Source: Alphaproteobacteria bacterium
Lineage (GTDB): Bacteria; Pseudomonadota; Alphaproteobacteria; Micavibrionales; UBA2020
Direction: 5' to 3'
Assembly (NCBI GenBank): GCA_041287865.1
Contig: JBGGMV010000008.1
Span: 70,297-134,296, forward strand
Length of the DNA: 64,000 nt
Both the position numbers and the translations under genes were made by a program. Below are positions 1 to 64,000 of the stretch, piece after piece. How positions within the stretch are numbered: position 1 is the first letter of the stretch; the number at the start of each line of letters is the position of its first letter. The notes beneath the pieces are model-generated. The model was not told the origin of the DNA. It searched no databases and saw only the letters and a list, made by a program, of their open reading frames with translations.

Positions 1-1
1 T

Positions 2-556
2 CTGCTGTCGAAAGGCGCGGATATCGAGGCGCGTTTCGGCGACGACAAACGCACGATTTTGCAGGAAGCCTTCAGCCAGCAGCAGGAGAAGGAAGCGCGG
101 TTTTTGCTGGACAAGGGCGCCGACCCCCTTGCCGCAGTGGAGAGCCGCAACAAAATGACGCCGCTGATGAATTGCCTGGAGAATTTCGGCAACGAAAACC
201 TGATGGATCTGGGCATCGCAAAAGGCATGGATGTGAACGCCGTCAACGGTTTCGGCATGACGCCGCTGTTCTACGCGCATACGGCGGTGCAGGCATTGAA
301 ACTGATCGAGGCGGGCGCTGACCCTGCCCATGTGGACAATAACGGGCGCAGCGCGCTCTCGCTGCTGCCGCCCGATGAAGAGAAAACGGTGCGCTTGATT
401 ATGACCCGGGACGCGGAGATTAAAACTGCACAAACGCGCATGAAAAAGGCGCAGGCCGTGGCGGAGATCGACTCCGCCTGCCACACGCCCTTCGAGGCCG
501 AGACCATGAAGACGCTGAAGATCAAAAAGGGCAAGGGGCAGAAATGGACGCCCTAG
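2..556 (+). CDS. ankyrin-repeat protein, 5' end outside window
   Basis: The frame is open from base 2 (LLSKGADIEARFGDDKRTILQEA...), upstream of the track Met at 59. Ankyrin signatures are present (MTPLMNCL, GMTPLFYAHTAVQALKLIEAGADPAHVDNNGRSAL). It ends ...ETMKTLKIKKGKGQKWTP (tail motif). Confidence 0.8.
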   Translation: MLSKGADIEARFGDDKRTILQEAFSQQQEKEARFLLDKGADPLAAVESRNKMTPLMNCLENFGNENLMDLGIAKGMDVNAVNGFGMTPLFYAHTAVQALKLIEAGADPAHVDNNGRSALSLLPPDEEKTVRLIMTRDAEIKTAQTRMKKAQAVAEIDSACHTPFEAETMKTLKIKKGKGQKWTP

Positions 557-1377
557 AAGACCAGTACCGGGACGGGCTCGCCGCGCTGGTCGCGGAAGGA
601 AACAGCGCCGAGCTGGACGGCCTGCTGAAACAATGCCCCGCCGCCGCCAACTGCACGATCACGTCGGAAGACGGCGTCACGGGCCCCGCCGTCTATGTCG
701 CGCTGCGCACGGGGAAAATTTCCGCCGCGCGGGTGCTGCTGGAACATGGCGCGCGGGCGGACTTCACTGCGCCGGATGGCATACCGCTGATTTATTACAC
801 CTTGGGCATAGACGATATGCAGCATGTCTCGGCGAAGGCCGACCGCGAAACGCTGTTTACGCTGGCCGTCAAAAACGGCGCGGATATCGAGGCGCAAGAT
901 TCACACGGCATGACCGCGCTGATGCGTACCTGTTTCCTGGGCACGGGCCATATCTTTGACTTCCTGCTGGACCACGGCGCATCGCCCAATCCCGCGCCGA
1001 ACTCCAAAGGTTATACGCCACTGATGCTGGCGGTTATCTCGGGCAAAGGCGCGATGATCGACAGGCTGCTGGAGGCCGGGGCCGACGTCAACGCCCGCAA
1101 CGCGGAAGGGAATACGCCGCTGCACTTCACCCGCATCGCCGCCACGGCGCTGCGCCTGATCGACGCCGGCGCGAACCACGCCTGCATCAGCAATTCGGGC
1201 AGGGGCGCGATCGAGCGGCTGAGGCCGGAGCAGCGGAAACTGGTCATGGACGGGCTGCAGGAAAGGTGGGCGGCGGAATGCGAAACCTTCCGCGACGAAG
1301 CCGACCAGCTGTGTCACAAGCCGGTGACGGCGGTGGCCGCGAAACGCCTGAAGCTGAAAATTCCTACCACTTCTTGA
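544..1377 (+). CDS. ankyrin-repeat protein
   Basis: Several ankyrin repeats (GMTALMRTCFLGTGHIFDFLLDHGASPN, GYTPLMLAVISGKGAMIDRLLEAGADVNARNAEGNTPLHF). It overlaps the upstream ankyrin gene by 13 nt, has no signal peptide and ends ...VAAKRLKLKIPTTS. Confidence 0.85.
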   Translation: MDALEDQYRDGLAALVAEGNSAELDGLLKQCPAAANCTITSEDGVTGPAVYVALRTGKISAARVLLEHGARADFTAPDGIPLIYYTLGIDDMQHVSAKADRETLFTLAVKNGADIEAQDSHGMTALMRTCFLGTGHIFDFLLDHGASPNPAPNSKGYTPLMLAVISGKGAMIDRLLEAGADVNARNAEGNTPLHFTRIAATALRLIDAGANHACISNSGRGAIERLRPEQRKLVMDGLQERWAAECETFRDEADQLCHKPVTAVAAKRLKLKIPTTS

Positions 1378-1705
1378 AGATAAAGAACGAGGCCGCGACG
1401 AGGAAGGCAAAGCCGACCGCGTGGTTCCACCTGATCGGTTCGTTCAAATACCAGACGGAAAAACCGGCGAAAACGACCAGCGTGATGACCTCTTGAATGG
1501 TCTTGAGCTGCGCGGCGTTGAAATGGCCGTGGCCGATGCGGTTGGCCGGCACCTGCAGGCAGTATTCGAAAAAGGCGATACCCCAGCTGGCGAGGATCAC
1601 GATCCAGATCGCATGGTCTTTGTATTTCAGGTGCCCGTACCAGGCAAACGTCATGAAGACGTTTGATAGAAACAGCAGGCCGACCGTCTTGACCATGACG
1701 TCCAT
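1364..1705 (-). CDS. small DMT-superfamily membrane protein (DUF486-like)
   Basis: 113 aa with four hydrophobic helices. FMTFAWYGHLKY and AQLKTIQEVITLVVF resemble the DUF486/DMT family. Confidence 0.7.
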   Translation of the reverse strand: MDVMVKTVGLLFLSNVFMTFAWYGHLKYKDHAIWIVILASWGIAFFEYCLQVPANRIGHGHFNAAQLKTIQEVITLVVFAGFSVWYLNEPIRWNHAVGFAFLVAASFFIFKKW

Positions 1706-1717
1706 TTTATGACTCCA

Positions 1718-3046
1718 TTAGCTTGCGACCTTGCGGCCCCAGATGTAGGAAATAAATCCTACGATAAAATTCGTCGCCATCAAAGCGATCAGGATGCCGG
1801 TAAAGCCCATGTGTTTTTGCAGAACATAAGCAAGGGGCACGTAGAGGATAATCGCCTTGAGCAAGATCAGCATCGTGGCGGGGATGGGTTTGCCCATGGC
1901 ATTCAGCGCGGCATTGGCCACGATCATCGCGCCCATCGCGCCGAAGCTGACCGGCACCCAGTGCAGGTATTGCGCGGTATAGCGGATAACATCAGGGTTG
2001 CTGTCGAACAGCGCGGGGATCTGCTGCGCGAAGGCCCAGAAAAGCCCCGCGACGAAAAGCCCCCAGATCATCGCATAGTGCGAGCCGATGCGCATCGCCT
2101 GCTGGATGCGTCCGTAGTTGCCCGCGCCGAAATTCTGGCCCGCAAAAATCGAAACGCCCGCGCCGGTGGCGTAGAAAATCAGCGTGGCGATGCTTTCAAG
2201 TCTGCCCGCGACGCCCAGCGCGGCCACGGCTTCCTTGCCGAAACCGGCGGCCATCCAGGTGATGATGGCGGCGGAAATCGGCGCGATCTGGTTGCTGATG
2301 ACGGAAGGAATGGCGACATGCATGATGCGCGCCCAGCTGCGGAAGACGCCTGCGTGGAAGAATTTGCGCGGGTCGATCACTTTTTTGCGGAAGATGATGA
2401 AGTAAAACGACACGATGCAGGTAAACCACGAGGCCGCGACGTGGGCCGCGGGTGCGCCCGCGAGTTCCATGCGCGGGAAAGGGCCCCAGCCGAAGATCAA
2501 CAGCGGATCGAGGATGAGGTTCGAGGCCGCGAGCAGCGTCATGATGCGGGAAACGAATTTGGTATCGCCCGTCGCGCGGCAGACGGCATTGCCCATCATC
2601 GTCAGGCTGATAAAGGGCAGCGCGACGTACCAGATGCTCATATATTTACGGATGAGCGGCAGCAGCTCGCCCTTCGCGCCCATCAGGCCGAAAATCGCCT
2701 CGGTCGAGAAATGGCCGACAATGCTGGCGAAGACGATCACCACGACGGCGAGGCTGATCGCGTCGGTCGACAGCTCCCGCACCTTCTCCATATCGCCCGA
2801 GCCATAGACGCGGGAGACGATGGACGAGGTGCCGACGTTAAGGCCGAAGATAATGCCCATGAAGAACATCACCACCGGAATGCAGAAACCCAGCGCCGCC
2901 AGCGGTTTCGTGCCCAGCTGGGATATAAAATAGGTATCGGCGACGGTGAACGACGTCATGGCCAGCAGGCCCCAGGCAAGCGGCAGCGCAAGGCGGCGTA
3001 CATGGCCGCCGACATCGCCTTCCAGCAGTGAGGGCCTTGCAGTCAC
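1718..3046 (-). CDS. MATE family efflux transporter
   Basis: 442 aa, polytopic. The N-terminus (RRLALPLAWGLLAMTSFTVADTYFISQLGTKPLAALGF) is typical of MATE/NorM-like pumps. The opposite-strand 440-aa ORF is R/D/G-rich junk. Confidence 0.85.
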   Translation of the reverse strand: MTARPSLLEGDVGGHVRRLALPLAWGLLAMTSFTVADTYFISQLGTKPLAALGFCIPVVMFFMGIIFGLNVGTSSIVSRVYGSGDMEKVRELSTDAISLAVVVIVFASIVGHFSTEAIFGLMGAKGELLPLIRKYMSIWYVALPFISLTMMGNAVCRATGDTKFVSRIMTLLAASNLILDPLLIFGWGPFPRMELAGAPAAHVAASWFTCIVSFYFIIFRKKVIDPRKFFHAGVFRSWARIMHVAIPSVISNQIAPISAAIITWMAAGFGKEAVAALGVAGRLESIATLIFYATGAGVSIFAGQNFGAGNYGRIQQAMRIGSHYAMIWGLFVAGLFWAFAQQIPALFDSNPDVIRYTAQYLHWVPVSFGAMGAMIVANAALNAMGKPIPATMLILLKAIILYVPLAYVLQKHMGFTGILIALMATNFIVGFISYIWGRKVAS

Positions 3047-3058
3047 GAAAGTTCAGTC

Positions 3059-3643
3059 CTATGCGTAGATTTTCTGCAGCGTGGCCACCAGTTCGGCGCC
3101 GATATTGTGGACGGATTTTGAAATCTTTTCGTCCTTCAGCGCGCCGTTTTCGTCGAAGGCTTCGTGTGCCTTGCCCACGGCCTGCATTTTCGGCATGACG
3201 GTGACGTTGATGTTCTGCAGCAGCTCGCGCAACTGGTACAGCCCGCGAATACCGCCCAGCGCGCCCGGCGAGGCCGAGAGGAGCGCCGCGTATTTGCCGG
3301 TGAAGGCCAGCAGGCCGGGTTCGCCCTCGGTCGAGGTGCGGCTGGCCCAGTCGATCGCGTTCTTCAGCACGGCGGAATAACCGCTGTTGTATTCGGGCGA
3401 GGCAATCAAAATGCCATCGCTGTCGACCAGCAGCTTTTTAAACTCGCGGCCTTTTTCGGGCAGGCCTTCGGCGGATTCCAAATCGCCGTCATAGAAGGGC
3501 ATGGGGAAATCACGCAGGTCAATCAGCGTGACTTCCGCACCTGCCGCCTCCGCGCCTTTGGCCGCCAGCTTGATCAGCTTTTTGTTCAGCGAGCCCTTGC
3601 GCGTGGCGCCGGCGAGCGCGAGGATTTTGATTTTCTTGGCCAT
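3059..3643 (-). CDS. NAD(P)H-dependent FMN reductase family oxidoreductase
   Basis: 194 aa. MAKKIKILALAGATRKGSLNKKL...ASPEYNSGYSAVLKNAIDWASR is the flavodoxin-like FMN reductase signature. Confidence 0.8.
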   Translation of the reverse strand: MAKKIKILALAGATRKGSLNKKLIKLAAKGAEAAGAEVTLIDLRDFPMPFYDGDLESAEGLPEKGREFKKLLVDSDGILIASPEYNSGYSAVLKNAIDWASRTSTEGEPGLLAFTGKYAALLSASPGALGGIRGLYQLRELLQNINVTVMPKMQAVGKAHEAFDENGALKDEKISKSVHNIGAELVATLQKIYA

Positions 3644-3668
3644 GGTTTTTGTCCTTTTTTTCTTGTTA

Positions 3669-4373
3669 TTAGCGTGGCAGGTCGAAGACGAGCACTTCGG
3701 CGTTTTCGATGGCGTTTATAATGGCACGTCCGGGTTCGTTATCAAGCCCGAGCGCGTCGCCGGCCTCCAATACCTTGCCGTTGATGTCGACGGTGCCCTT
3801 TGCGACCTGGAACCAGTGGCGGCGGCCCGCTTTCATTTCCAGAGACACGGATTTGGCGGTATCGAGACGCGCGACATAGAGCCTTGCGTCCTGCTTGATG
3901 ACCAATGATCCGTCTTCGCCTTCGGGCGAGACGACCAGTCGCAGGTTATTCTGCAATTGCGCCGGATCGAAGCTGGTTTGCTGGTATCCGGCCTTGCCGC
4001 CCGTTTCGCGCGGCATGATCCAGATTTGCAGCAGGTGCACGTCTTCGGTGTCGGACGGGTTGAATTCGCTGTGCAGGATGCCTTTGCCCGCGCTCATCAA
4101 TTGCACGTCACCGGGGCGGATAACGCCGCCGTTGCCAAGGCTGTCTTTATGCTCGATCGCGCCCGACAATATATAGGTGATGATCTCCATATTGGCGTGG
4201 CCGTGCATGTCGAAACCCGTACCCGCGCGGACGATGTCTTCGTTGATGACGCGCAGGGGCCCGAAGCCCATATTTTTCGGGTCGTGATAACCGCCGAAGG
4301 AAAAGCTATGCCAGCTTTGCAGCCAGCCGGTCTCGGTAGCGCCGCGTTGATGTTTATGTCTAAGGTTTTGCAT
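3669..4373 (-). CDS. pirin family protein
   Basis: 234 aa. WLQSWHSFSFGGYHDPKNMGFGPLRVINEDIV...GFDMHGHANMEIITYILSG is the cupin/pirin N-terminal motif. It is divergent from a LysR regulator. Confidence 0.85.
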   Translation of the reverse strand: MQNLRHKHQRGATETGWLQSWHSFSFGGYHDPKNMGFGPLRVINEDIVRAGTGFDMHGHANMEIITYILSGAIEHKDSLGNGGVIRPGDVQLMSAGKGILHSEFNPSDTEDVHLLQIWIMPRETGGKAGYQQTSFDPAQLQNNLRLVVSPEGEDGSLVIKQDARLYVARLDTAKSVSLEMKAGRRHWFQVAKGTVDINGKVLEAGDALGLDNEPGRAIINAIENAEVLVFDLPR

Positions 4374-4403
4374 GATGAACCTCTCTTTCTACCCTTAATT
4401 ATA

Positions 4404-4438
4404 ATTCTTCTGTTTTTAGAATGAATATGCTGTTTTTA
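4404..4438. promoter_or_regulatory. candidate LysR-type operator in the pirin/LysR divergent intergenic region
   Basis: Inverted repeat ATTCT-N9-AGAAT (4404-4422) contains a T-N11-A type box. Direct repeat CTGTTTTTA occurs at 4410-4418 and 4430-4438 in an AT-rich 90-bp spacer. Confidence 0.4.
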
Positions 4439-4465
4439 TAATTAACTATTCGATAAATTAGAATA

Positions 4466-5365
4466 ATGGACAGGCTATCCAATATTATCGCCTTTATTAC
4501 CGTCGCGGAGACCAACAGTTTCGCCGAGGCCGCCCGCCGGCTGAATCTGGCCAATTCCGTCGTTTCCAAGCGGATTAAAGACCTGGAAGGTTACCTCGGC
4601 GCCCGCCTGCTCCAGCGCACCACGCGCCATGTGGCGCTGACCGATGCGGGCTATGCCTATTTCGATCATGCGCGGCGGTTGATCAACGAACTCGCCGAAG
4701 TCGAAGAGAATTTGCGCTACCGCAACGAAAACCCGGTGGGCGATGTGAAGGTGTCGGCGCCTGTGTCCTTCGGCTCGAAATTCATGGGGCCGCCGGTGGC
4801 GAGTTTCCTCGAGAAATATCCCGATGTGTCGGTGCGGTTGTTTTTAGGCGACCGCGCGGCGGCACTCACCGAAGAAGGTTTCGACCTCGCCATCCGTATC
4901 GGCGGCATCGGGGTGGAGAATACATCGCTGATCACGCGCAAGCTGGCCGAGAGCCGCCGCGTCTGCGTGGCATCGCCCGCATACCTGCGCAAGAATGGTC
5001 GCCCCGAAAAACCGCAGGACCTCGGCAAGCATAACTGCCTGCTCTATAGCGGCATGGTGGACGGCCAGCATTGGCCCTTCATGGTCAAGGGGCGCAAGCA
5101 CATGCAGCCCGTGGCGGGACGTTTCACCAGCGATAACGGCACGCTGCTGTTGCAGGCGTCCATCGGCGGCTGCGGCATCACGATGCTGCCCACCTTCATC
5201 GCCGGCCCCGCCATCAACAGCGGCGAGCTGCAGATTGTGCTGGAGGATTTCGAGGAAGAACCGATGAAGATCGAGGCCGTTTACGTGCAGCAGCGCCATT
5301 TAAGCGCCCGCACGCGCAAATTCATCGACCATCTGGCGGAATATTTCGCAGGCTTCAGCGGGTAA
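4466..5365 (+). CDS. LysR family transcriptional regulator
   Basis: 299 aa. The N-terminal wHTH is FITVAETNSFAEAARRLNLANSVVSKRIKDLEGYLGARLLQRTTRHVALTDAG, followed by a LysR substrate-binding fold. Confidence 0.9.
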   Translation: MDRLSNIIAFITVAETNSFAEAARRLNLANSVVSKRIKDLEGYLGARLLQRTTRHVALTDAGYAYFDHARRLINELAEVEENLRYRNENPVGDVKVSAPVSFGSKFMGPPVASFLEKYPDVSVRLFLGDRAAALTEEGFDLAIRIGGIGVENTSLITRKLAESRRVCVASPAYLRKNGRPEKPQDLGKHNCLLYSGMVDGQHWPFMVKGRKHMQPVAGRFTSDNGTLLLQASIGGCGITMLPTFIAGPAINSGELQIVLEDFEEEPMKIEAVYVQQRHLSARTRKFIDHLAEYFAGFSG

Positions 5366-5370
5366 AGAAA

Positions 5371-5412
5371 AACCCCCGTCCGGGTTCAAGCCATGACGGG
5401 GGTTTCTCTTTT
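5371..5412. terminator. bidirectional rho-independent terminator
   Basis: 10-bp stem AACCCCCGTC (5371-5380) pairs with GACGGGGGTT (5395-5404). It is followed by TTCTCTTTTCT on the + strand and by TTTTTCTTT on the - strand, and sits between convergent genes. Confidence 0.75.
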
Positions 5413-5424
5413 CTGCGTTAGAAA

Positions 5425-5940
5425 TCAGTTGCCGCGATTGCCGCGTTTGATGGGCCCATGGTTGCGGTCCCATTTGTTTTCGGTGCGGTCGCGCACGTTT
5501 TCGCGGCGGTCGCGGACGTCTTCGGCGGCGTCGCGCTTGTCTTCGCGCGCATCACGGCGGTCTTCTGCCGTATCGCGCTTGTCTTCGTTTTCGTCATGCT
5601 TGTCTTCGGCCGCATCGCGTTTATCTTCGAGGCGATCACGCCAGCCGCCTTCATGGGCTGCGTCGCGTTCGTCTTCTTTCGCATCGCGTTCATCTTCGCG
5701 GGCGTCGCGTTCGTCCTCGTTCGCGTCGCGCTTGTCTTCCTGCGCGTCATGCTTGTCTTCCAGCCTGTCGCGGCGGTTTTCCCAGCGGTCGCGCATATTC
5801 TCGCGGTGGTCGCGGATGTCTTCGAGACGGTCGGCGCGCGGGCGGCCGGCATTGCTCTCCGATGCGCCCTCCTCGGCATAGGCGGCGGTGGAGGCGACCA
5901 GCAGAACGGCGGCCATCACGGCCAGAAACTTGATGCGCAT
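5425..5940 (-). CDS. secreted hyper-charged heptad-repeat protein
   Basis: The signal peptide MRIKFLAVMAAVLLVASTAAYA is followed by about 17 heptads x-x-E-[DN]-x-[RH]-D (AQEDKRD ANEDERD AREDERD AKEDERD...). This frame was chosen over three overlapping ORFs because it alone has a signal peptide and a regular repeat. Confidence 0.6.
   Translation of the reverse strand: MRIKFLAVMAAVLLVASTAAYAEEGASESNAGRPRADRLEDIRDHRENMRDRWENRRDRLEDKHDAQEDKRDANEDERDAREDERDAKEDERDAAHEGGWRDRLEDKRDAAEDKHDENEDKRDTAEDRRDAREDKRDAAEDVRDRRENVRDRTENKWDRNHGPIKRGNRGN
5476..5838 (-). repeat. about 17 tandem 21-nt coding repeats
   Basis: 21-nt periodicity is visible in the DNA (gcgtcgcgcttgtcttc variants), matching the heptads of the 5425-5940 CDS. 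Confidence 0.7.
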
Positions 5941-6044
5941 CGGGATATTCCTTTTTTAAGGGTGGGCGGGTTGCTCTAATGCATTATACGCGCGCAAGGT
6001 TAAAATCCCTGCGCGTAACAAAAACATGCTGTCTTTACAGATAC

Positions 6045-6491
6045 TTATTCCAGATGCGCCTTGAGCATCCAGTGGTTTTTCTGGTGGACTTCCATGCGGG
6101 TGATGGCGAGGTCGACGGTGGGGTCGTCGCCATTGTCCTGCGCGGCCTTCAGCAGGGCCTTGGCGGAGGCGACGATGGTGTCTTGATCCTTCACAAGCGT
6201 TTTAACCATCTCGACAGCCTTGGAGTTGCCTTCGGCTTCCTTGATGTCGGTGAGTTTCAAAAAGGCCTTGAAGCTGCCGGGCGCTTTTTCGCCAAGGGTG
6301 CGGATGCGTTCGGCAATCAGGTCGTTCGCCAAAATCATGTCTTCGTACTGCAGCTGGAACAGCGTGTGCAGCGTATTGAAAGACGGGCCCGTCACATTCC
6401 AGTGGTAATTCTGCGTTTTAAGATAGAGCGTGTAGGTGTCGGCCAGCAGTTTTTCCAGCGCGTCGATAACGGCTTTGTTTTTCTTGCTCAT
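6045..6491 (-). CDS. dps: Dps family DNA-protection/ferritin-like protein
   Basis: 148 aa. LLADTYTLYLKTQNYHWNVTGPSFNTLHTLFQLQYEDM is the canonical Dps motif. The start overlaps the upstream gene's stop by 4 nt. Confidence 0.9.
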   Translation of the reverse strand: MSKKNKAVIDALEKLLADTYTLYLKTQNYHWNVTGPSFNTLHTLFQLQYEDMILANDLIAERIRTLGEKAPGSFKAFLKLTDIKEAEGNSKAVEMVKTLVKDQDTIVASAKALLKAAQDNGDDPTVDLAITRMEVHQKNHWMLKAHLE

Positions 6492-7030
6492 GCGGCTTCT
6501 CCCTGAATGAAGGCGGCTTGTGCGGCGGCGAAAACAACGGCGGCGATGCGGAAGACGTGCTGCACGCCCACCTTCGACACGCCATGTTCCTGCGCGGTGC
6601 GGTTATGCGCGGCGATGCAGGCGCTGCAGCCGTTGATGGCCGAAACGCCCAGCGCGTATAATTCAAACGTCACTTTATCAATGCCGGGGTTGCCGATCAC
6701 GTTCATGCGCAGCCCTGCGGGCAGCTTGCCGAATTCATCGTCGCCGGTCATGTAGGTGGAGCGGTAATAAACATTGCTCATCGCCATGATGGTGGCGGCG
6801 GCTTTCGCGGCGTTGACTTCTTCGGGCGAGAGCGCGGCTGCTTCACCCGCGACGGCCTCGATCACATCGGCGCTGCGCGTTGCATAGGCGCTGGCCAGCG
6901 CCACGCCGAAAATCTGGTTCTGCGTCAGGCCCGAAGAATCATTGGCCTGCAAAACCGATGACAGGTTGAGGCGAATGTCCTTGGCGAAGTCGGGCAGGGA
7001 TTCTTTGAGTTGTTCGATATTCTGCGGCAT
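6488..7030 (-). CDS. AhpD-like alkylhydroperoxidase (carboxymuconolactone decarboxylase family)
   Basis: A CxxC motif sits in GCSACIAAHNRTAQEHG. I chose the ATG at 7030 (MPQNIEQLKESLPDFAKDIRLNL), which gives about 180 aa, typical for AhpD. The track start at 7090 adds 20 unlikely residues. Confidence 0.75.
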   Translation of the reverse strand: MPQNIEQLKESLPDFAKDIRLNLSSVLQANDSSGLTQNQIFGVALASAYATRSADVIEAVAGEAAALSPEEVNAAKAAATIMAMSNVYYRSTYMTGDDEFGKLPAGLRMNVIGNPGIDKVTFELYALGVSAINGCSACIAAHNRTAQEHGVSKVGVQHVFRIAAVVFAAAQAAFIQGEAA

Positions 7031-7163
7031 GTGGTGTGGCTCCCAAGAAGTTCTCTGGCCATGAATATAAGCCAGAATGCGCTGCAGCAAAGCCCCCTCT
7101 TGTATTTTAATGGCCTATCAAGGCCTTACGGTAATTCTCTCTTGAGCCACCCCCTGCCCTGTG

Positions 7164-7174
7164 TTATGTAGTAT
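7164..7174 (+). promoter_or_regulatory. TTATGTAGTAT box (variant of TTATGTATAAT) upstream of SLT paralog 1
   Basis: An AT-rich -10-like element 21 nt upstream of the GTG start at 7195. TTGAGC lies 17 nt upstream of TATGTA. Confidence 0.4.
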
Positions 7175-7194
7175 GTCATCCAAGGATTTATAGA

Positions 7195-8964
7195 GTGAAC
7201 AAGCGCAAGGGCCTAAAAGGCCTTTTCAACCGGCTGGCAGGTTCTGCTGCGATGGCCGCTGCCCTTTTTACCGGCGTGCCCGCGAGCGCGCAGGACGCTC
7301 AGCCGACTCCGGCGGATATTCCCGCGCAGGTGCAGCTGCTGCAAAGCTGCCCCGCCTTCCCCGATTTCAAGCGCCCCGAAGCACCGATGCTGCGCCAGAC
7401 GGCCAAGGACATGCCCGTCGACGAAGAATTGAAATCGCGCCAGAGATTGCTCCGCCAGCTGGGCATCAATCCCGGCGCAACCGATGGCCTGAACGGCGGC
7501 ACGACGCGCGCGGCGCAGCGCGAATTCATGATGTTCTATGCGCCGCTCTATAACGGCGACACCACGAAGGTCACGCTCGACGATGCCGATGCGCTGCAAT
7601 TAAAGAAATACGCCGACCAGAATACAACCGATATCGCCGCGACCGGCCTGTCGACGGGCGAGGCCGCGGCCCTGCGCCTTGCGTCTTTGCGCAGCGGCGT
7701 CAGCTTCGCCACGCTGTCGTCGACGGCGAAAAAGGGCGGCACGCTACCGGGCGTTTCCTCCACCGGCGCTGCGGCGGACGATTTGTTCAAGTTCGATAAC
7801 GCCAGCTGGCTCTACATGGTCAAGAATTACGGCGATGATTACGGGCTGGGGTTCTATGCGAAACATATCACGCTGGAAACGCGGGATGATGGCAAGTCTG
7901 TGCCTGTGGTCGATAATCCCTTTATCCACCGCCAGCTGCTGAACCTGAAGAATTACCCGCGCATTTCCGCGCTGATGGCGGGGGAATACCTGAAGCACAG
8001 GCCCGACCTGACGAACGTCGCCAACCCGAAAGTGCCGCTGACCGATGCGCGCGTGAAGCAGCAGCAAACCGATCTGCTGGCGCTGGGTTTCGATATCGGC
8101 TCCACCGATGCCGACGGCATCAAGGGCGGCTTCACCACGCTGGCGATGAAAGAATTCCAGCTTTTGCATGGCGAAGGCCAGCCCACCGGCAGCCTGAGCG
8201 ATATCGAGTCTGCGAAACTGGCATCGGCCGCAGACGCCGCGCGCGTCGAGGGCCGCAAATATAATGTGCCGAACGCGGCCAGCGGATCGATCCGCATGGC
8301 GGCCGACGCGGTGAAAGATTCAAAGGGCCCCGAATTCCCCTACCTGATGGAGCTGGCATCAGCGGAAAGTTCTTTCCGCGTCAGCGCAAAGGCCAGCACA
8401 TCGACCGCCACCGGGCTTTACCAGTTTATCGAGAGCACCTGGGCATACATGTTATTACACCATGGCGAGAAACACGGCCTTGGCGATTTTTCGAACGAGG
8501 TTGAAACCTATTCTGATGCGCTGGGCCGCCCGCAGGCGCGTTTCAAAAACCCGGTGATCCGCGCCGAAGCGCTCGAGATGCGCAAGAACCCGCAGCTCTC
8601 GGCCCTGTTCAGCGCCGATTTCCAGTCCGACAACAAGGCGAAGGAAAGCTGCTATGTGACGGGAGATCTCTCGCGCACCGATCTTTACCTCGCGCATTTC
8701 CTCGGCGCGCATGACGCCGTGTACTTTATAAATCAAATGAAGGCCAACCCCGAGAAATCGGCGGTGGAAACCTTCCCCGAGGCCGCCGCCGCTAACGCCA
8801 GCATCTTCTACGCCCGCGACGGCAAGACGGTGCGCGACCGCAGCCTTGAAGAAGTCTATGAAGTGCTGGGCCGCAAGTTCAACCGCGGGCTTTACGACGA
8901 GGTGGCGACCGTGCCGCTGGCCAAGCCCACCCTGCCCAAGCCGCCGGGACAGTCTCCCTCCTGA
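7195..8964 (+). CDS. SLT-like/peptidoglycan-binding protein, paralog 1 (Sec signal)
   Basis: GTG start with AGGA 8 nt upstream. Signal peptide ...AAMAAALFTGVPASAQDA. Two PG_binding_1-like segments (LGINPGATDGLNGGTTRAAQREF and LGFDIGSTDADGIKGGFTTLAMKEFQ). SLT catalytic motif MELASAESSFRVSAKASTSTATGLYQFIESTW. Confidence 0.8.
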   Translation: MNKRKGLKGLFNRLAGSAAMAAALFTGVPASAQDAQPTPADIPAQVQLLQSCPAFPDFKRPEAPMLRQTAKDMPVDEELKSRQRLLRQLGINPGATDGLNGGTTRAAQREFMMFYAPLYNGDTTKVTLDDADALQLKKYADQNTTDIAATGLSTGEAAALRLASLRSGVSFATLSSTAKKGGTLPGVSSTGAAADDLFKFDNASWLYMVKNYGDDYGLGFYAKHITLETRDDGKSVPVVDNPFIHRQLLNLKNYPRISALMAGEYLKHRPDLTNVANPKVPLTDARVKQQQTDLLALGFDIGSTDADGIKGGFTTLAMKEFQLLHGEGQPTGSLSDIESAKLASAADAARVEGRKYNVPNAASGSIRMAADAVKDSKGPEFPYLMELASAESSFRVSAKASTSTATGLYQFIESTWAYMLLHHGEKHGLGDFSNEVETYSDALGRPQARFKNPVIRAEALEMRKNPQLSALFSADFQSDNKAKESCYVTGDLSRTDLYLAHFLGAHDAVYFINQMKANPEKSAVETFPEAAAANASIFYARDGKTVRDRSLEEVYEVLGRKFNRGLYDEVATVPLAKPTLPKPPGQSPS

Positions 8965-9053
8965 AAAACCTGCGAAAATCCCGATAACGCGGTTTTTCAT
9001 TGACTTGGGATCATGAAATATCCTATTTTCATAATCGCTGAAAAAGGGTTTAC

Positions 9054-9791
9054 ATGAACGCCGTATCCGCCATCAGAGAACATATCGATATCGTTTTTAA
9101 TGCCCTCGTCGGCATTCCGAACGATCCGGACAGCCTGATGCATTTTGCGATCCGCCGGGGCGATGCCTGGCGCTTTAAAAAAGCGCTGGCGCGCGGCGCG
9201 AACCCCGAGGCGCGCGACGGCGCCGGCTGCACCGCGCTCGAAAGCGCCGTGCAATACAAATGCCCCGAGATGGTGAAGGAACTGCTGGCCCGGAAGGCGA
9301 ACCACAAGGGCGGGCGCTACACCAGTATCGGCAGTTTCTTCGGCGCCAACCTGACCGTGCCTCTTGTCGATGCGGCGATGGCCGGCAGCATGGAAATGGT
9401 GAAGCTTCTTGTCGAGGCCGGTGCCGATATCAACGCGCGGGGGCACGATGGATGGACGGCTCTCCATCTGGCTGCGGTCAATTCAAACCGGGAATTAGCC
9501 GGCTATCTTCTCGCGCAGGGGGCTGACCCGAATGTGCGCGACGACCAAGGCAATATTCCCCTCTACTATGTGTTTCAGGGCAAATGCAATCGGGAGGTGG
9601 CTTTGGCGCTGCTTGACGCGAAGGCCTATGTGCCCGACGAGAGCACGCCCGTCCTCTGCACGCGGGCAAAAGCATGCGGCTGGCACGATATCGCCGAGGC
9701 CATCGACCACCGCAACGTCACCGGCGTGGAACAGGGCCTAACCACAAAGCGCAACATTCCGGTCCGCAAGCCTTTCGTTTTCAAACATTGA
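9054..9791 (+). CDS. ankyrin-repeat protein
   Basis: Repeats include GCTALESAVQYKCPEMVKELLARKAN and GWTALHLAAVNSNRELAGYLLAQGADPNVRDDQGNIPLYY. No signal peptide; it ends ...IPVRKPFVFKH. Confidence 0.85.
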   Translation: MNAVSAIREHIDIVFNALVGIPNDPDSLMHFAIRRGDAWRFKKALARGANPEARDGAGCTALESAVQYKCPEMVKELLARKANHKGGRYTSIGSFFGANLTVPLVDAAMAGSMEMVKLLVEAGADINARGHDGWTALHLAAVNSNRELAGYLLAQGADPNVRDDQGNIPLYYVFQGKCNREVALALLDAKAYVPDESTPVLCTRAKACGWHDIAEAIDHRNVTGVEQGLTTKRNIPVRKPFVFKH

Positions 9792-9860
9792 GGCCTCTTC
9801 CCGCCCCGGGAGGATAAAAACGGCCAAATCTTAACTTTTCATTAACACTTCCCTGCTACC

Positions 9861-9871
9861 TTATGTATAAT
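9861..9871 (+). promoter_or_regulatory. TTATGTATAAT box (-10 TATAAT) upstream of SLT paralog 2
   Basis: TTAACA (9842-9847), an 18-nt spacer, then TATAAT (9866-9871). Confidence 0.5.
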
Positions 9872-9933
9872 AGAAGGATTCGACCCTTGGGGTGTGGGCC
9901 TCTTGGGAAATAACGATAAATTCTGGGTGTGTA

Positions 9934-11673
9934 ATGCCGGATAAAGAAAAGCCGAAGGAGCCAAGTGCTTTCCGCCGTGCTTTCAACGTGGTGGCTCTGG
10001 CGGTCGGCCTTGCGGTCGCCCCCGTTGTTGTCGCGCCCACCGTCGTGCGCGTACTGACCGACGACAATAAACCCAAGCCCCGCGCAACCGAACAGTTCAA
10101 CCGCAATGCCCCCTCGGCTGCCGCCGCGCAAACGCCCGCCGCCCAGCCGCCGCGCGTCAAAGTCGAGGTCAAGCCCGTGCCCGCATCGGCCTTTACGCCG
10201 ATGTTCGCAACAGACGACGAGAAAGAACGCAATATCTTCTACAAGCAGACCGCGCGCGCCATCCGTGAATTCCGCGCGCTGCGCGACCAGTCGCCGTCCA
10301 GCGGACCGCTGACACGCGAAGAACGCACGCTGATACAGGAAACGACCAAGGCCGCCCGCGCGGACGCCAAGAAATACAAATTACCGCTGGAGGTCGCGGC
10401 CTCGCTCCGCTTCGCCTCTTCACAGGTGGGCGTGGATCATGACACCTATATGCAGCGCCTGACGCAATTCGCCGGCAACCTGACCAATGCCGACCCTGCA
10501 GGCCTGCTGAAGGGCGATGTGTTCAAGTTCAACGTGCCCAACTGGCTGTCCATGATCAAGCAATTCGGCCCCAGCCACGGGCTCGATTACTTCGCCGATA
10601 AAATCCGCCTTGATACCTCGACCGGCAAGCCGCTGGTGGACGTATCGGACCCCGCCGTGCTGCGGCAAATTGTGAACATGCGACACAACCCGCGCATCAA
10701 CGCGCTGATGGGCGCGGAGCTGATGAAGCATCCGGAGCTGAAGGCCGCCGAATACCGCGGCACCAACTGGCAGTATGACGCCAATGTCGCGCGCGAGCAG
10801 CAGGCCTTGCAGACGCTGGGCTTCGATCTCGGCATCCGCGGCAACGACGGCATCAAGGGCCCGCTGATGGGCGCCGCCATGTCGGAATTCGCGCTGATGA
10901 GCCAGCCGCTGTTCGGCGCCGGCAAGAACATCGACCAGATGCTGCAGGAATCTGCGGCGCAGGCCGTTGTTGACAGCCAGAAATACACCAATAAATGGAA
11001 CAACGTCACCCCCGCTAACGCCTTCGCCGTGCGCCATGCCGCGAAGGTTGTGGGCGTCGATTACGGCTACATGATGGAACTGGCCTCGGCCGAAAGCGGC
11101 TTTGCCGCCGGCGCGCAGGCGGAAACCTCGTCTGCAAAGGGGCTCTTCCAGTTTACCGACGACAGCTGGATGACCATGATGTACCTGCACGGCGCGAAAT
11201 ACGGCTTCGCCGACATCGCGAAGAACATCGACGTGACGAAAAACCGCGACGGCATCATCACCTCGGCCCGCATCAACGACCCCTTGATCTCGCACTACGC
11301 GCTCGACCTGCGCGCCGACCCGCGCGTCAACGCGCTGATGGGCGCGGAATTCGCAAAAGAGAACAAGATGCTGCTGGAAGCGGCCATGCCCAAGCGGCAG
11401 GTGAACCGCACCGACCAGTACCTTGCGCATTTCCTGGGCTCGGGCTCGGCGGTCGACTTCCTGACCAAGATGAAGAAAAACCCTGAGGCGGCAGCCGACA
11501 GCGCCTTCCCCGCCGCCGCAGGCTCGAACAAGCCGGTCTTCTACAAGCCCGACGGCACGGCGCGCACGCTGAAGGAAGTTTACGAGGTCTTCGACAAAAA
11601 ATTCGACCTTGGCGTTTACGATCCGCCGAAGCCCCCGCCGCCCAAGGCGCCCGTGAAGCCGAAGAAACGCTGA
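9934..11673 (+). CDS. SLT-like/peptidoglycan-binding protein, paralog 2 (N-terminal membrane anchor)
   Basis: ATG 9934 (MPDKEKPKEPSAFRR...) parallels the N-terminus of paralog 4. TM segment FNVVALAVGLAVAPVVVAPTVV. Degenerate N module (LEVAASLRFAS...FKFNVPNWL...NPRINALMGAE), then a PG-binding segment (LGFDLGIRGNDGIKGPLMGAAMSEF), then a C module with MELASAESGF...SSAKGLFQF. Confidence 0.8.
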   Translation: MPDKEKPKEPSAFRRAFNVVALAVGLAVAPVVVAPTVVRVLTDDNKPKPRATEQFNRNAPSAAAAQTPAAQPPRVKVEVKPVPASAFTPMFATDDEKERNIFYKQTARAIREFRALRDQSPSSGPLTREERTLIQETTKAARADAKKYKLPLEVAASLRFASSQVGVDHDTYMQRLTQFAGNLTNADPAGLLKGDVFKFNVPNWLSMIKQFGPSHGLDYFADKIRLDTSTGKPLVDVSDPAVLRQIVNMRHNPRINALMGAELMKHPELKAAEYRGTNWQYDANVAREQQALQTLGFDLGIRGNDGIKGPLMGAAMSEFALMSQPLFGAGKNIDQMLQESAAQAVVDSQKYTNKWNNVTPANAFAVRHAAKVVGVDYGYMMELASAESGFAAGAQAETSSAKGLFQFTDDSWMTMMYLHGAKYGFADIAKNIDVTKNRDGIITSARINDPLISHYALDLRADPRVNALMGAEFAKENKMLLEAAMPKRQVNRTDQYLAHFLGSGSAVDFLTKMKKNPEAAADSAFPAAAGSNKPVFYKPDGTARTLKEVYEVFDKKFDLGVYDPPKPPPPKAPVKPKKR

Positions 11674-11827
11674 GGCGTTAACCGGCTACCCCCGAGTCTT
11701 GTTTCCCAATGTTCAAGAATCGGCGTTTTTTGGCCGTGGGCGGGGTTTATCAATGCTTTGATTTGTAATGATATTGCCCTCCCCCACCCCCCTTTATTAA
11801 GTGTTCTTTAATAGTTTACAGGTACAA

Positions 11828-11838
11828 TTATGTATAAT
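11828..11838 (+). promoter_or_regulatory. TTATGTATAAT box inside the palindrome AATTAT-GT-ATAATT, upstream of SLT paralog 3
   Basis: AATTATGTATAATT lies at 11826-11839 in an AT-rich island about 70 nt upstream of ATG 11910. Confidence 0.45.
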
Positions 11839-11909
11839 TATTAATTCTTTCCTAAGATCGTTAACGGCCTCTCCCGGAACGGTTTTAGTCAAAGCAGGGT
11901 GGTGTGCAT

Positions 11910-14027
11910 ATGACAGGTGGCGGTAAAGGCAAGCGTCCAGCAGCATCGAGGTTCGCAGGCGACCGGATGACCGAAGACGCCGCAGAGGCGATGGTCGTCG
12001 CGGAAACCGTAACGCCGGATAAAAAAATCACCGCCGCGTTCAATACCAATATGGGCAAATGGGACCAGAGCCATAACCTCTTCTATCGCCTGAATACTTT
12101 CAGCGACGCCGAAATCAGGAACGCCGACCTGCAGATGATCGCCGAGTTCCGCCAGATGCGCGGACAGGGCCTGTCGCGCCAGAGACTGACGCCCGAGGAA
12201 GTCGCCTTCCTGCGCGAAATCAAGGCGGACGCAGCTGACGAAGTGAAAAAACATCCCGGCCTGACGCAGGACGTCGCCGAGACTCTGGTGTTCGCCGCCC
12301 GCACCGTGGGGCTGGACCGCGCCGAATATGTGCAGAAACTGATCGACACCGACGGCAATATTCTGGGCCTGCCCGCCGACCAGGTGACCAAGGCCGGCCC
12401 GTCGAAATTCGACGTCAACAGCTGGCTCAAGGTCATCAAGCAGCATGGCGCCGAACACGGCCTCGGCTATTTCGCCGACAAGATCGACCTGAAGGAAGAC
12501 GGCGGCCCCGCCAACCTCGTCGTTAACGTCGAAGATCCGCGCGTGCTGCGCCAGATTGTCGCGCTGCGTAACAACCCCCGCCTCTCCGCCATCATGGGCG
12601 CCCATGCGATCGAGGACGGCAAGGAACGCGAAGCCGCCGGCGGCGTGCAGCCCAAAGTCTGGTATCGCGGCGTCAATTATAATAACGATCCCGAAGTGCT
12701 GGAAAACCAGCGCAACCTGCAGGCGCTGGGCTTTGACATCGGCCCCCGCGCCGACGGCGTGAACGGCCCGCTCACCCTGGCCTCCACCCGCGAATTCATG
12801 CAGATGTACAACATCACCGACAAGCAGCAGGCCAATGACAAGCTGGAGCAGGTGGTCAACGAAATGAAGGCCGTCGCCGGCGAATACGATTTCAACGGCA
12901 AGAAAGTGCCGCCGAAGCCGCCCGCCCGCCAGACGAAAACCCGCGCCGGCGCGCAGTTCAACGGCGCCGCCGCCGTGCCCGCCGTGCCGGAAACCTCGGT
13001 CGAGACCACGAATACCGTCAAGCTGTCGGTGAAGGACGCCTTCGCGCTGAAACTGGCCTCCGAAAAATCGAACATGCCCTTCGACACGCTGCTCCGCATC
13101 GTCATCGCCGAGCGCGCCTTCGAGCAGCAAGCAGGCAAGACCAGCCGCTCGCCCGGCCTGTTCCACATCAACGACGGTAACTGGCTGATGACCGTCGCGC
13201 AGCATGGCGAAAAATACGGCCTGGGCGACATCGTGAAGCAAATGAGCGTAACGAAAGACCCCGCCACCGGCAAGGTGACGCAGGTGATCGTCAACGACCC
13301 GATCATCCGCCAGCACATTCTTGATTTGCGCAAAGACCCCCGCGTTTCGGCCCTGATGGGCGCGGAGCGGGCGAAGGAATACCCGATCCAGCTCGACATC
13401 GCCGAAAGCTACCTCGGCATGAACGAGCAAAAGGACAATGCGGCGCTGCGCGGCTTCTTCAAAAAGGGCGGCATCACGCACGATCCGGCCTCGACCGCCT
13501 GGTGCGGCGTGTTCATCAACTCGGTGATGGACAGCCTTGGCCTGCCCAAGACGAACGGCGTCGCGGGCGCGCGCTCCTTCTCGAACGAGGAATACGGCAC
13601 CGCCGTGATTACCGAAGCCAACATGGCGAAGATAAAGACCCAGCCGACCGCGAAAAAGAACCAGCAACTCGCGGAACTGGCCGCCAATATCAAGCCGGGC
13701 GACATCGTGATGTTCCGCCGCAAGACCGAAGACGACCCGACCGGATCGTGGTCGGGCCACGTCGCCTTCATCAAGCGCGTCTATCAGGAGGGCGGCACCT
13801 GGAAGATCGACTATCTGGGCGGCAACCAGGGCGGCGGCGCCGGCCTTGGCGGCGGCTCGGCGCAGGGTGGCGCAGTTACCGTCGCCGAAGGCGTGTCGCT
13901 TGAAAACGTGCTGACCATCCGCCGTCCGCCTCCGATCCCGGGCCTGACCGAAGCGCTCAGGCTCGATGCGGCCTCCACCACGCCGCGCGCGACGACCCAA
14001 CCGGCGGCACGTCCCCAGACTCCCTGA
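11910..14027 (+). CDS. SLT-like/peptidoglycan-binding protein, paralog 3, fused to a C-terminal NlpC/P60-like (TIGR02594-like) domain
   Basis: Same two-module architecture (FKFDVNSWL...NPRLSAIMGA; LGFDIGPRADGVNGPLTLASTREF; SRSPGLFHINDGNWL...DPRVSALMGAE). It adds a C-terminal ...STAWCGVFINSVM...GDIVMFRR...WSGHVAFIK...YLGGNQGGG segment with Cys/His and the LGGNQ signature. No signal peptide or TM. ATG 11910 is preferred over GTG 11904 on RBS spacing. Confidence 0.75.
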   Translation: MTGGGKGKRPAASRFAGDRMTEDAAEAMVVAETVTPDKKITAAFNTNMGKWDQSHNLFYRLNTFSDAEIRNADLQMIAEFRQMRGQGLSRQRLTPEEVAFLREIKADAADEVKKHPGLTQDVAETLVFAARTVGLDRAEYVQKLIDTDGNILGLPADQVTKAGPSKFDVNSWLKVIKQHGAEHGLGYFADKIDLKEDGGPANLVVNVEDPRVLRQIVALRNNPRLSAIMGAHAIEDGKEREAAGGVQPKVWYRGVNYNNDPEVLENQRNLQALGFDIGPRADGVNGPLTLASTREFMQMYNITDKQQANDKLEQVVNEMKAVAGEYDFNGKKVPPKPPARQTKTRAGAQFNGAAAVPAVPETSVETTNTVKLSVKDAFALKLASEKSNMPFDTLLRIVIAERAFEQQAGKTSRSPGLFHINDGNWLMTVAQHGEKYGLGDIVKQMSVTKDPATGKVTQVIVNDPIIRQHILDLRKDPRVSALMGAERAKEYPIQLDIAESYLGMNEQKDNAALRGFFKKGGITHDPASTAWCGVFINSVMDSLGLPKTNGVAGARSFSNEEYGTAVITEANMAKIKTQPTAKKNQQLAELAANIKPGDIVMFRRKTEDDPTGSWSGHVAFIKRVYQEGGTWKIDYLGGNQGGGAGLGGGSAQGGAVTVAEGVSLENVLTIRRPPPIPGLTEALRLDAASTTPRATTQPAARPQTP

Positions 14028-14047
14028 TTTAAAGGATATAACGCGAC

Positions 14048-15670
14048 ATGACTGGCGAACCGGACGATAAAAAACCATCCAAGTTCCGCGGTCACGGCCA
14101 TGAACCCGCGCCGGGCGCGAAGCTGCAGACCAAGCCGCCGCCTGCGCCCAACGCCTCAAAATTCGCGCCCGCTTTCCAGACGGATGAGGAAAAGAAGAAC
14201 AACATCTTCTATTCCCAAACCAAGCAGGCGATCCGCGAATTCCGCGCCATGGCCGGCAACGAGAACGCACGCGGGCCGCTGAGCCGCGAAGAACAGAAAT
14301 ACATCCGCGAGCTGCTGAACGAAGCCAAGGGCGACGTGAAGAAATACAAGATTCCGCTCGAGGTTGCGGCCTCGCTGCGCTTCGCCTCGAAGGAAGCACG
14401 CGTCGACCACACCGAATTCATGCAGCGCATGATCGAAACCGACGGCAATATCTCGCGCGCCGACCCCGGTGGCATCATGAAAACCGGGCCGTTCAAATTC
14501 AACGTGCCCACCTGGCTTTACATGATGAAGACCCACGGTCCCGAACACGGGCTGGATTATTTCGCCGGCAAGATCAGCATCGAGCACAAGAACGGTTATG
14601 TGACCGCCGAAGTGAAGGACCCCGCCGTCCTGCGCGAGATTATATCCCTGCGCGACAACCCGCGCGTCTCGGCCATGATGGGCGCGGAATACCTGAAGCA
14701 CCAGAGCGAGCTGCCGGTGATCACCTATCCCGGCGCGACGCTGGTATCCGACCCCAAGACCAAGACGGAGCAGGAAAATCTGATGACACTGGGCTTCGAC
14801 CTCGGCATTCGCGGCGCGGACGGCATTCCCGGCCCGCTGACGCAGGCCGCGCGCACCGAATTCCAGCAGATGAACGGGCCGCTATTGACGGCGGGCGCCG
14901 CGCCCAAGCCGCTCGACCAGATGATCGCCGACGCCGCCACGCAGGCGAAAGCGGATTCGGACTCTTTCTCTACCCCCAAGCGCAAGATATCGCCCGCAGA
15001 TACCTTTGGCATCCGCCACGCTGCGAAAGTGACGGGGCAGGATTTCGGCTTCATGATGGAGCTGGCGCAGGCGGAAAGCGGATTTAAAACCGAGGTCAAG
15101 GCCAGCACCAGTTCGGCCACCGGCCTTTACCAGTTTATAGACAGCACATGGCTGATCGAGCTGCACCGCCACGGCGAGAAATACGGCCTGGGCGATATCG
15201 TCAAGCAGATCGAGGTCAAGAAGAACAAGGCGGGCGACATCATCGACGCCGATATCCGCGACCCGATGCTGAAGAAATACGCGCTCGACCTGCGCGCCGA
15301 CCCGCGCATCAACTCGCTGATGGGCGCGGAGTTCGTGAAGGAGAACAAGGAAATCCTTGCCGCCGCGCTGCCCAAGAAAGATCTGAACCGCACCGATCAA
15401 TACCTCGCGCACTTCATGGGCTCGGGCGGCGCGGTCGACTTCCTCTCGGCGATGAAGAAAACGCCGGATAGCTCGGCCGCCGATAAATTCCCGAACGAGG
15501 CAAAATCAAACCCCGGCGTGTTCCAGAAGCCGGACGGCACAGATCGCTCGCTGAAAGAGGTCTACGACTTCTTCATGAAGAAATTCTACACGCAGGATTT
15601 CGACAACGCGAAAGCGCCGAAAGACCCAAAACCGGCCGTAACGCCCGTCAAGCCCAAGGCAAAACACTAA
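14048..15670 (+). CDS. SLT-like/peptidoglycan-binding protein, paralog 4 (no signal peptide)
   Basis: Closest to paralog 2 (FAPAFQTDEEKKNNIFY..., LEVAASLRFASKEARVDH, MELAQAESGFKTEVKASTSSATGLYQFIDSTW). The N-terminus MTGEPDDKKPSKFRGHGHEP is hydrophilic. Confidence 0.8.
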   Translation: MTGEPDDKKPSKFRGHGHEPAPGAKLQTKPPPAPNASKFAPAFQTDEEKKNNIFYSQTKQAIREFRAMAGNENARGPLSREEQKYIRELLNEAKGDVKKYKIPLEVAASLRFASKEARVDHTEFMQRMIETDGNISRADPGGIMKTGPFKFNVPTWLYMMKTHGPEHGLDYFAGKISIEHKNGYVTAEVKDPAVLREIISLRDNPRVSAMMGAEYLKHQSELPVITYPGATLVSDPKTKTEQENLMTLGFDLGIRGADGIPGPLTQAARTEFQQMNGPLLTAGAAPKPLDQMIADAATQAKADSDSFSTPKRKISPADTFGIRHAAKVTGQDFGFMMELAQAESGFKTEVKASTSSATGLYQFIDSTWLIELHRHGEKYGLGDIVKQIEVKKNKAGDIIDADIRDPMLKKYALDLRADPRINSLMGAEFVKENKEILAAALPKKDLNRTDQYLAHFMGSGGAVDFLSAMKKTPDSSAADKFPNEAKSNPGVFQKPDGTDRSLKEVYDFFMKKFYTQDFDNAKAPKDPKPAVTPVKPKAKH

Positions 15671-15674
15671 TCGC

Positions 15675-18542
15675 TTATGCTGCAGCCGACTTTTGCTCTC
15701 GCGTCAGCACGCTTGCGCATCTTGCGCAGGCGCCGGGGTGTTTCGCATCCTTGCCGACATCGGTGGTGTATTTCCAGCAACGGCCGCATTTCTCGCCCTC
15801 GGCCTTGCCGAAGACGACGGCGATGCCTTCCACGCCCTGCAGCGTGAAGGCGTCTTTGGGCGCAGCCCCCGCAGTGACTTCAACGCCCGAGGTGATGCAA
15901 ACGTCGGCGAAACCGATGCTTTGCAGCACGCCCGCAAGGGCCGTATCGGCCACATAGACTTTCGGTGCAGCTTCCAGCGAAGCGCCGATCTGCTTTTCCG
16001 CGCGCTTGATTTCGAGCGCGCCGGTAACGACGCTGCGCGCCGCCGCGATCTGCTCCCACGTCTTCGCAAGGCCTGCGTTTTCCCATTCCTTGGGCGCAAC
16101 GGGCATGACGGAGAGGTGGATGCTTTCTTTGGTATCTTCCAGCGTCAGGCCCTTGTACGAGAGCCATGCTTCCTCGGTCGTGTAGACGAGGATGGGTGAG
16201 AGCCAATGGACAAGATGGTTGAACACATGGTCGAGCACCGTCAGCACGGCCTTGCGCTTCTGGCTGTCGAGCGCTTCGCAGTACAGCGTGTCTTTGCAGA
16301 CGTCGAAGTAGAAGGCCGACAAGTCACGTGCGCAGAAGTTATGCACGACGGTCGAAAGCTTCAGGAAATCGAATTCCGCGATGCACTGACGCACCGTGGC
16401 GTCAATTTCATAGAGGCGATGCAAAACCCATTTGTCGAAGTCGCCGAGGTCTTTGTAAGCCAAACGATCCGCATGCGTGAAGCCCGTGACCGAGCCCAGC
16501 AGGTAGCAGAAGGTATTGCGCACGCGGCGGTAGATATCGACATGGCCAGAGAGGATGTTTTCGCCGAACTTGATGTCTTCGGTGTAATCCGAACCCGCGA
16601 CCCAGAGGCGCATGACGTCCGCGCCGTATTTTTCCATGAGCGCGTTGGGCGAGGTGACGTTGCCCGTGCTCTTGGACATTTTGTAGCCTTTTTCGTCGAG
16701 GATAAAGCCGTGCGTGAGCACTGCCTTGAACGGCGCATCGCCGCGCGTGCCGCAACCGACAAGCAATGACGACTGGAACCAGCCGCGATGCTGGTCGGAG
16801 CCTTCGAGGTACAGATCGGCGGGGCGATAAAGGTCAGGACGGTTTTCGAGCACGAAGCCCTGCGTCGATCCCGATTCAAACCAGACGTCGATGATATCGC
16901 GCACCTGTTCGTAATCGTCGGCGTTATAGCCGGAGCCAAGGAAGTCGCTTGCGGGCCTTGCGAACCATGCGTCGGAGCCTTCCTTGTGGAAGATATCGAT
17001 GATGGTTTTCAAAACCTTTTCATCGCGCAGGGGCTCGCCGGTTTTCCTGTTCACGAAGATGGCGATGGGTACGCCCCAGGTGCGCTGGCGCGAGACACAC
17101 CAGTCGCCGCGCTGCTCCACCATGGCCGCGATGCGGTTTTCGCCACGCGCGGGATACCATTTGGTCTTCTTGATTTCCTCCAGCGCCTTCTTGCGCAGGT
17201 CGTTCTTCTCCATCGAGATAAACCACTGAGGCGTGTTGCGGAAGATAACGGGGGCTTTGGAGCGCCAGCTATGCGGATAGCTGTGCTGGATCTGGTTTTT
17301 CGCGACGAGGTTGCCGTTTTCGATGATCGCGTTCATCACGAATTTATTCGCGGGGCCCTTCTTGCCCTCGGCGGTATAGACGGGCACGCCGGCAAATAAA
17401 GGAACAGTATCAAAATAGGTGCCGTCGCCCTTGACGGTATGCGGCACTTCGATGTGGTTTTTCAGGCCGAGGCGATAGTCGTCCTCGCCATGGCCCGGCG
17501 CGATATGGACGAAGCCCGTACCGGCGTCGGTGGTGACAAAATCGCCCTCCAGCATCGGCACGTCGAATTCGTAGCCTTTGCCGTTCAGCGGGTGCTTGCA
17601 GATTGTGCCTGCGAAGGCTTCGCCTTTGACGGGGCCAGCCTCCATCTCCGCAGTAACCTTGGTGTTCTTGATGAAGTCGGTCAGCGTCTGCGCGCAGATG
17701 ATGAATTTATCGCCGATCTTCAGGAAGGATTCATCGGGCACGGTTTTGACCGTCACCATGATGTAATCGAGATCCTTGCCATAGGCCACGGCGCGGTTGC
17801 CGGGCAGAGTCCAGGGCGTGGTCGTCCAGATAACGACAGATGCGCCATCAAACGCCGCGGGGAAATTCGCGCCCTTGGTCTTGACGGGGAATTTCACCCA
17901 TGCGGTATCGGACGTCACGTCTTTGTATTCAACTTCCGCTTCCGCCAGCGCGGTTTGTTCGGGCACCGACCACATGACGGGTTTCGAGCCGCGATAGAGG
18001 CCGCCGTTCAGCAGGAATTTGTGGATCTCGGCCGCGATGGTCGCTTCGGATGAATTGTGCATGGTGCTGTAATAATTTTTCCAGTCGCCCATCACGCCGA
18101 CACGCTGGAATTCCTGGTTCTGGATATCCGTCCAGCCCTGCGCGAAGGCGCGGCATTCGGCGCGGAATTGCACAACGTCGTTGTCGTTTTTCTTCTTGCC
18201 TTCGGCGCGGTATTTTTCCTCGATCTTCCATTCGATGGGCAGGCCGTGGCAATCCCAGCCGGGCACCAGCAGCGCATCCTTGCCCACCGCCTGCTGGCTG
18301 CGCGTCACGAAATCTTTCAGCGTCTTCGACAGCAGGTGGCCGAGGTGGATATGGCCGTTGGCAAACGGAGGGCCAAAGTGGAGGAGAAACTTCTCGCGCC
18401 CGCTACTGGCCGCGCGCTGCTTTTTATAGAGCTCCATCTGCTCCCAGCGTTTCTGGATCTTCGGTTCCAGCTGCGCCAAACCCGCACGGCGCGGGAAATC
18501 GGTTTTCGGCAGGTGGATGGTGTCTCCGTATTCGGCGGTCAT
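15675..18542 (-). CDS. ileS: isoleucine--tRNA ligase
   Basis: HIGH (PFANGHIHLGH) and KMSKS motifs plus a C-terminal zinc-finger CxxC. Start moved to ATG 18542 (MTAEYGDTIHLPKTDFPRRA), which has GGAG upstream. The track start at 18665 adds 41 non-homologous residues. Confidence 0.95.
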   Translation of the reverse strand: MTAEYGDTIHLPKTDFPRRAGLAQLEPKIQKRWEQMELYKKQRAASSGREKFLLHFGPPFANGHIHLGHLLSKTLKDFVTRSQQAVGKDALLVPGWDCHGLPIEWKIEEKYRAEGKKKNDNDVVQFRAECRAFAQGWTDIQNQEFQRVGVMGDWKNYYSTMHNSSEATIAAEIHKFLLNGGLYRGSKPVMWSVPEQTALAEAEVEYKDVTSDTAWVKFPVKTKGANFPAAFDGASVVIWTTTPWTLPGNRAVAYGKDLDYIMVTVKTVPDESFLKIGDKFIICAQTLTDFIKNTKVTAEMEAGPVKGEAFAGTICKHPLNGKGYEFDVPMLEGDFVTTDAGTGFVHIAPGHGEDDYRLGLKNHIEVPHTVKGDGTYFDTVPLFAGVPVYTAEGKKGPANKFVMNAIIENGNLVAKNQIQHSYPHSWRSKAPVIFRNTPQWFISMEKNDLRKKALEEIKKTKWYPARGENRIAAMVEQRGDWCVSRQRTWGVPIAIFVNRKTGEPLRDEKVLKTIIDIFHKEGSDAWFARPASDFLGSGYNADDYEQVRDIIDVWFESGSTQGFVLENRPDLYRPADLYLEGSDQHRGWFQSSLLVGCGTRGDAPFKAVLTHGFILDEKGYKMSKSTGNVTSPNALMEKYGADVMRLWVAGSDYTEDIKFGENILSGHVDIYRRVRNTFCYLLGSVTGFTHADRLAYKDLGDFDKWVLHRLYEIDATVRQCIAEFDFLKLSTVVHNFCARDLSAFYFDVCKDTLYCEALDSQKRKAVLTVLDHVFNHLVHWLSPILVYTTEEAWLSYKGLTLEDTKESIHLSVMPVAPKEWENAGLAKTWEQIAAARSVVTGALEIKRAEKQIGASLEAAPKVYVADTALAGVLQSIGFADVCITSGVEVTAGAAPKDAFTLQGVEGIAVVFGKAEGEKCGRCWKYTTDVGKDAKHPGACARCASVLTREQKSAAA

Positions 18543-18626
18543 GATGGCTTTCTCCAAAAAATATCTCCGTAAAATAGCGATTCCATTAGCTTTACCGCAA
18601 GGTTTTCCTGCCTCGGCAGCTAATGT

Positions 18627-18636
18627 TTGACATAAT
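18627..18636 (+). promoter_or_regulatory. TTGACATAAY promoter box
   Basis: TTGACATAAT, a 17-nt spacer, then TACAAC (18650-18655). It lies upstream of ATG 18677. Confidence 0.55.
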
Positions 18637-18676
18637 AACCCGTAACTGCTACAACCTACGGTCAAAGGAGACCGCC

Positions 18677-19231
18677 ATGACCAGCCTGCGCGAGAGATTT
18701 GCCGATGCCGAAAAACAGCAAAGCCTGCCCAAGAAGGCCTATAACCAGCTGCATGGCCTGAGCGGCGAACTCGCCGCCTTTGCCAGCGGCCTGCCCAAGG
18801 CGATCGAGGACCTGGTGATCAGGGCCGAAGCCGGGCAACCCACATATACCCTCACCTGCTCCCCTTCGCTGCGCGTGGTGTTCAAGACCGGCTATTACGC
18901 GCCGTACTTACTGGATGACAACGGCCGCCGCGAATTTCCCGGCCACGACGAAATGCAGGATCTGCAGGGCTTCCGCAAGCTGCTGGACACCTGCGCCAAT
19001 CCGGCGGTCGATGTCTGCGTGCGCATGGCTTTTTCAAGGCCCAGCATCCACCGCAGTGAACTTGCACTGACCGTCGACATCAACCTGAAAGAAGCCTTTG
19101 CCGCCAGCACCTTCTCTACGCGCGGTGCAGGCGGGCAGGAGGAGCGCCACGCAATCGGCGCGGATTACATCGCCGCGCAGCAGAAGCCGTTCAAGGCGCC
19201 TGCCGTGCTCTCGCTGCAGAACAAGACCTGA
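18677..19231 (+). CDS. hypothetical protein
   Basis: 184 aa from ATG 18677, with AAGGAG at 18665-18670. No signal peptide and no recognisable domain. It ends ...QQKPFKAPAVLSLQNKT, a weak relative of the tail motif. Confidence 0.6.
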   Translation: MTSLRERFADAEKQQSLPKKAYNQLHGLSGELAAFASGLPKAIEDLVIRAEAGQPTYTLTCSPSLRVVFKTGYYAPYLLDDNGRREFPGHDEMQDLQGFRKLLDTCANPAVDVCVRMAFSRPSIHRSELALTVDINLKEAFAASTFSTRGAGGQEERHAIGADYIAAQQKPFKAPAVLSLQNKT

Positions 19232-19251
19232 AATCTTCAGATATTTGAAAA

Positions 19252-19482
19252 TTAGCGCGCAGGCGCTGCGTTCGTCTGCTCGTCACGCACGCGGGGCAGC
19301 ACATACTGCTCGCCGGCCAGCGTGGCGCGGATATTGGCCGAGACGTATTCGGCGAAGGCGCGTTGTTCGGCGGTGGTCTTCAGGGTGCGCGATACTTTCA
19401 CCACAGGCGCTTCGGCCAGCGCGGGCGCGGCCAGCAGTGCGATCAGCGCAGTGATAACGATGGATGAATAAAGCGTTTTCAT
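19252..19482 (-). CDS. small exported hypothetical protein
   Basis: 76 aa from ATG 19482. Signal peptide MKTLYSSIVITALIALLAAPALAEA. It has its own TTGACATAAT promoter box. Confidence 0.55.
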   Translation of the reverse strand: MKTLYSSIVITALIALLAAPALAEAPVVKVSRTLKTTAEQRAFAEYVSANIRATLAGEQYVLPRVRDEQTNAAPAR

Positions 19483-19541
19483 GTTCAGGATACTACCCCT
19501 CTTGATGCCCCAACGGCAAGGCATACTAGGCCCGATGCAGC

Positions 19542-19551
19542 ATTATGTCAA
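19542..19551 (-). promoter_or_regulatory. TTGACATAAY promoter box
   Basis: On the minus strand: TTGACATAAT, a 17-nt spacer, then TAGTAT (19528-19523). It lies upstream of the 19252-19482 gene. Confidence 0.6.
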
Positions 19552-19581
19552 GACAAGGTTTAGACCTGATATATAAGGATT

Positions 19582-20016
19582 TTATTGGCCGGGCGGCTTG
19601 AATTTGATCGGTTTCATCGCCTTTGTGTCAGCTTGCGTGGGCGCGCCGTCCCTGCACCAGCTGTCGAGCGCGTCCTGCCGCGCCTTCAGCGCCTTCGCCA
19701 GTTGCGACTTCATCGAGCTGGCGGCGACGGAAAAGGCGAGGCGATGATCGCCCGCTTCCTTCGACAGGCGCTGCGCAACCTCCTGCGACAGGATGAAATC
19801 ACGCTCCACCTTGTGCGTGCGGCCCTGCGCATCGAACTTCCAGCCGCTGACGTTCACAATTGCCACGGCGGTTTTCGCATCCGCATCGATTTCGATGTCC
19901 TTGAGCAGAATGCGCTGCTCGGGCGGCTGGCTGCCGCCGCCGCGCATAACGGGGCCATTGCCGCGCTGGTCGAGCACGGCGAGGACTTCTTCGACGGTGG
20001 AAAGTTTTGCGGCCAT
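19582..20016 (-). CDS. hypothetical protein with C-terminal tail motif
   Basis: 144 aa, no signal peptide; it ends ...DTKAMKPIKFKPPGQ. Its start lies 2 nt after the stop of the upstream 384-aa gene, so they probably form an operon. Confidence 0.65.
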   Translation of the reverse strand: MAAKLSTVEEVLAVLDQRGNGPVMRGGGSQPPEQRILLKDIEIDADAKTAVAIVNVSGWKFDAQGRTHKVERDFILSQEVAQRLSKEAGDHRLAFSVAASSMKSQLAKALKARQDALDSWCRDGAPTQADTKAMKPIKFKPPGQ

Positions 20017-20018
20017 GG

Positions 20019-21173
20019 TTACGGCGCCTTCGGGCCGGAAGGCTTGCGGATCGCCTTGTTTTCGGGCGCGTTCATCACGGCATCGACGATGGTGACGGCT
20101 TTCTCCATGCGCGTGCGCAGGCCTTCGTGCTGTTCAAGGCCCGATGCCGCCGCGACCTTGTGCTTGAGTTTATCAAGACGCTCCAGCGTTTCTTCGGCGG
20201 CCAGCGGATCAAAGGATTTATCCTTTTGCCATTCAAGATAACCCTTAAGCTGGCTTTCAAGGAAATGCACCAGCGCGGCATGGCTGATGGCGAGTGCTTC
20301 GGGCGTTTGGGGCGTGGTGTCATGCGGCTTGGATGATCCAAGATCGGCCCAGGGGCTGGTCTGCTCCCACAACTCGCCGATGCGCGGCGAGAAATCGGAG
20401 GGTTTCTTGTGGCCGGGGCGGATCAGGCTGTACTGGTTCAGCAGCGCGGCGGAAATCACTTCGGGGTCAGTTGTGGCGCCCGTATCGACCAGCACGCGCG
20501 CAATACCGGCATTGGTCAGCGTATAGCCGCCCAGCGGATCGCCATCCAGCGCCCAGTTTTTCATTTCGGTGTAGACTTTGCGCACCGTCGGGTGATCGGG
20601 CAGGCCGGTCGCCTCGAACGACAATGCCTTCGCGCGTTCCGCGACGATATCGGCCAGCGCCGCCTGCGCGGCGGCAAGTTTCGTTTCGGCAACGGCCAGC
20701 ATGTCTTTTTCGGTCGCACTGCCGGCGATTGCTTTCAATGCGCGTTCGTTCGCGTCCAGCACCTGCTGCACGTTGCGGTATTCGATGATATGCGCGATCT
20801 TGCCGCTGGAAATTTCAGCCTGCACAGAGTCGAGACCGATAATGGACTGCGCCAGCAGCACCTGCTGGTCGGCGGTGTTTTTGAATTTCGGATTGTCGAT
20901 GTCGATGGCATCGAGGCGTTGCAGGCATTTCGCTACTTCGGGGCTCACGGATTTTTCGAACTGTTTAGAATCCAGCGGGATAACCATGCCGTTCAGCAGC
21001 ACGCTCGCCGCCACGGCAACGGGATCGGGATCTTTCGCATGGGCCGTAATCACCTCGCCCGCCTTCACCGCTTCGCGCGCCCAATCGTCTCCGTCCTTGA
21101 AAAACGTGCGCATGACCGCATAGGCCTTTTCGACCAGCGGATGGCGCAACAGCTTGGTGTCCTCGAATTTCAT
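20019..21173 (-). CDS. hypothetical protein (two degenerate HD/SpoT-N-like segments by eye)
   Basis: 384 aa. Segments AGEVITAHAKDPDPVAVAASVLLNG and AGIARVLVDTGATTDPEVISAALLNQ resemble the VA-IL-x-D-x-AALLHD helix of HD hydrolases but lack the His-Asp. This is a weak by-eye call. The opposite-strand ORFs are junk-like. Confidence 0.6.
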   Translation of the reverse strand: MKFEDTKLLRHPLVEKAYAVMRTFFKDGDDWAREAVKAGEVITAHAKDPDPVAVAASVLLNGMVIPLDSKQFEKSVSPEVAKCLQRLDAIDIDNPKFKNTADQQVLLAQSIIGLDSVQAEISSGKIAHIIEYRNVQQVLDANERALKAIAGSATEKDMLAVAETKLAAAQAALADIVAERAKALSFEATGLPDHPTVRKVYTEMKNWALDGDPLGGYTLTNAGIARVLVDTGATTDPEVISAALLNQYSLIRPGHKKPSDFSPRIGELWEQTSPWADLGSSKPHDTTPQTPEALAISHAALVHFLESQLKGYLEWQKDKSFDPLAAEETLERLDKLKHKVAAASGLEQHEGLRTRMEKAVTIVDAVMNAPENKAIRKPSGPKAP

Positions 21174-21222
21174 GACGGCCGCCTTTAATACTGTGATGGC
21201 GGCAGGTTACGGCAGGATTGGG

Positions 21223-21232
21223 GTTATGTCAA
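21223..21232 (-). promoter_or_regulatory. TTGACATAAY promoter box
   Basis: On the minus strand: TTGACATAAC, a 17-nt spacer, then TAACCT (21209-21204). It lies upstream of ATG 21173. Confidence 0.5.
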
Positions 21233-21234
21233 TA

Positions 21235-22305
21235 TTAGCCGGTTTTGGCCTTTTTACCGGCGATATCGGCCAATTTGGCCGTCACGCCCTCTACCCCCTT
21301 CAAACCAATGGCTTCGCGGACCAGCGACAGGGTTTCCTTGGTGATCTTGCGCGCGCGTTCGGCCCCCGCATCCAGAATATCGTCGATCTTCTTCCGGTTG
21401 CCCATCAGCTCGTTATAGAGCGCGGTGGGTTTTTCGAATTCGCGTTCCAGCACTTCGTACAGTTTCTGTTTCGCGTCGCCATAGCCCATGCCGCCCTTCA
21501 GGAAGGCGTCGCGCATCGCCTGCGTTTCGTCGGGCGTGGCGAACATGGCGTAGATCTGGAAGATGCTGTTGTCGTCGGGGGTTTTAACATCGGCGGGCAG
21601 TTTGGAATCGGTGACGATTTTCATCACCAGTTTGCGGCGCGCCGCGCTGTCGATAAACACGGGGATATGGTTGCCGTAGGATTTGCTCATCTTGCGGCCG
21701 TCGAGCCCGGGCAGAACTGCGCCGCCTGCCTCCAGTTGATAGTTCGGCAGCTTCAGCACAGGCTGGAAGGTATTGTTGAAATACCCCGCCATGTCGCGCG
21801 CGAATTCGATATGCTGCACTTGATCTTTACCAACCGGCACGATGTCGGTCTGCGCGATTAAAATGTCAGCGGCCATCAGCAGCGGGTATGTATAAAGCCC
21901 CATGTTCACATCGGCGTCGGCGTCTTTGCCCTCGGCCTTGTTTTTGTCGACCGATGCCTTGTAGGCGTGTGATCTGTCCATCAGGCCCTTGGGCGTGACG
22001 GCGCAAAGAATAGTCACAAGCTCGGGGATCTCGGGAATATCCGATTGGCGATACAAAACGGTGCGCGCGGGATCAAGCCCCAGCGCCAGCCAGCAGGCCG
22101 CGACCTGATAGCTGTCTTCCTTCAGCAGTTTCGGATCGTAAACGGCGTTCAGCGCATGGTAATCGGCGATAAACAGGTATGATTTTTCATGCGCAGCGGC
22201 AAGGCGCAAAGCAGGACGAATTGCGCCGATATAATTCCCCACATGCGGCGCGCCGGTGGGCTTCACCCCCGTCAGGATTGTTTTTGCTTTTGCTGCGTCC
22301 GCCAT
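21235..22305 (-). CDS. trpS: tryptophan--tRNA ligase
   Basis: 356 aa from ATG 22305 (MADAAKAKTILTGVKPTGAPHVGNYIGAI), with a KMSKS motif. The track ORF to 22860 adds about 185 R-rich residues with no homology. Confidence 0.9.
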   Translation of the reverse strand: MADAAKAKTILTGVKPTGAPHVGNYIGAIRPALRLAAAHEKSYLFIADYHALNAVYDPKLLKEDSYQVAACWLALGLDPARTVLYRQSDIPEIPELVTILCAVTPKGLMDRSHAYKASVDKNKAEGKDADADVNMGLYTYPLLMAADILIAQTDIVPVGKDQVQHIEFARDMAGYFNNTFQPVLKLPNYQLEAGGAVLPGLDGRKMSKSYGNHIPVFIDSAARRKLVMKIVTDSKLPADVKTPDDNSIFQIYAMFATPDETQAMRDAFLKGGMGYGDAKQKLYEVLEREFEKPTALYNELMGNRKKIDDILDAGAERARKITKETLSLVREAIGLKGVEGVTAKLADIAGKKAKTG

Positions 22306-22341
22306 TTGATGTTCCTTCAAGTTTGCGCTAAGGACTATATC

Positions 22342-22941
22342 ATGTGCGGCAGATATAAACAAATCAGGGCCCTTCAGGACTATCTGGAGCTTTTGGGCAT
22401 CAAAATGACGGGCGAAGGCGCGGGCGTTCTTGCGCCCGGCATGATGGCGCCTGTCGTCACGCAACTGGGCCTCGCCGCGATGTACTGGGGCCTGACGCCT
22501 GCATGGTCGAAAGAGGATGCGAAGACGCAAGTCATCAACGCACGCGCCGAAACCATGCATGACAAGCCTTTCTTTAGAAACGCGAAACGCTGCCTTGTAC
22601 CCGTTGATGCTTTTATCGAATGGGATCGAAGTCAAAAGCCTTCGCAGGCCTTTGATATTTCGCTGCCCGCGCCTTTTGCTTTTGCGGGATTGTGGGATAG
22701 CTGGATTAATCCCGCGACTGGCGAGGTAAAAAACAGCTTCGCCATTCTCACCACCGCGCCGACGGAGCAGATGGCGAAAATCCACCACCGGATGCCGGCG
22801 ATTCTGGCGACGGCGTCGGAATGCAGGGCCTGGATGAATATGGAAATAAAAACGCCGCAAACCTATACGGCGGAGCCCCTGATCATCGCCCCTGCCGAAG
22901 CAAAGCCGAAAAAAGAAACGGCGCAGCTCAGTTTTCTATAA
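22342..22941 (+). CDS. SOS response-associated peptidase (SRAP/YedK family)
   Basis: Starts MCGRY with the catalytic Cys2. Family motifs VINARAETMHDKPFFRN, RCLVPVDAFIEW, FAFAGLW and IHHRMPAIL are present. The start was moved from 22189 to ATG 22342. Confidence 0.85.
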   Translation: MCGRYKQIRALQDYLELLGIKMTGEGAGVLAPGMMAPVVTQLGLAAMYWGLTPAWSKEDAKTQVINARAETMHDKPFFRNAKRCLVPVDAFIEWDRSQKPSQAFDISLPAPFAFAGLWDSWINPATGEVKNSFAILTTAPTEQMAKIHHRMPAILATASECRAWMNMEIKTPQTYTAEPLIIAPAEAKPKKETAQLSFL

Positions 22942-23041
22942 AAAATTCTTGCCATAAGATTGACTCAGGGGGCTTTACGCCCTAGTCTTTCGCCCATATC
23001 ATCAATTGCAGAAATCATAAATTCCACCGGAGGAAAGGCAC

Positions 23042-23545
23042 ATGGGCATGAAAGACTGGCTCGACAAGCTGAAGAAAAAAGCTGAAGACGTGACGAAGGA
23101 AGAAACCGATCCCGCGAAGATCAAGCAGGCGAAAAAAGAAGCCGCCGAAAAAACCTTCAAGCGCACCACCAGCGCGATCAAGCTGGCGAAAAAAGGCCTC
23201 GAGACCTATAACAACGTCTCGAAAAAAGCCGGCGAGATCACCGACGCCGCTGCCGAGAAAACCGCTGAACTGGCCGAAAAAGCCAAGCCCCTCGCCGAAA
23301 AAATCGACAATGCCGCAGGCAAGGTCGGTGAAACCGCGAAAGGCGCCTTTGACGCCGTAAAAGAAAAAGTCGCCGGTGGCGTTGATGCCGCCAACCAGAA
23401 ACTGGACGAAGCGAAAAAAGACGCAGCCAAGAAACCCTCGACGGGTTCGGGCCTGCTGGACCTGATCGCTCCTGCCGTTCCTGAAACGGATGCGACCAAG
23501 CCGAAAGAACCGCCGAAGACGCCTCCCGCGCCCCCGGCCCTGTAA
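23042..23545 (+). CDS. Lys/Ala/Glu-rich LEA-like hypothetical protein
   Basis: 167 aa of low-complexity amphipathic segments (AEKTAELAEKAKPLAEKIDNAAGKVGETAKGAFDAVKEKV). It has a Pro/Lys-rich end and is followed by a terminator. Confidence 0.6.
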   Translation: MGMKDWLDKLKKKAEDVTKEETDPAKIKQAKKEAAEKTFKRTTSAIKLAKKGLETYNNVSKKAGEITDAAAEKTAELAEKAKPLAEKIDNAAGKVGETAKGAFDAVKEKVAGGVDAANQKLDEAKKDAAKKPSTGSGLLDLIAPAVPETDATKPKEPPKTPPAPPAL

Positions 23546-23569
23546 GCTTTACGGACACGATTAAAAGCA

Positions 23570-23600
23570 GGCGGCCCCTTAAAAGGCCGCTTGTTTTTTT
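23570..23600 (+). terminator. rho-independent terminator
   Basis: GGCGGCC (23570-23576) pairs with GGCCGC (23585-23590), followed by TTGTTTTTTT. Confidence 0.65.
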
Positions 23601-23615
23601 GCCCGTTTAAAATAT

Positions 23616-23625
23616 TTGACATAAT
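23616..23625 (+). promoter_or_regulatory. TTGACATAAY promoter box
   Basis: TTGACATAAT, a 17-nt spacer, then TAGTAT (23639-23644). It lies upstream of the ankyrin gene at 23695. Confidence 0.65.
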
Positions 23626-23694
23626 GTACGCGGATGGGTAGTATGGGCGCGATTTTCGGCGCAGTCTTTTGAATTCAAAAGGGTTTTCAGCGAT

Positions 23695-24558
23695 ATGGCT
23701 CCTACCCCCATCACCATCCGCCCCGACGGCCAGAGCTGGCCCACGCCACCCGCCGGCGCGCCGCCGGAAAGTGAAATGAAGGCCTTTCTGAACGACTGCG
23801 AGAAAGGCAACGAGGCCGAAGTTGTCGCCTACCTGAAGCGCTGGCCCGAATTCCCCGAAGTGAAAATGTACAATATTGAATCCACCAGCCTGATCCATGC
23901 GGCGCGGTACGGGCACGACAAGATCGTCAAAATCCTGCTGGAGGCCGGCTGCCCCGTCGGCACGCAGGATGCGGATTTGAATACGGCGCTGTTTGCAGCG
24001 CTCACCGAAGGCCGGTTCAGCACCGTGAAACTGCTGCTGGACGAGGGCGCGGATCTTTCGGTTACCCCTCGCTTCGGCAAGACGGCGGTGGCAACGGCGG
24101 TCTATTCGGGCAATGTCGAGCTCGTCAATTTCCTGCTGGAAAAGGGTGAGAAAGCCGACGGTCGCGACAGTTACGGCGGCAACGCCCTTAGCGAGCTGCA
24201 ATGGTGCAGGAACGAGGATTTCAATTTCGCCGAACTGCTGGTGAAGCATGGCGCCGACATGAATGTTGTCAGCCAGGGCGGCCATACCGCGCTCTCCCAA
24301 TGCGTGCAGCAGGGCCGCACCAAATTCGTCCGTCACCTGCTGGATCTCGGCGTCGAGCTGCGCGGGCCCTTCCTGCCCCACAACGATGACATCAAGCAGA
24401 TGCTCGCCGACGAACCCTATCGCCGCGAGAGTGTTCGCGTCGCCGCAATCGAGGCCGCCGCCGCCGAAATCCGCGCACGCGAAAAGGCCATCGAAAACGA
24501 AGTGAACGCGGGCCTTCCCTCCTCCGTCAAAGTGCGTCCCTTCCGCCTGAAAATGTAA
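23695..24558 (+). CDS. ankyrin-repeat protein
   Basis: Repeats include TSLIHAARYGHDKIVKILLEAGCPVGTQDADLNTALFAAL, GKTAVATAVYSGNVELVNFLLEKGEKADGRD and GHTALSQCVQQGRTKFVRHLLDLG. It ends ...SVKVRPFRLKM. Confidence 0.85.
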   Translation: MAPTPITIRPDGQSWPTPPAGAPPESEMKAFLNDCEKGNEAEVVAYLKRWPEFPEVKMYNIESTSLIHAARYGHDKIVKILLEAGCPVGTQDADLNTALFAALTEGRFSTVKLLLDEGADLSVTPRFGKTAVATAVYSGNVELVNFLLEKGEKADGRDSYGGNALSELQWCRNEDFNFAELLVKHGADMNVVSQGGHTALSQCVQQGRTKFVRHLLDLGVELRGPFLPHNDDIKQMLADEPYRRESVRVAAIEAAAAEIRAREKAIENEVNAGLPSSVKVRPFRLKM

Positions 24559-24751
24559 AAGACGTATTACGTCTATTTGCAGTGCAGCACGTAAGTATAT
24601 GAAAACATAGAGTCATGTTTACATGACATTATTCTGCTGATAGTTTTCTGTCACATAACAATTTCGCTAATAACAAAAAACGGCCAAGCAGCGGTGTGTG
24701 CGTACCCTCTTTGGGTGCGGAGTTTTATCGTCAACATAGAGAGAGCGACAG

Positions 24752-26533
24752 ATGTCATCTTCCGCAAATCCCCAGCCCAAATCCGAATATCCCTGGAGCA
24801 AAAAGTATCCTGTCGATATCGACTGGGACATGGATGTCCCCCTCTCGACCATGGTCAAGATGCTGGAAGAATCGGTCCAGAAAAACGGCGCCCGCACCGC
24901 GCTGAATTTCATGGGCAAGAAGATGACCTTCAAGGAGCTGGATGAAGCCTCCGACAAATTCGCCAAGAGCCTGCAGGACCAGGGCATCGGCAAGGGCAAC
25001 CACGTGGGCCTCTGCCTGCCCAACACGCCTTTCTATGTCATCGCCTATTACGGCGCGCTGAAGGCCGGCGCCACCGTCGTCAACTTCAACCCGCTCTATG
25101 CCGAAAAAGAAATCAAAGACCAGATCAACGACAGCAAGTGCGACGTCATGGTCTCGCTGAACGTCAAGCAGATCCAGCCCAAGGTCGACAAGATGCTGAA
25201 CGGCGAAACCTGCCTGAAAAAGGTTATCGTCGCTGACCTGTCCGACGCGCTGCCCGGCGTGAAAAGCTACGCCTATCGCGCGATCAACGCGGTGAAGGGC
25301 ATCTTCGGCAAGTCTGACACCGTGAAAGTGAAAAACGACGCCACGCACATTCCCTTCGCCAAGATGATGAAGGCAAAAGGCAAGCCCGCGCCTGTTGATA
25401 TCAAGCCCGACGACATCGCCGTGCTGCAATACACCGGCGGCACCACGGGCATTCCGAAGGCTGCCGTGCTGACCCATGGCAACCTGACCGCCAACATCAA
25501 TCAGGCGGGCATGTGGTTCGCCTCCGGCATCAAGGAAGGTAAGCAGGAGAAAATGCTGGCCGTCCTCCCCTTCTTCCACGTCTTCTCGATGACGGTTCAG
25601 ATGAACCTGTCGATCAAGCTGGGCGCGGAGCTGGTGATGCTGCCCAAGTTCGACGCAGAAACCACGCTGAAAACCATCGACAAGGAAAAGCCCACGATGT
25701 TCGCGGGCGTGCCCACGCTTTACAAGGCGCTGATGGATCACAAGGACGTGAAGAAATACGACCTGAGCTCGCTAGAAGTCTGCCTCTCCGGCGGCGCGGG
25801 CCTGCCCGAAACCACCCAGAAACGCTGGACGGCGCTGACGGGCAAGGAACTCACCGAAGGCTACGGCCTGTCGGAAACTTCCCCCATCGCCACGGCCAAC
25901 CCTGTGCACGGCGAGAAGAAACTGAACTCGATCGGCATGCCGCTCCCGAAAACCGAAGTGCGCATCGTGAACCTGGAATTCCCCGACAAGGAATGCCCGA
26001 TCACGGTCGAGGGCGAAATCTGCCTGCGCGGCCCGCAGGTGATGAAGGAATACTGGAACCGCCCCGACGAAACCGCCAAAGTCATGGACAAGGACGGCTA
26101 CTTCCATACCGGCGACGTCGGTTACATGGACAAGGAAGGCTATATCTTCATCGTCGACCGCATCAAGGACATGATCAACGCCTCCGGCCTGAAAGTCTTC
26201 CCCCGCAAAGTGGAAGAAGCAATCATGCAGCACCCCAGCGTTTCCGAAGTCATCGTGCTGGGCGTGAAGGACGAATACCGCGGCGAGAACGTGAAGGCCT
26301 TTATCGTCTTCAAGCCCGGCGCGGACAAGGTCGACAACAAGGCCATGACCGAATTCCTGAAGGACAAGCTGGCGCCCTATGAACTGCCCAAGCTGTTCGA
26401 GCACCGCGACAGCCTGCCCAAGACCATGATCGGCAAGCCCGACAAAAAAGCGCTGAAGGCAGAGGAGGCCGCCAAAGAGGCCCAGGCAAAAAAGCCGCCG
26501 GCGCCCAAGGCACCGAAGCCGCCTGCGCCGTAA
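24752..26533 (+). CDS. long-chain fatty acid--CoA ligase (AMP-binding family)
   Basis: AMP-binding motifs LQYTGGTTGIPKAAVLTHGN, GYGLSETSP, YFHTGDVGYMDKEGYIFIVDRIKDMI and GKPDKKAL. It carries an unusual about 25-aa tail, EEAAKEAQAKKPPAPKAPKPPAP. Confidence 0.9.
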   Translation: MSSSANPQPKSEYPWSKKYPVDIDWDMDVPLSTMVKMLEESVQKNGARTALNFMGKKMTFKELDEASDKFAKSLQDQGIGKGNHVGLCLPNTPFYVIAYYGALKAGATVVNFNPLYAEKEIKDQINDSKCDVMVSLNVKQIQPKVDKMLNGETCLKKVIVADLSDALPGVKSYAYRAINAVKGIFGKSDTVKVKNDATHIPFAKMMKAKGKPAPVDIKPDDIAVLQYTGGTTGIPKAAVLTHGNLTANINQAGMWFASGIKEGKQEKMLAVLPFFHVFSMTVQMNLSIKLGAELVMLPKFDAETTLKTIDKEKPTMFAGVPTLYKALMDHKDVKKYDLSSLEVCLSGGAGLPETTQKRWTALTGKELTEGYGLSETSPIATANPVHGEKKLNSIGMPLPKTEVRIVNLEFPDKECPITVEGEICLRGPQVMKEYWNRPDETAKVMDKDGYFHTGDVGYMDKEGYIFIVDRIKDMINASGLKVFPRKVEEAIMQHPSVSEVIVLGVKDEYRGENVKAFIVFKPGADKVDNKAMTEFLKDKLAPYELPKLFEHRDSLPKTMIGKPDKKALKAEEAAKEAQAKKPPAPKAPKPPAP

Positions 26534-26575
26534 CGCACGAACTGACCGACAGAGCTGACTCATAGATATTGGGAC

Positions 26576-29533
26576 TTGAACATGGGCGACGAGATTATCT
26601 GGATTGTACTTTTTTTCCTGACAATCCCGTTGTTCATGTTCATTTCCTGCGTCACCATGTGGGTGCGTACCAACGCCCTCAAGGACGATCTGCGGGAATT
26701 GCGCCGCCTGGTCGACCGCCTGCGCCAGCAGCTTGACGCGGCGCTGCGTAATAAAGAAGACCTCCGCTGGGGCCAGAACACGCCGCCACAGCCGCAGCAA
26801 CCGCAAAAAGAATACAAAGAACACATCCAACCCGCGCCGCCCGCCGAAGAACCGCCCGCCGGGCATGATTTCGGCGTCTATAACTATACGGCCGATACCC
26901 CCACGCCCGCCCCGCCGCAGCAACCGGCCGGCGGTATTCCGACGGCTGCGCCGATTCCGCCAGCTTCGCCTATTCCGCCCGCGACGCCGACGCCGCGTTC
27001 CTCCGTGCCGCTGTCGTCGCCCGCGCCCGAAGTCTTCGATACCGATCAGGCCTGGGAAGACGAAGCCCCGCGCCGCCGCACGGCCGCAGCGCAGCCGCAG
27101 CGCCCGACCAGCGCCAACGTTTCAAAAACCTATGATATCCCCTCCACCCCGACCCCGCCGCAGCCGCCTGCTTCCAGCGGTTTTGAATGGCAATTCGGCC
27201 GCCGCCTGCCCGTCTGGATCGGCGGCGTGGCGATCGCGCTCTCGGGCTTCTATCTTGTCAAATATTCGATCGAGCAGGGTCTGCTGACGCGCGAGGTGCG
27301 CATCTTCCTCGGCTTTATCATGGGCTGCATCCTCATCTATGGCGCGCGCTATATCCGCCTGCAGAAGTCCGGCATGGCCGACGGCACGCGCATTGCGCAG
27401 GCTCTGGCGGGCTCGGGCGTTGCCGTTTTGTATGGCACCGTCTATGCGGCCACATCCCTTTACCACTTCCTTGCCCCGTGGCAGGGCTTCATGGGCATGG
27501 CGATCATCACGGCGCTGGCCGTGGTGCTGGCGCTGCTGCATGGCATGCCGATTGCGCTGCTGGGCCTGCTGGGCGGCTTCCTGACGCCCGCGCTGATCGG
27601 CTCGCACGATCCCAATGCGCCTTTGCTGTTTTTCTATCTCTACTGCCTTGTCACCGGCTTGTTCGCCACCATCCGCCGCCAGAACTGGTGGGTGCTGGGC
27701 ATCCCGACGGTGCTGCTCGCCTTCGCCTGGGTCGCCTTCTGGCTGGCCGGCAGCTTCCGCGCCGGTGACGGCATCTGGCTGGGCCTGTTCATCATCGCCA
27801 CCGCCGTGACCGTCGCATGGCAGTCTGCGGGGATCGAGGAAGACACGAACCATCACCGCAACGAAATGTCGGCCAGCGACTACAGCAATATCCTCAACTA
27901 TATCGTCGCCGGCGGCTCCGTCGTCCTGATGGGCACGGTCGCCACGCGCAGCGGCTTCGGCCTGCAGGAGCTGGGGCTTTATGGCCTGCTGGGCCTTGGC
28001 ACCTTCGTCATGGCCTATTTCAAGCCGCGCCTTTATCACTATGCGCCCTGGCTTTCGATGGTGGTCAGCCTTGCCATGATGGCCTTCTGGCGCGAACAGG
28101 ACAGCACCACTTACGGGCCCGTGCTCCTGGGCTTCGCCGCGCTTTACGGCCTCGGCAGCTTCTGGCTGCTGCGTGCTCGCCCCGCGCTTGAATGGGCGGG
28201 GCTGCTGTCGGCAACCGGCCTCGGCTTCTACGGCCTTGCCTATATCAGGCTGCAAAGCGAGATCTATGGCCTGCTGAACGTCGCCAATACGGGCGCCGTG
28301 CACCTCTGGGGCTTTATCGCCATCGTGCTGGTGCTGCTCTTCGCGCTGCTGACCGCGAGCGTGCTCCAGAGCTTCAAGGGCGACGAAGGCCTGCGCCAGC
28401 GCCTGCTGGCCGTTTTCGCGCTGACCACCACCGCCTTCCTCTCCATCGCGCTGACCATCGAGGTCAGGCGCGAATTCCTGCCCGTCGCCTTCGCGGCGGA
28501 AGTGCTGGCGGTCTGCTGGATCAACACCCGCGTTTCCATCACGGCGCTGCGCAAGATTGCGGCGATCCTCTTCGGCGTCTTCGTGCTGCTGATGCTGGAA
28601 CAGCTGGCGGTACTTTTCGCCGTCGTGCTCAACAGCCTCTTCGGTTATTCGCTCCGCTTCTGGCGGGACGGCCTGCCGCTGGCGCAGGACCCGATGTTCC
28701 AGCTGGGCCTGCCGATGGTCATGCTCGGCGTTTCGGCCTGGCTGATCCAGCGCCAGCGCGACGGCAAGCTGGCGGAAACTTTTGAAATGGCGACCGTGGG
28801 CCTTGGCGCGCTGCTGCTCTATTACATGACACGCCATGCCTTCAATGTGCCGGAGGACGTGCTGTTCACGAAGCCGCAGTTCTTCGAGCGCGGCATCATG
28901 ACAAACCTCTTCTTCGCCGCCGGCCTTGCCGTCGTCTACGCGGGCCGGCTGTTCTCCCGCCGCGCGATTTTGTGGAGCGGCACAGCGATCTTCCTGATGG
29001 CGCTGTTCCGCGTCATCTGGTTCGACTTCATCACGCAGAACCCGCTCTGGACCGGCCAGCCGGTGGGCGCGCAGTTCTTCATGAACAGCCTGCTGCTGCC
29101 CTATGCCCTGCCGCTCTTCTGGCTGTGGCTGGAGGAACGCCCGCAGCTGCGCCTGATGACGGTGCCGCAATCCTTGCGTAGCGGATTCACGCTGCTGCTC
29201 ATCTTCACCTTCATCTCGCTGCAGGTGCGCCAATGCTTCCACGGTTCGATCCTGAACAGTGGCCCGACCGAAAACGCCGAAATCTATGCCTATTCGGTCG
29301 TCTGGCTGGGTCTGGGCGCCTTCCTGCTGTTCCTCGGCACCAAGCGCAAGGACAAGATGATCCGCGTCGCCTCGCTGGTCGTCATGCTGCTGACCATCGC
29401 CAAGGTGTTCCTGTATGACGCCGGCAACCTCGAGGGGCTTTATCGCGTGGCCTCCTTCCTCGGCCTTGGCCTCAGCTTGCTGGCGCTCAGCTGGTTCTAC
29501 TCCCGCTTTGTCTTCGTGAAGGAGAAGGAATAA
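26576..29533 (+). CDS. large polytopic membrane protein (DUF2339-like)
   Basis: An N-terminal TM is followed by a coiled segment (LRELRRLVDRLRQQLDAAL), a Pro-rich linker, then more than 20 hydrophobic helices. The 706-aa antisense ORF is junk-like. The start could be 26576 or 26582. Confidence 0.75.
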   Translation: MNMGDEIIWIVLFFLTIPLFMFISCVTMWVRTNALKDDLRELRRLVDRLRQQLDAALRNKEDLRWGQNTPPQPQQPQKEYKEHIQPAPPAEEPPAGHDFGVYNYTADTPTPAPPQQPAGGIPTAAPIPPASPIPPATPTPRSSVPLSSPAPEVFDTDQAWEDEAPRRRTAAAQPQRPTSANVSKTYDIPSTPTPPQPPASSGFEWQFGRRLPVWIGGVAIALSGFYLVKYSIEQGLLTREVRIFLGFIMGCILIYGARYIRLQKSGMADGTRIAQALAGSGVAVLYGTVYAATSLYHFLAPWQGFMGMAIITALAVVLALLHGMPIALLGLLGGFLTPALIGSHDPNAPLLFFYLYCLVTGLFATIRRQNWWVLGIPTVLLAFAWVAFWLAGSFRAGDGIWLGLFIIATAVTVAWQSAGIEEDTNHHRNEMSASDYSNILNYIVAGGSVVLMGTVATRSGFGLQELGLYGLLGLGTFVMAYFKPRLYHYAPWLSMVVSLAMMAFWREQDSTTYGPVLLGFAALYGLGSFWLLRARPALEWAGLLSATGLGFYGLAYIRLQSEIYGLLNVANTGAVHLWGFIAIVLVLLFALLTASVLQSFKGDEGLRQRLLAVFALTTTAFLSIALTIEVRREFLPVAFAAEVLAVCWINTRVSITALRKIAAILFGVFVLLMLEQLAVLFAVVLNSLFGYSLRFWRDGLPLAQDPMFQLGLPMVMLGVSAWLIQRQRDGKLAETFEMATVGLGALLLYYMTRHAFNVPEDVLFTKPQFFERGIMTNLFFAAGLAVVYAGRLFSRRAILWSGTAIFLMALFRVIWFDFITQNPLWTGQPVGAQFFMNSLLLPYALPLFWLWLEERPQLRLMTVPQSLRSGFTLLLIFTFISLQVRQCFHGSILNSGPTENAEIYAYSVVWLGLGAFLLFLGTKRKDKMIRVASLVVMLLTIAKVFLYDAGNLEGLYRVASFLGLGLSLLALSWFYSRFVFVKEKE

Positions 29534-30102
29534 TGGAGCCGAAACCGGACAAAAAAACGGCCAAGGCCGCGGCCCGTCCCTATGGCAAGGCCGCCTACGA
29601 AGCCGCCAAGGCTGAATTCGCAGTCGATAAATGGAAGGAAAACCTTTCCGTCATGGCCGAGATACTGGCCGACCCCGCCGTGCAGCCGCTGTTCCGCGAC
29701 CCCAATATCGGCAAGGCCGAGCGCACGGAAGTGATGGAAAAGGTGCTGGACGAGATTGAGGCCTCCGACAGCCAGCGCAACTTCGTCATGACGCTGATCG
29801 AGAATAAGCGCCTGTCCCTGATGCCCTGGATTTTCCAGGCCTTCGAGGAGGAGCGCAAGAAAGACCTCGGCCTTGTCGACGTGCGCGTCATTTCCGCGAT
29901 CGAGCTCACGCCCCAGCAGGTGGCGAACACCAAAAGAATGTTATCCGAGAAATTCAACGCCAAGGCGGAACCGGTGTTCGAGGTCGATCCGGAACTCATT
30001 GGCGGCCTGAAGCTGATTATCGGCGACCGCGTCTACGACAATACGATCAAGGGCCAGCTGGAACGGCTGAAAAAGCACCTCGACAAGCCGCCCGGCGCCT
30101 GA
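29533..30102 (+). CDS. atpH: F-type ATP synthase delta (OSCP) subunit homolog, orphan
   Basis: ARPYGKAAYEAAKAE, ENKRLSLMPWIFQAFEE and VDVRVISAIELTPQQ...VDPELIGGLKLIIGDRVYDNTIKGQLERL align by eye with E. coli AtpH along its whole length. The ATG overlaps the upstream stop (TAATG) and GGAGAAGGA lies upstream. No atpA follows. Confidence 0.75.
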   Translation: MEPKPDKKTAKAAARPYGKAAYEAAKAEFAVDKWKENLSVMAEILADPAVQPLFRDPNIGKAERTEVMEKVLDEIEASDSQRNFVMTLIENKRLSLMPWIFQAFEEERKKDLGLVDVRVISAIELTPQQVANTKRMLSEKFNAKAEPVFEVDPELIGGLKLIIGDRVYDNTIKGQLERLKKHLDKPPGA

Positions 30103-30105
30103 TTT

Positions 30106-31197
30106 TTACTTCTTCAACCTTCGTCCCTTGAAGCCTGTCTTTGAAAACAGCACCGCGATCGCATGCGTGGATTCAAACTGCGACAGCACGATGGTCGTGA
30201 TCGCAAGGATGGGGATGGCGAGGAACATGCCCGGGATGCCCCAGATCATGCCCCACATCGCAAGGTTGGAGATGATGAAGATGGGCGAGAGGTTCAGGTT
30301 GTTGCCCATCAGGTAAGGATCGAGGATATGGCCGAGGAAGGCATGCGATGTCAGCAGCGTTGCCAGCACCTGCACCAGCAGCACCACATCGCCATACTGC
30401 AGCAGCGCAATCAGGCAGGGGGTGGTGACCGCCACGAAAGAACCCGCGTAGGGGATGAAGTGCAAAAAGAACGCCATCACGCCCCAGAAGCCCGCGAAAT
30501 CGACGTTGAAATGCGTCAGGATCAGGAAGGTCAGCGTTGAATCGGTAAGCGACACAAAGGCCTTCACGCCGATGTAGCGCTGAATCTTGCCGTCGATGAT
30601 CTTCAGCACCTCGCGCACGCGCGCTTCACGGGCCTTGTCGGCGAACATCAGTTTCAGCTTGCGGTCGAACCAGCGCTGTTCGTAGAGCAGGAAGCCCACA
30701 TAGAACAAAACGATGAGTGTCTTTCCCGCCATGCTGGTGAGCATCCCGGCAAAACCCGTCATCATCGCGCCGATATCGACGGTGGTCAGCACCTGCTTGA
30801 AGACGTCGTGCATCGTGGGCGTATGGTCCATCCCCAGCATGCCGGCCGCCTGCGGCAGCACGTCGGCAAGGCGTTCCTGATACTTGGGCGCCTCGCGGAT
30901 AACGTCGTTGATGTTCGATTTCACCATCGTGTAGAGGAAGAAGCCCACCGCAAAGATAACGATATGCGCCAGCAGGAAGCGCCAGAAGCGCGGCAGCTTG
31001 TATCCGCCCCGGGCCGTCAGGTAGCCCAGAAACCGCTGGATGGCGTTGATGAGGTACCAGAGAAACACGGCGATCACGAAAGGCATGATGACGGCACCCG
31101 CCATCCGGCAGATAAAGATAAAGAGGCAGACGGCGATAAAGACAAGCGCAAGCCCCTGCCCCGCGCCGATGGTGGTCTGCCGGGTTGCCGTTGTCAT
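30106..31197 (-). CDS. AI-2E family transporter (PerM/YhhT-like)
   Basis: 363 aa, polytopic. The C-terminal motif is MWGMIWGIPGMFLAIPILAITTIV. It is a paralog of the upstream gene. Confidence 0.8.
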   Translation of the reverse strand: MTTATRQTTIGAGQGLALVFIAVCLFIFICRMAGAVIMPFVIAVFLWYLINAIQRFLGYLTARGGYKLPRFWRFLLAHIVIFAVGFFLYTMVKSNINDVIREAPKYQERLADVLPQAAGMLGMDHTPTMHDVFKQVLTTVDIGAMMTGFAGMLTSMAGKTLIVLFYVGFLLYEQRWFDRKLKLMFADKAREARVREVLKIIDGKIQRYIGVKAFVSLTDSTLTFLILTHFNVDFAGFWGVMAFFLHFIPYAGSFVAVTTPCLIALLQYGDVVLLVQVLATLLTSHAFLGHILDPYLMGNNLNLSPIFIISNLAMWGMIWGIPGMFLAIPILAITTIVLSQFESTHAIAVLFSKTGFKGRRLKK

Positions 31198-32291
31198 CGC
31201 GCACCCCCCGACGCTTCGTCGGGTTCCATGTCGCCCGTTTTGGACATCAGGATCGCGATCGGGCGCGTCTTTTTAAACTGCGACATGATGATGACGGCCA
31301 TGGCCAGTATCGGCACGGCCAGAAACATTCCCGGCACGCCCCAGAGCACGCCCCAGGCGGCGATGGAGGTGATAATGAAGATCGGTGACAGGTTGAGGCT
31401 GTCGCCCATCATGCGGGGGTCGAGGAAGCTGGTGAAGAAAACCTGTATCGCCGTCAGGCCCAGCGTCAGTGTCACCAGCGACGATGTATCGCCCAGCTGC
31501 ACCAAAGCGACGATCGAGGGCAGTATCACGGCGGAGATAGATCCGACGTAAGGAATAAAGTGCAGCACGAAGGCCATCACGCCCCAGAATTCGGCGAAGT
31601 TGATGTCGAAGGCCTGCATCAGCAGCCATGTGGCAATGCCGGTCAGGGCCGAGATCAGCGTCTTCACCCAGATGTAACGCTGGATTTTGATGTCGATGTT
31701 GCGGATGGTGCGGTGCACGCGCGCCTCGGTATCCTTGTCATGCGCCATCTCGCGCAGCTTGCGGCCGAAGAACTGCTGCTCGTACAGCAAAAACCCGGTG
31801 TAGAACAAGACCACCATCGCCTTGCCGGCGAAGCCCGAGAAGATTTTCGCCAGCTCGCCCGCGAAGCCGCCGAAGTCAAAGAACGCGGTAAGGTCGGACA
31901 CGCTGGGCTGGTATTCGGGCGGGAAAGGCAATGTTGCCAGCAGCTGCGGCAGGAAGGCCTTGAAGCGTTCCTGATACACGGGCGCGGCGCGGATCACCTC
32001 GCCCACGTTCGCGGCGATCAGCTTGTAGGTAAACCAGAGACCGACGACGAGAAACGACATCGCCAGCACGAAGCACAAGAATCGGGGCAGGCTGAATCCG
32101 CCCAGCTCGATCTTGCCCAGACCCCGCGCAATGGCGTTGATGAGGTACCAGACGAAGACCGCGATGACGAAGGGGATCAGGATGGCCGCCGCCACATGCA
32201 GGATGTAGACAACAAGGCAAACAACAATAAAGCCAAGGGCATAGCTGGAGGCCAACACCGGGAAGGAGGGCCTGTGGACTGCTGTTACCAT
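31194..32291 (-). CDS. AI-2E family transporter (PerM/YhhT-like)
   Basis: 365 aa with AAWGVLWGVPGMFLAVPILAMAVII. Its stop overlaps the downstream paralog's start by 4 nt. Confidence 0.8.
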   Translation of the reverse strand: MVTAVHRPSFPVLASSYALGFIVVCLVVYILHVAAAILIPFVIAVFVWYLINAIARGLGKIELGGFSLPRFLCFVLAMSFLVVGLWFTYKLIAANVGEVIRAAPVYQERFKAFLPQLLATLPFPPEYQPSVSDLTAFFDFGGFAGELAKIFSGFAGKAMVVLFYTGFLLYEQQFFGRKLREMAHDKDTEARVHRTIRNIDIKIQRYIWVKTLISALTGIATWLLMQAFDINFAEFWGVMAFVLHFIPYVGSISAVILPSIVALVQLGDTSSLVTLTLGLTAIQVFFTSFLDPRMMGDSLNLSPIFIITSIAAWGVLWGVPGMFLAVPILAMAVIIMSQFKKTRPIAILMSKTGDMEPDEASGGAR

Positions 32292-32370
32292 ATTTTTGTG
32301 ATCCCCTGCATCTTTACCTCAGTTGACTTTAAATTAAGAGACACTAGTGTCAATCGCACAAGCGACCGCC

Positions 32371-32538
32371 ACGCGGGAGAGACTGGCTCATTTGCCGGCG
32401 CCGAAGGAGCAACCACCCCGGAAACTCTCAGGCAAAAGGACCGCGCGGCGACTTCGTTACTCTGGAAAGCGGCTATAGCCGCGCCAAAGGAGCAAGCGGT
32501 TGAAATGCCGCGGAATCTCTAAGGCAAAGAAGACAGAG
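32371..32538 (+). promoter_or_regulatory. tandem glycine riboswitch (two aptamers)
   Basis: Aptamer 1 (32371-32445): GGGAGAG...CGCCGAAGGAGCAAC...CTCTCAGGCAAAAGGACC. Aptamer 2 (32460-32538): CTCTGGAAAG...CGCCAAAGGAGCAAG...TCTCTAAGGCAAAGAAGACAGAG. Both match the conserved cores and lie directly upstream of gcvT. Confidence 0.85.
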
Positions 32539-32577
32539 CGGGGCAAGTTTCCGAACGACTATGAAAAGGAATTTGCC

Positions 32578-33708
32578 TTGGAACCAGCCCTGCAAAAAGA
32601 CGCCCCCCTCCTCAAAACGCCCCTCTGGGCGCTCCATACCGCCAAGGGCGGAAAAATGGTGCCCTTCGCCGGCTATGACATGCCGGTGCAGTACGATGGC
32701 CTCGGCGTCCTGAAAGAACACGTTCACACGCGCGAACACGCCGGCCTTTTCGATGTCTCGCACATGGGGCAGGCGATTTTGAGCAGCAGTTCAGGTGATC
32801 CCGCGATCGCGCTCGAAAAAATCGTGCCGGGCGACATTCGCGGGCTCGAAGTCGGCAAGATGCGCTACACCGTTCTGCTGAACGACAAGGGCGGCATCCT
32901 CGACGACCTGATGGTCACGCGCTGGGATGAAAAAACCCTGCTGGTGATCGTCAACGCCGCCTGCAAGGAAAAAGATTTCGCCTATATCAACAAAACCATC
33001 GGCGGCCAGACGAAACTGGAATACCTCGGCACCCGCGCGCTCGTCGCGCTGCAAGGGCCGAAAGCCGAACAGGTGGCCAGCATCTTCTTCCCCGATGTGC
33101 TGGGCATGAAATTCATGTCGGCCACAAAGACGACGTACAAAGGCCACGAGATTTTCCTGTCGCGTTCGGGCTATACGGGCGAAGACGGTTTCGAAATCTC
33201 GATCCCCGGCGGCTTCGCTGAAGCCTTCTGCAAGGAAATGCTGGAGGAACAAGAAGTCAAACTCATCGGCCTTGGCGCGCGCGATAGTTTGCGGCTCGAA
33301 GCCGGCCTTTGCCTTTACGGCCATGATATCGACGAAAACTCCACCCCCATCGATGCGAACCTGAAATGGGTTATCCCGAAACGCCGCCGCGAGGAAGCCA
33401 ATTTCCCCGGTGCCGAGAAAATTCTCAGCCAGCTGTCGGGCGGCACATATATATTGCGCGTCGGCATCAAGCCCGAAGGAGCAGCCCCCATCCGCGAAAA
33501 AACCGAGCTGTTTGTCGGCGACAAAAAGGTCGGCGTGGTGACATCCGGCGGCTTCGGCCCCACCTTCGGCGGCCCTGTCGCCATGGGTTACGTCGATGCA
33601 AACTTTGCCAAGACCGGCACGAAGCTCAACGCCATGCTGCGCGGCACCCCGCGCCCCTGCGAAGTGGCTGCGCTGCCGTTTGTGAAACACAATTACAAAA
33701 AAGATTAA
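32578..33708 (+). CDS. gcvT: glycine cleavage system aminomethyltransferase T
   Basis: LLKTPLWALHTAKGGKMVPFAGYDMPVQY is the typical GcvT N-terminus. I propose the in-frame TTG at 32578, with AAGGA 7 nt upstream. The track ATG at 32500 lies inside riboswitch aptamer 2. Confidence 0.85.
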   Translation: MEPALQKDAPLLKTPLWALHTAKGGKMVPFAGYDMPVQYDGLGVLKEHVHTREHAGLFDVSHMGQAILSSSSGDPAIALEKIVPGDIRGLEVGKMRYTVLLNDKGGILDDLMVTRWDEKTLLVIVNAACKEKDFAYINKTIGGQTKLEYLGTRALVALQGPKAEQVASIFFPDVLGMKFMSATKTTYKGHEIFLSRSGYTGEDGFEISIPGGFAEAFCKEMLEEQEVKLIGLGARDSLRLEAGLCLYGHDIDENSTPIDANLKWVIPKRRREEANFPGAEKILSQLSGGTYILRVGIKPEGAAPIREKTELFVGDKKVGVVTSGGFGPTFGGPVAMGYVDANFAKTGTKLNAMLRGTPRPCEVAALPFVKHNYKKD

Positions 33709-33723
33709 ACGAGGGAAAAACAC

Positions 33724-34098
33724 ATGACGAAAATTCTGTTCAGCGAAGACCATGAATACATCAAGATCGAAAACGGCGTCGGCACGGTCGGCATTTCCGA
33801 CTTCGCGCAAAAGGCGCTGGGCGACGTGGTTTACGTCGAATTGCCGAAGGTTGGCGCGAAGCTGACCAAGGGCGGGCAGGCCGGCGTTGTCGAAAGCGTC
33901 AAATCAGCCTCCGAACTTTATTCCCCCGTCACCGGCGAAGTGGTCGAGATCAACGGCGCGCTGACCGGCGACCCCGCGCTGGTGAACAGCGACCCGCTGG
34001 GCAAGGCCTGGTTCTTCAAGGTGAAAATTGCCAACGAAAACGAACTCACCGGCCTGAAAGACGAGAAAGCGTACAATGACTTCATTAAAGGACTTTAA
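33724..34098 (+). CDS. gcvH: glycine cleavage system H protein
   Basis: 124 aa with the lipoyl-lysine motif [18 protein letters not shown]. Confidence 0.95.
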
Positions 34099-34102
34099 GC
34101 GC

Positions 34103-36988
34103 ATGCCCCAGCCGATCGCAGAACTGGAACAACGAAACGATTTTATCCGCCGTCATATCGGGCCGTCTGAGTCCGATATCGCCGCCATGCTGCGTACGGT
34201 GGGTGCATCGTCACTTGATGATCTGGTCACCAAGGTTCTTCCTGCCGCCATCCGCGAAAAAACCGCGCCCGTCACCGGTGACTCGATGACGGAACATGAA
34301 GCGCTGGCCCTGCTCGACAGCATGGCGAAGCAGAACAAAGTCTACCGCTCGCTGATCGGCACGGGTTACTACGATACGCTAACGCCGAACGTCATTCTGC
34401 GCAACGTGCTGCAAAACCCCGGCTGGTACACGGCCTATACGCCCTATCAGCCCGAAATTTCCCAAGGGCGCCTTGAAGCGCTGATCAATTTCCAGCAAGT
34501 CACGATGGACCTGACGGGCATGCCGCTCGCCAATGCCTCGATGCTTGACGAAGGCACCTCCGCCGCCGAAGCCATGACTTTGGCAAAACGTGTTGGCGGT
34601 TCGGCCAGCAATACTTTCCTTGTGTCGGACGATTGCCACCCCCAGACGATTGCTGTCGTGGAAACCCGCGCCAAGCCGCTGGGTATTCAGGTCGTTGTCG
34701 GTAAAGCCGCTGACCTTGTCGAAAAAGACGGCTTCGCCATCCTGCTGCAATACCCCGGCACGTCGGGCGCAGTTGTCGATTACGCTGCGCTGGCCGCAAA
34801 AGCGAAATCGAAGAATATCGCCGTCGCCGTGGCAACCGATCTTCTCGCGCTTACGCTTCTCAAGCCCCCCGGCGAATGGGGCGCGGATATCGTTTTCGGT
34901 TCGGCGCAGCGCTTCGGCGTGCCGCTCGGCTACGGCGGCCCGCATGCCGCTTTCTTTGCCGCGCAGGATGCCTACAAACGTTCTATCCCCGGCCGCATCG
35001 TCGGCGTTTCGGTCGACAGCAAAGGCAAGCCTGCCTATCGCCTCGCCCTGCAAACGCGCGAGCAGCATATCCGCCGCGAAAAAGCGACGAGCAACATTTG
35101 CACAGCGCAGGTGCTGCTGGCCAATATCGCGGCCTTCTACGCCGTCTATCACGGCCCCGAAGGTCTAAAGACCATCGCCACCCGCACGCACCGTCTTGCC
35201 GCGATTTTCGCGGAAGGCCTCAAGAAACTGGGCTTCCAAGTCACCACCGCGCATTTCTTTGACACCGTGACGGTTGACTGCGGCAAGCACGCGCAGGAAA
35301 TCATTTCCCGCGCGCACCAGAAAGAAATTAACCTGCGCGATTTCGGCGACGGCCGCCTTGGTGTGTCGCTCGACGAAAAATCAACCCGCGCGGAAGTCTT
35401 CACGCTCTGGCAGATCTTCTCTGGCAAGGGCGCGCTGGGCTTCAGCGTCGAGGCGCTTGACGCCAGCGTGCCGGACCAGATTCCGGCTGCGCTGAAACGC
35501 ACCTCGGAATATCTCACGCACCCCACCTTCCACCTCTATCGTTCCGAAACCGATATGCTGCGCTATCTGCGGCATCTGGAACACAAGGATATCGCGCTCA
35601 ACCGCTCGATGATCCCGCTCGGTTCCTGCACGATGAAGCTGAACGCGACAGTCGAGATGATTCCGGTGACATGGCCAGAATTCGGCAATATGCACCCCTT
35701 CGCGCCGCTCGATCAGGCGCAGGGCTATGCGGCCATGCTGAAAGATCTGGAACAGAAACTTTGCACGCTGACAGATTTCGCGGCGGTAACGCTGCAGCCT
35801 AACGCTGGATCGCAGGGCGAATATGCGGGCCTGCTGACCATTCGTGCCTATCACGAATCAAAAGGTCAGGCACACCGCAATATCTGCCTGATTCCCTCGT
35901 CCGCGCATGGCACCAACCCCGCGACCGCCGTTATGGCTGGCATGGAAGTTGTCATCACGGCTTGCGACGACAACGGCAACGTTGACCTTGGCGACCTGCG
36001 CGCGAAAGCGGCGGAGCATAAGGATAAACTGGCCGCCCTGATGGTCACCTATCCCTCCACCCACGGCGTTTTCGAGGAAGAAATCCGCGAGATTTGCAAG
36101 ATCATCCACGACAACGGCGGCCAAGTGTATATGGATGGCGCGAACTTCAACGCCATGGTGGGCCTCGCCTGCCCCGGCAAGATCGGCGCCGACGTCATGC
36201 ACATGAACCTGCATAAAACCTTCTGCATCCCGCATGGCGGCGGCGGTCCCGGCATGGGGCCCATTGGCGTCGGTGAACACCTCGCGCCCTTCCTGCCCGG
36301 CCATCCGCTGCTGGAAGGCGTGGGCGGCGAAAACGCCATCGGCCCCGTATCGGCTGCGCCCTATGGCTCGGCCTCGATCCTGCCGATCAGCTGGGTCTAT
36401 ATCGCGCTGATGGGCACGGAAGGGTTGAAGAAGGCGACGCAGGTCGCCATCCTGAACGCCAACTACATCGCCAAGCGTCTCGAAAAACATTACCCGACCC
36501 TTTATAAGGGCAAGCAAGGTTATGTGGCGCATGAATGTATCCTCGACACCCGCCCGCTGAAAACCTCGGCTGGCATCAGCGTCGACGATATCGCCAAGCG
36601 CCTGATGGATTTCGGCTTCCACGCGCCCACCATGTCCTTCCCCGTTCCCGGCACGCTGATGATCGAGCCGACGGAATCCGAAGGCAAGGCGGAGCTGGAC
36701 CGCTTTATCGAAGCGCTGACCGTTATCCGCGCCGAGATTGCCAAGGTGGAAAAGGGCGAATGGCCGCAGGGCAACAACCCGCTGGCGCTCGCCCCGCATA
36801 CGCTGGCTGACCTGACGGCGGAGAAATGGGATCGCCCCTATACCCGCCACGACGGCGCTTTCCCGGCTGCGCATCTGCTGACGGATAAATACTGGACGCC
36901 CGTCAACCGCATCGACCATGCGGCCGGCGACCGTAACCTCGTCTGCGCCTGCCCGCCGATCGAGGCTTACAGCGAAGCGGCTGAATAA
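34103..36988 (+). CDS. gcvP: glycine dehydrogenase (decarboxylating), P protein
   Basis: About 961 aa from ATG 34103 ([21 protein letters not shown]), with the PLP-lysine region [16 protein letters not shown]. The track start at 34076 would overlap gcvH. Confidence 0.95.
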
Positions 36989-37083
36989 TCACGGGCAACT
37001 CCTTTGCATAACCCCGCGTCGCAAGCGCGGGAACTGAAATCCATGCTTTGGCGTTAGGGACTGAACCAAGTAAACTCTCCTGC

Positions 37084-38139
37084 ATGGGTGTTTCACTGCG
37101 CGGTTTTGTTTTCACAGTCTTTGTCCTTCTTACCTTCGCTGCCCCTGCGCTGGCAGAGGAGGAAAAACCGACGCTGCAGCAGGAAGTCGCGCGGCGGCTG
37201 GTCGATTTGAAGGAACGCCGCTTTATCACCTTCAATTCCGAAAACGACCTCTATGCGCCCGGCGGCAACGACGAGAACTATACCAATGGCGCGCGCGTGA
37301 CATTCTTCCACGTCGGCGAGAAGCCGCACCCTATCTTCAACAACCTCGACCGCATCGTGCCGGTCTTTACCATCAACCCCACCACCAGCGTCTATTACAC
37401 GCTGGGCCATAACCTCTACACGCCCAAGGACATCACGATGGTGGCGCAGGACCCGAACGACCGGCCCTGGGCGGCCTTTCTTTACGGCTCGGCCGGCCTT
37501 GTCAGCATCACCGACAACCATATTGATGAAATGGAAGCGACCATCGGCATCATCGGCCCCGCGGCGCTCGGCGAACAGGTGCAGAAATTCGTGCACGAGC
37601 ATGTTTCCGACAGCCCCACGCCGCGCGGCTGGGACAACCAGCTGAAGAACGAACCCGGCCTGATGCTGTCGTGGGAGCGCCGCTGGCCAGAATTATACGG
37701 GCACGAGGCTTTGGGCTTGTCGGCCGGCTTTACGCCGCATCTGGGCGCGACGGTTGGTAACGTTTACACCTATGCCAGCGCCGGCATCAATTTCCGCCTC
37801 TCGCCGTTTGAATCGCGCTGGCAGGACAGCCCTATCCGCGTGCGCCCCGCCATGCCTGGCACCGGCGCCTTCATGACGAAGGAAGACAAATTCAGCTGGT
37901 ATTTGTTCAGCGGGGTCGAGGGCCGCGCCGTGGCGCGCAACATCTTCCTCGACGGCAATACTTTCACCGACAGCCATGATGTTGATAAAGTGCCGCTGGT
38001 GGCGGACCTGAACGCGGGCCTCGCCTTCACCTACGGCGCCGCGCGGCTCAGCTACGCGCTCATCTACCGCACGAAAGAATTCGACAAGCAGGACGACCCC
38101 GGCATCTTCGGCACGGTCAGCTTCGGGTATCGGTTTTAG
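37084..38139 (+). CDS. LpxR-like lipid A deacylase family outer-membrane protein (DUF2219)
   Basis: Signal peptide MGVSLRGFVFTVFVLLTFAAPALA. FNSENDLYAPGGNDENYTNGARVTF matches the LpxR family N-terminal motif. The beta-barrel-like C-terminus ends in F. Confidence 0.7.
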   Translation: MGVSLRGFVFTVFVLLTFAAPALAEEEKPTLQQEVARRLVDLKERRFITFNSENDLYAPGGNDENYTNGARVTFFHVGEKPHPIFNNLDRIVPVFTINPTTSVYYTLGHNLYTPKDITMVAQDPNDRPWAAFLYGSAGLVSITDNHIDEMEATIGIIGPAALGEQVQKFVHEHVSDSPTPRGWDNQLKNEPGLMLSWERRWPELYGHEALGLSAGFTPHLGATVGNVYTYASAGINFRLSPFESRWQDSPIRVRPAMPGTGAFMTKEDKFSWYLFSGVEGRAVARNIFLDGNTFTDSHDVDKVPLVADLNAGLAFTYGAARLSYALIYRTKEFDKQDDPGIFGTVSFGYRF

Positions 38140-38591
38140 GGCTTAAAGCCTTTGGTCTGCGCACGGCCCGAATTCGTCTGGGCGCGGCCGCTGCGGGTCT
38201 GGCCGCGATAGCCCATGTCTTCCGCCTCTTTCATCAGGCCTTCCATTTTCTGCAGGAAGCCGGCGGGCAGGTCGGGGTTGATGGCAAAGGGTTTCGGCAG
38301 CGGGTCGGTCGCGGGCTTCAGATATCCGATCGCCATGGGACGCGCACGGGTGCCGCAGGTAGGATCGTCATTGCTTTCGACCAGTTTGCTGTTCATCACG
38401 TCGTTGATGAAATCCTGCGGCGGTTTCCAGCCGATCTCGACATAGAGTTTCGCCATATCCGGCATCACCCAGCTGTTGCCGGATGAAAAGCACAGCGTCA
38501 CATCGCCGGAGCTGTAAACCACGTCCTTGTTACGCAGGTTCAGCTTCTCGGCTTCTTCGCGCGTCATATACTCGCAGCGGTGGAATCCCAT
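38136..38591 (-). CDS. hypothetical protein
   Basis: 151 aa with no signal peptide. The start lies 1 nt after the stop of the upstream gene. It ends with the duplicated SGRAQT-SGRAQTKGFKP. Confidence 0.55.
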   Translation of the reverse strand: MGFHRCEYMTREEAEKLNLRNKDVVYSSGDVTLCFSSGNSWVMPDMAKLYVEIGWKPPQDFINDVMNSKLVESNDDPTCGTRARPMAIGYLKPATDPLPKPFAINPDLPAGFLQKMEGLMKEAEDMGYRGQTRSGRAQTNSGRAQTKGFKP

Positions 38592-38592
38592 C

Positions 38593-38895
38593 TTACAGCT
38601 CCCTCTTCAGCGCATACATGGATGTGGTCATTTTCTCGACCTTCTCGACGTTTTTCACGCTCTTCACCACTTCCAGCGCTTCGGGCGTCGCGTAGATCTG
38701 CGCGGAACGGGCATGACCCGGCACGCGCGATGCGGCGAAGGCAAATTCGGCGGAGAGGCCTTTTTCGGCCAGCTGCGTCTTGATATTGCGCTTCACGCCG
38801 CCCGTGATCTTGCGCTGGGTTGCAATGAAGGTGTCGGTCGACGTCGTCGTATCCGCGCTGGTGATATGCAGGTTGTAAAGCTGTGCCTTGGCCAT
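38593..38895 (-). CDS. hypothetical protein
   Basis: 100 aa from ATG 38895 (MAKAQLYNLHI...). It is the first gene of a two-gene unit behind a TTGACATAAT box. Confidence 0.5.
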   Translation of the reverse strand: MAKAQLYNLHITSADTTTSTDTFIATQRKITGGVKRNIKTQLAEKGLSAEFAFAASRVPGHARSAQIYATPEALEVVKSVKNVEKVEKMTTSMYALKREL

Positions 38896-38949
38896 GGAAA
38901 AACGCCCTTCTTCGAATTTCAAACAAACCCCTTCTAACAACCCTCAAAA

Positions 38950-38959
38950 ATTATGTCAA
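38950..38959 (-). promoter_or_regulatory. TTGACATAAY promoter box
   Basis: On the minus strand: TTGACATAAT, a 17-nt spacer, then TAGAAG (38936-38931). Confidence 0.45.
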
Positions 38960-39081
38960 CCGCGCTTAATCGCCTTTGAATTCAAGCATATAAAAATCTG
39001 CTCGTTCCCTCTGGCGGAAAACCGGGACGTATAATATGGTTATCTCCCTTACTATCGTACCGTAAGCTTGAGAGGGATTTG

Positions 39082-40164
39082 ATGTCCGCCGGACTGCTCG
39101 CCCTGCTGCAAGAAACCGCCACCGCCACGCAAGGCGCGATGGTCAAAACGACAGGGGTCGTCTGCGACGACCTCGCGGTCAGCTGCAACCAGTTCATCGG
39201 CGGCCAGCCCGACCGCAAAATCCCCATGGTGATGAAGGTCGCCAAACGCTCGCTCATTAACAAAGCCATTTTAATCCCCTCGGCCCTCGCGCTCTCGCTC
39301 ACCTTCCCCGCGGCTATTTTGCCGGCGCTGGCCGTGGGCGGCGCGCTGCTCTGCTACGACAGCATGCACAAGATCACGCACAAGGCCATCAAGCCGCCGC
39401 CCGTCGCGGTGAGCGAAGCCTATGCCAACGACCATGCCGCCTGGGAAAAGCGCCATGTGAAAAGCGCGATGCATACCGACCTTGTCCTTTCGGCCGAGGT
39501 GACGACGGTGTCGCTCTGGAGCGTGACGGGCGCGCCCGTCCTTGTCCAGCTGGGCACGCTGACCGCGACCGGCCTTGCCATGACCGCCGCGGTTTATACG
39601 GCTGTTGCGGCCATCATCAAGATGGATGATGCCGGCGTCGCGCTGGAAAAAGTGAAGGGTAACGGCCTGTTTGCGAAAACCTGCCACAAGGCGGGTAAAG
39701 CCATCGGCCATGTCGCGCCGAAACTGATTAAAACCATCGGCGTCGTCGGCATGGCCGCGATGTTCCTAGTCGGCGGCACGATGCTGGTGCATGGCATTCC
39801 GGGCGGCGAGCATCTGGTCGGTGCCGCCGTGTCGGCCCTTGGCGCGAATGCCGTGGTGCAGGCCGTGGCGGTCGTCGCGCTGCAATTCGGCGTCGGTGTT
39901 GTGGCGGGCATTGCCTCGCTCCCCGTCGCCAAGGTCGTTATCCCCGCCTACAAGAAATCCGTTGCTTGGACGCGCAAGCTGTTCGGCAAGCCCGATATCA
40001 CAAAACCGCTTGCGCAATCACCCCAAGCACCTGAACCCGCGCCGAAGCTTCTGCCGCCCAAGGGCAGCGCCAGCACGGCGCTCAATGCCGCTGTCAGGCT
40101 GGACGCGCCCGCCAACGACACGCAGGCAAAACCCGTCCTTGCCGCAAAACCGCCCAAGCCATAA
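39082..40164 (+). CDS. DUF808 (YedI-like) inner-membrane protein, divergent paralog 1
   Basis: MSAGLLALLQETATATQGAMVKTTGVVCDDLAVSCNQF...IPMVMKVAKRSLINKAILIP parallels the DUF808 N-terminus. It has a Pro/Lys-rich C-terminal extension. Confidence 0.7.
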   Translation: MSAGLLALLQETATATQGAMVKTTGVVCDDLAVSCNQFIGGQPDRKIPMVMKVAKRSLINKAILIPSALALSLTFPAAILPALAVGGALLCYDSMHKITHKAIKPPPVAVSEAYANDHAAWEKRHVKSAMHTDLVLSAEVTTVSLWSVTGAPVLVQLGTLTATGLAMTAAVYTAVAAIIKMDDAGVALEKVKGNGLFAKTCHKAGKAIGHVAPKLIKTIGVVGMAAMFLVGGTMLVHGIPGGEHLVGAAVSALGANAVVQAVAVVALQFGVGVVAGIASLPVAKVVIPAYKKSVAWTRKLFGKPDITKPLAQSPQAPEPAPKLLPPKGSASTALNAAVRLDAPANDTQAKPVLAAKPPKP

Positions 40165-40166
40165 AA

Positions 40167-40206
40167 AGCTATCCCCGTATTGATCAGGGGCAATACGGGG
40201 ATAGCT
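40167..40206. terminator. perfect 16-bp-stem hairpin, probable terminator
   Basis: AGCTATCCCCGTATTG (40167-40182) pairs with CAATACGGGGATAGCT (40191-40206). On the minus strand it is followed by TTTTAT. It sits between convergent genes. Confidence 0.6.
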
Positions 40207-40244
40207 GTCATTGCGCCGGGATGGAGTCCTTGGCGGCGCAAATC

Positions 40245-40436
40245 CTAGCGCGTGTCGCGTGTCGCGTCTTTCATTTCGTGTGCAAGATCTTTTGTGGCGT
40301 CGGTTACATTGTCGATCGCCCGGCCGATTTTCGCACCGGGGGTCTGCGACTGGTAATCGTGCCGTTCATAAGCCAGCAGCCCGATAACGGCCAAAAGTAC
40401 CACAATCACAATCGCCATAGCGTTTTCGTTGCGCAT
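40245..40436 (-). CDS. small single-TM hypothetical protein
   Basis: 63 aa. TM segment AIVIVVLLAVIGLLAY is followed by a hydrophilic tail. The hairpin lies downstream. Confidence 0.4.
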   Translation of the reverse strand: MRNENAMAIVIVVLLAVIGLLAYERHDYQSQTPGAKIGRAIDNVTDATKDLAHEMKDATRDTR

Positions 40437-40505
40437 GATGGTCCTCCTGTTTCTGGTGAACAGTATCCTTCAACAGGACAAACAGGAGGCAGAGCAAAGA
40501 GTTCC

Positions 40506-41246
40506 CTAACGCACGTTTCCGATCGAATTCTTGACCGTGTCATGCTTGATTTTGGGCATCGGCGGGGGCTCGGGAATGCGCGAAGGCTCGGCAGGCGTGG
40601 GCGTGCTGTTTTTCAGCGTGCCCAATTGGCGGCAATCGATATTGGGGTTGGGACAGGGTTTTTTCTGCGTTAATCCTTCGGGCGCCTGCGGGCCTTTTTG
40701 TTCCGCATGGCGCTGACGGGCGCGTTCGACCCGTTCGGCGTGCCGGCGGCGGCGTTCTTCCTCGATCTTGCGCTGGCGGGCTTCGCGGGCCGCCTCGCGG
40801 CGTCTTTCCTGTTCCGCACGCTGGCGCAGGCGTTCCAGCCTTGCCTGCTGGCGGCGCTCGGCCGCTTCGCGCTCGGCTTTCATACGGGCAAGGCGTTCCT
40901 CGATGCGGCGGCGTTTCAGGGCCTCGCGCTCGCGCTTCAGCTCTTCCTTCAGGGTTTTCTCGGCCTCGCGCAGGGCGTCCTTTTTCAGGCGGTCATCGTT
41001 CATGTCCTTCAACATGTCTTTCATGTCCTTGCGGGCGTCTTCGGAGATAAGGCTGAACATCAACTGGATGGCGTCCTCGACGGGCATCTTGCTGAAATCG
41101 ATGCCCGCGGGGCTCTGAGCCTGTTTCTGCCCCTGTACCGGCGCGGCGACAACGGTGGAGGCGCCCAATCCCGCCTTGGCGGGCTGGGCGGCGGGGGCGG
41201 CGGGGGTGAACAACAGCAGGGCAATGAAAAGGGCGGCGAGGCGCAT
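40506..41246 (-). CDS. secreted Arg/Glu-rich (ER/K-like) coiled protein
   Basis: Signal peptide MRLAALFIALLLFTPAAPAAQPA. A long charged helix segment follows: RRIEERLARMKAEREAAERRQQARLERLRQRAEQERRREAAREARQRKIEEERRRRHAERVERARQRH. Confidence 0.65.
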   Translation of the reverse strand: MRLAALFIALLLFTPAAPAAQPAKAGLGASTVVAAPVQGQKQAQSPAGIDFSKMPVEDAIQLMFSLISEDARKDMKDMLKDMNDDRLKKDALREAEKTLKEELKREREALKRRRIEERLARMKAEREAAERRQQARLERLRQRAEQERRREAAREARQRKIEEERRRRHAERVERARQRHAEQKGPQAPEGLTQKKPCPNPNIDCRQLGTLKNSTPTPAEPSRIPEPPPMPKIKHDTVKNSIGNVR

Positions 41247-41464
41247 AAAAATACTCCATGAAGATAGGGAAGATTAGCCCTTCTGCGTGACCGAAACAGC
41301 CCCGAATCTTAACGGCAGCCAGACCCCGAATGGTGCGTCCATAATTGTGGTATCATGATACTAAATATCTGATTTATAATGTTAATTACGATACTTCTTT
41401 CCAAGCCCATTAAAACCCCGTACCCTATTTACCTAACAGGCTCAACAACCCGAGGAGGACTATT

Positions 41465-42652
41465 TTGGCTGCTACCGGACTACTTGCGATCCTTGATGAT
41501 ATTGCAGCGATGACGAAGATTGCGGCCAAGAAGACCGCCGGCATCGCAGGCGACGATCTGGCGGTGAACGCGCATGCGGTGGCGAACGGCAAGGGCGGGA
41601 TCGACCCCAAGCGCGAGCTGCCCATCGTCTGGGAAATTGCCAAGGGTTCCTTCAAGAACAAGTTCCTCTACCTGATCCCGGGCGCGATGCTGCTGACGGC
41701 CGTTGCCCCCTGGGCGATCCCCCCGCTGATGATGGCGGGCGGCGCCTTCCTCTGCTACGAGGGCATCGAGAAAGTCATCCACAAGAAAGGCAAGGACTCG
41801 GACGAGGAAAAACGCCTGCTTGCCGAAATGGATTCAAAAGAGCTTGAAAAGAAAAAGATCGCCGGCGCGATCAAGACCGACGTGATCCTTTCCGCCGAAA
41901 TCGTCGTTGTGACGCTGGGCGCGATCGCAGGTTCTACGTTATTGGTGCAGGCGGCCACGCTGGCCGCCGTCGGCGTCATCATGACGGTCGGCATTTACGG
42001 CCTTGTCGGCGGCCTAGTGAAGCTCGACGATATCGGCCTGCACCTGCAGAAGAAAGAAGGCGACGGTTTCGGTGCGAAATGCCAGCGCACGCTCGGCAAA
42101 TGCCTTGTGAAAGGCGTACCGCCCTTTATGAAATGCCTTTCGGTCGTCGGCACCGCCGCCATGTTCGCGGTGGGCGGCGGTATTATATTGCACGGCATCC
42201 CGATGCTGGGCCATGCGGTCGCGGGCCTTGCCCATGCCGCAACCTCGATCCCCGTTGTCGCGGGCCTGATTGAATCGGGCATTGCGATTGCGGCCGGCGT
42301 TGCAACCGGCTTTGCCGCTATCCCTGCCGTCAAGGCGATCTCGAAGCCGCTCGGCAAGGTGATGGAAGTCTGCAAGAACGCCGTCGACATCGTGAAAGAC
42401 GCCATGACGCGCATCCCCCTGCTCAACAAGCTGGTGAAAAAACCCGTAGCCGCGAACGAGAACAAACCGCTCTCCGCGCCGAAGAAGCCCGAGGCAGCAC
42501 CCGCCCTTGCCAATGCGCCCGACCTGACCGCCAAACATGCCAAGGCCGCCAAGCCCGCGCCCAAAGTGGTGCCGGAGCCGCCCCCGCCCGCGCATTACCC
42601 GCCGCCCGGCGAGTTCCAGAAAGAACTGAAACAGAACCGCTATAACGGCTAG
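41465..42652 (+). CDS. DUF808 (YedI-like) inner-membrane protein, paralog 2
   Basis: TTG start with GAGGAGG 7 nt upstream. AATGLLAILDDIAAMTKIAAKKTAGIAGDDLAVNAHAV...ELPIVWEIAKGSFKNKFLYL is the canonical DUF808 N-terminus. It carries an about 90-aa Pro/Lys-rich extension. Confidence 0.8.
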   Translation: MAATGLLAILDDIAAMTKIAAKKTAGIAGDDLAVNAHAVANGKGGIDPKRELPIVWEIAKGSFKNKFLYLIPGAMLLTAVAPWAIPPLMMAGGAFLCYEGIEKVIHKKGKDSDEEKRLLAEMDSKELEKKKIAGAIKTDVILSAEIVVVTLGAIAGSTLLVQAATLAAVGVIMTVGIYGLVGGLVKLDDIGLHLQKKEGDGFGAKCQRTLGKCLVKGVPPFMKCLSVVGTAAMFAVGGGIILHGIPMLGHAVAGLAHAATSIPVVAGLIESGIAIAAGVATGFAAIPAVKAISKPLGKVMEVCKNAVDIVKDAMTRIPLLNKLVKKPVAANENKPLSAPKKPEAAPALANAPDLTAKHAKAAKPAPKVVPEPPPPAHYPPPGEFQKELKQNRYNG

Positions 42653-42706
42653 CTTCACAAAAGCTTCAAATTAGGGCATTCTTTGCTTCCAACGAGAGGA
42701 TGACCC

Positions 42707-43633
42707 ATGGCCGGCGGCGGCTTGCTTGCATTACTGGACGATATCACCGTGCTGCTCGACGACATCGCCGCGATGTCGAAGGTGGCGGCGGTAAAGACCT
42801 CCGGCATCGTCGGCGACGACCTTGCCGTGAACGCGCAGGCGCTTGTAGGCCTCGATCCGAAACGGGAATTACCCATCGTCTGGCGCGTGGCCAAGGGCTC
42901 GCTGAAAAATAAATTCATCCTCGTCCCGACCGCCCTGCTCCTGTCCGCCTTTGCCGAATGGGCGATCACGCCGCTGCTGATGATCGGCGGCGCGTTCCTC
43001 TGCTACGAGGGCGCCGAAAAGATCATGCACGCGATCAAGCCCGACGCCGCCGACAAGCGGCACGAAAAGGAACTGATCGAAGCCGGTCACCTGAGCGCGA
43101 AATCGGTCATGGAGGTCGAGAAGGAAAAAATCGGCGAGGCCGTGAACACCGACTTCATCCTTTCCGCCGAAATCATCGCCGTCGCGCTGGGCTCGGTCAA
43201 GGAAATGAGCTTTGCCGTGCAAACGGGCGTCCTGGCGGGCATCGGCATCGGGATGACTGTCTTTGTGTACGGCCTAGTCGGCTGCATCATCAAGCTTGAC
43301 GATCTCGGCATGTGGCTCGCCAAGAAGAAAAGCCGCGCGGCGCAGAAACTGGGCCTCTGGATACTGAAGGCCATGCCCTATTTCATGAAGACGCTGACCG
43401 TCGTCGGCACCATCGCCATGTTCGCGGTGGGCGGCGGCATCATCCTGCACGGCATCCCTGCTGTTAAAGACGCGATGCACCACTGGAGCAGCTGGATCTC
43501 CGTCCCCTCCACCATTGTCGCAGGCCTGATCATCGGCTTCCTCTGCATCCCCGTCGCCCATGTGCTGGCCAAGCCCTTTGGCAAGATCATGAAGGCCGTC
43601 AAAAAGGCGATGCCGAAATTCAAGAAAGCCTAG
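42707..43633 (+). CDS. DUF808 (YedI-like) inner-membrane protein, paralog 3
   Basis: 308 aa, the canonical family length, starting MAGGGLLALLDDITVLLDDIAAMSKVAAVKTSGIVGDDLAVNAQAL. Confidence 0.85.
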   Translation: MAGGGLLALLDDITVLLDDIAAMSKVAAVKTSGIVGDDLAVNAQALVGLDPKRELPIVWRVAKGSLKNKFILVPTALLLSAFAEWAITPLLMIGGAFLCYEGAEKIMHAIKPDAADKRHEKELIEAGHLSAKSVMEVEKEKIGEAVNTDFILSAEIIAVALGSVKEMSFAVQTGVLAGIGIGMTVFVYGLVGCIIKLDDLGMWLAKKKSRAAQKLGLWILKAMPYFMKTLTVVGTIAMFAVGGGIILHGIPAVKDAMHHWSSWISVPSTIVAGLIIGFLCIPVAHVLAKPFGKIMKAVKKAMPKFKKA

Positions 43634-43694
43634 GGAACTGTTTTTCCTTGCCGCCGTTTGGGTAAAAATTTCTTTTCACCAAGAAGGATTTTCC

Positions 43695-45002
43695 ATGTCG
43701 AAAACTGCCGCCGTCCTTGCCCTGTCATTAATGCTGCTTGCCTTCCCTGCCTTTGCCGACGAGGCGACGCTTCAGGTAGAGGACGTGATGGGCGCGAACC
43801 CGAAGCTGGTCGATCCCGTCAAAAGCACCTTCCCGACCGTCAAGATCGCCGAGGTGAAGCGCTGGGAAGCAGGCAAGACGCCGCTGGCCGCACCCGGGTT
43901 TACGGTGAAGGAATTCGCGGGCGGGCTTGATCACCCCCGCTGGATTTACGTGCTGCCCAATGGCGACGTATTGGTGGCCGAAACCAACGCGCCGCCGAAA
44001 CCCGAACAAGGCGGAATCAAGGGTTTCTTCATGAAAAAAGCGATGAAGAAGGCCGGCGCCGCGACGAAAAGCGCGAACCGCATCACCTTGCTCCGTGACG
44101 CCGACGGCGACGGCAGGCCGGAGGTGCGCGAGGCCTTCCTCGAAAACCTGAATTCCCCCTTCGGCATGGCGCTGGTGGGAAATGATTTCTATGTCGCGGA
44201 TACCGACAAGGTGATGAAGTTCCCCTATACGGCAGGCGCGACAAAAATCACCGCGCCCAGCGAAAAATTGGCCGATCTGCCGGGCGGCGATCTCAACCAT
44301 CACTGGACGAAAAACCTTGTCGCCAGCAAGGATGGAAAATTCCTTTATGCTTCGGTCGGCTCTAACAGCAACGTCGCCGAAAACGGCCTGGACAAGGAAG
44401 TGAACCGCGCCGCGATACTTGAAATAGAACGCGCGACCGGCAAAACGCGCCTTTTCGCCTCCGGCCTGCGCAATCCCGTCGGCATGGATTTCAACCCCGT
44501 GACAGGCGATCTGTGGACGGCCGTCAACGAGCGTGACGAGCTGGGCTCCGACCTTGTGCCCGACTACATGACCTCGGTGAAGGACGGCGCGTTTTATGGC
44601 TGGCCCTGGAGTTACTGGGGGCATGTGGATACGCGCGTCGAGCCCACCAACGTCGAAATGGTAGCCAAGGCCCTTTCCCCCGATTACGCGCTGGGGCCGC
44701 ATACGGCTTCGCTGGGCCTGACATTCTATACCGCCGACGCTTTCGGCGCGGCTTATAAAAACGGCGTCTTTATCGGCCAGCACGGTTCATGGAACCGCGA
44801 CCCGCCCAGCGGTTATAAAGTGATCTTCGTGCCCTTTAAAAACGGCAAGCCCGACGGCAAGCCTGAAAACTTCCTGTCCGGCTTCCTCGACGCCGAAGGC
44901 AATGCGCAGGGCCGCCCCGTCGGCGTGGCCGTCGACAGCAAAGGCGCGCTGCTGGTAGCGGATGATGTGGGGAACGTTATCTGGCGGGTGTCGGCGCCGT
45001 AG
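43695..45002 (+). CDS. PQQ-dependent sugar (sorbosone/aldose) dehydrogenase family protein
   Basis: It has a signal peptide and beta-propeller motifs: PRWIYVLPNGDVLVAE, NSPFGMALVGNDFYVADTD, HHWTKNL, GLRNPVGMDFNPVTGDLWTAVNERDELG and FYGWPW. Confidence 0.8.
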   Translation: MSKTAAVLALSLMLLAFPAFADEATLQVEDVMGANPKLVDPVKSTFPTVKIAEVKRWEAGKTPLAAPGFTVKEFAGGLDHPRWIYVLPNGDVLVAETNAPPKPEQGGIKGFFMKKAMKKAGAATKSANRITLLRDADGDGRPEVREAFLENLNSPFGMALVGNDFYVADTDKVMKFPYTAGATKITAPSEKLADLPGGDLNHHWTKNLVASKDGKFLYASVGSNSNVAENGLDKEVNRAAILEIERATGKTRLFASGLRNPVGMDFNPVTGDLWTAVNERDELGSDLVPDYMTSVKDGAFYGWPWSYWGHVDTRVEPTNVEMVAKALSPDYALGPHTASLGLTFYTADAFGAAYKNGVFIGQHGSWNRDPPSGYKVIFVPFKNGKPDGKPENFLSGFLDAEGNAQGRPVGVAVDSKGALLVADDVGNVIWRVSAP

Positions 45003-45044
45003 CAGCGGCCTGCGGGTTCGTCGAAACAAAATCGCCCCGCCTTA

Positions 45045-45482
45045 TCAAGGCATAAAGGGGAAATCCTTGGCGATTTTCTTGACCTTGCGCACGTTCTCGC
45101 GGCCGATGCGCTTGGACAGGTCGAACTGCTTGCGGCCGGGCCGCGCGCGCCAGACAGTCTTGTACTTGGCGCGCAGCTCCACCGCTTCATCGATGATCGG
45201 GTAGGTAAGGCCGACAAGGCCGCGTTCCACCTGCCCGTTGCGCATCGGCATTTCGGCGATGCGCATGACCAGCGCGGCGGAGGGCAGCAGCTTCATCATG
45301 GCGGCCGCTTCCCTGGTGCCTTCTTTCCATCTGGCGATATGTTTCGCATGGCCGTCGCGCGCAAAACGGCGCAGGTCGCGGATCAGCGGGCTCAGCGTGC
45401 CGATGGCCTGCTTCATCTCGTCGACCGTCATGCGCCGGAAATCGGGGTTCGGGTCAGTTGCGCGGTTGAAATCGTTTTGCAT
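45045..45482 (-). CDS. hypothetical protein
   Basis: 145 aa with no signal peptide. The basic C-terminus is ...NVRKVKKIAKDFPFMP. A variant box TTGTCATTAT lies upstream. Confidence 0.5.
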   Translation of the reverse strand: MQNDFNRATDPNPDFRRMTVDEMKQAIGTLSPLIRDLRRFARDGHAKHIARWKEGTREAAAMMKLLPSAALVMRIAEMPMRNGQVERGLVGLTYPIIDEAVELRAKYKTVWRARPGRKQFDLSKRIGRENVRKVKKIAKDFPFMP

Positions 45483-45544
45483 GGGCGGGAATTTACGCGC
45501 CTCATCTCAAGCTTGCAATAAAGCGACTCGAATATATTTACGTA

Positions 45545-45554
45545 ATAATGACAA
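45545..45554 (-). promoter_or_regulatory. variant promoter box TTGTCATTAT
   Basis: One mismatch to TTGACATTAT, located about 65 nt upstream of ATG 45482. No convincing -10 is present. Confidence 0.25.
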
Positions 45555-45671
45555 ATCTTTGCAAAAAACCCAATAAAACCGGCATTTACAGCCTGATTTT
45601 GAATCGTTGACGCGCGGCTTGGCTATCAGGCATTGTGCGGGTGAATTTCACGCCATTTATAAGGAGAGCGC

Positions 45672-47687
45672 ATGTCGTCCGCCCAGCCCCTGAAATCTTC
45701 CACTCCCACCACCGCCAGCCACAAGGACATGAGCAACGCGCTCCGCGCGCTCTCGATGGATGCGGTGCAGAAAGCGAATTCCGGCCACCCCGGAATGCCG
45801 ATGGGCATGGCCGATGTGGCAACGGTGCTCTTCACCAAGTTCCTGAAATTCGACGCCTCCAACCCCCTCTGGCCCGACCGCGACCGTTTCATCCTCTCCG
45901 CCGGCCACGGCTCGATGCTGCAATACTCGCTGCTCTATCTCACGGGCTACGAGAAAATGACGCTCGACCAGATCAAGAATTTCCGCCAGCTGCACAGCCT
46001 GACCCCCGGCCACCCCGAAGTCATGCCCGAGGTCGGCATCGAAACCACCACCGGCCCGCTGGGCCAGGGTATTTCCAACGGCGTCGGCTTTGCCCTTGCC
46101 GAGCGTATGTTCAACGCGCGCTTCGGCAATGACCTTGTGAACCATTTCACCTACGTCATCGCCTCCGACGGCGATTTGATGGAAGGCATCAGCCACGAAG
46201 CCTGCTCGCTCGCCGGTCACCTCGGCCTTGGCAAGCTGATCGTGCTCTACGATGACAACGAAATCTCCATCGACGGCCCGACCTCGCTGTCGTTTACCGA
46301 CAATACGGCGCAGCGTTTCGAAGCCTACGGCTGGGAAACCTTCACCGTCGACGGCCACAACCCCGAACAGATCGCCAAGGCCATTGCCGCCGCGCAGATC
46401 AACGTGGGCAAGCCTTCGCTGATTTGCTGCAAAACCAAAATCGGCTATGGCGCGCCGACGAAACAGGGCTCGGCCTCATCCCACGGCTCGCCGCTGGGTG
46501 ACGAAGAAATCGCGGGCGCGCGCAAGAACCTCGGCTGGGCGCATATCCCCTTCGACGTTCCTGCCGATGTGTTTGACGCATGGCGCGCCGCAGGCGCCGC
46601 AGGCCAGATCGACCGCAAGAACTGGCAGGCCCGCCACGACGCGCTCGAAGGCGAAAAACGCCAGCTGTTCGACCGCATGCTGAAGGGCGATGTGACCTCG
46701 ATCGTCACCCCCATTATCAACGACTTCAAAAAGAAAATGACCGCCGAAGCGCCGAAAATCGCCACCCGCGCGGCCTCCGGCAAAGTGCTGGAAGCGCTGA
46801 TCCCCGCGCTGCCCGAAATGGTGGGCGGCTCGGCCGACCTTACCGGCTCCGTCCTTACGCTCGTGAAAGACATGGGCAAGGTGACGAAATCGGATTATTC
46901 CGGCCGTTACATCTACTGGGGCGTGCGCGAACACGGCATGGCCGCGGCCATGAACGGCATGGCGCTGCACAGGGGTTTCATCCCCTACGGCGGCACATTC
47001 CTGAGCTTCACCGACTATTGCCGCCCCTCTATTCGTTTATCCGCGCTGATGAAGCAGCGTGTCATTTACGTGATGACGCACGATTCCATCGGTCTCGGCG
47101 AAGACGGCCCGACGCACCAGCCTGTGGAACATGTGGCCGCGATGCGCTGCATCCCCAACGTGCTGGTCTTCCGCCCCGCCGACGTGATTGAAACCGCAGA
47201 GGCCTGGCAGATCGCTCTTGAACACACCACCGGCCCCAGCATCCTTGTGCTGACGCGCCAGAACCTGCCGCTGGTCCGCAAGGGCGGCGAGACGGAGAAC
47301 ATCACCAAGCGCGGCGCCTACATTCTGGCCGAAGCTTCGCAGCAACCGGTCTGCACCATCTGGGCGACGGGTTCGGAAATCGAAATCGCGATGAAGGCCC
47401 GCGACCAGCTGGAAGCCGCCAAGATCCCGACCCGCGTCGTTTCCGCACCGTGTCTGGAGCTGTTCTGGAAGCAGGACGAAAAATACCGCGCCTCGCTCCT
47501 GAACCAGTCGAAAGTCACCGTGGCCGTTGAAGCCGCCGTGCGCCAGGGCTGGGACGCCATCATCGGTTCGGACGGTATCTTCGTCGGCATGAAGTCCTTC
47601 GGCGAAAGCGCGCCTTATCAAAAACTCTACGAACACTTCGGCATCACGGCCGAAGCGGTCGTCGAACAAGTCAAAAAGAAAATTTAA
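45672..47687 (+). CDS. tkt: transketolase
   Basis: 671 aa with RALSMDAVQKANSGHPGMPMGMADV, GHGSMLQYSLLYLTGY and the ThDP motifs. AAGGAG lies upstream. Confidence 0.95.
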   Translation: MSSAQPLKSSTPTTASHKDMSNALRALSMDAVQKANSGHPGMPMGMADVATVLFTKFLKFDASNPLWPDRDRFILSAGHGSMLQYSLLYLTGYEKMTLDQIKNFRQLHSLTPGHPEVMPEVGIETTTGPLGQGISNGVGFALAERMFNARFGNDLVNHFTYVIASDGDLMEGISHEACSLAGHLGLGKLIVLYDDNEISIDGPTSLSFTDNTAQRFEAYGWETFTVDGHNPEQIAKAIAAAQINVGKPSLICCKTKIGYGAPTKQGSASSHGSPLGDEEIAGARKNLGWAHIPFDVPADVFDAWRAAGAAGQIDRKNWQARHDALEGEKRQLFDRMLKGDVTSIVTPIINDFKKKMTAEAPKIATRAASGKVLEALIPALPEMVGGSADLTGSVLTLVKDMGKVTKSDYSGRYIYWGVREHGMAAAMNGMALHRGFIPYGGTFLSFTDYCRPSIRLSALMKQRVIYVMTHDSIGLGEDGPTHQPVEHVAAMRCIPNVLVFRPADVIETAEAWQIALEHTTGPSILVLTRQNLPLVRKGGETENITKRGAYILAEASQQPVCTIWATGSEIEIAMKARDQLEAAKIPTRVVSAPCLELFWKQDEKYRASLLNQSKVTVAVEAAVRQGWDAIIGSDGIFVGMKSFGESAPYQKLYEHFGITAEAVVEQVKKKI

Positions 47688-47712
47688 AAACGTACAATAG
47701 AGGAGAATAAAA

Positions 47713-48723
47713 ATGACAGTAAAAGTCGCCATCAACGGGTTTGGCCGCATCGGCCGCCTTGTCCTGCGTTCCATCATGGAAAGCGGCCGCAATGACGTGA
47801 CCGTCGTCGGCATCAACGACCTCGCGACTGCAGAGGCCAACGCGCACCTGCTGAAATACGACAGCGTGCACGGAAAGTTCAAAGGCGAAGTGAAGGTCAA
47901 CGGCACGAAACTGGTCGTCAACGGCCATGAAATCACCATGACGCAGGTGAAAGACCCCACCACCCTGCCGTGGAAAGATCTCGGCGTCGATATCACCATG
48001 GAATGCACCGGCATCTTCACCAAGAAAGAAGATGCGCTGAAGCACATTCAGGCCGGCGCAAAAAAGGTTCTGATCTCCGCCCCCGCGACGGATGAAGACC
48101 TCACCGTCGTTTACGGCGTGAACCATGACAAGCTGGCGGCGAACCATGTGGTCGTCTCCAACGCGTCCTGCACCACCAACTGTCTTGCGCCTGTGGCTTA
48201 CGTGCTCGATAAAGCCGTCGGCATCAAGCACGGTTTCATGACCACCATCCACAGCTATACCGGCGACCAGAACACGGTCGATACGATGCACAAGGATTTG
48301 CACCGCGCGCGCGCGGCGGCCCTCAACATCATCCCGACCTCGACGGGCGCCGCCAAGGCCGTGGGCCTTGTGCTGCCGCACCTGAAGGGCAAGCTGGACG
48401 GCACCTCGCTCCGCGTGCCGACGCCGAACGTCTCGGTCGTGGATTTCAAGTTCACCGCCAACAAGGCAACCACGGTGGAAGAAGTGAACAAGGCGATCAC
48501 CGATGCGGCGTCGAACGGCCCGCTGAAGGGCATCCTCGGCACCTATACGGAGCCGCTGGTGTCGACCGACTTCAACCACGATCCTCATTCCTCCATCTTC
48601 GCGCTGAAGGAAACCAAGGTTATCGAGGGCACTTTCGTGCGCGTGATGATGTGGTACGACAACGAATGGGGTTTCTCCAACCGCATGTCGGACACGGCTG
48701 TCGCAATGGCGAAGCTGAAATAA
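47713..48723 (+). CDS. gap: type I glyceraldehyde-3-phosphate dehydrogenase
   Basis: VKVAINGFGRIGRLVLR at the N-terminus and the active site SNASCTTNCLAP. Confidence 0.95.
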   Translation: MTVKVAINGFGRIGRLVLRSIMESGRNDVTVVGINDLATAEANAHLLKYDSVHGKFKGEVKVNGTKLVVNGHEITMTQVKDPTTLPWKDLGVDITMECTGIFTKKEDALKHIQAGAKKVLISAPATDEDLTVVYGVNHDKLAANHVVVSNASCTTNCLAPVAYVLDKAVGIKHGFMTTIHSYTGDQNTVDTMHKDLHRARAAALNIIPTSTGAAKAVGLVLPHLKGKLDGTSLRVPTPNVSVVDFKFTANKATTVEEVNKAITDAASNGPLKGILGTYTEPLVSTDFNHDPHSSIFALKETKVIEGTFVRVMMWYDNEWGFSNRMSDTAVAMAKLK

Positions 48724-48746
48724 AATTTCAATACATACAGACTACC

Positions 48747-48774
48747 GGGGCGGCGAAAGCCGCCCCTTTCTTTT
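48747..48774 (+). terminator. rho-independent terminator after gap
   Basis: GGGGCGGC-GAAA-GCCGCCCC followed by TTTCTTTT. Confidence 0.8.
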
Positions 48775-48835
48775 GCGCAAAAGCCTGATTTTAAAGGCTG
48801 AAATCCACCCGTCCAAGAATTTGGTAATGTTTTTT

Positions 48836-48844
48836 TGCTATAAT
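48836..48844 (+). promoter_or_regulatory. extended -10 promoter TGcTATAAT
   Basis: An exact TGnTATAAT match in an AT-rich patch about 125 nt upstream of ATG 48971. Confidence 0.5.
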
Positions 48845-48970
48845 AAAAGAACCTTGGGAGAGGTAGAGTAGTACGAGGATTTGCGGGGCGGCTTCGCGTG
48901 ATGGCGAGCCCGCCCTGCATTCCCGCACATCCCAACCAACCCCACAGGCAGAAAAAACTATGGAGCCAGA

Positions 48971-51900
48971 ATGGCTGACGCCATCACTTCGTTTTTCCTG
49001 CTGCAGGCGAACCGTAGCGGTTCCGCCAGTGCCCAGATCGCGCCTTCCGCGCTCGAGCTGGGCTCCGACACGCTGACCCGCAATCCGCGTCTTGAGACGC
49101 TGGGCAAGCTTTTCGCCCCGCCCTCGGGCGCCAGCAATATTGCGGGGCTCGACAGTTTCCTCGCCGTCGCCACCGCTGCGAAAACAGCCGCCGGTGCCCC
49201 CGCCAGAAATTCCAAAGATGCGCTGAAACAGGCACCGGAACTGAGGAAGAACGACAGCGCAGCGCTCGACGTCTTCATCAAGCGCGAAACGGCGGCTGAA
49301 TCCCGCCTGAAGCAGCTGTTGCAGGCGTCGACCGCAGCCGCCGCAACCTCTACTACCAGCAAACCTGCCGAAACCGAGGCGGCAACAGCGGCAGCTTCCA
49401 TCACCCGCAACAGCGGGCTGCGCATCACGGAAGGCGGCGACGGCATTATCAACAGCCGGCGCCTGAACACCAATATTCCGGGCGCACGACCGCAGGATAT
49501 TATCTATACCGTCAACGAAAGCCCGCGTAACGGCAGGCTGGAACTGACAGCAAAGCCCGGCGAAGCGGTAACGACCTTCACCCAGCAGGACCTCAACCTC
49601 GGCCGCCTGCGCTACGTCAGCAACGGGTCGGAGGCACGCGGCGACAGTTTCGATTTCACGGTCAGGGGCGGCGAACAGGAACTGTCAGGCAGCTTTGGCA
49701 TCAGCGTAGCGCCGGTCAACGATGCGCCGGCGGTTTCCGTGAACACAGGTTTGACAGTCGCGGAAGGCGACACGGCGACGCTGACGACGGCGCAGCTCTC
49801 GGTCAGCGACCCTGACAGCCGCGCCGAGGATACCGTCTTCACGGTTACCGGCGGCCCGCAGCACGGACGGCTGGAATACGCCGCCAGCCCGGGCCTCGCC
49901 ATCACCAGCTTTACCCAGGGCGACATCGCCGCAGGGCGCGTGCGCTACGTGAGCGACGGATCGGAAGTCACCTCCGACAGCTTCACCTTCACCGCCAGCG
50001 ACGGCATCAGCGCGACGGCGGCCGAGACCTTCAACATCAATGTCACCCCCGTTGACGACAGCGCGACGATTGTCAACAACACCGGCGCGACGGTGACCGA
50101 AGGCGGCTCCGCGGTGCTTAGCGAAACGCAGCTGTCATCAACCGACGTCGACACGGCGGTCGAGGATATTATCTACAATGTGACCTCGGGCCCCTCCGGC
50201 GGCTATCTCGAATTCACCGATAACGCCGGCACGGCGATCACGTCCTTCACGCAGGCCGACGTCAATTCGGGACGCGTCCGTTATGTGCATGGCGGCGGCG
50301 AAGCGCCCGCCGACAGCTTCAACTTTACCGTGACCGGCAGCACCGCCACCACGGCCTCCGCAAGCTTTGCCTTCACCGTCACCCCTGTCGATGACGCCCC
50401 GCAGCTGCAGGCCAACACTGGTGCGACATTGAACGAAGGCGGCACGACCGCGATAACGGCGGCGCAACTGTCCGTCTCCGATGTCGACACCGCCGCCAGC
50501 GGCATCGTCTACAATATCACCGCAGGCCCTCAGCACGGTCGGCTGGAATATGCCTCCAGCCCCGGCACCGCCGTCACCAGCTTTACGCAGGCCGATATCG
50601 ATTCCGGCAGAATCGTTTACATCCATGACGGATCGGAAACCACGTCGGACAGCTTTACCTTTACCGCCGCCGACGCGACCACGACGCTGGGCGCTTCGTC
50701 CTTCGCGCTGAACGTTACGCCGGTCGACGATGCGCCGGTGATTACAAACACCGACGGCACGGTGGTGGAGGGCGGAACCAGCACCATCACATCTTCACAA
50801 CTGGGCGCGTCAGACCCCGATACGGCAGCCGCGAATATCACCTACACAGTCACCGCCGCGCCGACAACCGGACGGCTTGAAAACGCGACGAACCCGGGCG
50901 TGTCGATCACCAGCTTCACGCAGGCCGATATCGACGCGGGCAATATCCGCTTCGTCCACGACGGCGGCGAGGCCCCGACGTCAAGCTTCGGCTTCTCGGT
51001 TTCCGACGGCACGACGACGCAGGCCGGCAATACCTTCACCTTCGGCGTCATCCCGGTCGACGACGCGCCGGTGCTGGCGGCGAATACCGGCGGCACGCTG
51101 GCAGAGGGCGGATCGAGCATCATCACATCTGCCCAACTGCGCACGACAGACGTCGATACGGCGGCTGCGAATATCACCTATACAGTTACATCGGGCCCGA
51201 CAAACGGCCAGCTGGAAAGAACGACCAACCCGGGTGTCGGCATCACCAGCTTCTCGCAGGCCGATATCGACGCGGGCCGCATCCGCTTCGTCCACAACGG
51301 CAGCGAAACGACGACGGCCAGCTTCGGCTTCTCCGTTTCCGACGGCACGACCACGCAGGCCGGCAATACCTTTGGTTTCAGCGTTACGCCGGTCGATGAT
51401 GCGCCGGTGCTCACGAATACCGGCGGCACGATTGCGGAGGGCGGATCAAGTATCATCTCGTCGTCGCAGCTGCGCGCAACCGACCCCGATACGGCAGCCG
51501 CCAATATCACCTATACCGTCACCGCCGCCCCCACCACCGGACGGCTTGAAAGCGCGACGAACCCGGGCGTGTCGATCACCAGCTTCACGCAGGCCGACAT
51601 CGACGCAGGCCTCATTCGCTTCGTCCACAACGGCGGCGAGGCGCCGACGGCCAGCTTCGGCTTCTCCGTTTCCGACGGCACGACGACGCAAGCGGGCAAT
51701 ACCTTCACCTTCGGCGTCACGCCCGTCAACGACGCACCGGTGCTGGCGACGAATACGGGCACAAGCGTCGCAAGGCGCGATACCACGACCATTACATCGG
51801 CGCAGCTGCAAACGACGGATGTCGATAATACCCCGTCAAGCCTTACCTATACCGTCACCGCCAGCCCGACGCGCGGCAGGCTGGAACTCTCCACCAACCC

Positions 51901-52060
51901 CGGCGTTAGCATCACTTCATTCACCCAGGCCGACATCGACGCCGGCCGCCTGCGCTATGTGCATACAGCAAATGGCGCCGCGAACGATTCCTTCACCTTC
52001 ACCGTCTCGGACGGCGCGGCATCGATCGCCGCCTCCAGCTTCGCCATCGATGTGACGTAA
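48971..52060 (+). CDS. large cadherin-like (CSPG-type) repeat protein
   Basis: 1029 aa. An about 147-aa Ala/Ser/Thr-rich N-terminal region is followed by eight about 111-aa repeats (NTGxTVxEGG..ITxxQL...DxDT....I.YTVT..P..GRLE....PG..ITSFTQADIDAGRIRFVH.G.E....SF.F.VSDG......F.F.VTPVDDAP). No signal peptide and no RTX or other C-terminal domain. GGAG lies 5 nt upstream of the ATG. Confidence 0.85.
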   Translation: MADAITSFFLLQANRSGSASAQIAPSALELGSDTLTRNPRLETLGKLFAPPSGASNIAGLDSFLAVATAAKTAAGAPARNSKDALKQAPELRKNDSAALDVFIKRETAAESRLKQLLQASTAAAATSTTSKPAETEAATAAASITRNSGLRITEGGDGIINSRRLNTNIPGARPQDIIYTVNESPRNGRLELTAKPGEAVTTFTQQDLNLGRLRYVSNGSEARGDSFDFTVRGGEQELSGSFGISVAPVNDAPAVSVNTGLTVAEGDTATLTTAQLSVSDPDSRAEDTVFTVTGGPQHGRLEYAASPGLAITSFTQGDIAAGRVRYVSDGSEVTSDSFTFTASDGISATAAETFNINVTPVDDSATIVNNTGATVTEGGSAVLSETQLSSTDVDTAVEDIIYNVTSGPSGGYLEFTDNAGTAITSFTQADVNSGRVRYVHGGGEAPADSFNFTVTGSTATTASASFAFTVTPVDDAPQLQANTGATLNEGGTTAITAAQLSVSDVDTAASGIVYNITAGPQHGRLEYASSPGTAVTSFTQADIDSGRIVYIHDGSETTSDSFTFTAADATTTLGASSFALNVTPVDDAPVITNTDGTVVEGGTSTITSSQLGASDPDTAAANITYTVTAAPTTGRLENATNPGVSITSFTQADIDAGNIRFVHDGGEAPTSSFGFSVSDGTTTQAGNTFTFGVIPVDDAPVLAANTGGTLAEGGSSIITSAQLRTTDVDTAAANITYTVTSGPTNGQLERTTNPGVGITSFSQADIDAGRIRFVHNGSETTTASFGFSVSDGTTTQAGNTFGFSVTPVDDAPVLTNTGGTIAEGGSSIISSSQLRATDPDTAAANITYTVTAAPTTGRLESATNPGVSITSFTQADIDAGLIRFVHNGGEAPTASFGFSVSDGTTTQAGNTFTFGVTPVNDAPVLATNTGTSVARRDTTTITSAQLQTTDVDNTPSSLTYTVTASPTRGRLELSTNPGVSITSFTQADIDAGRLRYVHTANGAANDSFTFTVSDGAASIAASSFAIDVT
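49412..52057 (+). repeat. eight tandem about 333-336-nt coding repeats
   Basis: Repeat boundaries are marked by V[DN]D[AS][AP] at aa 249, 360, 473, 585, 696, 808 and 919. Units 5-7 (about 50738-51736) are near-identical at protein level. Confidence 0.85.
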
Positions 52061-52144
52061 ATAGCGGTAAATAAGGGGCTTTTGCCGCTTGATTTGGCGG
52101 CCCCGCCCGCATAATATACCCTCAAAACCGCCAAGGAGGGTCAC

Positions 52145-53116
52145 ATGAGCGCAACGCAGAAAGTCACCAAAATGCCCGCGAAACACGCGAATGTCGGCGT
52201 CACCGACACCGTCAAAAAAATTCTCGCTAACTATGAAAGCGACAACCCGGGTACGAAGGCAAACATCTGCCGCCTGCTGATGACCGGCAAGCTGGCCGGC
52301 ACGGGCAAGATGGTCATCCTGCCCGTCGACCAGGGTTTCGAGCACGGCCCCGGCCGCAGCTTCGCCATCAACCCCGAAGCTTACGATCCGCATTACCATT
52401 ACCAGCTGGCAATTGATTCAGGCTGCAACGCCTACGCGGCGCCGCTCGGCGCGCTCGAGGCCGGCGCTGATACTTTCGCAGGCGCCATTCCGCTGATCCT
52501 GAAAATCAATTCGTCCAACAGCCTCATTCAAGCCAAGGACCAGTCGGTCAACGGTTCGGTCGCAGACGCGCTCCGCCTCGGCTGCTCGGCCATCGGCTTC
52601 ACCATCTACCCCGGCTCCGAGCACATGCTGGAGCTGCAGGAAGAAATCGTGCAGCTGTCCGAAGAAGCGAAATCGGTCGGCATCGCCACGGTCATCTGGT
52701 CTTACATCCGCGGACCGAAAGTGTCGAAAGAAGGCGAACTGGCCATCGACAACATCGCTTACGGCGCGCATATGGCGGCGCAGCTTGGCGCGCATATCAT
52801 CAAGGTGAAACTGCCCTCCGATCACCTCGACCTGCCCGAAGCGAAAAAAGTCTACGAAGAGCGCAAGATTCCGATCAAGACGCAGGCCGAGCGCGTGAAG
52901 CACGTGATGCAATCGAGCTTCGCGGGCCGCAGGCTCGTCGTCTTCTCGGGCGGCGCGACCAAGGACGAGGACAGCGTGTACGAAGACGCCCGCGCGATTT
53001 ACGAGGGCGGCGGCAACGGTTCCATCATCGGCCGCAACTGCTTCCAGCGCCCGCGCGAGGAAGCGCTTTCCATGCTCGACAAGATCATGGACATCTACCT
53101 CGGCAAAGACGCTTAA
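52145..53116 (+). CDS. fbaB: class I fructose-bisphosphate aldolase (DeoC/FbaB family)
   Basis: 323 aa with KMVILPVDQGFEHGP, LILKINSSNSL and the Schiff-base lysine context AHIIKVKLP. The end is GGGNGSIIGRNCFQR. Confidence 0.8.
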   Translation: MSATQKVTKMPAKHANVGVTDTVKKILANYESDNPGTKANICRLLMTGKLAGTGKMVILPVDQGFEHGPGRSFAINPEAYDPHYHYQLAIDSGCNAYAAPLGALEAGADTFAGAIPLILKINSSNSLIQAKDQSVNGSVADALRLGCSAIGFTIYPGSEHMLELQEEIVQLSEEAKSVGIATVIWSYIRGPKVSKEGELAIDNIAYGAHMAAQLGAHIIKVKLPSDHLDLPEAKKVYEERKIPIKTQAERVKHVMQSSFAGRRLVVFSGGATKDEDSVYEDARAIYEGGGNGSIIGRNCFQRPREEALSMLDKIMDIYLGKDA

Positions 53117-53180
53117 TCCATTCTTCTCCCCTCTCCCGCTTATGCATTGCGGGAGAGGGGCAAGAAGGCTAGAATAAATA

Positions 53181-53861
53181 ATGACCTCCGATACCCCTCC
53201 CCCCCGCTGCCAGCTTTACATCATCACCCCGCCCAGACTGCCGCCCGATTTCGCGGAGCAGATGGCGCGCGCGCTGGATGCGGGCGAAGTCGCCTCATTT
53301 CAATTGCGCCTTGAAACCACGGACGAAAGCGAATGGAAACGCGCGGCGGAAAAGCTGCTGCCGGTGGCGCAGGAGCGCAATGCCGCCTTTATCATCAACA
53401 ACCACGTGCTGCTGGCGAAAGAAGTCGGCGCAGACGGCGTTCATATCGGCGTGCACGACATGCGCGTGAAAGAAGCGCGCGCGATACTGGGGCCGGATAA
53501 AATCATCGGTTCCACCTGCATGGACAGCAAGCACCTTGCCATGACGGCGGCCGAGGCCGGAGCGGATTACGTCAGCTTCGGGCCCTTCTTCACCACACGC
53601 TCGCCCTTCTACCCCAAGGAAAACTACGCACCCAAATACATGGTGTCGCCGAATATTTTGACATGGTGGAGCCAGGTGATGGAAATTCCCTGCGTCGCCG
53701 CGGGCGGCATCACGCCGCAGAACTGCCGCGATATCATCAAGGCCGGCGCGGATTTCATCTGCGCCAGCACCTCCATCTGGGACGCGCCCGGCGGCGCTGC
53801 CGCCGCCATCAAGAGCTTCCACATCCAGCTGGCCGAAGCGGATAAAAAAGCCGCGGGTTAA
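53181..53861 (+). CDS. thiE: thiamine-phosphate synthase
   Basis: LYIITPP, FQLRLE, AFIINNHVLLAKEVGADGVHIG, IIGSTC and GADYVSFGPFFTT are the ThiE motifs. Confidence 0.85.
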   Translation: MTSDTPPPRCQLYIITPPRLPPDFAEQMARALDAGEVASFQLRLETTDESEWKRAAEKLLPVAQERNAAFIINNHVLLAKEVGADGVHIGVHDMRVKEARAILGPDKIIGSTCMDSKHLAMTAAEAGADYVSFGPFFTTRSPFYPKENYAPKYMVSPNILTWWSQVMEIPCVAAGGITPQNCRDIIKAGADFICASTSIWDAPGGAAAAIKSFHIQLAEADKKAAG

Positions 53862-53879
53862 TTTTCTGGGGAAGTTAAA

Positions 53880-54725
53880 ATGCAGCGTCTTTTTACCCTC
53901 GCCCTTCTCCTTTTCCTTCTTGTTCTCCCCGTCTACGTACAAGCAGGATGGCCTGATGCATCTGTAGATGACCCCGACCCTGAAAAATGGCTTGAATTAC
54001 GTCTAAAAGAAGCTGAGCAAGGCTTTCCACGCTCCCAATATGAAGCTGCGCACGTTCTTCACGCTTACGGCAAGAAAGACGCCGCCAAACTTGCGGAGGC
54101 TGTCGCATGGTATAGAAAGGGAGCCGAAAATGGTGAACCCCTCTCGCAACTTGCCCTTGGAGGAATGTATCTAAACGGCGAAGGAATGTCCCCCGATTAT
54201 CAGGAGGGATTGTTTTGGATCACTCTGGCCCACAAAACAAGTCTCGAAACGCTCGTCCAGAAGGAATTGGCAGTAGCAGAACGCCACCTTTCTGCAGCAG
54301 AAATCGCGGCGACCAAAAAGCGCGCCGATGAGTGGCGCATTTCGCCTGACAACTTGAAAAAATTACTGGCGCTTGCGGATTTGGGCACCACTGTGCAATG
54401 CCATCTGGGCGATCTTTACCGCTATGGCAACGGCGTGTCGCTGGATTACGCCGAAGCGTTGAAGTGGTACAATATCGCCGCTGTCCGCGATAACGGGATG
54501 GCGCAATACCAGCTCTACGAAATGTATTTCAACGGTACAGGCGTAACGCAGAATTTCGAGGAGGCGTATTTCTGGCTCCGGATTTCGCAGCGTAACAATA
54601 CACACAACAAGGATCCTATTTTGAGCGCCCATCCTATCGCAAAGATGCTGACTTTCGGGCAGGTAGGCAGGGTGAATGCGCGCGTAGAGACGTGGAAACC
54701 GCTACCGCCTTCTTCCAAGCCATAA
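53880..54725 (+). CDS. Sel1-repeat (SLR/TPR-like) exported protein
   Basis: Signal peptide MQRLFTLALLLFLLVLPVYVQA. Sel1 repeats include AVAWYRKGAENGEPLSQLALGGMYLNGEGMSPDYQEGLFW and ALKWYNIAAVRDNGMAQYQLYEMYFNGTGVTQNFEEAYFW. GC is about 50% on two hand-counted 60-nt lines. Confidence 0.8.
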   Translation: MQRLFTLALLLFLLVLPVYVQAGWPDASVDDPDPEKWLELRLKEAEQGFPRSQYEAAHVLHAYGKKDAAKLAEAVAWYRKGAENGEPLSQLALGGMYLNGEGMSPDYQEGLFWITLAHKTSLETLVQKELAVAERHLSAAEIAATKKRADEWRISPDNLKKLLALADLGTTVQCHLGDLYRYGNGVSLDYAEALKWYNIAAVRDNGMAQYQLYEMYFNGTGVTQNFEEAYFWLRISQRNNTHNKDPILSAHPIAKMLTFGQVGRVNARVETWKPLPPSSKP

Positions 54726-54728
54726 CGG

Positions 54729-55304
54729 TTAAACCGGCTTTTTTACTTTCAGCGTTTTCATGAGTTTGGGATTGCCGACCGGCGCCACCGCCTGCGCGAC
54801 TGCGTTGTCGATGCTTGCGGCGTTCAGGGCCCGGGTTTCGGCGGTGTCGCAAATCTTGAGAATGGCTTGCAGGTTTTTAGCCGATATATCGACATTCTGC
54901 AGACGCCAGACATCACCCGGGCGAATCTTGCTGTCATCAGAGGTTTTCCAGTTCATTTTAGGGGTGGGCCCGACCCAGAGCTCCGCGCAGATATCGGTTG
55001 TATAGGCAAAGCCCTTCAGGCGCTCGGTTTTGTCGGCGTAGTCTTCAAGATGCTTTTTCTGCTTTTCGCGCAGCGCGTCGACTTTTTCCAATACCGCCTG
55101 AATGCCGGAGTGGTCTAAAACGCCCCTCTCCTCCGTCGCTATCCCGTACCTGCCGCCCGTCATCGCGCCGCTGGCCACATTCGTATTGAAAAGCCACGAA
55201 AAGAAATCCCGCTTGTGCCGCGGCTCCTTCTTCAAATGATATTCCTCGGTGCCGGTGACGCGGAGGATAAAGGTTACTTCCTGCGGCGGTTTTTGCTCCA
55301 TCAT
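54729..55304 (-). CDS. hypothetical protein with C-terminal tail motif (paralog A)
   Basis: 191 aa with no signal peptide. It is paralogous to the upstream gene (VLDHSGIQAVLEKV vs PLDHSTIGKVFETV; ISAKNLQAILKICDT vs ITAENLAAFIALFDT). It ends ...KLMKTLKVKKPV. Confidence 0.65.
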   Translation of the reverse strand: MMEQKPPQEVTFILRVTGTEEYHLKKEPRHKRDFFSWLFNTNVASGAMTGGRYGIATEERGVLDHSGIQAVLEKVDALREKQKKHLEDYADKTERLKGFAYTTDICAELWVGPTPKMNWKTSDDSKIRPGDVWRLQNVDISAKNLQAILKICDTAETRALNAASIDNAVAQAVAPVGNPKLMKTLKVKKPV

Positions 55305-55305
55305 C

Positions 55306-55902
55306 TCAGGGGCTCTTCCTGATCTGCAGCGCCTTCATCGGCTTCACGTCGCGCACGGGTTCGACCGCGCTGCTGATGGCGGCCTTGACCGCAAGTGCCT
55401 GCGCGGCCTGATCGGCAAGGCGCTTGTCCCGCGTGTCGAACAGCGCGATAAAGGCGGCGAGATTTTCGGCGGTGATCTGTTCTTCCTGGAACAACCTGGC
55501 GCCGGTCGCGCCGCCCTTGGTCCAGAGCTCCTGCGGGTTGAAATGGCGGGGGACGAACTGGTCTTTCCTGCCGGCCCAGACCTGCGTTATCGTCTCGCTC
55601 CAGTAATCGAAGTCGTCGCGCGACGGGGTTTGCGCTTTGTCGATGCGCGTTTTCATGGCGGCGGTTTTTGCGGCGACGGTTTCAAAAACCTTGCCGATCG
55701 TGGAATGATCGAGCGGGCCCTGCCCCGATTCCATCGAGCTGCCCTCGATCGCATGCCAGCCCTTTGGCGCGCGGCGGCCGAAAATTTTCGCGAGGCCTTT
55801 GCGCTCCGGGATCTTCATTGCATTGCGGTAACGGCCCAGCACTTCGACAACGAAGACCAGTTCATCGGCAGGTTTTTCGGCGCTGGGCGCATCGGCAGCC
55901 AT
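55306..55902 (-). CDS. hypothetical protein with C-terminal tail motif (paralog B)
   Basis: 198 aa with AAGGAG at 55918-55913. It ends ...VKPMKALQIRKSP. Its stop lies 1 nt before paralog A's start. Confidence 0.65.
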   Translation of the reverse strand: MAADAPSAEKPADELVFVVEVLGRYRNAMKIPERKGLAKIFGRRAPKGWHAIEGSSMESGQGPLDHSTIGKVFETVAAKTAAMKTRIDKAQTPSRDDFDYWSETITQVWAGRKDQFVPRHFNPQELWTKGGATGARLFQEEQITAENLAAFIALFDTRDKRLADQAAQALAVKAAISSAVEPVRDVKPMKALQIRKSP

Positions 55903-55925
55903 TGGCGGGTATCTCCTTTACAGCA

Positions 55926-55936
55926 TTATGTATAAT
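55926..55936. promoter_or_regulatory. TTATGTATAAT box inside the perfect palindrome GCATTAT-GT-ATAATGC
   Basis: The palindrome spans 55924-55939. On the minus strand TTGACG (55957-55952), a 17-nt spacer and TATACA (55934-55929) form a promoter for the 55902 gene. Confidence 0.5.
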
Positions 55937-55990
55937 GCCGCTACGGCGGCGCGTCAACCGGTTTATATATAAATTATTGATTTATAAGGA

Positions 55991-56287
55991 TTATGCCGCT
56001 TTGGGGAAGGGCAGGCGTTTCAGCGATTTGTTGCGGCTTTTCATCAGTGCGCGCAGCATCTGCACATCGCGGTCACAGCCGCCCTGCGCCACCCTTTCGA
56101 TCACGACATCGAAGGGAGTCTTTAAAAACGGCGCTTTTTCAGGGCGCGCGGCGACAAGTTTCTGCACGACCAGCAAGTCCTCCACCGATCCGGAAGCGGC
56201 GTAGCGCTCGACGGCGACATCGAGGCTGGTCCTCGCCGCAAGCGCGTTAAAAGCCGCGCAATTAATTTTCCAGAAGATGACAGTCAC
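55991..56287 (-). CDS. hypothetical protein
   Basis: 98 aa located downstream of epmA on the same strand. It ends ...KSLKRLPFPKAA, off by one from the tail motif. Coding status is uncertain. Confidence 0.35.
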   Translation of the reverse strand: MTVIFWKINCAAFNALAARTSLDVAVERYAASGSVEDLLVVQKLVAARPEKAPFLKTPFDVVIERVAQGGCDRDVQMLRALMKSRNKSLKRLPFPKAA

Positions 56288-56355
56288 CGCTAAACCCCTT
56301 TAACAGATAAGGGTCAGTTTACCGATTCCCGGTTAACAATCGCTGAATATGGATT

Positions 56356-57372
56356 TTATTTTTGGAAACTTACGGGCGCGGCCTGCACAAGCGAAATATC
56401 CTCTGCCCCCGTCGCCAGCATGACAAGACGATCGAGCCCCAGCGCATTGCCGCTGCAGGCCGGCAGGCCATGCTCCAGCGCCTTGAGGAAATCTTCGTCG
56501 ACCGGATAATCCTCGCCATAGACTTTTTTACGGAGCGCGACATCGGCGATGAAACGTTCGCGCTGCACCTTCGCGTCGGTCAGCTCGCCGAAGGCATTCG
56601 CCAGTTCGATGCCGCAGACATAAACTTCGAACCGCTCCGCAAAGCGCGCATCGGTGGGTTTCGGGCGCGAGAGCGCGGCCATCGAAACGGGATAGTCGTA
56701 GATGATGGAGGGCGCGGGCGAGCCAAGACGCGGTTCCACCTTCTCCATCAAAATTTTCAGCAGCGCATTTTCCCAGTCGTCATGCGGCGAGACATAGACG
56801 CCGATGCGCTTCGCCTCCGCGTTGATATGGGCGAGGTCGCAGAGGTTATTCGATATATCCACGCCCGCATATTTCTTCAGCGCATCCACCACGGTAATTT
56901 TTTCCCATGGCGCGGCAGCATCGCAGGTGCGCCCCTCAACCGTCACGGGTTTCACGAGGATGCTGCGGATAAGATCCGCCGTTTCATCCATCATTTCGGT
57001 GTAATCCATGCCAAGGCTGTACCATTCCAGCATGGCGAATTCGGGGCTGTGCCATTTCGAGCCTTCGCAGTTGCGGAAGACTTTCGCCAGCTGGTAAATT
57101 TTCGGCATGCCGGCAACCAGCAGTTTTTTCATGGCGAATTCGGGACTGGTGTGCAGGTACATCGTATGCTTCGACTGCCTGTCCGCCGTGACCAGTTCGG
57201 TGCGGAAGGCCTGTATATGCGCCTCCATGCAGGGAGCCACCTGCAGCGCGGGTGTTTCGACCTCAAGATAGCCACGCGTATCGAAAAAATCCCGCACCGC
57301 GCCGAAAATGCGCGCGCGTTCCTTTAAATAAGGAACCTTCTTCATAAATAAATCGGGATGCCACCAGTTCAT
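56356..57372 (-). CDS. epmA: EF-P--(R)-beta-lysine ligase (EpmA/GenX/PoxA, truncated class II LysRS-like)
   Basis: 338 aa from ATG 57372 (MNWWHPDLF...). It has YLHTSPEFAMKKLLVAGMPKIYQLAKVFRNCEGSKWHSPEFAMLEWY and class II motif 3, GNALGLDRLVML. The track ORF to 57660 adds about 96 junk residues that overlap the ankyrin gene. Confidence 0.85.
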   Translation of the reverse strand: MNWWHPDLFMKKVPYLKERARIFGAVRDFFDTRGYLEVETPALQVAPCMEAHIQAFRTELVTADRQSKHTMYLHTSPEFAMKKLLVAGMPKIYQLAKVFRNCEGSKWHSPEFAMLEWYSLGMDYTEMMDETADLIRSILVKPVTVEGRTCDAAAPWEKITVVDALKKYAGVDISNNLCDLAHINAEAKRIGVYVSPHDDWENALLKILMEKVEPRLGSPAPSIIYDYPVSMAALSRPKPTDARFAERFEVYVCGIELANAFGELTDAKVQRERFIADVALRKKVYGEDYPVDEDFLKALEHGLPACSGNALGLDRLVMLATGAEDISLVQAAPVSFQK

Positions 57373-57373
57373 T

Positions 57374-58015
57374 TTACTGGTCGAACTGTTTGAGGCGGAT
57401 TGTTTTGACAGGGACAGGCGCGCCCGCGCCGCCATAGACGGCGGACGAAATTTCCGCCTGCAATGCGGCTTCCTTTTCTTCCTTCGCAATACGCGCGACT
57501 TCGGAGAAGTGGAAGGCGATGCTGTCGGCGACTTTCTTGCCGGCGGGCCAGCGCGTATCTTCTTCGCCGCGCTGATAGATATTCCGGTGCTGCGCATCCT
57601 CCACCATCGGGTCGGCGCCGTGCCTGACCAGCCAGAGCGCGCGGTCGGTCGTATTGTCACGCAGGTCCATGTTGTAGGCCCAGTGCAGCGGGGTCATGCC
57701 CTTCTCGCCCGCCTTCAGGTTCACGTCGGCCCTGGCATCTTTCACCAGCCATTCGGCGACGTCATAGCGGCGTTCCATCAACGCGCGCACCAGCGGGCCT
57801 TCGCCGTCGTCATCGACGACATTGGCTTCGGCCCCGTAATTGAACAGCAGCTTCGCCATGTCGAGATCGCCGCGCCATGCCGCGTGGAACAAGGCCGTGC
57901 GGCCGTTCACATCCGTCGCGCCCGCATCGGCCTTTTCGGCCAGAAGTTCTTCGGCGCGGCCGGTATTGCCGTCCTTCACCGCCTTCATCAGCATTTCGTC
58001 GAATTTGCGCGCCAT
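57374..58015 (-). CDS. ankyrin-repeat protein
   Basis: GRTALFHAAWRGDLDMAKLLFNYGAEANVVDDDGEGPLVRAL and GMTPLHWAYN are ankyrin repeats. It ends ...VPVKTIRLKQFDQ. Its stop lies 1 nt before the epmA start. Confidence 0.85.
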   Translation of the reverse strand: MARKFDEMLMKAVKDGNTGRAEELLAEKADAGATDVNGRTALFHAAWRGDLDMAKLLFNYGAEANVVDDDGEGPLVRALMERRYDVAEWLVKDARADVNLKAGEKGMTPLHWAYNMDLRDNTTDRALWLVRHGADPMVEDAQHRNIYQRGEEDTRWPAGKKVADSIAFHFSEVARIAKEEKEAALQAEISSAVYGGAGAPVPVKTIRLKQFDQ

Positions 58016-58063
58016 GGAAAAAACCTGTCGGATTAAGTACCGGATTTATAACAATAATATTAC

Positions 58064-58073
58064 ATAATGTCAA
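58064..58073 (-). promoter_or_regulatory. TTGACATAAY-type promoter box (TTGACATTAT)
   Basis: On the minus strand: TTGACATTAT, a 17-nt spacer, then TATAAA (58050-58045). It lies upstream of the ankyrin gene start at 58015. Confidence 0.6.
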
Positions 58074-58089
58074 CCGCTTGGCTATCTAT

Positions 58090-58099
58090 TTGACATAAT
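58090..58099 (+). promoter_or_regulatory. TTGACATAAY promoter box
   Basis: TTGACATAAT, an 18-nt spacer, then TATAGT (58114-58119). It lies upstream of ATG 58144 and is back-to-back with the minus-strand box 16 bp away. Confidence 0.6.
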
Positions 58100-58143
58100 G
58101 TCTAATTTTGACCTATAGTCGCGGGATTAAGACAGGGATTCTC

Positions 58144-58860
58144 ATGACTCGCACTATTGATGCCCAACTGGTTGAAGAAGCACTCGCCGAAATCGCCCTC
58201 GTCGACACGGGTGGCCAGATGGCCAAAGTGATAGAGGACGCGCGCCATGAAGCCTGCATATCACGGCACTGCGAATACGACGTCAAACCCGCAAGCCTTG
58301 CGCTCCTCATCACCGGCAGCGACAAGGCCTGCGAAACGCTGGCCAAAGCCTATACCAAGGCTCTTTACGGTTTGGGGCTGATCGACGGCAAGGCCGGCAA
58401 TCCCGCGTCCAAAACCATCGACTGGACAGGGCAGATCTGCGACAACGAAGCCAGCCGCACCATGCAGGAGCAGAGCTGGGCCAGCCGCAAAATGACGGAG
58501 GCCGGCAAGGCGGCGCGCAGCGGCACGCTGGTCATTCGCGACATCCACCGCAAGCCTTATGAAGGCTCTCCCGACGAGGCCGAGGCCTCCGGCCCCGCCC
58601 TGAAAGGCGCTCTGGAAGCCGTCACGGAATTCGTCACCAAAGGCACCTGGGGCCCCCGCACCCCCGTCGTCGTGCTGACCGGGCCCGAGGTCGAAACCCG
58701 CGCCTTTATCGCCGCAACGCCGGAATTAGCCAAGCTTTTCAACAATAAATCCGTGTACGCCGACGCCTGCCCGCCGCTGCCGGAGGTCTATTCGACCGAA
58801 CTGGAAAGCCCGATCACCACCCGCCGCCCGCTGACCTTCAAGCCGCGCAACATTTCTTGA
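58144..58860 (+). CDS. hypothetical protein, degenerate AAA+ (CbxX/SpoVK-like) fold by eye, with C-terminal tail motif
   Basis: 238 aa from ATG 58144. LALLITGSDKACETLAKAYTKALYGLGLI occupies the position of Walker A (GxxGxGKT is lost), SGTLVIRDIHRK that of Walker B (DE is lost), and PVVVLTGPEVETRAFIAATPELAKLF that of sensor 1 and the following helix. It ends ...TTRRPLTFKPRNIS. Confidence 0.6.
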   Translation: MTRTIDAQLVEEALAEIALVDTGGQMAKVIEDARHEACISRHCEYDVKPASLALLITGSDKACETLAKAYTKALYGLGLIDGKAGNPASKTIDWTGQICDNEASRTMQEQSWASRKMTEAGKAARSGTLVIRDIHRKPYEGSPDEAEASGPALKGALEAVTEFVTKGTWGPRTPVVVLTGPEVETRAFIAATPELAKLFNNKSVYADACPPLPEVYSTELESPITTRRPLTFKPRNIS

Positions 58861-58946
58861 CATTTCCCCTATAAATACCTATAAAAGCGCAGTTTTGTTG
58901 AGGCAAAGCGTATTCCTTCAATGGATGGCTTTAAGCGCTCCGCGTC

Positions 58947-58990
58947 CCCCAGTCGGCGAAGTTACGCTCACTGGGGTTAATTGGTTTTGA
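58947..58990 (+). terminator. possible terminator hairpin
   Basis: CCCCAGT (58947-58953) pairs with ACTGGGG (58970-58976), followed by TTAATTGGTTTT. The 16-nt loop makes this weak. Confidence 0.3.
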
Positions 58991-59009
58991 GCCTACTTGT
59001 GAGGTTTTG

Positions 59010-60500
59010 ATGTTCGACAGTCTTTCCAGCCGCCTTGGCGGCATCTTCGACGGGCTTCTGAAGCGCGGCGTCCTGCGTGACGACGATGTGAACGAAGCGC
59101 TGCGGATGGTGCGCGTCGCGCTGCTGGAGGCCGATGTCGCTCTGCCCGTCGCCAAGGACTTCGTTGAAAAAGTCAAAACCCACGCTGTCGGCGAAAAAGT
59201 CGTCCGCTCGGTCAAGCCCGGCCAGCAGGTCATTAAAATCGTCCACGACCAGCTGGTCGAAACGCTGGGCCACGAAAATTCCGAAATCAACCTGAACGTC
59301 CCCGCCCCCGCCGTTATCCTGATGGCCGGCCTGCAGGGTTCGGGCAAAACCACCACCGCCGGCAAGCTGGCAAAATTCCTGCAGGAAAAACTGCGCAAGA
59401 AAGTCCTGCTGGCCTCGCTCGACATCTACCGCCCCGCCGCACAAGAGCAGCTGGAAATTCTGGCGAAGAAAGTCGACGCAGGCAGCCTGCCGATCGTCAA
59501 GGGCGACCGCCCTGACAAGATTACCAAGCGCGCGCTCGAAATGGGCCGTCTTGAAGGCTACGACGTTATCATCCTCGACAGCGCAGGCCGTCTGTCGATT
59601 GACGATGCGCTGATGGACGAACTGGCGCAGGTGCGCGATCTGGCGAAGCCTGTCGAAATCCTGCTGGTGGCCGATGCGCTGACCGGTCAGGATGCGGTGA
59701 ACACCGCGCGTAACTTCAACGAACGCATCGGCATCACCGGTATCGTGCTGACGCGCGTTGACGGCGATTCACGCGGCGGCGCTGCGCTGTCCATGCGCGC
59801 CGTCACCGGCAAGCCGATCAAGTTCCTCGGCATGGGCGAACAGCTGGATGCGCTGCAGGCCTTTGATGCCAAGCGTATCGCGGGCCGCATTCTCGACATG
59901 GGCGATATTGTTTCTCTCGTTGAGAAAGCCGCCGAAAATATCAACATGGAAGACGCCAAGGCCGCCGCCGAGAAAATGGCCAAGGGCAAGTTCGACCTCG
60001 AAGATTTCCTGACCCAGCTGAAGCAGATGAAGAAAATGGGCGGCCTGTCAGGCCTGATGGGCTTTATGCCCGGCGCCGGCAAGATCAAGGGCATGATGGA
60101 AAACGCCAATGTCGACGACAACATGATCAACCGTCAGGAAGCGATCATCCTGTCGATGACCAAGCAGGAACGCCAGAAACCCGACCTGCTGAACGCGTCG
60201 CGCCGCAAGCGCATCGCCGCTGGCTCGGGCGCTACCGTGCAGGACGTCAACCGCCTGCTGAAACAATTCCAGGACATGCAGACGATGATGAAGCGCATGC
60301 AGAAACTGGGCGGCAAAGGCATGATGCGCAATATGGGCGCTCTGTTCGGCGGCGGCGGTCTCGAAGAAATGCAGCAGATGGCCAAGAACATGGAAGGCGC
60401 AGGCCTTGACGGCCCGCTCGGCAAGAACCCCTTCGCTCCCGGTGGAGATCTGGAAGGCGCGCAAAACCCGCTGCTGAACACGAACGGGAAAAAGAAATAA
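59010..60500 (+). CDS. ffh: signal recognition particle protein Ffh
   Basis: MFDSLSSRLGGIFDGL at the N-terminus, the G domain (GLQGSGKTTTAGKLA, DSAGR, TRVDGDSRGGAALS) and a Met-rich M domain. Confidence 0.95.
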   Translation: MFDSLSSRLGGIFDGLLKRGVLRDDDVNEALRMVRVALLEADVALPVAKDFVEKVKTHAVGEKVVRSVKPGQQVIKIVHDQLVETLGHENSEINLNVPAPAVILMAGLQGSGKTTTAGKLAKFLQEKLRKKVLLASLDIYRPAAQEQLEILAKKVDAGSLPIVKGDRPDKITKRALEMGRLEGYDVIILDSAGRLSIDDALMDELAQVRDLAKPVEILLVADALTGQDAVNTARNFNERIGITGIVLTRVDGDSRGGAALSMRAVTGKPIKFLGMGEQLDALQAFDAKRIAGRILDMGDIVSLVEKAAENINMEDAKAAAEKMAKGKFDLEDFLTQLKQMKKMGGLSGLMGFMPGAGKIKGMMENANVDDNMINRQEAIILSMTKQERQKPDLLNASRRKRIAAGSGATVQDVNRLLKQFQDMQTMMKRMQKLGGKGMMRNMGALFGGGGLEEMQQMAKNMEGAGLDGPLGKNPFAPGGDLEGAQNPLLNTNGKKK

Positions 60501-60588
60501 CGGAATTCCCCGATGCCGCTGGTTGCGGGCGTCGGAACAGGATCAAACAACGGCAACCGGATAACTTTAACAAGAAAGAGTAATACAA

Positions 60589-60987
60589 ATGTTGAAAATA
60601 CGCATGGCCCGCGCAGGCGCCAAAAACAAGCCCTTCTACCACATCGTGGTGGCAGACAGCCGCAAACCCCGCGACGGCAACTTCCTCGAGCGCCTGGGCA
60701 CCTACGACCCCAAGCTGCCGAAAGACCACGCTGACCGCGTGAAGCTGAACGGCGAGCGCATCAAGTTCTGGATCGGCCGCGGCGCGCAAGTGTCCGACCG
60801 CATCGCGATCTTCCTCGGCAAAGCGGGCCTCGCCCCGATGCCGGCGCGCAAGAACAACCCGCAAAAAGCAGTGGCCAAGGCAAAAATGACGGACCGCGCC
60901 AAGCAACGCGCCGAAAAAGCCAACAAGCCCGCTGAAGCTCCCGCTGCAAAGGCCGAAGAAGCCCCTGCAGCTGAAGCACAAGCCTAA
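60589..60987 (+). CDS. rpsP: 30S ribosomal protein S16
   Basis: MLKIRMARAGAKNKPFYHIVVADSRKPRDGNFLERLGTYDP, with an Ala/Pro/Glu-rich C-terminal extension of the kind common in alphaproteobacteria. Confidence 0.95.
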   Translation: MLKIRMARAGAKNKPFYHIVVADSRKPRDGNFLERLGTYDPKLPKDHADRVKLNGERIKFWIGRGAQVSDRIAIFLGKAGLAPMPARKNNPQKAVAKAKMTDRAKQRAEKANKPAEAPAAKAEEAPAAEAQA

Positions 60988-60998
60988 AGGTTATCCGG

Positions 60999-61529
60999 TT
61001 GCGCAAAGCGGCGGCATCACCCGAACAGGGCTCACTTGCCTGCATGGCCGAAATCGTCGGCGTGCATGGCATCAGGGGAATGGTCAAGCTGAAGGTTTTC
61101 AGCGACAACCCCGACAGCCTCACGGGTGGTGCCCCGCTTTGCGATTCCGACGGGAAACTTTATAAACTTGCCTCATTGGCCCCCCACGGCAATATCTGGC
61201 TAGCACAGGTGGAAGGTCTTACCGACCGCACCCTCGCCGAAAAACTTCGCGGCACGAAATTATACCGCCAGCGCGACAGCCTCCCCGAGATCAAGAAAAA
61301 AGACCCCTATTACCACGCCGACCTGATCGGCATGGCAGCCCTGCTGCCGGACAAAACCTCCCTTGGCACCGTCATCGCCATCGCCAATTTCGGCGCAGGC
61401 GATTTGCTTGAAATAAAACCCGCCAAAGGGCAAAGCTTCTACGTCCCCTTCACCAATGCCGTCGTCCCGCATGTGGACGTGAAGGCCAAGACCCTCACCG
61501 TCGACCCGCCGCCGGGGCTGCTGGACTAG
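60999..61529 (+). CDS. rimM: ribosome maturation factor RimM
   Basis: CMAEIVGVHGIRGMVKLKVFSDNP is the RimM N-terminal motif and a PRC barrel forms the C-terminus. The start is uncertain (TTG 60999 vs ATG 61044). The conserved region begins before Met16, which favours the upstream start. Confidence 0.8.
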   Translation: MRKAAASPEQGSLACMAEIVGVHGIRGMVKLKVFSDNPDSLTGGAPLCDSDGKLYKLASLAPHGNIWLAQVEGLTDRTLAEKLRGTKLYRQRDSLPEIKKKDPYYHADLIGMAALLPDKTSLGTVIAIANFGAGDLLEIKPAKGQSFYVPFTNAVVPHVDVKAKTLTVDPPPGLLD

Positions 61530-61562
61530 CCAAGAACCATTTTGTTTTACACCTGACAAAAA

Positions 61563-62069
61563 GTGCCTGCCAACGTGAGATACATATTATTTTTCCTGTT
61601 TTTCCTGATCGTTTCCGGCTACACCGCCTTCACTTTTTGGGAAAATGATTTTTATTTAAAAGCCTTGCCTTCCCATTTGGGTGTGCAAGAAATTTTAAAA
61701 AAACAAAGCGAAGGTTCCTTTCGGGAGTCATGCGGCGGCGTTATCTTCCAGCTCTCGAAGTCAACAATCTCGGCAATTAATAAAGAAGGCGTTACGTTCC
61801 TCAATCGGGACTTATATGGACGGGGTTATCAGGAAAAAAACGATAGAGAGCGCGCATACTACACTTACAACAAATGGACAAAAACACCCATCAAACTTAC
61901 CGACGGATTATCGCCAGGAATGCATTGTCTGCTGAAAGACGACAAGGATATGGCGAAAAAAGTTAGATTCGCCGCGCAGCATGAAGGCTCCTTTTACACC
62001 GTAAAAAGCGAGGCTGAACTGCTTCTCATACCCGAACTCGGGCTTTTGTTTTATGCATACTTTGGTTAG
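61563..62069 (+). CDS. hypothetical membrane-anchored protein, low GC
   Basis: GTG start and the N-terminal hydrophobic segment ILFFLFFLIVSGYTAFTFW. GC is about 40% on two hand-counted 60-nt lines, against about 60% for the surroundings. It occupies the position where trmD is expected. Confidence 0.5.
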   Translation: MPANVRYILFFLFFLIVSGYTAFTFWENDFYLKALPSHLGVQEILKKQSEGSFRESCGGVIFQLSKSTISAINKEGVTFLNRDLYGRGYQEKNDRERAYYTYNKWTKTPIKLTDGLSPGMHCLLKDDKDMAKKVRFAAQHEGSFYTVKSEAELLLIPELGLLFYAYFG

Positions 62070-62167
62070 CCCATAAATCCAGAGACGGCAAGGCTGCCGT
62101 GGCGCAGGCGGTTGGATGCCCGCGCATGCATGCACCGCATGCTTCGCATGGGAGGGCATGGAAAAGT

Positions 62168-62752
62168 TTAGGGGTGGCTACTCTGCGGCTGCTTCAGCTT
62201 CACCACCTTCATCGGCGTGACGGCTTCGCCTGTCACGACGGGCGCGGCGGCGGCCTTGAAATCTTTTCCCGCGTCCAGCGTGCGGAGCAGCTGCGCCCGC
62301 GCCGCGGCAAGCTCTTCGGGCGGGCGGGTGGCGAGAATTCTGTCGCCGTTATGGGCGAAGTAGCGATCAATGCTCTCCGCGCTGCCCTTGACGATTCCGG
62401 CGCCAGCCGCAGAACCCATCGTCGTGATCAGGCCGCCGATGCAGAACAGCCCGGAGGCGATCCCCGCCTCCATCAGCTTGACCGTCAGCAGCCAGGATAT
62501 GAACGCCGGCACTGACACCGCAAGATAAAGCGCGCCGAAGGTCGCGGCAGCCGAGCAGATAAGCCCTCCCACCGCCATCATATTGGCATGCGCGACAAAT
62601 CCCTTCCTGACGCGCGGCGCGACCGGCCTGAGCAATTCGGCGGGGCCTGTCCTGCAGTTGTTGTATAACTCGCGGTGCATGCCGCAGAGAGGCGAATTCC
62701 ACAGCCATTTTGCAGCCCCCTGCATTTTTTCCAGCACGTCCCACGTTTTCAT
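62168..62752 (-). CDS. hypothetical protein with central bilobed hydrophobic domain and C-terminal tail motif
   Basis: 194 aa. The about 60-aa hydrophobic block is MMAVGGLICSAAATFGALYLAVSVPAFISWLLTVKLMEAGIASGLFCIGGLITTMGSAAGAGIV. It ends ...VTPMKVVKLKQPQSSHP. The start overlaps the upstream paralog's stop (ATGA). Confidence 0.7.
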   Translation of the reverse strand: MKTWDVLEKMQGAAKWLWNSPLCGMHRELYNNCRTGPAELLRPVAPRVRKGFVAHANMMAVGGLICSAAATFGALYLAVSVPAFISWLLTVKLMEAGIASGLFCIGGLITTMGSAAGAGIVKGSAESIDRYFAHNGDRILATRPPEELAAARAQLLRTLDAGKDFKAAAAPVVTGEAVTPMKVVKLKQPQSSHP

Positions 62753-63327
62753 GGCGCGGCCTCCGTCTGGCCCGGATGCTTCAGCTTCAGCGCCTTCATC
62801 GGCGTCACCGCCGCGCCGGTCGTCACGTCCGCGCTGCGGTTAAAAATCCCTTTCGCGGGTTTCGGCAGCGGCGCGGGCGCCTCGTTGGGCGGCAGCAGAG
62901 TAGTGCCCGGCTGAAGCGCTTCGAGATCGCGCTCGAAAAGGAAATAACGTTCGGTGCGGCGCGCGGATTTGCGCATCGCGCCCACCGCCACGGTCAGCGC
63001 CGCCAGCGCGGCCGTCGCCGCGAAAACCGGCAGCGCGGCGGCCGTGACCGTCGTCGCCGCGTAAACCAGCGCCGCCATCTTGAGGACCTGGTCGCCCGCC
63101 AGCACCGCGCCCGCGAAAGCCGTCATGCCCGAGGCCATGGTGCCCTGCAGGTAATACTGCGGAATGTGTTTGCGGCAGGCGTCGAGCGCACGATCGGCAA
63201 GTTTCTCACCGGCCTCGTGCAGCGGTTGCAGCACGCGCCACGGGCCACGCAGCCATGCGTCGCGGCTGCCCTTGCGGACAGCGTCAACGGTCGGCTGCAT
63301 AAACTGCGGCATCTTCATCAGGGGCAC
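62749..63327 (-). CDS. hypothetical protein with central hydrophobic domain and C-terminal tail motif (paralog)
   Basis: 192 aa. The hydrophobic block is MTAFAGAVLAGDQVLKMAALVYAATTVTAAALPVFAATAALAALTVAVGAM. It ends ...VTPMKALKLKHPGQTEAAP. Confidence 0.7.
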   Translation of the reverse strand: MPLMKMPQFMQPTVDAVRKGSRDAWLRGPWRVLQPLHEAGEKLADRALDACRKHIPQYYLQGTMASGMTAFAGAVLAGDQVLKMAALVYAATTVTAAALPVFAATAALAALTVAVGAMRKSARRTERYFLFERDLEALQPGTTLLPPNEAPAPLPKPAKGIFNRSADVTTGAAVTPMKALKLKHPGQTEAAP

Positions 63328-63414
63328 ACACTTTCTTTTGCCGCCTGTTTTCTTGTGCCGTTTTTTTCAGGCAACGGCTTTTACAGGCTTGATAAACCTA
63401 CCAAAGCCGGATGC

Positions 63415-63424
63415 GTTATGTCAA
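63415..63424 (-). promoter_or_regulatory. TTGACATAAY promoter box
   Basis: On the minus strand: TTGACATAAC, an 18-nt spacer, then TAGGTT (63400-63395). It lies upstream of ATG 63327. Confidence 0.55.
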
Positions 63425-63451
63425 TTAAAATGGGGGCCAAAGGCCTTAAAA

Positions 63452-63994
63452 TCAGGGCTGCTTTTTCAGCTTCGTGACCGGCAGCAGGGTGATGCGGTCT
63501 TTTGTGCCGTTGCCCATGGCGTTTACTTCTTCGGCCAGTTTCTGGCGCGCCGCTTCTTTTTCCTGCGCGGGGTAGACGTCGGTGTAAATCTGCGTGCCGA
63601 TGGCGTCGTCGGGCAGCAATAGAACGGCGAAGGTGGAGGGCGGCAGGGCCTCGGCGGGATCGGCCTTGTGGATGCGGTTCCAGTCGATGTCGATGCCCTT
63701 GTTGCCGCGGCGGATGGCGCGGGGGTGTAGCGCGACGGGATCGTTTTCGTGGTGCGTGGCTTCCATCAGCGCGACGGCGCCCTCGGGCAGCGGCGCGGGC
63801 GGTTCCTGCCCCAGCGTGATCTGCCAGAAGTTTTTCCATTCGCTTTGCGTGCGCACCGCCATGCCGATCGTGCCCGAGCCCTTGGTGTAAGGCCCCGTAA
63901 TAAAATTGCCGCCGTTGATCTGCGGCAGTTTATTGCCGAAGGCGCGGCGGACGCGGGATCTTTCGTCCTTTATGTCGATGTTTGTGAAGTCCAT
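63452..63994 (-). CDS. hypothetical protein with tail-like C-terminus, 5' end possibly outside window
   Basis: At least 180 aa. The frame stays open to the window edge upstream of Met 63994. It ends ...DRITLLPVTKLKKQP. Confidence 0.6.
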   Translation of the reverse strand: MDFTNIDIKDERSRVRRAFGNKLPQINGGNFITGPYTKGSGTIGMAVRTQSEWKNFWQITLGQEPPAPLPEGAVALMEATHHENDPVALHPRAIRRGNKGIDIDWNRIHKADPAEALPPSTFAVLLLPDDAIGTQIYTDVYPAQEKEAARQKLAEEVNAMGNGTKDRITLLPVTKLKKQP

Positions 63995-64000
63995 GCGCGT

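Follow-up and report, generated by a model that had tools for sequence, protein, structure and literature searches.

To our knowledge, type I and type IV secretion systems are the only ones that read uncleaved C-terminal signals on cytoplasmic proteins. The VirB/D4 type IV signals of Alphaproteobacteria (Agrobacterium VirF, VirE2 and VirE3; Mesorhizobium Msi059/061) are short, uncleaved, positively charged C-termini on unrelated proteins without Sec signals; they have an arginine consensus and are hydrophilic and weakly sequence-specific. The Dot/Icm systems of Legionella and Coxiella serve large, fast-evolving, ankyrin-rich repertoires recognisable by a C-terminal signal rich in glutamate (the E-block) and small polar residues, and many Dot/Icm effector genes have a promoter element in common (the PmrA effector regulon). 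Type I signals (HlyA type; Ehrlichia TRPs and Ank200, a precedent for ankyrin substrates in Alphaproteobacteria) are uncleaved C-terminal signals for one-step export, rich in L, D, A, V, T, S, I and F, poor in K, H, P, M, W and C, and carried by acidic, repeat-rich proteins. In Xanthomonas, XVIPCD is a C-terminal element common to unrelated antibacterial type IV effectors and read by VirD4, a folded, ~120-residue domain that contains several motifs together with a Gln-rich tail. Outside secretion, encapsulin cargo-loading peptides are ~10-residue C-terminal peptides with alternating hydrophobic positions and terminal basic residues, attached by a flexible linker to unrelated cargo; they are Gly/Ser-rich (consensus around SLGIGSLKG) and encoded beside the shell gene, and we know of no ankyrin or membrane-hairpin encapsulin cargo.

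Here we describe a short C-terminal tail in a 64,000-nucleotide stretch of DNA, the window, from a Micavibrio-like, metagenome-assembled alphaproteobacterium. The motif [KR]-x-h-x-h-[KR] (h, L/I/V/F) ends 11 proteins of about seven unrelated families, and a twelfth protein ends in a variant of it (Table 1), so that tail-bearing genes make up about one-fifth of the genes in the window. A preliminary description of this DNA had listed the 11 tails, and we found every one where it had placed them. The fuller consensus is V-[KT]-[PV]-M-K-P-L-K-L-K-x-P, with Pro at -1, Met at -3 and Pro at +5 nearly invariant. Between 1 and 9 variable residues follow the core, except in one L034 paralog, which has 24. 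The carriers have a net charge of +2 to +5 over their last 20 residues.

Table 1. Tail-bearing proteins (carriers) and promoter-like sites, in window coordinates; profile is the score on the 12-column tail profile.
Feature	Position	Strand	Tail or site	Core (nt)	Profile
Ank carrier (Pfam Ank)	2..556	+	ETMKTLKIKKGKGQKWTP	509-526	10.0
Ank carrier	544..1377	+	AAKRLKLKIPTTS	1342-1359	12.4
Ank carrier	9054..9791	+	PVRKPFVFKH	9768-9785	9.0
Carrier, 144 aa, no known family	19582..20016	-	AMKPIKFKPPGQ	19597-19614	25.3
Promoter-like site upstream of 20019-19582 operon	21224..21232	-	TTGACATAA		
Promoter-like site upstream of Ank 23695	23616..23624	+	TTGACATAA		
Ank carrier	23695..24558	+	VKVRPFRLKM	24535-24552	14.0
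Carrier, 191 aa	54729..55304	-	NPKLMKTLKVKKPV	54741-54758	17.0
Carrier, 198 aa	55306..55902	-	VKPMKALQIRKSP	55318-55335	11.4
Ank carrier	57374..58015	-	PVKTIRLKQFDQ	57389-57406	7.7
Divergent promoter-like pair, Ank 57374/58144 interval	58065..58098		TTGACATTA (-, 58065-58073); TTGACATAA (+, 58090-58098)		
Carrier, 238 aa	58144..58860	+	ITTRRPLTFKPRNIS, on predicted disordered extension	58825-58842	
Carrier, 194 aa, internal hydrophobic hairpin	62168..62752	-	VTPMKVVKLKQPQSSHP	62192-62209	17.9
Carrier, ~190 aa, internal hydrophobic hairpin	62749..63327	-	VTPMKALKLKHPGQTEAAP	62779-62796	23.3
Promoter-like site upstream of 62749 and 62168	63416..63424	-	TTGACATAA		
Variant carrier, 180 aa	63452..63994	-	ITLLPVTKLKKQP	63461-63475	

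The tail is far more frequent than chance would allow. The pattern [KR].[LIVF].[LIVF][KR].{0,13}$ matches 12 of the 59 called proteins, namely the 11 carriers and a DUF2339 membrane protein (26576-29533) that we take as a chance match, against an expectation of 0.4-1.2. The internal rate (9 matches in 19,962 residues) predicts 0.37 proteins; when the last 20 residues are shuffled 1.24 matches are obtained, and 0.95 when the last 40 are, the highest count in 2000 shuffles being 6. Among 639 genes of unrelated bacteria, 16 (2.5%; Fisher p = 5e-7) have a real C-terminus that matches, and 802 non-coding-frame segments of the window yield 8 matches (p = 3e-10). On a 12-column profile built solely from tails of other genomes, 10 of the 11 carriers score at least 9.0 and Ank 57374 scores 7.7; a score of 8 is reached neither at any of the 18,428 internal positions nor by any of the 639 control genes. 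The motif is thus not frequent in housekeeping proteins, in shuffled tails or in other genomes, so that it withstands the refuting comparisons that the preliminary description had set for it, and the earlier statement that the window's housekeeping proteins lack the tail is borne out. The 'weaker relatives' proposed alongside it fared worse: SLT paralogs 1 and 4, 18677, 38136 and 45045 score at most 4 and are merely K/P-rich.

Such K/P-rich endings are common in the window, which raises the possibility that the tail has no function and is a by-product of genome-wide K/P-rich C-terminal extensions combined with paralog ancestry. Many non-carriers end in this way, 24% of the window's proteins end in Pro, non-carriers have a mean charge of +1.4 over the last 20 residues, and the tail of one housekeeping protein, K/P-rich as well, scores 8.3 against the profile. 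However, shuffles of the same tails give about one match where 12 are observed, and the hydrophobic positions and Pro -1 are kept across families that are unrelated outside the tail and in orthologues at ~30% identity; this explanation is already largely refuted, and we consider it very improbable.

The breadth of the carrier set and the conservation of the tail are both seen at the peptide level. When tails are removed, BLAST sorts the carriers into five Ank proteins (alike solely through their repeats), the 54729/55306 family of tandem paralogs, and 62168, 62749, 19582, 58144 and 63452, about seven families where at least six had been suggested. The DNA encoding the tails differs between families, as had also been proposed; the only stretch common to tails of different families is 24 nt, owing to identical residues and codon bias. 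The tail is therefore a peptide feature and not a DNA repeat. Across orthologues it is kept at 27-37% identity, also where the protein bodies have diverged to 27-35%, and the preceding linker and the following residues vary. In the 58144 family (alignment A2; 27-31% identity), conservation is at least 90% at P229, L230 and K233, and the Pro-rich linker beside them is variable; the Ank 57374 family (alignment A5) keeps K-x-h-R-[LF]-K at 31-37%. The L006 orthologue of 55306 is 30% identical in its body and has a nearly identical tail (VKPMQKLQIRKGP). Orthologue tails are also available for 54729 (NPKLMRPLNFKK in L006, KKMKPLNFKKSR in L034), 62168 (VTPMKAITLKKGSGAAP in L034) and 62749 (AIKPLKPIALKKGPEVSA in L034). 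The twelfth protein, previously listed as fitting with a gap, proves to be a genuine variant of the tail: [IV]T[IL][LM]P..[KR][LF]K is retained by the orthologues in L034, L009 and L010, the last of which reads PLRFKPK. We count the 58144, Ank 57374 and 63452 families and the 55306 orthologue pair as support for selection acting on the tail peptide.

Structure prediction points to a tail displayed on a flexible extension. The 58144 protein, whose start agrees with the NCBI gene model (238 aa), has a predicted CbbX-like AAA+ fold with a degenerate P-loop (best Foldseek match, 3syk, CbbX), and its AF2 model has a pLDDT of 83 overall against 56-65 over the last 30 residues, where the tail sits on a low-confidence, coil-like, predicted disordered extension. 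A disordered and apparently accessible ending could also be a C-terminal degron, through which an AAA+ protease (ClpXP, ClpAP, Lon or FtsH) would turn over the carriers at the switch between attack and growth phases. ClpX is known to recognise basic and hydrophobic motifs at C-termini, the MuA-type motif among them, and apparent co-regulation of the carriers would fit. Known C-terminal degrons, however, need the last two or three residues and a free carboxylate, whereas here 1-9 unconserved residues, and once 24, follow the core; turnover would also leave unexplained the exclusion of the tail from Sec proteins and the effector-like gene content, and we think it improbable. Because variable residues follow the core, we read the tail as an extended peptide rather than one bound through its carboxylate.

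The carriers look like an effector repertoire, to judge from their gene content. Besides the ankyrin proteins (Pfam Ank), the set includes hydrophobic-hairpin proteins and a predicted pseudo-ATPase, and beyond the ankyrin repeats the carriers match no Pfam, NCBIfam or PADLOC family. They are accessory, fast-evolving genes, orphans or restricted to one clade: among 5.8 billion proteins, 55306 matches only itself, and 19582 (the second gene of the 20019-21173 operon) and Ank 23695 are missing at the syntenic position in the close relative L037. Ank 2..556 is cut at its 5' end by the window and has 298 aa in full, as seen in L001. As the preliminary description had it, no carrier has a signal-like N-terminal hydrophobic segment, and none of the window's proteins with a signal-like N-terminus has the tail motif, both by a hydropathy heuristic and not SignalP. 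The tail is thus a portable, peptide-level signature restricted to the C-termini of unrelated proteins that lack a Sec signal. Ank 9054-9791, placed within a cluster of four SLT/PG-binding/CHAP paralogs, recalls Bdellovibrio Bd3460, a predator ankyrin protein encoded beside cell-wall hydrolases; Bd3460, however, is periplasmic with a Sec signal peptide, whereas the window's Ank proteins have a C-terminal tail and no signal peptide. Bd3460 is the one characterised predator case, and it serves in self-protection and not as an injected effector.

Most carriers are also preceded by a promoter-like motif, TTGACATWA; the window's housekeeping genes all lack it. All eight sites in the window lie upstream of carrier or orphan operons, the motif is kept before carrier orthologues in nine related genomes, and the divergent pair between Ank 57374 and 58144 is kept in L006 and L008. 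The carriers therefore appear to be co-regulated, as in the Dot/Icm regulon, although the motif coincides in part with a -35-like TTGACA and bears no relation to the PmrA box. A common promoter motif would fit any regulon, including one whose proteins are tethered, without export, through the tail to an intracellular hub such as a scaffold, a chaperone or an organiser of the pole or attachment site. Conserved, sequence-specific motifs that are flanked by Pro and lie on disordered tails are typical of peptide-in-groove docking, and secretion genes were not found nearby. Ank 57374 adjoins the start of the housekeeping gene epmA (56356-57372) with apparent translational coupling, in an operon kept across the whole clade, and this suits a function inside the cell no less than it suits an effector. 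Docking would nonetheless leave unexplained the strict exclusion of the tail from Sec-signal proteins, the orphan, rapidly diverging and often gained or lost carriers, and the predominance of ankyrin and hydrophobic-hairpin proteins; we regard it as unlikely.

We consider the best reading, with about an even chance of being right, to be that the tail, as a C-terminal signal that is not cleaved, tags a co-regulated set of effectors for export or translocation. The earlier proposal of a portable secretion, translocation or sorting tag thus stands as to the portable C-terminal signature; the secretion role is reached by elimination, type I and type IV being the sole systems known to read such signals. 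Neither described signal type is a close match. Like VirB/D4 signals the tail is short and basic, but it departs from their Arg consensus: its basic residues are Lys, set around a hydrophobic core, and its hydrophobic, Met and Pro positions are fixed. VirB/VirD4 genes were not seen in the window or in the related loci obtained, which encode no secretion machinery at all, and Micavibrio aeruginosavorus ARL-13, the cultured relative, reportedly has neither a type III nor a type IV system. It is Lys-hydrophobic where Dot/Icm signals are E-block-rich, and only ~12 residues are in common where XVIPCD, relevant as a system of bacteria killing bacteria, is a domain. M. aeruginosavorus has a complete type I system, yet the carriers break the type I composition rule: LDAVTSIF and KHPMWC make up 53% and 24% of their last 50 residues, and the disfavoured class, through K, H, P and M, 34% of the last 20. 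No ABC, MFP or TolC genes adjoin the carriers. Encapsulin peptides share the alternating hydrophobic and basic plan, but there is no encapsulin gene in the window. A motif this sequence-specific would be unusual among known type IV or type I signals, which weighs against the export reading. Separately, a perfect fit to the type I composition rule is seen in the window's giant cadherin-like protein (80% LDAVTSIF and 2% KHPMWC).

The tail could instead act at the destination, binding either anionic membranes or some conserved component of the prey or host, after export by another feature. Its basic and hydrophobic residues alternate, so that it would be amphipathic as a beta-strand, its charge is positive, and effector families of other bacteria often have localisation motifs in common. 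Against this, the near-invariant Pro and Met positions suggest a specific protein contact rather than generic lipid binding, six residues are short for membrane affinity, no second shared feature able to act as an export signal was seen at the carrier N-termini, and the tail is never internal, although a target-binding motif need not be terminal. We find this option quite doubtful.

Returning to the export reading, the tail would be a short linear recognition motif, roughly V-[KT]-[PV]-M-[KR]-P-[LIF]-[KR]-[LF]-K-x(0-2)-P, displayed on a flexible C-terminal extension and probably not cleaved. It would mark lineage-specific, co-regulated, fast-evolving, cytoplasmically made proteins for one common receptor. 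That receptor may belong to a secretion system, and would most likely be the component that recognises substrates for export or translocation in one step. Micavibrio is an epibiotic predator of bacteria, and how such predators deliver proteins to prey is an open question in the field. The carriers would be moved out of this Micavibrio-like predator, either to its own surface or into prey or host; given the kind of organism, the likely target would be prey bacteria rather than a eukaryotic host.

The tail, a short conserved C-terminal peptide with the core [KR]-x-h-x-h-[KR] (h being L, I, V or F), was found in the window at the end of every protein for which one had been quoted. The pattern proposed in the preliminary description, [KR].[LIVF].[LIVF][KR].{0,13}$, matches 12 of the 59 window proteins versus 0.37 predicted from its internal rate and about 1.0–1.2 in shuffled tails, with a highest count of 6 across 2,000 shuffles. 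It also matches 2.5% of 639 genes from unrelated bacteria (Fisher p = 5e-7 versus the window) and 1.0% of 802 non-coding-frame segments from the same DNA (Fisher p = 3e-10). An alignment of 29 tails from the window and its relatives gave a longer consensus, with V/I/A, K/T, V/P/A, M, K/R and P at positions -6 to -1, L/I/F at 0, K/R at +1, L/F at +2, K at +3 and P at +5. A 12-column profile trained solely on other genomes' tails scored 10 of the 11 claimed tail-bearing proteins (carriers) at 9 or higher and the eleventh at 7.7, and it reached 8 at none of 18,428 internal positions in window proteins and in none of the 639 control genes; its one false positive, a K/P-rich housekeeping tail, scored 8.3. 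The regex enrichment, the longer consensus and the specificity of the profile therefore establish that the motif is real, longer than first seen and strictly C-terminal. We found no description of it in the literature searched. A DUF2339 protein was rejected as a chance regex match with a negative profile score, and the SLT paralogs, 18677, 38136 and 45045, once listed as weaker carriers, drop out with scores of 4 or less.

The shared feature is a peptide, not a DNA element. Tail-encoding codons and residues differ from family to family, which bears out the claim that conservation acts at the peptide level, and the sole DNA similarity among the tail-encoding stretches is one 24-nt run, which arises because identical residues are written in the genome's preferred codons; a DNA repeat or mobile cassette was rejected on this basis. 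The carriers, named here by their start coordinates in the window, are indeed unrelated outside the tail, since BLAST without the last 22 residues separates them into ankyrin proteins, the 54729/55306 family, 62168, 62749, 19582, 58144 and 63452.

Comparison of orthologues indicates that the tail is under selection, because it is kept in the 58144, Ank 57374, 63452 and 55306 families. In the 58144 family, traced down to 27–31% identity by exhaustive profile search, the P, L and K of the tail are at least 90% conserved, and the preceding Pro-rich linker is not alignable. Orthologues of Ank 57374 at 31–37% identity retain K-x-h-R-[LF]-K, with a still recognizable variant, T-A-R-F-R-R, in a remoter subgroup (ARFRR in the L011 group), and 55306 and its orthologue on the related contig L006, with bodies 30% identical, end in VKPMKALQIRKSP and VKPMQKLQIRKGP. 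The 63452 family retains [IV]T[IL][LM]P..[KR][LF]K and has one member with a canonical PLRFK, so that 63452, offered earlier as a variant twelfth carrier, is genuine; a metagenome scan with this family found nothing, and the 58144-family alignment proved too divergent to serve as a seed. This conservation, together with the shuffles, refutes the notion that the tail is a compositional by-product, which we consider scarcely credible. Residues past the core vary in length (1–9, once 24) and sequence and are unconserved even among close orthologues (QFDQ, MPGAS and TPGA in the Ank 57374 family), unlike an extreme C-terminal degron or PDZ ligand, which is recognized through its final two to four residues and its free carboxylate. 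Such variation opposes free-end recognition, and we judge a degron to be very unlikely. The spacing or C-terminal position required by a classical nuclear-localization signal, a KKXX ER-retrieval signal, a beta-clamp-binding motif or a PDZ ligand did not fit the profile either.

The window is bacterial chromosome of about 60% G+C with about 58 genes. Among its recognized housekeeping genes (IleRS, a TrpRS-like gene, gcvTHP, transketolase, GAPDH, ffh, rpsP and rimM) lie five ankyrin-repeat genes, one Sel1-repeat gene, four large SLT/PG-binding/CHAP paralogs, a cadherin-like giant protein and many genes of no known family. The TrmD encoded on L002, a contig that extends the window, is nearest to 'uncultured Micavibrio sp.' (91% identity), followed by other alphaproteobacterial MAGs (74–82%) and named Micavibrio MAGs (63–74%), and these identities place the source organism as Micavibrio-like. 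Micavibrio in culture are obligate epibiotic predators of Gram-negative bacteria. The canonical tail is limited to a clade with at least 74% TrmD identity and 57–63% G+C; the small samples taken of Micavibrio-like genomes with lower G+C and of outgroups yielded none.

Several neighbouring features are of separate interest (see table). An ankyrin carrier is inserted behind the first SLT paralog. The related contigs L042 and L044 have a single SLT-paralog copy beside IleRS; the paralogs may be prey cell-wall enzymes. The TrpRS/TyrRS-family reading frame adds about 190 residues ahead of the catalytic domain, and this N-terminal extension may be real because the best metagenome relative (L037, 82%) aligns from residue 10. 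Giant proteins P0023 and P0024 (2,321 and 2,202 aa) match a 30–50-residue stretch of the 58144-family profile repeatedly, one of them 17 times and the other 5 times; giant proteins elsewhere may contain the AAA-like segment as a repeat.

Coordinates and properties of features (window coordinates unless another contig is named)
Feature	Coordinates	Strand	Properties
TTGACAT[AT]A site	18627-18635	+	
TTGACAT[AT]A site	23616-23624	+	
TTGACAT[AT]A site	58090-58098	+	
TTGACAT[AT]A site	19543-19551	-	
TTGACAT[AT]A site	21224-21232	-	
TTGACAT[AT]A site	38951-38959	-	
TTGACAT[AT]A site	58065-58073	-	
TTGACAT[AT]A site	63416-63424	-	
RD/ED-repeat protein	5425-5940	-	171 aa; signal-peptide-like N-terminus; RD/ED-rich 7-residue repeats (DNA period 21 nt)
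Dps-like gene	6045-6491	-	next after RD/ED-repeat protein
ORF	5458-5979	+	rejected as shadow ORF
ORF	5979-6506	+	rejected likewise
SLT cluster	7195-15670	+	four tandem paralogs, 540-707 aa; PG_binding_1 + SLT; CHAP in third
TrpRS/TyrRS-family protein	21235-22860	-	541 aa from TTG start
YtxH-like protein	23042-23545	+	ends ..PKTPPAPPAL
AMP-binding enzyme	24752-26533	+	ends ..PKAPKPPAP
Cadherin-like repeat protein	48971-52060	+	1029 aa; no signal peptide; ends FAIDVT
Conserved protein	55991-56287		98 aa; behind Ank-epmA pair
Ank 57374-epmA pair	56356-58015	-	Ank adjoins epmA start
Membrane proteins	L010 2535-5159		four tandem paralogs, 205-235 aa; end ..PF(A/V)..(F/V)(M/L)GVELW

Other C-terminal endings recur in the window and in its relatives. 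Proline is the last residue of 14 of the 59 window proteins (24%) versus 7% in clade relatives and 1.3% of the 639 control genes, and many non-carriers have K/P/A-rich C-terminal extensions with recurrent KPPG or KPPK; a terminal Pro slows translation termination. The AMP-binding enzyme and its YtxH-like neighbour have similar ends, and their orthologues (L037, L042 and L044) finish in PKPPK[ML] or PKPPNA; these two unrelated proteins may have a second, different C-terminal motif in common. The ending common to the membrane proteins of contig L010 is confined to one family.

The carriers themselves are accessory genes. Pfam, NCBIfam and PADLOC (the latter two run on ten carriers and neighbouring genes) assigned no carrier to a family except Ank, and one carrier, a complete orphan, matched only itself among 5.8 billion proteins. 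A relative with 82% TrpRS identity lacks 19582, 18677 and Ank 23695 at the syntenic locus, and locus L034 holds nine or ten carriers within 20 kb, extra paralogs included. Structure prediction gives the 58144 family a CbbX-like AAA+ fold with a degenerate P-loop and a low-confidence coil over its last 30 residues; the 62168 and 62749 families have an internal hydrophobic hairpin.

A promoter-like motif accompanies this repertoire. TTGACAT[AT]A occurs eight times in the window, each time between genes; five sites face carrier operons (Ank 23695, Ank 57374, 58144, 62749-62168 and 20019-19582), the others face further orphan genes (18677, 38593-38136 and 19252), and none lies upstream of a housekeeping gene in the window. 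The 11-mer TTGACATWAYG occurs 5 times versus 0.08 expected, and 8 of the 10 intergenic TTGACA hexamers in the window carry the extension. The motif often reads TTGACATAATG and is partly palindromic (ACATWATGT). Each site is followed about 17 nt on by a -10-like hexamer and so resembles a strong sigma-70-type promoter whose -35 region is extended and partly palindromic. Conservation of the motif extends to the upstream regions of carrier orthologues in nine related genomes (L006, L008–L011, L013, L014, L016 and L017), as in TTGACATTATGGAATAT ahead of the Ank-epmA operon. This sharing and conservation supports co-regulation of the carriers, although it does not prove a dedicated regulator or secretion.

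The Ank-epmA pair is conserved clade-wide (L006, L008/L034 and L009–L019); epmA encodes an EF-P lysyl-transferase-like protein, of the tRNA-synt_2 family in relatives, and behind the pair follow the highly conserved 98-aa protein and then carrier paralogs. A conserved operon of this kind favours the tail being an intracellular docking motif, a reading that we regard as unlikely: it leaves unexplained the turnover of carrier genes and the absence of the tail from Sec proteins. By a hydropathy heuristic applied to the window proteins, no carrier has a Sec-like N-terminus, as had been stated, and the proteins that do (Sel1, LpxR, SLT paralog 1 and others) have no tail motif.

Among secretion systems, only types I and IV are known to recognize C-terminal signals that stay uncleaved on cytoplasmic proteins. 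The tail resembles VirB/D4 (type IVA) signals in its C-terminal position, with a core 1–9 residues from the end and so within the last 20–50, and in its net positive charge (+2 to +5 over the carriers' last 20 residues). VirB/D4 signals are described as net positive with a consensus Arg motif (Vergunst 2005, cited in PMC10025392); the basic residues of the tail, by contrast, are Lys (26/29 at the last core position), with no R-x-R, and surround a fixed hydrophobic, Pro and Met core. Pfam found neither a VirD4 coupling protein nor a VirB channel encoded in the window, and the cultured relative Micavibrio aeruginosavorus reportedly possesses type I and type II systems but no type III or IV. Dot/Icm (type IVB) signals combine a Glu-rich E-block with small polar residues within the final 20–30 positions; the tail differs in consisting mainly of K, L, P and M and in having no acidic block.

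Type I signals follow the rule that LDAVTSIF residues abound, and KHPMWC residues are scarce, among the last 50. In the carriers these fractions are 0.53 and 0.24, about the level of the whole protein set, and KHPMWC is enriched rather than depleted, reaching 0.34 over the last 20 residues. Type I substrates are acidic with RTX or tandem repeats, whereas carrier pI averages 7.7 (5.3 to 9.9), Pfam found no RTX or Gly-Asp repeats in the carriers, and no ABC transporter, membrane-fusion protein or TolC is adjacent in the window or the related loci examined. The cadherin-like protein, conserved in L034 and L016, has last-50 fractions of 0.80 and 0.02, the composition typical of a type I secretion substrate. 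Sorting signals of the LPXTG/PEP-CTERM type pair an N-terminal Sec signal with a motif that precedes a hydrophobic helix and a basic tail; the carriers differ in having no Sec-like N-terminus and no hydrophobic segment behind the motif. Encapsulin cargo-loading peptides have a Gly/Ser-rich consensus with hydrophobic residues and a shell gene close by; the tail has no G/S-rich core, and no encapsulin family was among the window's Pfam matches.

What stands of the proposed secretion tag is thus a real, selected and portable C-terminal tag; the parallels drawn with type I and type IV fail on the defining features. The tail would be read by one common protein receptor, as implied by its sequence specificity over about 12 residues, its Pro flanks, its place at a disordered terminus and its occurrence on unrelated proteins. 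The adjacent Sel1-repeat protein was rejected as a conserved receptor because it is absent at the syntenic L034 locus. Alternatively, the tail might act at its destination, binding membrane or target as an amphipathic basic strand; the fixed Pro and Met positions and strict terminal location oppose this, and we consider it improbable. The best-supported role, given the exclusion of Sec signals, the effector-like gene content, rapid turnover and the predatory lineage, would be an export or translocation tag, which we give an even chance and within which no single known system is favoured. Ankyrin proteins in predators need not be effectors: the Bdellovibrio ankyrin protein Bd3460 is a self-protection factor, although Bd3460 is exported by a Sec signal and the window ankyrin carriers have none. 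Overall, the carriers form an accessory, co-regulated repertoire whose secretion is plausible but unproven.

According to a 2025 review, the structural and regulatory bases of the prey–predator junction remain unknown. Together, the tail and promoter motif allow candidate effectors in this clade to be listed from sequence alone, and the tail could be used as a peptide bait for its receptor and as a portable reporter tag. For a known system, the tail would be a signal of unusual sequence specificity; if no such system reads it, it points to a new route. Specifically, the tail could serve as an address label on a delivery route from predator to prey (or host) that is neither classical type I nor type IV, a doubtful proposal at present; were it true, the tail- and promoter-marked set would give an epibiotic Micavibrio-like predator its first defined repertoire of injected effectors. 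Should the secretion reading prove wrong, the preservation of a 12-residue motif in about seven unrelated families, and at 30% body identity, still marks a common partner.

Follow-up and report, generated by a model that had tools for sequence, protein, structure and literature searches.

The window, a 64,000-nucleotide stretch of DNA, comes from an uncultured Micavibrio-like alphaproteobacterium, whose tie to the predator Micavibrio is by metagenome labels only. Four neighbouring paralogs within it are currently annotated only as "hypothetical protein". Their similarity to cell-wall hydrolases, combined with export signals that differ from copy to copy, raises the question of what the proteins are and which wall they act upon. 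We consider it likely that they are murein hydrolases derived from a duplicated unit of the phiKZ gp144 type, with a dead but conserved first copy, and that they are targeted differently. The array has the following features:

7195..8964, + strand: P1, ORF of 589 aa; Sec-type signal peptide aa 1-32 ('PASA|QD'), full PG_binding_1 domain aa ~76-122, predicted dead N-lobe module aa 151-267, second PG_binding_1 domain aa 285-329, predicted intact gp144-type lytic transglycosylase aa 357-564, Pro-rich tail
9054..9791, + strand: ankyrin-repeat gene between P1 and P2; 245 aa, without signal peptide; Pfam Ank E 5e-24
9842..9871, + strand: promoter-like site upstream of P2 (TTAACA, 18-nt spacer, TATAAT; 11/12 matches), from a consensus scan only and not evidence of function
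9934..11673, + strand: P2, 579 aa, the ancestral-type copy; 23-residue hydrophobic segment aa 16-38, PG-binding remnant and linker aa 84-148, predicted dead N-lobe module aa 149-265, PG-binding domain aa 283-327, predicted intact transglycosylase aa 357-559, Lys/Pro tail
11967..14027, + strand: P3, 686 aa from the conserved start 11967 (alternative starts 11904 and 11910, up to 705 aa); no signal peptide, predicted dead N-lobe module aa 97-216, PG-binding domain aa 242-285, long linker, second N-lobe aa 352-479 with its Glu kept ('AER') and without a C-lobe, then a TIGR02594/CHAP-like Cys-His peptidase domain
13398..13850, + strand: NlpC/P60-type (TIGR02594/CHAP-like) peptidase domain of P3; putative catalytic Cys in 'AWCGVF' and His in 'GHVAFI'
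14048..15670, + strand: P4, 540 aa, without signal peptide; PG-binding remnant and linker aa 36-100, predicted dead N-lobe module aa 101-217, PG-binding domain aa 236-280, linker helix, transglycosylase N-lobe aa 313-440 (Glu343-Ser344) and C-lobe aa 441-515 (Tyr452, His455), Lys/Pro tail
14348..14698, + strand: N-module of P4, an example for all four paralogs; truncated, predicted catalytically dead duplicate of the transglycosylase N-lobe

The earlier note described four genes and an ankyrin gene, and these are real, as indicated by their ORFs, the Pfam Ank match, and the alignment of P1-P4 over their full length, in which both modules show invariant motifs. The parts of P1 were placed using the ORF, Pfam, NCBIfam (match at aa 76-122), hydropathy, and domain mapping. 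P2 is identical to the NCBI protein ACAH80_01210. The GC content of the array is the same as that of the remainder of the window. The ankyrin gene probably lies outside the system; it is not at the equivalent position in the closest relative (L003), and another relative (L004) carries a different insert there.

A duplicated transglycosylase unit

The C-terminal unit of P1, P2, and P4 is predicted to be an intact and active GH23 lytic transglycosylase of the phiKZ gp144 type. The family-1 signature previously noticed in this unit is supported by the Pfam SLT match of P4 (25 bits, above the cutoff); P2 (18.6 bits) and P1 (16.9 bits) score below the 21.3-bit gathering cutoff, and the same search gave no match in P3. 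The phmmer match to gp144 (PDB 3bkh/9xps) has an E of 3.4e-28. When the AF2 model of P4 (pLDDT 90.6, pTM 0.85) was compared with Foldseek, 3bkh ranked first (E 1.9e-10, 32% identity), followed by MltF, Slt, MltE, MltC, and the phi6 lysin. Thus, the lysozyme-like fold proposed earlier is present in the C-terminal half. The gp144-type endolysin identity of this half had been overlooked. Searches with tblastn matched 180 phage records, mostly of phiKZ-like jumbo phages and always within aa 234-513 only, and the PHROG families PHROG 3201 (E 3e-35) and PHROG 4067 'transglycosylase' (E 2e-32) were matched as well. The segment between the modules had been described as PG_binding_1-like, in agreement with its Pfam scores in P1 (36 bits, above the cutoff, in two stretches), P4 (22.4 bits), and P3 (15.7 bits).

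The second unit is complete, with the Glu-Ser and GLxQ motifs and the Tyr and His of 'YLAHF' all kept. Glu343, Tyr452, and His455 correspond to Glu115, Tyr197, and His200 of gp144, and are conserved in 68, 65, and 65 of the 69 aligned family proteins, respectively. Mutagenesis showed that Glu115 and Tyr197 of gp144 matter (PMC5406664). Because these key residues are kept, the predicted activity is cleavage of the MurNAc-GlcNAc bond with formation of 1,6-anhydro-MurNAc ends.

In each protein, a unit composed of PG_binding_1, a linker helix, and the GH23 transglycosylase has been duplicated in tandem, head to tail. The internal duplication recognized in the earlier note is far above chance: N-modules match C-modules in blastp with E 1e-11 to 1e-19, and the two profiles align in hhalign with a probability of 100% and E 2e-39 over 166 columns. 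The aligned stretch starts within the last helix of the PG-binding domain. The duplicated unit takes in this domain, which had gone unnoticed, and P1 retains both copies. The first unit consists of the N-lobe and a binding-domain remnant, with a complete binding domain in P1 only; it is not the complete second SLT-like module that it had been taken for.

The N-module is predicted to be catalytically dead, since it lacks every catalytic residue of gp144. The position of the catalytic Glu is occupied by T in P4 (Thr131) and P3, F in P2, and K in P1. Throughout the family, the Glu115-equivalent column contains T, N, S, F, or K, and some P1-type proteins have a deletion there; at the Glu178-equivalent position, H or N is found (His in P4). 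The whole C-lobe is missing, and with it the equivalent of Tyr197. The case for inactivity is therefore stronger than originally argued, but the pairing of AAS with AES on which it was based is about 20 residues out of register: the counterpart of 'EVAASLRFAS' in the C-module is the first helix ('DTFGIRHAAK').

The N-module is conserved about as strongly as the catalytic part (entropy of 1.60 bits versus 1.44 bits for the catalytic N-lobe), and conservation reaches 90% or more in 18 of its 117 columns. The N region alone is also predicted to fold confidently (pLDDT 90.6). A gp144-type enzyme was its top structural match in both libraries, but with E of only 0.56 and 0.98, which is not significant, and the homology of the N-module therefore rests on the sequence profiles. 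The dead module is most likely a non-catalytic partner, providing either an extra surface for binding or positioning the glycan strand or a regulatory surface packed on the active domain. An N-C interface or a glycan groove may exist, but any such detail is conjecture.

Domain exchange, export signals, and origin of the array

The single architecture that had been ascribed to all four proteins holds for P1, P2, and P4, but not for P3. In P3, the transglycosylase C-lobe appears to have been replaced by an NlpC/P60-type peptidase. This swap had been overlooked. The putative peptidase domain matches NCBIfam TIGR02594 (E 1.5e-8, 35 bits) and Pfam CHAP (E 1.5e-4), both below the cutoff, and PHROG 1259 'baseplate hub subunit and tail lysozyme' (E 1.2e-13). 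Its Cys and His are kept in P0057, P0058, and P0065.

Export signals were called by hydropathy and the AxA rule only. The differences in targeting reported previously were recovered: P1 has a Sec-type signal, the 23-residue segment of P2 (hydropathy 2.81) is probably an uncleaved inner-membrane anchor, and no hydrophobic N-terminal segment was found by hydropathy in P3 or P4. A hidden signal encoded from an upstream in-frame start is excluded, since each of the P3 and P4 ORFs already starts with the first start codon that follows an in-frame stop. The orthologs are likewise leaderless. Sec-like N-termini are present in about 50 P2-type family members and in the P1-type members, whereas none of seven P4-type and none of four P3-type proteins has a signal. 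The alignment of P4 to P2 starts just past the P2 anchor. Judging from these sequences, two paralog lineages probably lost the signal, and their orthologs in other genomes share this loss.

The gene order LysR-Dps-AhpD-[X]-IleRS occurs at 12 loci. Seven of these, from six genomes, have one signal-bearing copy at [X], three have four copies, and one has at least three. The position is kept across genomes in which IleRS is only ~60% identical. A neighbour-joining tree, without bootstrap support, nests the leaderless P4 clade among the P2-type proteins and sets P3 apart. Ancestrally, a single gene with a Sec signal lay between ahpD and ileS, and local duplication gave rise to the four genes in one subclade, to which this genome belongs. 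This single-gene state at the same chromosomal position was missed in the earlier note.

The four-gene array is old, because its orthologs in other genomes are only 40-50% identical. The dN/dS values against the nearest relative (P1 0.18, P2 0.16, P3 0.18, P4 0.066) are the same as those of the neighbouring housekeeping genes IleRS, Dps, AhpD, and LysR (0.07-0.16), which indicates purifying rather than diversifying selection. The idea of diversification under selection is thus contradicted. At E<=1e-30, a search of 1.84 billion representative proteins yielded just 19 representative clusters (50% identity) with the two-module pattern. The array appears to encode a lineage-specific family of peptidoglycan (murein) hydrolases.

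Proposed destinations of the four enzymes

Based on the domain content and N-termini of the proteins, their roles can be proposed. The paralogs would differ mainly in their destination, with all four kept by purifying selection. P1 would be a soluble, signal-peptide-bearing enzyme with two binding domains, and P2 is probably tethered to the inner membrane; both would act in the periplasm of the producer or, following type II secretion, further out. Since the cytoplasm offers P3 and P4 no substrate, they must exit by a non-Sec route. Most likely, they would reach a wall from outside, like their nearest phage relatives, the gp181-type virion puncturing lysins and baseplate-hub lysozymes. In P3, the peptidase probably attacks the peptide stems, with the two remnants of glycan-cleaving enzymes keeping the strand in place. 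Genes for secretion, holins, VgrG/PAAR, or immunity were not found near the array or in the related loci.

It is possible, though we doubt it, that all four proteins are housekeeping autolysins serving the cell's own sacculus in growth, septum splitting, or the insertion of flagella or pili. P3 and P4 would then enter the periplasm by a minor leaderless route; candidates are the flagellar export apparatus, which FlgJ uses, and the holin-assisted 'type 10' pathway of TtsA and ChiX. The ancestral copy is vertically inherited at its fixed housekeeping position between ahpD and ileS and bears a Sec signal, the genes evolve at the rates of their housekeeping neighbours, and short gp144-type homologs of free-living Azospirillum are also leaderless and also located among housekeeping genes. 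Furthermore, cultured Micavibrio aeruginosavorus is neither among the family matches nor among the best 120 IleRS matches, and a predatory lifestyle of this organism is therefore not established. However, neither the array nor the short homologs have flagellar genes or a holin nearby. Routine remodelling also does not usually call for four paralogs, of which two are leaderless and one carries an extra peptidase, and for both catalytic domains the nearest relatives in phages are lysins borne on the virion, which attack from outside.

P3 and P4 could also be effectors carried by a contact-dependent injection machine, such as a T6SS or an extracellular contractile injection system, that places them in the periplasm of other bacteria, whether competitors or prey. 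We regard this as improbable. Both proteins are leaderless murein hydrolases under strong purifying selection, their catalytic domains match the baseplate-hub/tail-lysozyme and gp181-type virion lysin families, and the TIGR02594 domain has been reported in VgrG4-linked T6SS effectors of Stenotrophomonas (PMC13055248). Nevertheless, no VgrG, PAAR, Hcp, adaptor, or periplasmic immunity gene is located beside the array in the window or in L003-L006, or beside a stray P3-type copy in L017, and the M. aeruginosavorus genome paper describes type I and II secretion and no type III or IV, with type VI unmentioned (PMC3189940). The resemblance to the phiKZ endolysin gp144, the best solved homolog, extends to the order of binding and catalytic domains, and P3 and P4 are leaderless like canonical endolysins, as expected of a lysis-module remnant of a prophage or gene-transfer agent, with endolysins released by a holin. 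Such an origin is very improbable and is largely refuted by synteny: the position is conserved among divergent genomes, and the neighbours are LysR, Dps, AhpD, IleRS, and TrpRS, with no flanking phage structural, holin, spanin, or integrase genes. In addition, the ancestral form has a Sec signal, the GC content matches the window, and the N-module occurs in 0 of 50,697 phage records, with a negative IMG/VR search as well.

Comparison with known systems

Endolysin gp144 (KZ144; PDB 3bkh, 9xps) and the proteins described here both have a PG_binding_1 domain ahead of an all-helical GH23 lytic transglycosylase. Only the proteins of the array have a second, dead, truncated unit in front; they also have a ~30-residue beta-hairpin insertion between two matched stretches, end in a Pro-rich basic tail, and are encoded by chromosomal core genes with an ancestral Sec signal. 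Tyr147, which belongs to the proposed second site of gp144, is mostly His here. The phiKZ gp181-type puncturing lysins (PHROG 3201, E 3e-35) belong to the same transglycosylase subfamily, and the baseplate-hub/tail lysozymes (PHROG 1259, E 1e-13) to the same peptidase domain family as P3. Virion lysins are leaderless, as are P3 and P4, and reach the wall from outside (PMC5380687). They are C-terminal domains of very large tail-mounted structural proteins, whereas the proteins of the array are free, 540-700 aa long, and have no phage or tail genes nearby. T6SS peptidoglycan effectors with TIGR02594 resemble P3 in the type of C-terminal domain, the wall-binding modules, and the lack of a signal peptide, but no VgrG, PAAR, or immunity gene adjoins P3, and its TIGR02594 score is below the cutoff.

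Bacterial family 1 transglycosylases (PF01464: Slt70, MltC, MltE, MltF) have the same GH23 fold, Glu-Ser, and GLxQ, with a structural match probability of 0.9-1.0. However, the match to the Pfam model is limited to the first ~45 residues, the accessory domains are different, and Slt70, MltC, MltE, and MltF lack an inactive internal copy of their N-lobe. The dLytM factors EnvC and NlpD have degenerate yet conserved catalytic domains that serve as partners of murein hydrolases, presumably in binding or regulation. The dead dLytM domain is a separate amidase-activating protein, whereas in the array a half-domain is fused in cis to its active twin.

Four paralogous genes and their products

The array consists of four genes, P1 to P4, and an ankyrin-repeat gene lies between the first two:

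7195–8964, + strand: P1, open reading frame (ORF) of 589 aa
9054–9791, + strand: ankyrin-repeat gene between P1 and P2 (Pfam Ank, E 5e-24)
9934–11673, + strand: P2, ORF of 579 aa
11904/11910/11967–14027, + strand: P3, ORF with three candidate starts
14048–15670, + strand: P4, ORF of 540 aa, starting 20 nt past the P3 stop

The P2 ORF opens at GTG 9892, and NCBI and ENA both place the start at ATG 9934. Identical proteins carry the identifiers ACAH80_01200 to ACAH80_01220 and come from a metagenome-assembled "Alphaproteobacteria bacterium", with every product named "hypothetical protein". In a full-length alignment of the four proteins, P2, P3 and P4 are 36%, 25% and 34% identical to P1, and the invariant motifs fall into two separate blocks. 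The four-paralog array described in the earlier note is real, but its alignment register and the architecture of P3 needed correction. The account with the best support is that the genes constitute a lineage-specific murein hydrolase family derived from a duplicated unit of the type of gp144, the endolysin of phage phiKZ.

Enzyme unit, truncated duplicate and peptidase-like domain

Lytic transglycosylases of family 1 (GH23) cleave their substrate non-hydrolytically and leave products with 1,6-anhydro-MurNAc ends. The similarity of P4 to gp144 (PDB 3bkh, 9xps; phmmer E 3.4e-28) extends over two stretches, gp144 residues 95–153 and 161–251. P4 contains the gp144 C-lobe motif "YLAHF...FPxAAxxN..(I/V)FY"; P1 and P2 share the motifs, and P3 is without the C-lobe. 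The AlphaFold2 model of P4, calculated from 69 family sequences, is confident (pLDDT 90.6, pTM 0.85) and has, according to Foldseek, a lysozyme-like α-helical two-lobe fold. Its best match in the PDB is 3bkh (E 1.9e-10, 32% identity), followed by MltF, Slt, MltE, MltC and the phi6 lysin. P4 passes the Pfam SLT profile (PF01464; 25.2 bits, gathering cutoff 21.3), P1 and P2 score below the cutoff (16.9 and 18.6 bits), and P3 has no match to it; the matches span only profile positions 4–49 of 117, which is the first ~45 residues. The Glu-Ser pair and the GLxQ motif of the C-terminal module are retained in most of the 69 homologs (E343 in 68, S344 in 64, G359 in all 69 and Q362 in 65), as are the gp144-equivalent residues Tyr452 (65/69), His455 (65/69) and Glu432 (48/69). 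The position of gp144 Tyr147 is mostly occupied by His in the family. Mutagenesis of gp144 implicates Glu115 and Tyr197, and a second site was proposed at Glu178 and Tyr147 (PMC5406664).

A PG_binding_1 domain precedes the enzyme. Pfam detects it in P1 with 36.4 bits (cutoff 23), and the scores of P4 (22.4 bits) and P3 (15.7 bits) are below the cutoff. In P2 the domain is absent from the Pfam output, and the segment can be aligned to the paralogs. A tblastn search of 50,697 phage records matched 180, mostly phiKZ-like jumbo phages. All the matches are confined to aa ~234–513, corresponding to the binding domain plus the enzyme, and they start at aa 234–257, within PG_binding_1. In PHROGs, the enzyme matches the family of gp181-type virion lysins (E 3e-35) and one named "transglycosylase" (E 2e-32). 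Sequence and predicted structure identify the C-terminal half as an endolysin unit of the phiKZ gp144 type.

The single architecture that the earlier note had assigned to all four proteins does not extend to P3, in which the transglycosylase C-lobe is replaced after "...ALMGAERAKEY" by a TIGR02594/CHAP-like domain. The matches of this domain to TIGR02594 (E 1.5e-8, 35 bits) and CHAP (E 1.5e-4, 22.6 bits) are below the respective cutoffs of 70.55 and 26 bits, and it also matches PHROG 1259, "baseplate hub subunit and tail lysozyme" (E 1.2e-13). A solved homolog was not found in the sequence search. By eye, a putative catalytic Cys in "AWCGVF" and His in "GHVAFI" are conserved in orthologs, the counterparts being "PWCAAF"/"GHVAFV" in P0057 and P0058 and "YWCAVF"/"GHVAIV" in P0065. 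The C-terminal module of P3 retains the Glu ("AER"), and the Tyr and His equivalents are absent. P3 is probably mainly a peptidase. TIGR02594 domains have been reported from VgrG-linked type VI effectors (PMC13055248).

The N-terminal half is a truncated copy of the same unit. Self-blastp of whole proteins did not find the internal repeat, which was revealed by excised modules and profiles. The excised N-modules are collinear with the C-modules (blastp E 1e-11 to 1e-19), and profile-profile comparison of the halves gave a probability of 100% (E 2e-39, 166 columns). The match runs from the last helix of the PG-binding domain, via the linker helix, to "...ALMGAE(F/Y)", and the C-lobe ("RTDQYLAHFLG...FPxAAxSN..VFY") has no counterpart in the N half. 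It follows from this extent that the duplicated unit comprised the binding domain, the linker and the enzyme. P1 retains a full second PG_binding_1 at aa ~76–122 (two Pfam stretches; NCBIfam match 76–122). The column of the catalytic Glu contains Thr in the N-modules of P4 and P3, Phe in P2 and Lys in P1. Across the 69 homologs it is T, N, S, F or K, with the region deleted in some P1-type proteins, so the N-module lacks the Glu-Ser feature of GH23. The Glu178-equivalent column contains His or Asn. The pairing of AAS with AES in the earlier note was off register by about 20 residues, with "EVAASLRFAS" matching the first helix of the C-module. The catalytic inactivity predicted there for the N-module nevertheless stands, because the equivalents of both Glu115 and Glu178 are replaced and the C-lobe is missing.

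The N copy shows no decay. It has a column entropy of 1.60 bits, compared with 1.44 in the catalytic N-lobe and 1.57 in the binding domain, and 18 of its 117 columns are conserved at ≥90%. The N region alone was predicted to fold confidently (pLDDT 90.6), and a structure search with it ranked a gp144-type enzyme first, with non-significant scores (PDB/BFVD, E 0.56 and 0.98). The N half was not found by tblastn in the 50,697 INPHARED phage records, nor in IMG/VR. The best-supported reading of these comparisons is that the first copy turned into a conserved non-catalytic half-domain. Its constraint over deep divergence points to a non-catalytic role of a lysozyme-fold half-domain.

The C-terminal tails of P1 to P4 and the 69 homologs are proline-rich and often rich in Lys or Arg, with a median of 28% Pro in the last 25 residues versus 6% overall. 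Examples are "PPKPPPPKAPVKPKKR" and "PLPPPRPPGL", and two such tails in the window are:

11611–11670: proline-rich tail
15593–15667: proline-rich tail

Possible roles of the tail are those of a spacer or of envelope binding.

Export signals and gene history

Signals were assigned by hydropathy (maximum over 15 residues) and AxA rules of thumb. P1 has a Sec-type signal, "...GVPASA|QD". Just past the signal peptide, at aa ~50–62 (window ~7345–7380), P1-type proteins only carry the motif "C(P/A)AFP(D/G)F(K/R/Q)(R/K)P(E/L)", the Cys of which is too distant from the hydrophobic region for a lipobox. In P2, 23 residues form a hydrophobic segment (hydropathy 2.81); its sole AxA-like site precedes a Pro, and the segment is probably an uncleaved anchor. 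P3 and P4 contain no hydrophobic segment, their maximum hydropathy being 0.55 and −0.40 compared with 1.4–2.8 in signal-bearing relatives. An upstream in-frame start encoding a hidden signal was sought for both genes and none exists, which bears out the earlier description of P3 and P4 as signal-less; the ORFs open at the first start after an in-frame stop, and the DNA upstream of P3, read directly, is an AT-rich intergenic region. Signal-like N-termini occur in ~50 P2-type homologs and in the P1-type homologs, and they are absent from the P4-type (all seven) and P3-type (all four) proteins. The alignment of P4 with P2 begins just past the P2 anchor. Many P2-type orthologs have a twin-arginine-like "RRAFN" or "RRKFK" before the hydrophobic core, and others have a single Arg or Lys-Arg in its place; Tat-signal models in Pfam and NCBIfam scans gave no match. 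Tat export of the ancestral copy is a minor possibility, under which the leaderless paralogs could hitch-hike along.

The LysR-Dps-AhpD-[X]-IleRS neighbourhood is kept in 12 related loci, seven of which, from six genomes, have a single signal-bearing P2-type gene (L002 and L012 are one place in one MAG, counted as two loci). All of P1 to P4 are present in L003, the closest relative, and in L004 and L005, and at least three copies in L006. In a neighbour-joining tree calculated without bootstrap, the P1-type and P3-type proteins are on deep branches, and the leaderless P4 clade groups as the sister of the P2 clade from its own sublineage. This unbootstrapped topology implies that the export signal was lost independently in two paralog lineages. 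The dN/dS values against L003 are 0.18 for P1, 0.16 for P2, 0.18 for P3 and 0.066 for P4, and those of the neighbouring genes are 0.15 (IleRS), 0.07 (LysR), 0.16 (Dps) and 0.14 (AhpD). Selection on P1 to P4 is ordinary purifying selection like that on the neighbouring housekeeping genes, and the suggestion of diversification under selection was dropped. The best-supported history is that in one subclade a single Sec-exported gene gave rise to four paralogs that differ in destination, with P3 differing also in chemistry.

The two-module architecture is rare. Of 1.84 billion representative proteins, 1,786 matched the N-region profile at E≤1e-3; the matches listed are mostly single-module, and only 19 clusters, which show the two-stretch pattern, reach E≤1e-30. 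The MAG FW300_bin.31, which contains the L004 array, has an extra P3-type gene on another contig (L017, 9947–11632), adjoining groEL and other housekeeping genes.

The other features of the window are:

5425–5940, − strand: signal-peptide-bearing small ORF of 171 aa between lysR and dps
18623–21173: four ORFs of 202, 90, 144 and 384 aa between ileS and trpS
23695–24558, + strand: ankyrin-repeat gene of 287 aa, the second in the window, 8 kb downstream of the array
32364–32453, + strand: glycine riboswitch (Rfam RF00504, 71.6 bits)
48971–52060, + strand: 1029-aa protein with 8 Cadherin_3 repeats (E 8e-225), Cadherin_4 and Big_9

The window thus contains two ankyrin genes, at 9054–9791 and 23695–24558, which NCBIfam likens to Legionella Dot/Icm Ank effectors via the repeats only. 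Ankyrin genes are unusual among free-living bacteria, and these two may hint at interaction with another cell. The gene within the array is absent at that spot in L003, and in L004 the site is occupied by the gene of an unrelated membrane protein of 762 aa. Being genome-specific and missing from the closest relative, it was rejected as a member of the system. In the ENA assembly of the same population (L001, 2568–3245) it is 20 codons shorter (225 aa), and the protein differs from that of the window at 1 of 241 residues; the shorter call may reflect a polymorphic premature stop.

Most of the 171-aa ORF is made up of charged "EDKRDAx"-type heptad repeats, for which the DNA has a tandem array of 21-nt units at 5474–5761 (TRF). 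The four ORFs between ileS and trpS were considered as partners and rejected, as their presence is uncorrelated with the array. Their ENA calls carry no Pfam family, and the 90-aa ORF has a signal peptide. All four have counterparts in L003. Elsewhere among the related loci, matches were confined to the 90-aa ORF, with a weak match of short length in L002/L012, and to the 384-aa ORF, in L016. The riboswitch is directly 5′ of three + strand ORFs at 32500–36988, of which the last is the glycine-cleavage P protein (Pfam GDC-P) and the first two are presumed to be gcvT and gcvH. The cadherin-repeat protein is probably a large surface adhesin.

Export route and target wall

Among named relatives, the nearest are MAGs that bear the label "Micavibrio sp." or "Alphaproteobacteria bacterium", with IleRS identities of 81–86%, compared with 57–58% to Azospirillum. 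Cultured M. aeruginosavorus is absent among the family matches and the best 120 IleRS matches, which is a non-rigorous test of absence. The epibiotic predator Micavibrio has type I and II secretion and no reported type III or IV (PMC3189940), and it is not known by what means such predators breach the envelope of their prey (PMC12428579, PMC3189940). A reading based on predation is attractive, and metagenome labels are its only basis. We consider it rather unlikely that the source is an uncultured Micavibrio-like epibiotic predator with the array as its predation toolkit, in which P3 and P4 open the prey sacculus and P1 and P2 act on the producer's own wall. If so, P3 and P4 would enter the prey periplasm through a contact-dependent junction or injector that is independent of Sec, and there P4 would act as a transglycosylase and P3 as a peptidase flanked by two remnants of glycan enzymes. 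Opening the sacculus from outside would be a cellular re-use of the tail-lysin strategy of giant phages. The dead N-lobe would grip the strand or protect the producer itself, and the signal-bearing P1 and P2 would retain the ancestral function. No genes for secretion, holin, VgrG/PAAR/Hcp/adaptor or immunity were found near the array, in the window or related loci, or near the L017 copy. A prophage origin was rejected in view of synteny and the housekeeping flanking genes. Short leaderless gp144-type homologs in Azospirillum are likewise set among housekeeping genes, and linkage to flagella was rejected because the short homologs of Azospirillum and Thiogranum are outside flagellar clusters.

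If the proteins are only housekeeping autolysins, the finding is an annotation upgrade for "hypothetical proteins". Export of the leaderless copies, if it occurs, would require that wall-degrading enzymes have a route other than Sec in the group named after cultured Micavibrio, which feeds while attached to its prey. The export route and target of the leaderless pair P3 and P4 are the interesting part. The family also offers a clean case from nature in which a murein hydrolase carries a dead, truncated version of itself as a fusion partner. It provides a dated, syntenic series in which one Sec-exported gene became four, with the signal lost in two lineages and a lobe swapped for a putative peptidase. 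Enzymes of the gp144 type have been engineered as antibacterials, and a naturally occurring variant that has additional binding modules and a cationic proline-rich tail may be useful for this purpose.

Type VI peptidoglycan effectors are linked to VgrG/PAAR/Hcp/adaptor genes and a periplasmic immunity gene, whereas the array has no such linkage in the window or related loci. The array proteins share with gp144 the order of PG_binding_1 followed by the catalytic domain. However, gp144 endolysins are phage-encoded, leaderless and holin-dependent, whereas the array has housekeeping flanks and an ancestral Sec signal.

Follow-up and report, generated by a model that had tools for sequence, protein, structure and literature searches.

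The 9-mer TTGACATAA marks what its sequence context predicts to be a lineage-specific promoter class of the Micavibrionales, found mainly ahead of genes for ankyrin proteins and proteins of unknown function. Eight sites of this kind occur in the 64,000-nucleotide stretch of DNA analysed here (the window), which derives from an uncultured Micavibrio-like alphaproteobacterium, and we consider it reasonably probable that they are working primary RpoD/sigma70-type promoters in which a selected TAA behind the -35 hexamer defines a Micavibrionales promoter class. Comparison within the window and among relatives reveals the anatomy, conservation, clade specificity and gene-class bias of these boxes.

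An earlier note on the same DNA had reported eight copies of a TTGACATAAY box. Seven are exact, at 18627(+), 19551(-), 21232(-), 23616(+), 38959(-), 58090(+) and 63424(-), minus-strand coordinates in that note being the 5' end of the box, and the eighth is the variant TTGACATTAT at 58064-58073(-); dinucleotide shuffles of the window yielded a mean of 0.06 exact copies and a maximum of one. All eight are indeed intergenic and directed at a downstream gene, once the over-long ileS and trpS open reading frames are shortened to begin at their true starts, 18542 and 22305, and the start codons lie 50-106 nt downstream. The hexamer TTGACA occurs 18 times in the window, 10 times in intergenic and 8 times in coding regions, and is followed by TWAY in 8/10 intergenic versus 0/8 coding copies (Fisher p=0.001).

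Each box is followed, after 17 nt at six sites and 18 nt at two, by a hexamer beginning with TA; the hexamers listed previously (TACAAC, TAGTAT, TAACCT, TAGTAT, TAGAAG, TATAAA, TATAGT and TAGGTT) are all correct. The probability of TA at a spacer of 17 or 18 is 0.114 in the window's intergenic DNA, and that of finding it at all eight sites is approximately 3e-8, which bears out the proposal of TTGACA as the -35 in a sigma70-type promoter. Three of the boxes also rank among the top matches of an independent consensus scan. By their sequence, the eight boxes are best described as sigma70/RpoD-type promoters of the alphaproteobacterial kind, whose -35 is perfect and whose -10 is loose. TTGACA would serve as the -35 hexamer, 17-18 bp ahead of an alphaproteobacterial-style -10 (TAnnnN, last T optional), and transcription would begin about 35 nt past the box start, giving leaders of 15-70 nt. 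We infer that the sites fire, are strong and are expressed together. The last -10 base (-7) is T in 5/8 window sites and in 22/33 sites across the clade, of which 26/33 have a 17-bp spacer. Published alphaproteobacterial sigma70 (RpoD) promoters have a TTG-containing -35, a 17-bp spacer and a -10 often lacking T at -7 (Myers et al. 2021, PMC8407463). The box sites resemble these in their TTGACA, mostly 17-bp spacer, TA-initial -10 and last T in approximately two thirds of cases, and are unlike them in the invariant, clade-specific TAA directly after the hexamer.

The predicted promoter of the 184-aa tail-motif gene 18677-19231 spans 18627..18655(+), with box TTGACATAAT at 18627-18636, a 17-nt spacer, -10 TACAAC at 18650-18655 and a predicted start near 18662; its exact 10-mer and -10 region are kept in the nearest relative (L165 12836, TTGACATAATCC...CTAGAAC), in L167 and in L169. 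Ahead of a small secreted 76-aa protein (19252-19482), the predicted promoter at 19523..19551(-) has TTGACATAAT at 19542-19551 and, beyond a 17-nt spacer, TAGTAT at 19523-19528; it matches the consensus at 10/12 positions and is kept at L165 11613, L167 11746 and L169 5485. The operon 21173-to-19582, encoding tail-motif proteins of 384 and 144 aa, would be served by 21204..21232(-), where box TTGACATAAC (21223-21232), a 17-nt spacer and TAACCT (21204-21209) begin 2 nt past the trpS stop codon. A terminator-like hairpin at 23571-23590 just precedes the predicted promoter of the tail-motif ankyrin protein 23695-24558, at 23616..23644(+) (box TTGACATAAT 23616-23625, 17-nt spacer, TAGTAT 23639-23644), which is kept at L165 6862 (TTGACATAATCA...GTAGTAT). 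The operon 38895-to-38136, for a 100-aa and a DUF7919-like 151-aa protein, has its predicted promoter at 38931..38959(-) (box TTGACATAAT 38950-38959, 17-nt spacer, TAGAAG 38931-38936), a region missing from several relatives.

Two predicted promoters lie back-to-back with 16 bp between their -35 hexamers. That of the ankyrin protein 57374-58015 and epmA, 58045..58073(-), carries the variant box TTGACATTAT, a 17-nt spacer and TATAAA at 58045-58050. Its partner at 58090..58119(+), before the 238-aa tail-motif gene 58144-58860, has TTGACATAAT at 58090-58099, an 18-nt spacer and TATAGT at 58114-58119; an 11/12 consensus match, it is kept at L002 9236 (TTGACATAATAC), while its L004 ortholog, TGGACATAAC, retains TAA behind an altered hexamer. 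The operon 63318-to-62168, for two membrane proteins with the tail motif, would be read from 63395..63424(-) (box TTGACATAAC 63415-63424, 18-nt spacer, TAGGTT 63395-63400) with a long leader of ~70 nt; in the L002 ortholog, with TTGACATAAC at 2122, the start codon is likewise far from the box (~100 nt). A degenerate box in the window, TTGTCATTAT at 45545..45554(-), lies upstream of 45045-45482 and has no convincing -10 at 16-18 nt. Homologs of that gene in L008, L014 and L019 have exact TTGACATAA(C/G/A) upstream, and this variant, singled out previously, is a true degenerate ortholog of those boxes.

Conservation between relatives, sampled as ~20-kb neighbourhoods of two loci rather than as whole genomes, delimits the element. 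In eight genomes whose 384-aa-gene proteins share 43-82% identity, TTGACATAA, the 17-nt spacer and TAnnnT are constant in the promoter of that gene and all other spacer bases vary, position 10 being C, C, G, A, A, T, G and C. The Ank-epmA promoter, aligned across 11 genomes (alignment A1), has as invariant columns the 15-nt block TTGACATTATG.AAT, the TA of the -10 and one A lying 17 nt before the box; the ankyrin proteins behind it are orthologous yet strongly divergent. The window and the nearest relative share the exact 10-mer in 4/4 box pairs and differ at positions 11-12 in all four. Across the clade's 37 TTGACATAA sites, position 10 is free (T14, C7, A10, G6). The extension beyond the hexamer that had been proposed is thus genuine, and it is under selection, being invariant in orthologous promoters (up to 8-11 genomes) while nearby spacer bases change. 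The 10-mer, however, is not the conserved unit; the core is the 9-mer, and neither position 10 nor the ACATWATGT palindrome is conserved. The TAA after the hexamer (~-29 to -27) would belong to the recognised element, read base-specifically and held by selection.

The 9-mer is abundant in the clade and not beyond it: Micavibrionales loci totalling 573 kb contain 37 copies (2.0 expected), 33 of them accompanied by a -10 TA, whereas 841 kb from other alphaproteobacteria contain 2 (2.5 expected) and show no enrichment. TTGACA with a -10 TA is found 73 times in 525 kb of Micavibrionales DNA and 24 times in the 841 kb of other alphaproteobacteria. In the Micavibrionales, the triplet following these 73 perfect hexamers is TAA in 27 and TTA in 11, with any other triplet present at most six times.

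The claim that the boxes stand mostly before tail-motif genes stood in part. They are enriched there (6/10 tail-motif units versus 2/29 other units in the window; p=0.0014), but 4/10 tail-motif units use other strong promoters, namely TTGACG-N17-TATACA, TTGACT-N18-TATTTT and the extended -10 sequences GTTATGTAGTAT and TGTTATAAT. Box-driven genes without the tail also exist, such as that of the small secreted protein, and the box gene set is not one clean functional group. In relatives, a box also precedes a likely SPFH/band-7-type membrane protein, judged by N-terminal sequence and not by a Pfam scan. Scanning of 21 box-driven products gave ORFans, ankyrin proteins and Lcl_C proteins, and none of them reached the threshold for a housekeeping enzyme family. 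Housekeeping promoters differ from the box, as previously noted: that of tkt is TTGACGCGCG and that of ffh TTGACATTTC, and the box TAA is absent from the tkt, fba and other central-metabolism promoters of the window. The promoters of ffh, a perM-like gene and rplS across 16 genomes are conserved and have a good -35, and TAA is not fixed in them. In individual genomes, TAA does follow some imperfect hexamers ahead of housekeeping genes (rplS, TTGATATAA; gap, TTAACATAA; a MiaB/RimO-type gene, TTTACATAA). The box class would sit chiefly before lineage-specific genes, encoding ankyrin, basic C-terminal-tail and small secreted or membrane proteins.

Several other readings of the boxes were weighed. 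Repetition itself, and nothing more, speaks for a dispersed repeat, a mobile element or a chance cluster, a scarcely credible reading that we regard as refuted: just 0.06 copies are expected, the eight sites align in the 10-mer alone with unrelated flanks (alignment A2), and other genomes have boxes at orthologous positions. The option that TGaCATAAT acts as an extended -10 (TG-a-CATAAT), starting transcription ~7 nt after the box with no need of a -35, draws on agreement with TGnTATAAT at 8/9 positions and on the organism's use of extended -10 promoters elsewhere (TATGTATAAT is present three times). Its would-be near-invariant T at -7, however, is C in 2/8 window sites and is freely replaced in the eight orthologs of the 384-aa-gene promoter, and it leaves unexplained the TA kept exactly 17-18 nt downstream in 8/8 window and 33/37 clade sites; with the one position free and the other fixed, we reject this option and give it almost no weight. 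It is very improbable that a dimeric repressor covers the -35 by binding a palindromic operator (ACAT-W-ATGT or TTGACAT-A-ATGTCAA) of which the box would be one half. The ACATWATGT extension described earlier is present, but in 3/8 sites only, and the long inverted repeat at 58064-58099 is two back-to-back promoters, which in L002 are 18 nt apart instead of 16. The second half is missing in 5/8 sites, positions 11-12 are not conserved, and the dyad is broken in the Ank orthologs, which keep GG instead of GT; ortholog comparison thus largely refutes the operator.

Reading of the boxes by an alternative sigma factor such as an RpoH paralog is improbable. The limitation of the class to lineage-specific genes would suit it, as would the expression of sigma-32 in attack-phase Micavibrio aeruginosavorus, up 12-fold in a phase whose top-expressed genes are hypothetical (PMC3189940). 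TTGACA-N17-TAnnnT is nevertheless the RpoD pattern, the -10 style is that of ffh and other housekeeping promoters, and alphaproteobacterial RpoH promoters confine high information in the -35 to TTG (PMC3441632). A weightier alternative, though still an unlikely one, dispenses with a regulon: TTGACATAA would be the optimal -35 region for the clade's RNA polymerase, through sigma, alpha or core contacts or DNA shape, genes in need of very high constitutive expression would have converged on it, and the gene bias would reflect expression level only. The perfect hexamer, the -10 style shared with housekeeping promoters and the clade's greater richness in near-consensus promoters favour it. AT-rich patches at distances of 1-7 and 22-25 nt on the upstream side of the box, which resemble UP subsites and share an approximate helical phase with TAA, together with TAA at imperfect housekeeping hexamers, fit such a general 'best possible promoter' without a regulator. 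Against it, the good -35 promoters of ffh, the perM-like gene and rplS do not keep TAA, those of tkt, fba and central metabolism lack it, and the strictness with which T-A-A is preferred to other A/T triplets speaks for a base-specific readout. No contact of the polymerase with positions -29 to -27 is known to us.

As to what reads the TAA of these putative RpoD promoters, we lean, tentatively, towards a clade-specific protein that contacts it from beside sigma region 4, over polymerase acting by itself. This protein would activate or repress, or would be a factor associated with sigma; no candidate regulator for the box was found. A perfect -35 is atypical of activator-dependent promoters, which counts against our reading. 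Like the extended -10 TGn or the UP element, accessory elements that RNA polymerase reads itself, TAA would be a short extra element that strengthens a promoter beside a core hexamer, but it lies downstream of the -35, and conserved housekeeping promoters in the same genomes lack it. The 9-mer is also contained in the -35 region of phage lambda PL (TTGACATAAATACC), among the strongest known sigma70 promoters. There, the bases downstream of the -35 belong to the OL operator, and this single promoter offers no evidence for TAA as a promoter element; the shared 9-mer is probably a coincidence.

It is tempting to compare the box with regulon boxes that overlap the -35, such as the PmrA box of Legionella and Coxiella Dot/Icm effector genes, the PhoB pho box, the CtrA box and the phage T4 MotA box at -30. 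It shares with them the form of a ~10-bp element at ~-35 to -26, placed at many scattered effector-like genes (ankyrin genes and ORFans that share a C-terminal tail). The regulon boxes stand in for a poor -35 and mostly consist of tandem or spaced repeats, whereas the TAA box accompanies a perfect -35 in single copy, and neither TTAA-N7-TTAA nor an 11-bp direct repeat is present at the box sites. If a clade-specific protein does contact TAA, the box set would be a regulon, and by likeness to these systems the TAA box could tag genes for coordinated expression.

The 10-mer TTGACATAAY matches the window exactly at seven sites, 18627, 23616 and 58090 on the forward strand and 19551, 21232, 38959 and 63424 on the reverse strand (each coordinate being the 5' end of the box), and an eighth, variant site, TTGACATTAT, occupies minus-strand positions 58064-58073. 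Dinucleotide-preserving shuffles of this ~59% G+C stretch yielded a mean of 0.06 matches and never more than one, so that the repetition reported in the earlier note holds. So does the reported placement: after correction of the ileS start to 18542 and the trpS start to 22305, eight of eight boxes are intergenic and directed at a correctly oriented gene, 50-106 nt from its start codon. The long trpS ORF at 21235-22860 (minus strand) is an artefact; the true start is divergent from that of an SRAP gene (SOS-response-associated peptidase, MCGRY...; 22342-22941, plus strand), with 36 bp between the two. The window contains 18 TTGACA hexamers, and T-W-A-Y follows eight of the ten that are intergenic, compared with none of the eight in coding regions (Fisher p=0.001).

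Alignment of the eight regions (A2) revealed invariant columns at nine of the ten box positions and at an AA immediately preceding the start codons, at which TTTTCCATG was not significant. Because similarity is confined to the 10-mer, with unrelated flanks, a dispersed repeat, MITE or mobile element is ruled out. A reading as GANTC methylation sites was likewise tested and rejected, and Rfam and tRNA scans found no RNA gene at or downstream of the boxes. Elsewhere in the window, a glycine riboswitch aptamer (RF00504, 71.6 bits) occupies 32364-32453 on the plus strand, within the leader preceding gcvT-gcvH-gcvP, an operon at 32500-36988.

The layout of the sites, TTGACA, 17-18 bp and TAnnnN, is that of a sigma70/RpoD promoter. 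The -35 hexamer is perfect in all eight, and a hexamer starting with TA follows at a spacing of 17 nt in six and 18 nt in two; TA at either spacing has a probability of 0.114 in the intergenic DNA of the window, giving ~3e-8 for eight out of eight. The proposal that TTGACA acts as a -35 element is thereby borne out. The last -10 position, -7, is T in five of the eight, the DNA before the box has AT-rich, UP-like patches at distances of 1-7 and 22-25 nt, a terminator-like hairpin precedes the box at 23616, and a strict E. coli-type scan placed 19551, 23616 and 58090 first among the promoter-like sites of their regions. Alphaproteobacterial sigma70 promoters often lack the T at -7, keep TTG in the -35 and have a modal spacer of 17 bp (PMC8407463), and the boxes share this -35, the 17-bp spacing and the optional T. 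Judged by this anatomy, they are RpoD-type promoters of an alphaproteobacterial flavour, from which transcription would begin ~35 nt after the start of the box; such promoters would be strong and expressed together.

The organism can be placed through EpmA (56356-57327), whose best relatives occur in metagenome-assembled genomes that carry the labels Micavibrio, Alphaproteobacteria and Bdellovibrionales; the first of them, 91% identical, is from an uncultured Micavibrio sp. (GCA_964575605.1). One protein encoded in the window is identical to ACAH80_01445 of a metagenome-assembled genome at NCBI. Some 25 loci (69-91% identity) share a backbone of gcvP, tkt, gap, fba, epmA, ffh, rpsP and rimM, and it is against orthologous promoters that the limits of the element become visible. 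The 384-aa protein encoded at 20019-21173, behind the box at 21232, has 29 homolog clusters (43-94% identity), and its gene occupies the equivalent position behind trpS in seven further genomes. In all eight genomes its promoter carries TTGACATAA, a spacer of 17 and a -10 of TAnnnT, the rest of the spacer being unrelated from genome to genome. In the nearest relative (the assembly of the best EpmA match), the orthologs of 18627, 19551, 21232 and 23616 keep the exact 10-mer and the -10, while positions 11-12 read AA/CC, GC/AT, CC/GC and GT/CA; the box is also kept in the orthologs of 58090 and 63424. The ankyrin protein before epmA is orthologous in eleven genomes and strongly diverged in sequence, and in its promoter TTGACATTATG.AAT, the TA of the -10 and one isolated A, 17 nt before the box, are invariant (alignment A1). 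A variant, TTGTCATTAT, precedes 45045-45482, and homologous genes in three relatives carry the exact TTGACATAA; this variant, pointed out in the earlier note, is a degenerate ortholog of their boxes.

From these comparisons the 10-mer is therefore narrowed to the 9-mer TTGACATAA (TTGACATTA at one promoter), the Y originally written at position 10 not being conserved. The significance attached in the earlier note to the extension past the -35 hexamer stands, TAA being kept in orthologous promoters while the neighbouring spacer changes. The alignments show TTGACATAA and the -10 TA at its fixed distance to be under purifying selection. As separate observations, the promoter before the ankyrin gene and epmA (58045-58073, minus strand) conserves 15 nt, TTGACATTATG[G/T]AAT, in the eleven genomes, five to six bases beyond the shared box, the additional bases, TGKAAT, lying at about -25 to -20. 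In L166, a locus of a Micavibrionales relative, a 22-nt unit containing the box (ccccaacaTTGACATAAGTAta) is tandemly duplicated in two copies at 9913-9956, before the ortholog of the 384-aa gene, which indicates that the promoter region is able to duplicate locally; the same locus has a LuxR/LuxI quorum-sensing pair (Autoind_bind+GerE / Autoind_synth) beside ileS at 18945-20550, in this one Micavibrionales relative.

Across 573 kb of Micavibrionales loci, TTGACATAA occurs 37 times against 2.0 expected under a first-order model, and in 33 of the 37 sites TA follows at 16-18 nt (in 26 at 17 nt), with T at -7 in 22 of these 33. The 9-mer occurs about as often as expected in other alphaproteobacteria (2 versus 2.5 in 841 kb of loci) and in unrelated metagenome loci (7 versus 5.2 in 684 kb). 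A metagenome scan with TrpS gave distant relatives only (<=59% identity, no syntenic loci), which were used as negative controls. Of 73 perfect hexamers with a -10 TA, 27 are followed directly by TAA and 11 by TTA, the latter being without exception orthologs of one promoter; the preference is thus base-specific and not merely for A/T-rich sequence, because no other triplet exceeds six. Hexamers with one or two mismatches showed no clear extension, and the real-looking exceptions were a handful: TTGATATAA, TTAACATAA and TTTACATAA, upstream of rplS, gap and a MiaB/RimO-type gene, respectively. These counts show a promoter class restricted to Micavibrionales.

Several other readings of the box were weighed against the same alignments. 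The sequence could be taken as an extended -10 (TG-a-CATAAT, of the TGnTATAAT type); the T that would have to be invariant at -7 is C in two of the eight window sites, position 10 reads C, C, G, A, A, T, G and C in eight orthologs of the 384-aa-gene promoter, and its clade-wide composition is T14/C7/A10/G6. This reading fails because position 10 is variable and the conserved downstream TA is left unexplained. The palindrome ACATWATGT, noted earlier as an extension of the box in several copies, would suit the operator of a dimeric repressor, and did not survive comparison: it is present in just three of eight sites and its second half is not conserved in relatives, positions 11-12 differing in four of four pairs between the window and its nearest relative, with GG there in the ankyrin orthologs. 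Neither a tandem direct repeat of ~11-bp period nor TTAA-N7-TTAA was present within ±60 nt of the eight sites, which disposes of a CtrA/PhoB/PmrA-type box. RpoH promoters are informative in the -35 at TTG only and have a -10 with a conserved A at -12 and T at -9, resembling E. coli sigma32 promoters (PMC3441632); here every base of TTGACATAA is fixed, with a -10 of (C/G)TAnnaT as at housekeeping promoters, and an RpoH (sigma32)-type promoter is rejected.

Housekeeping promoters do differ from the box, as had been claimed: TAA is not retained at conserved ones that have a good -35. In the window the ffh promoter is TTGACATTTC, against TTGACACTTTGC in relatives, and that of a perM-like gene is TTGACACTAG or TTGACAGTAATG, TAA being kept in neither; the rplS promoter has, among 16 genomes, TTGAww followed by TAA, TAT, TTC, TCA or TAC; and tkt (TTGACGCGCG), fba (TTGATTTGGC) and fadD (TTTACATGAC) are without TAA. 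Between the rplS promoter and start codon, a leader of ~150 nt is well conserved in 16 Micavibrionales loci (for example 831-999 of L162, a contig of the same strain, and 2378-2600 of the relative L007), with conserved segments …ccggtaatgaaca…ccgccggcgcgcaaccg…cgaatataacgggttccga…; Rfam gave no match to it in the three scanned relatives that have it (L015, L018 and L019), and it may be an L19 autoregulatory leader.

In the window, housekeeping genes are intermixed with many ankyrin proteins and ORFans. A basic C-terminal tail, K/R-x-hydrophobic-K/R-hydrophobic-K/R and often then P, ends ~15 of roughly 62 proteins, encoded by the genes at 59, 544, 7195, 9054, 18677, 19582, 20019, 23695, 54729, 55306, 57374, 58144, 62168, 62749 and 63452; MKTLKIK, VKTIRLK, MKALKLK and RPFRLK are examples. 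Because it is kept in orthologs despite strong divergence of the proteins, the tail may be a sorting or secretion signal. The link drawn earlier between box and tail stands as an enrichment, with the box in 6 of 10 tail-motif units and 2 of 29 others (p=0.0014; units of the window assigned by hand, a regular expression and crude gene caller on relatives having too little power), and is incomplete, with exceptions in both directions. Four tail-motif units, 7195, 9054, 55306-54729 and 64007-63452 (the last promoter seen on a same-strain contig running past the window end), have other near-consensus promoters, including TTGACT-N18-TATTTT and TTGACG-N17-TATACA, and extended -10 elements, GTTATGTAGTAT before 7195 and TGTTATAAT before the 64007 operon. 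Conversely, the box also stands before 19252-19482, a small protein with a signal peptide, and in relatives it precedes an Lcl_C-domain protein and a likely SPFH/band-7-type membrane protein (judged from its N-terminal sequence). Box promoters stand mainly before lineage-specific, effector-like genes. A regulator search found no DNA-binding domain in any box-driven product.

Other features of this gene complement deserve mention. A second recurrent promoter type, the extended -10 TATGTATAAT of the TRTGnTATAAT kind, has three exact copies on the plus strand (9862-9871, 11829-11838 and 55927-55936) and also occurs at 7160-7171; it precedes two large hypothetical genes, 9892 and 11904, and the third copy, in the 55903-55990 spacer, overlaps the promoter of 55306-54729 (TTGACG-N17-TATACA), which is on the other strand. 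A 1029-aa protein (48971-52060, plus strand) has an unusual composition, with second-codon-position G+C of 0.57, internal self-similarity in cross-genome blastn and an extended -10, TGCTATAAT, upstream; a surface protein rich in repeats, or an RTX-like one, is a possible identity. The rpsP-rimM-trmD-rplS operon, elsewhere universal, is interrupted between rimM and trmD by a lineage-specific cluster, 61563-64000 and on to ~64726 in window-equivalent coordinates on the same-strain contig. Its members are 61563-62069, a pair of membrane proteins with the tail motif (62168-63327), 63452-63994 and a protein of 239 aa.

Taken together, the sequence comparisons define the boxes as a Micavibrionales-specific RpoD-type promoter class with a conserved 3-bp extension of the -35 hexamer. 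We know of no description of a base-specific conserved element immediately downstream of that hexamer, and our literature search found no paper on a Micavibrio promoter motif or on the box sequence as a regulatory element. As to what reads TAA, we lean towards a separate protein binding next to sigma region 4, since the triplet is base-specific, clade-specific and absent from conserved housekeeping promoters. A somewhat less probable reading is that the clade's polymerase itself prefers TAA and that the full consensus is attained only where selection for expression is strongest; the perfect -35, the UP-like AT-rich patches upstream of the box, a -10 style equal to that of housekeeping promoters and the occasional TAA after imperfect hexamers at housekeeping genes all speak for it. 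It is tempting to speculate, while judging it rather unlikely, that a Micavibrionales-specific DNA-binding protein or sigma-associated factor reads TAA and so switches on or off a dispersed set of lineage-specific genes, for ankyrin, C-terminal-tail and small secreted proteins, as an arsenal for host or prey interaction, much as PmrA controls the Dot/Icm effectors of Legionella and Coxiella.

Micavibrio-like bacteria live by obligate predation, and to our knowledge there is no genetic system for them. Most of the highly expressed attack-phase genes of M. aeruginosavorus are hypothetical or of unknown function, and neither type III nor type IV secretion is evident in it (PMC3189940); for these reasons a promoter tag shared by ORFans is worth following. 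Around trpS, ffh and tkt, M. aeruginosavorus ARL-13 and the lineage studied here have different gene orders. A 9-bp promoter tag offers a cheap route to candidate lists of co-expressed genes in any Micavibrionales genome, and box promoters are potential strong native promoters for future tools. Common control of the box genes, which we advance as a hypothesis, would tie ankyrin and C-terminal-tail proteins together. Should the polymerase read TAA, the triplet would be a new basal promoter element; should a separate factor do so, that factor would probably be a lifestyle regulator of the lineage, and, if it does govern such an arsenal, the box would be a genome-wide marker for locating effectors.
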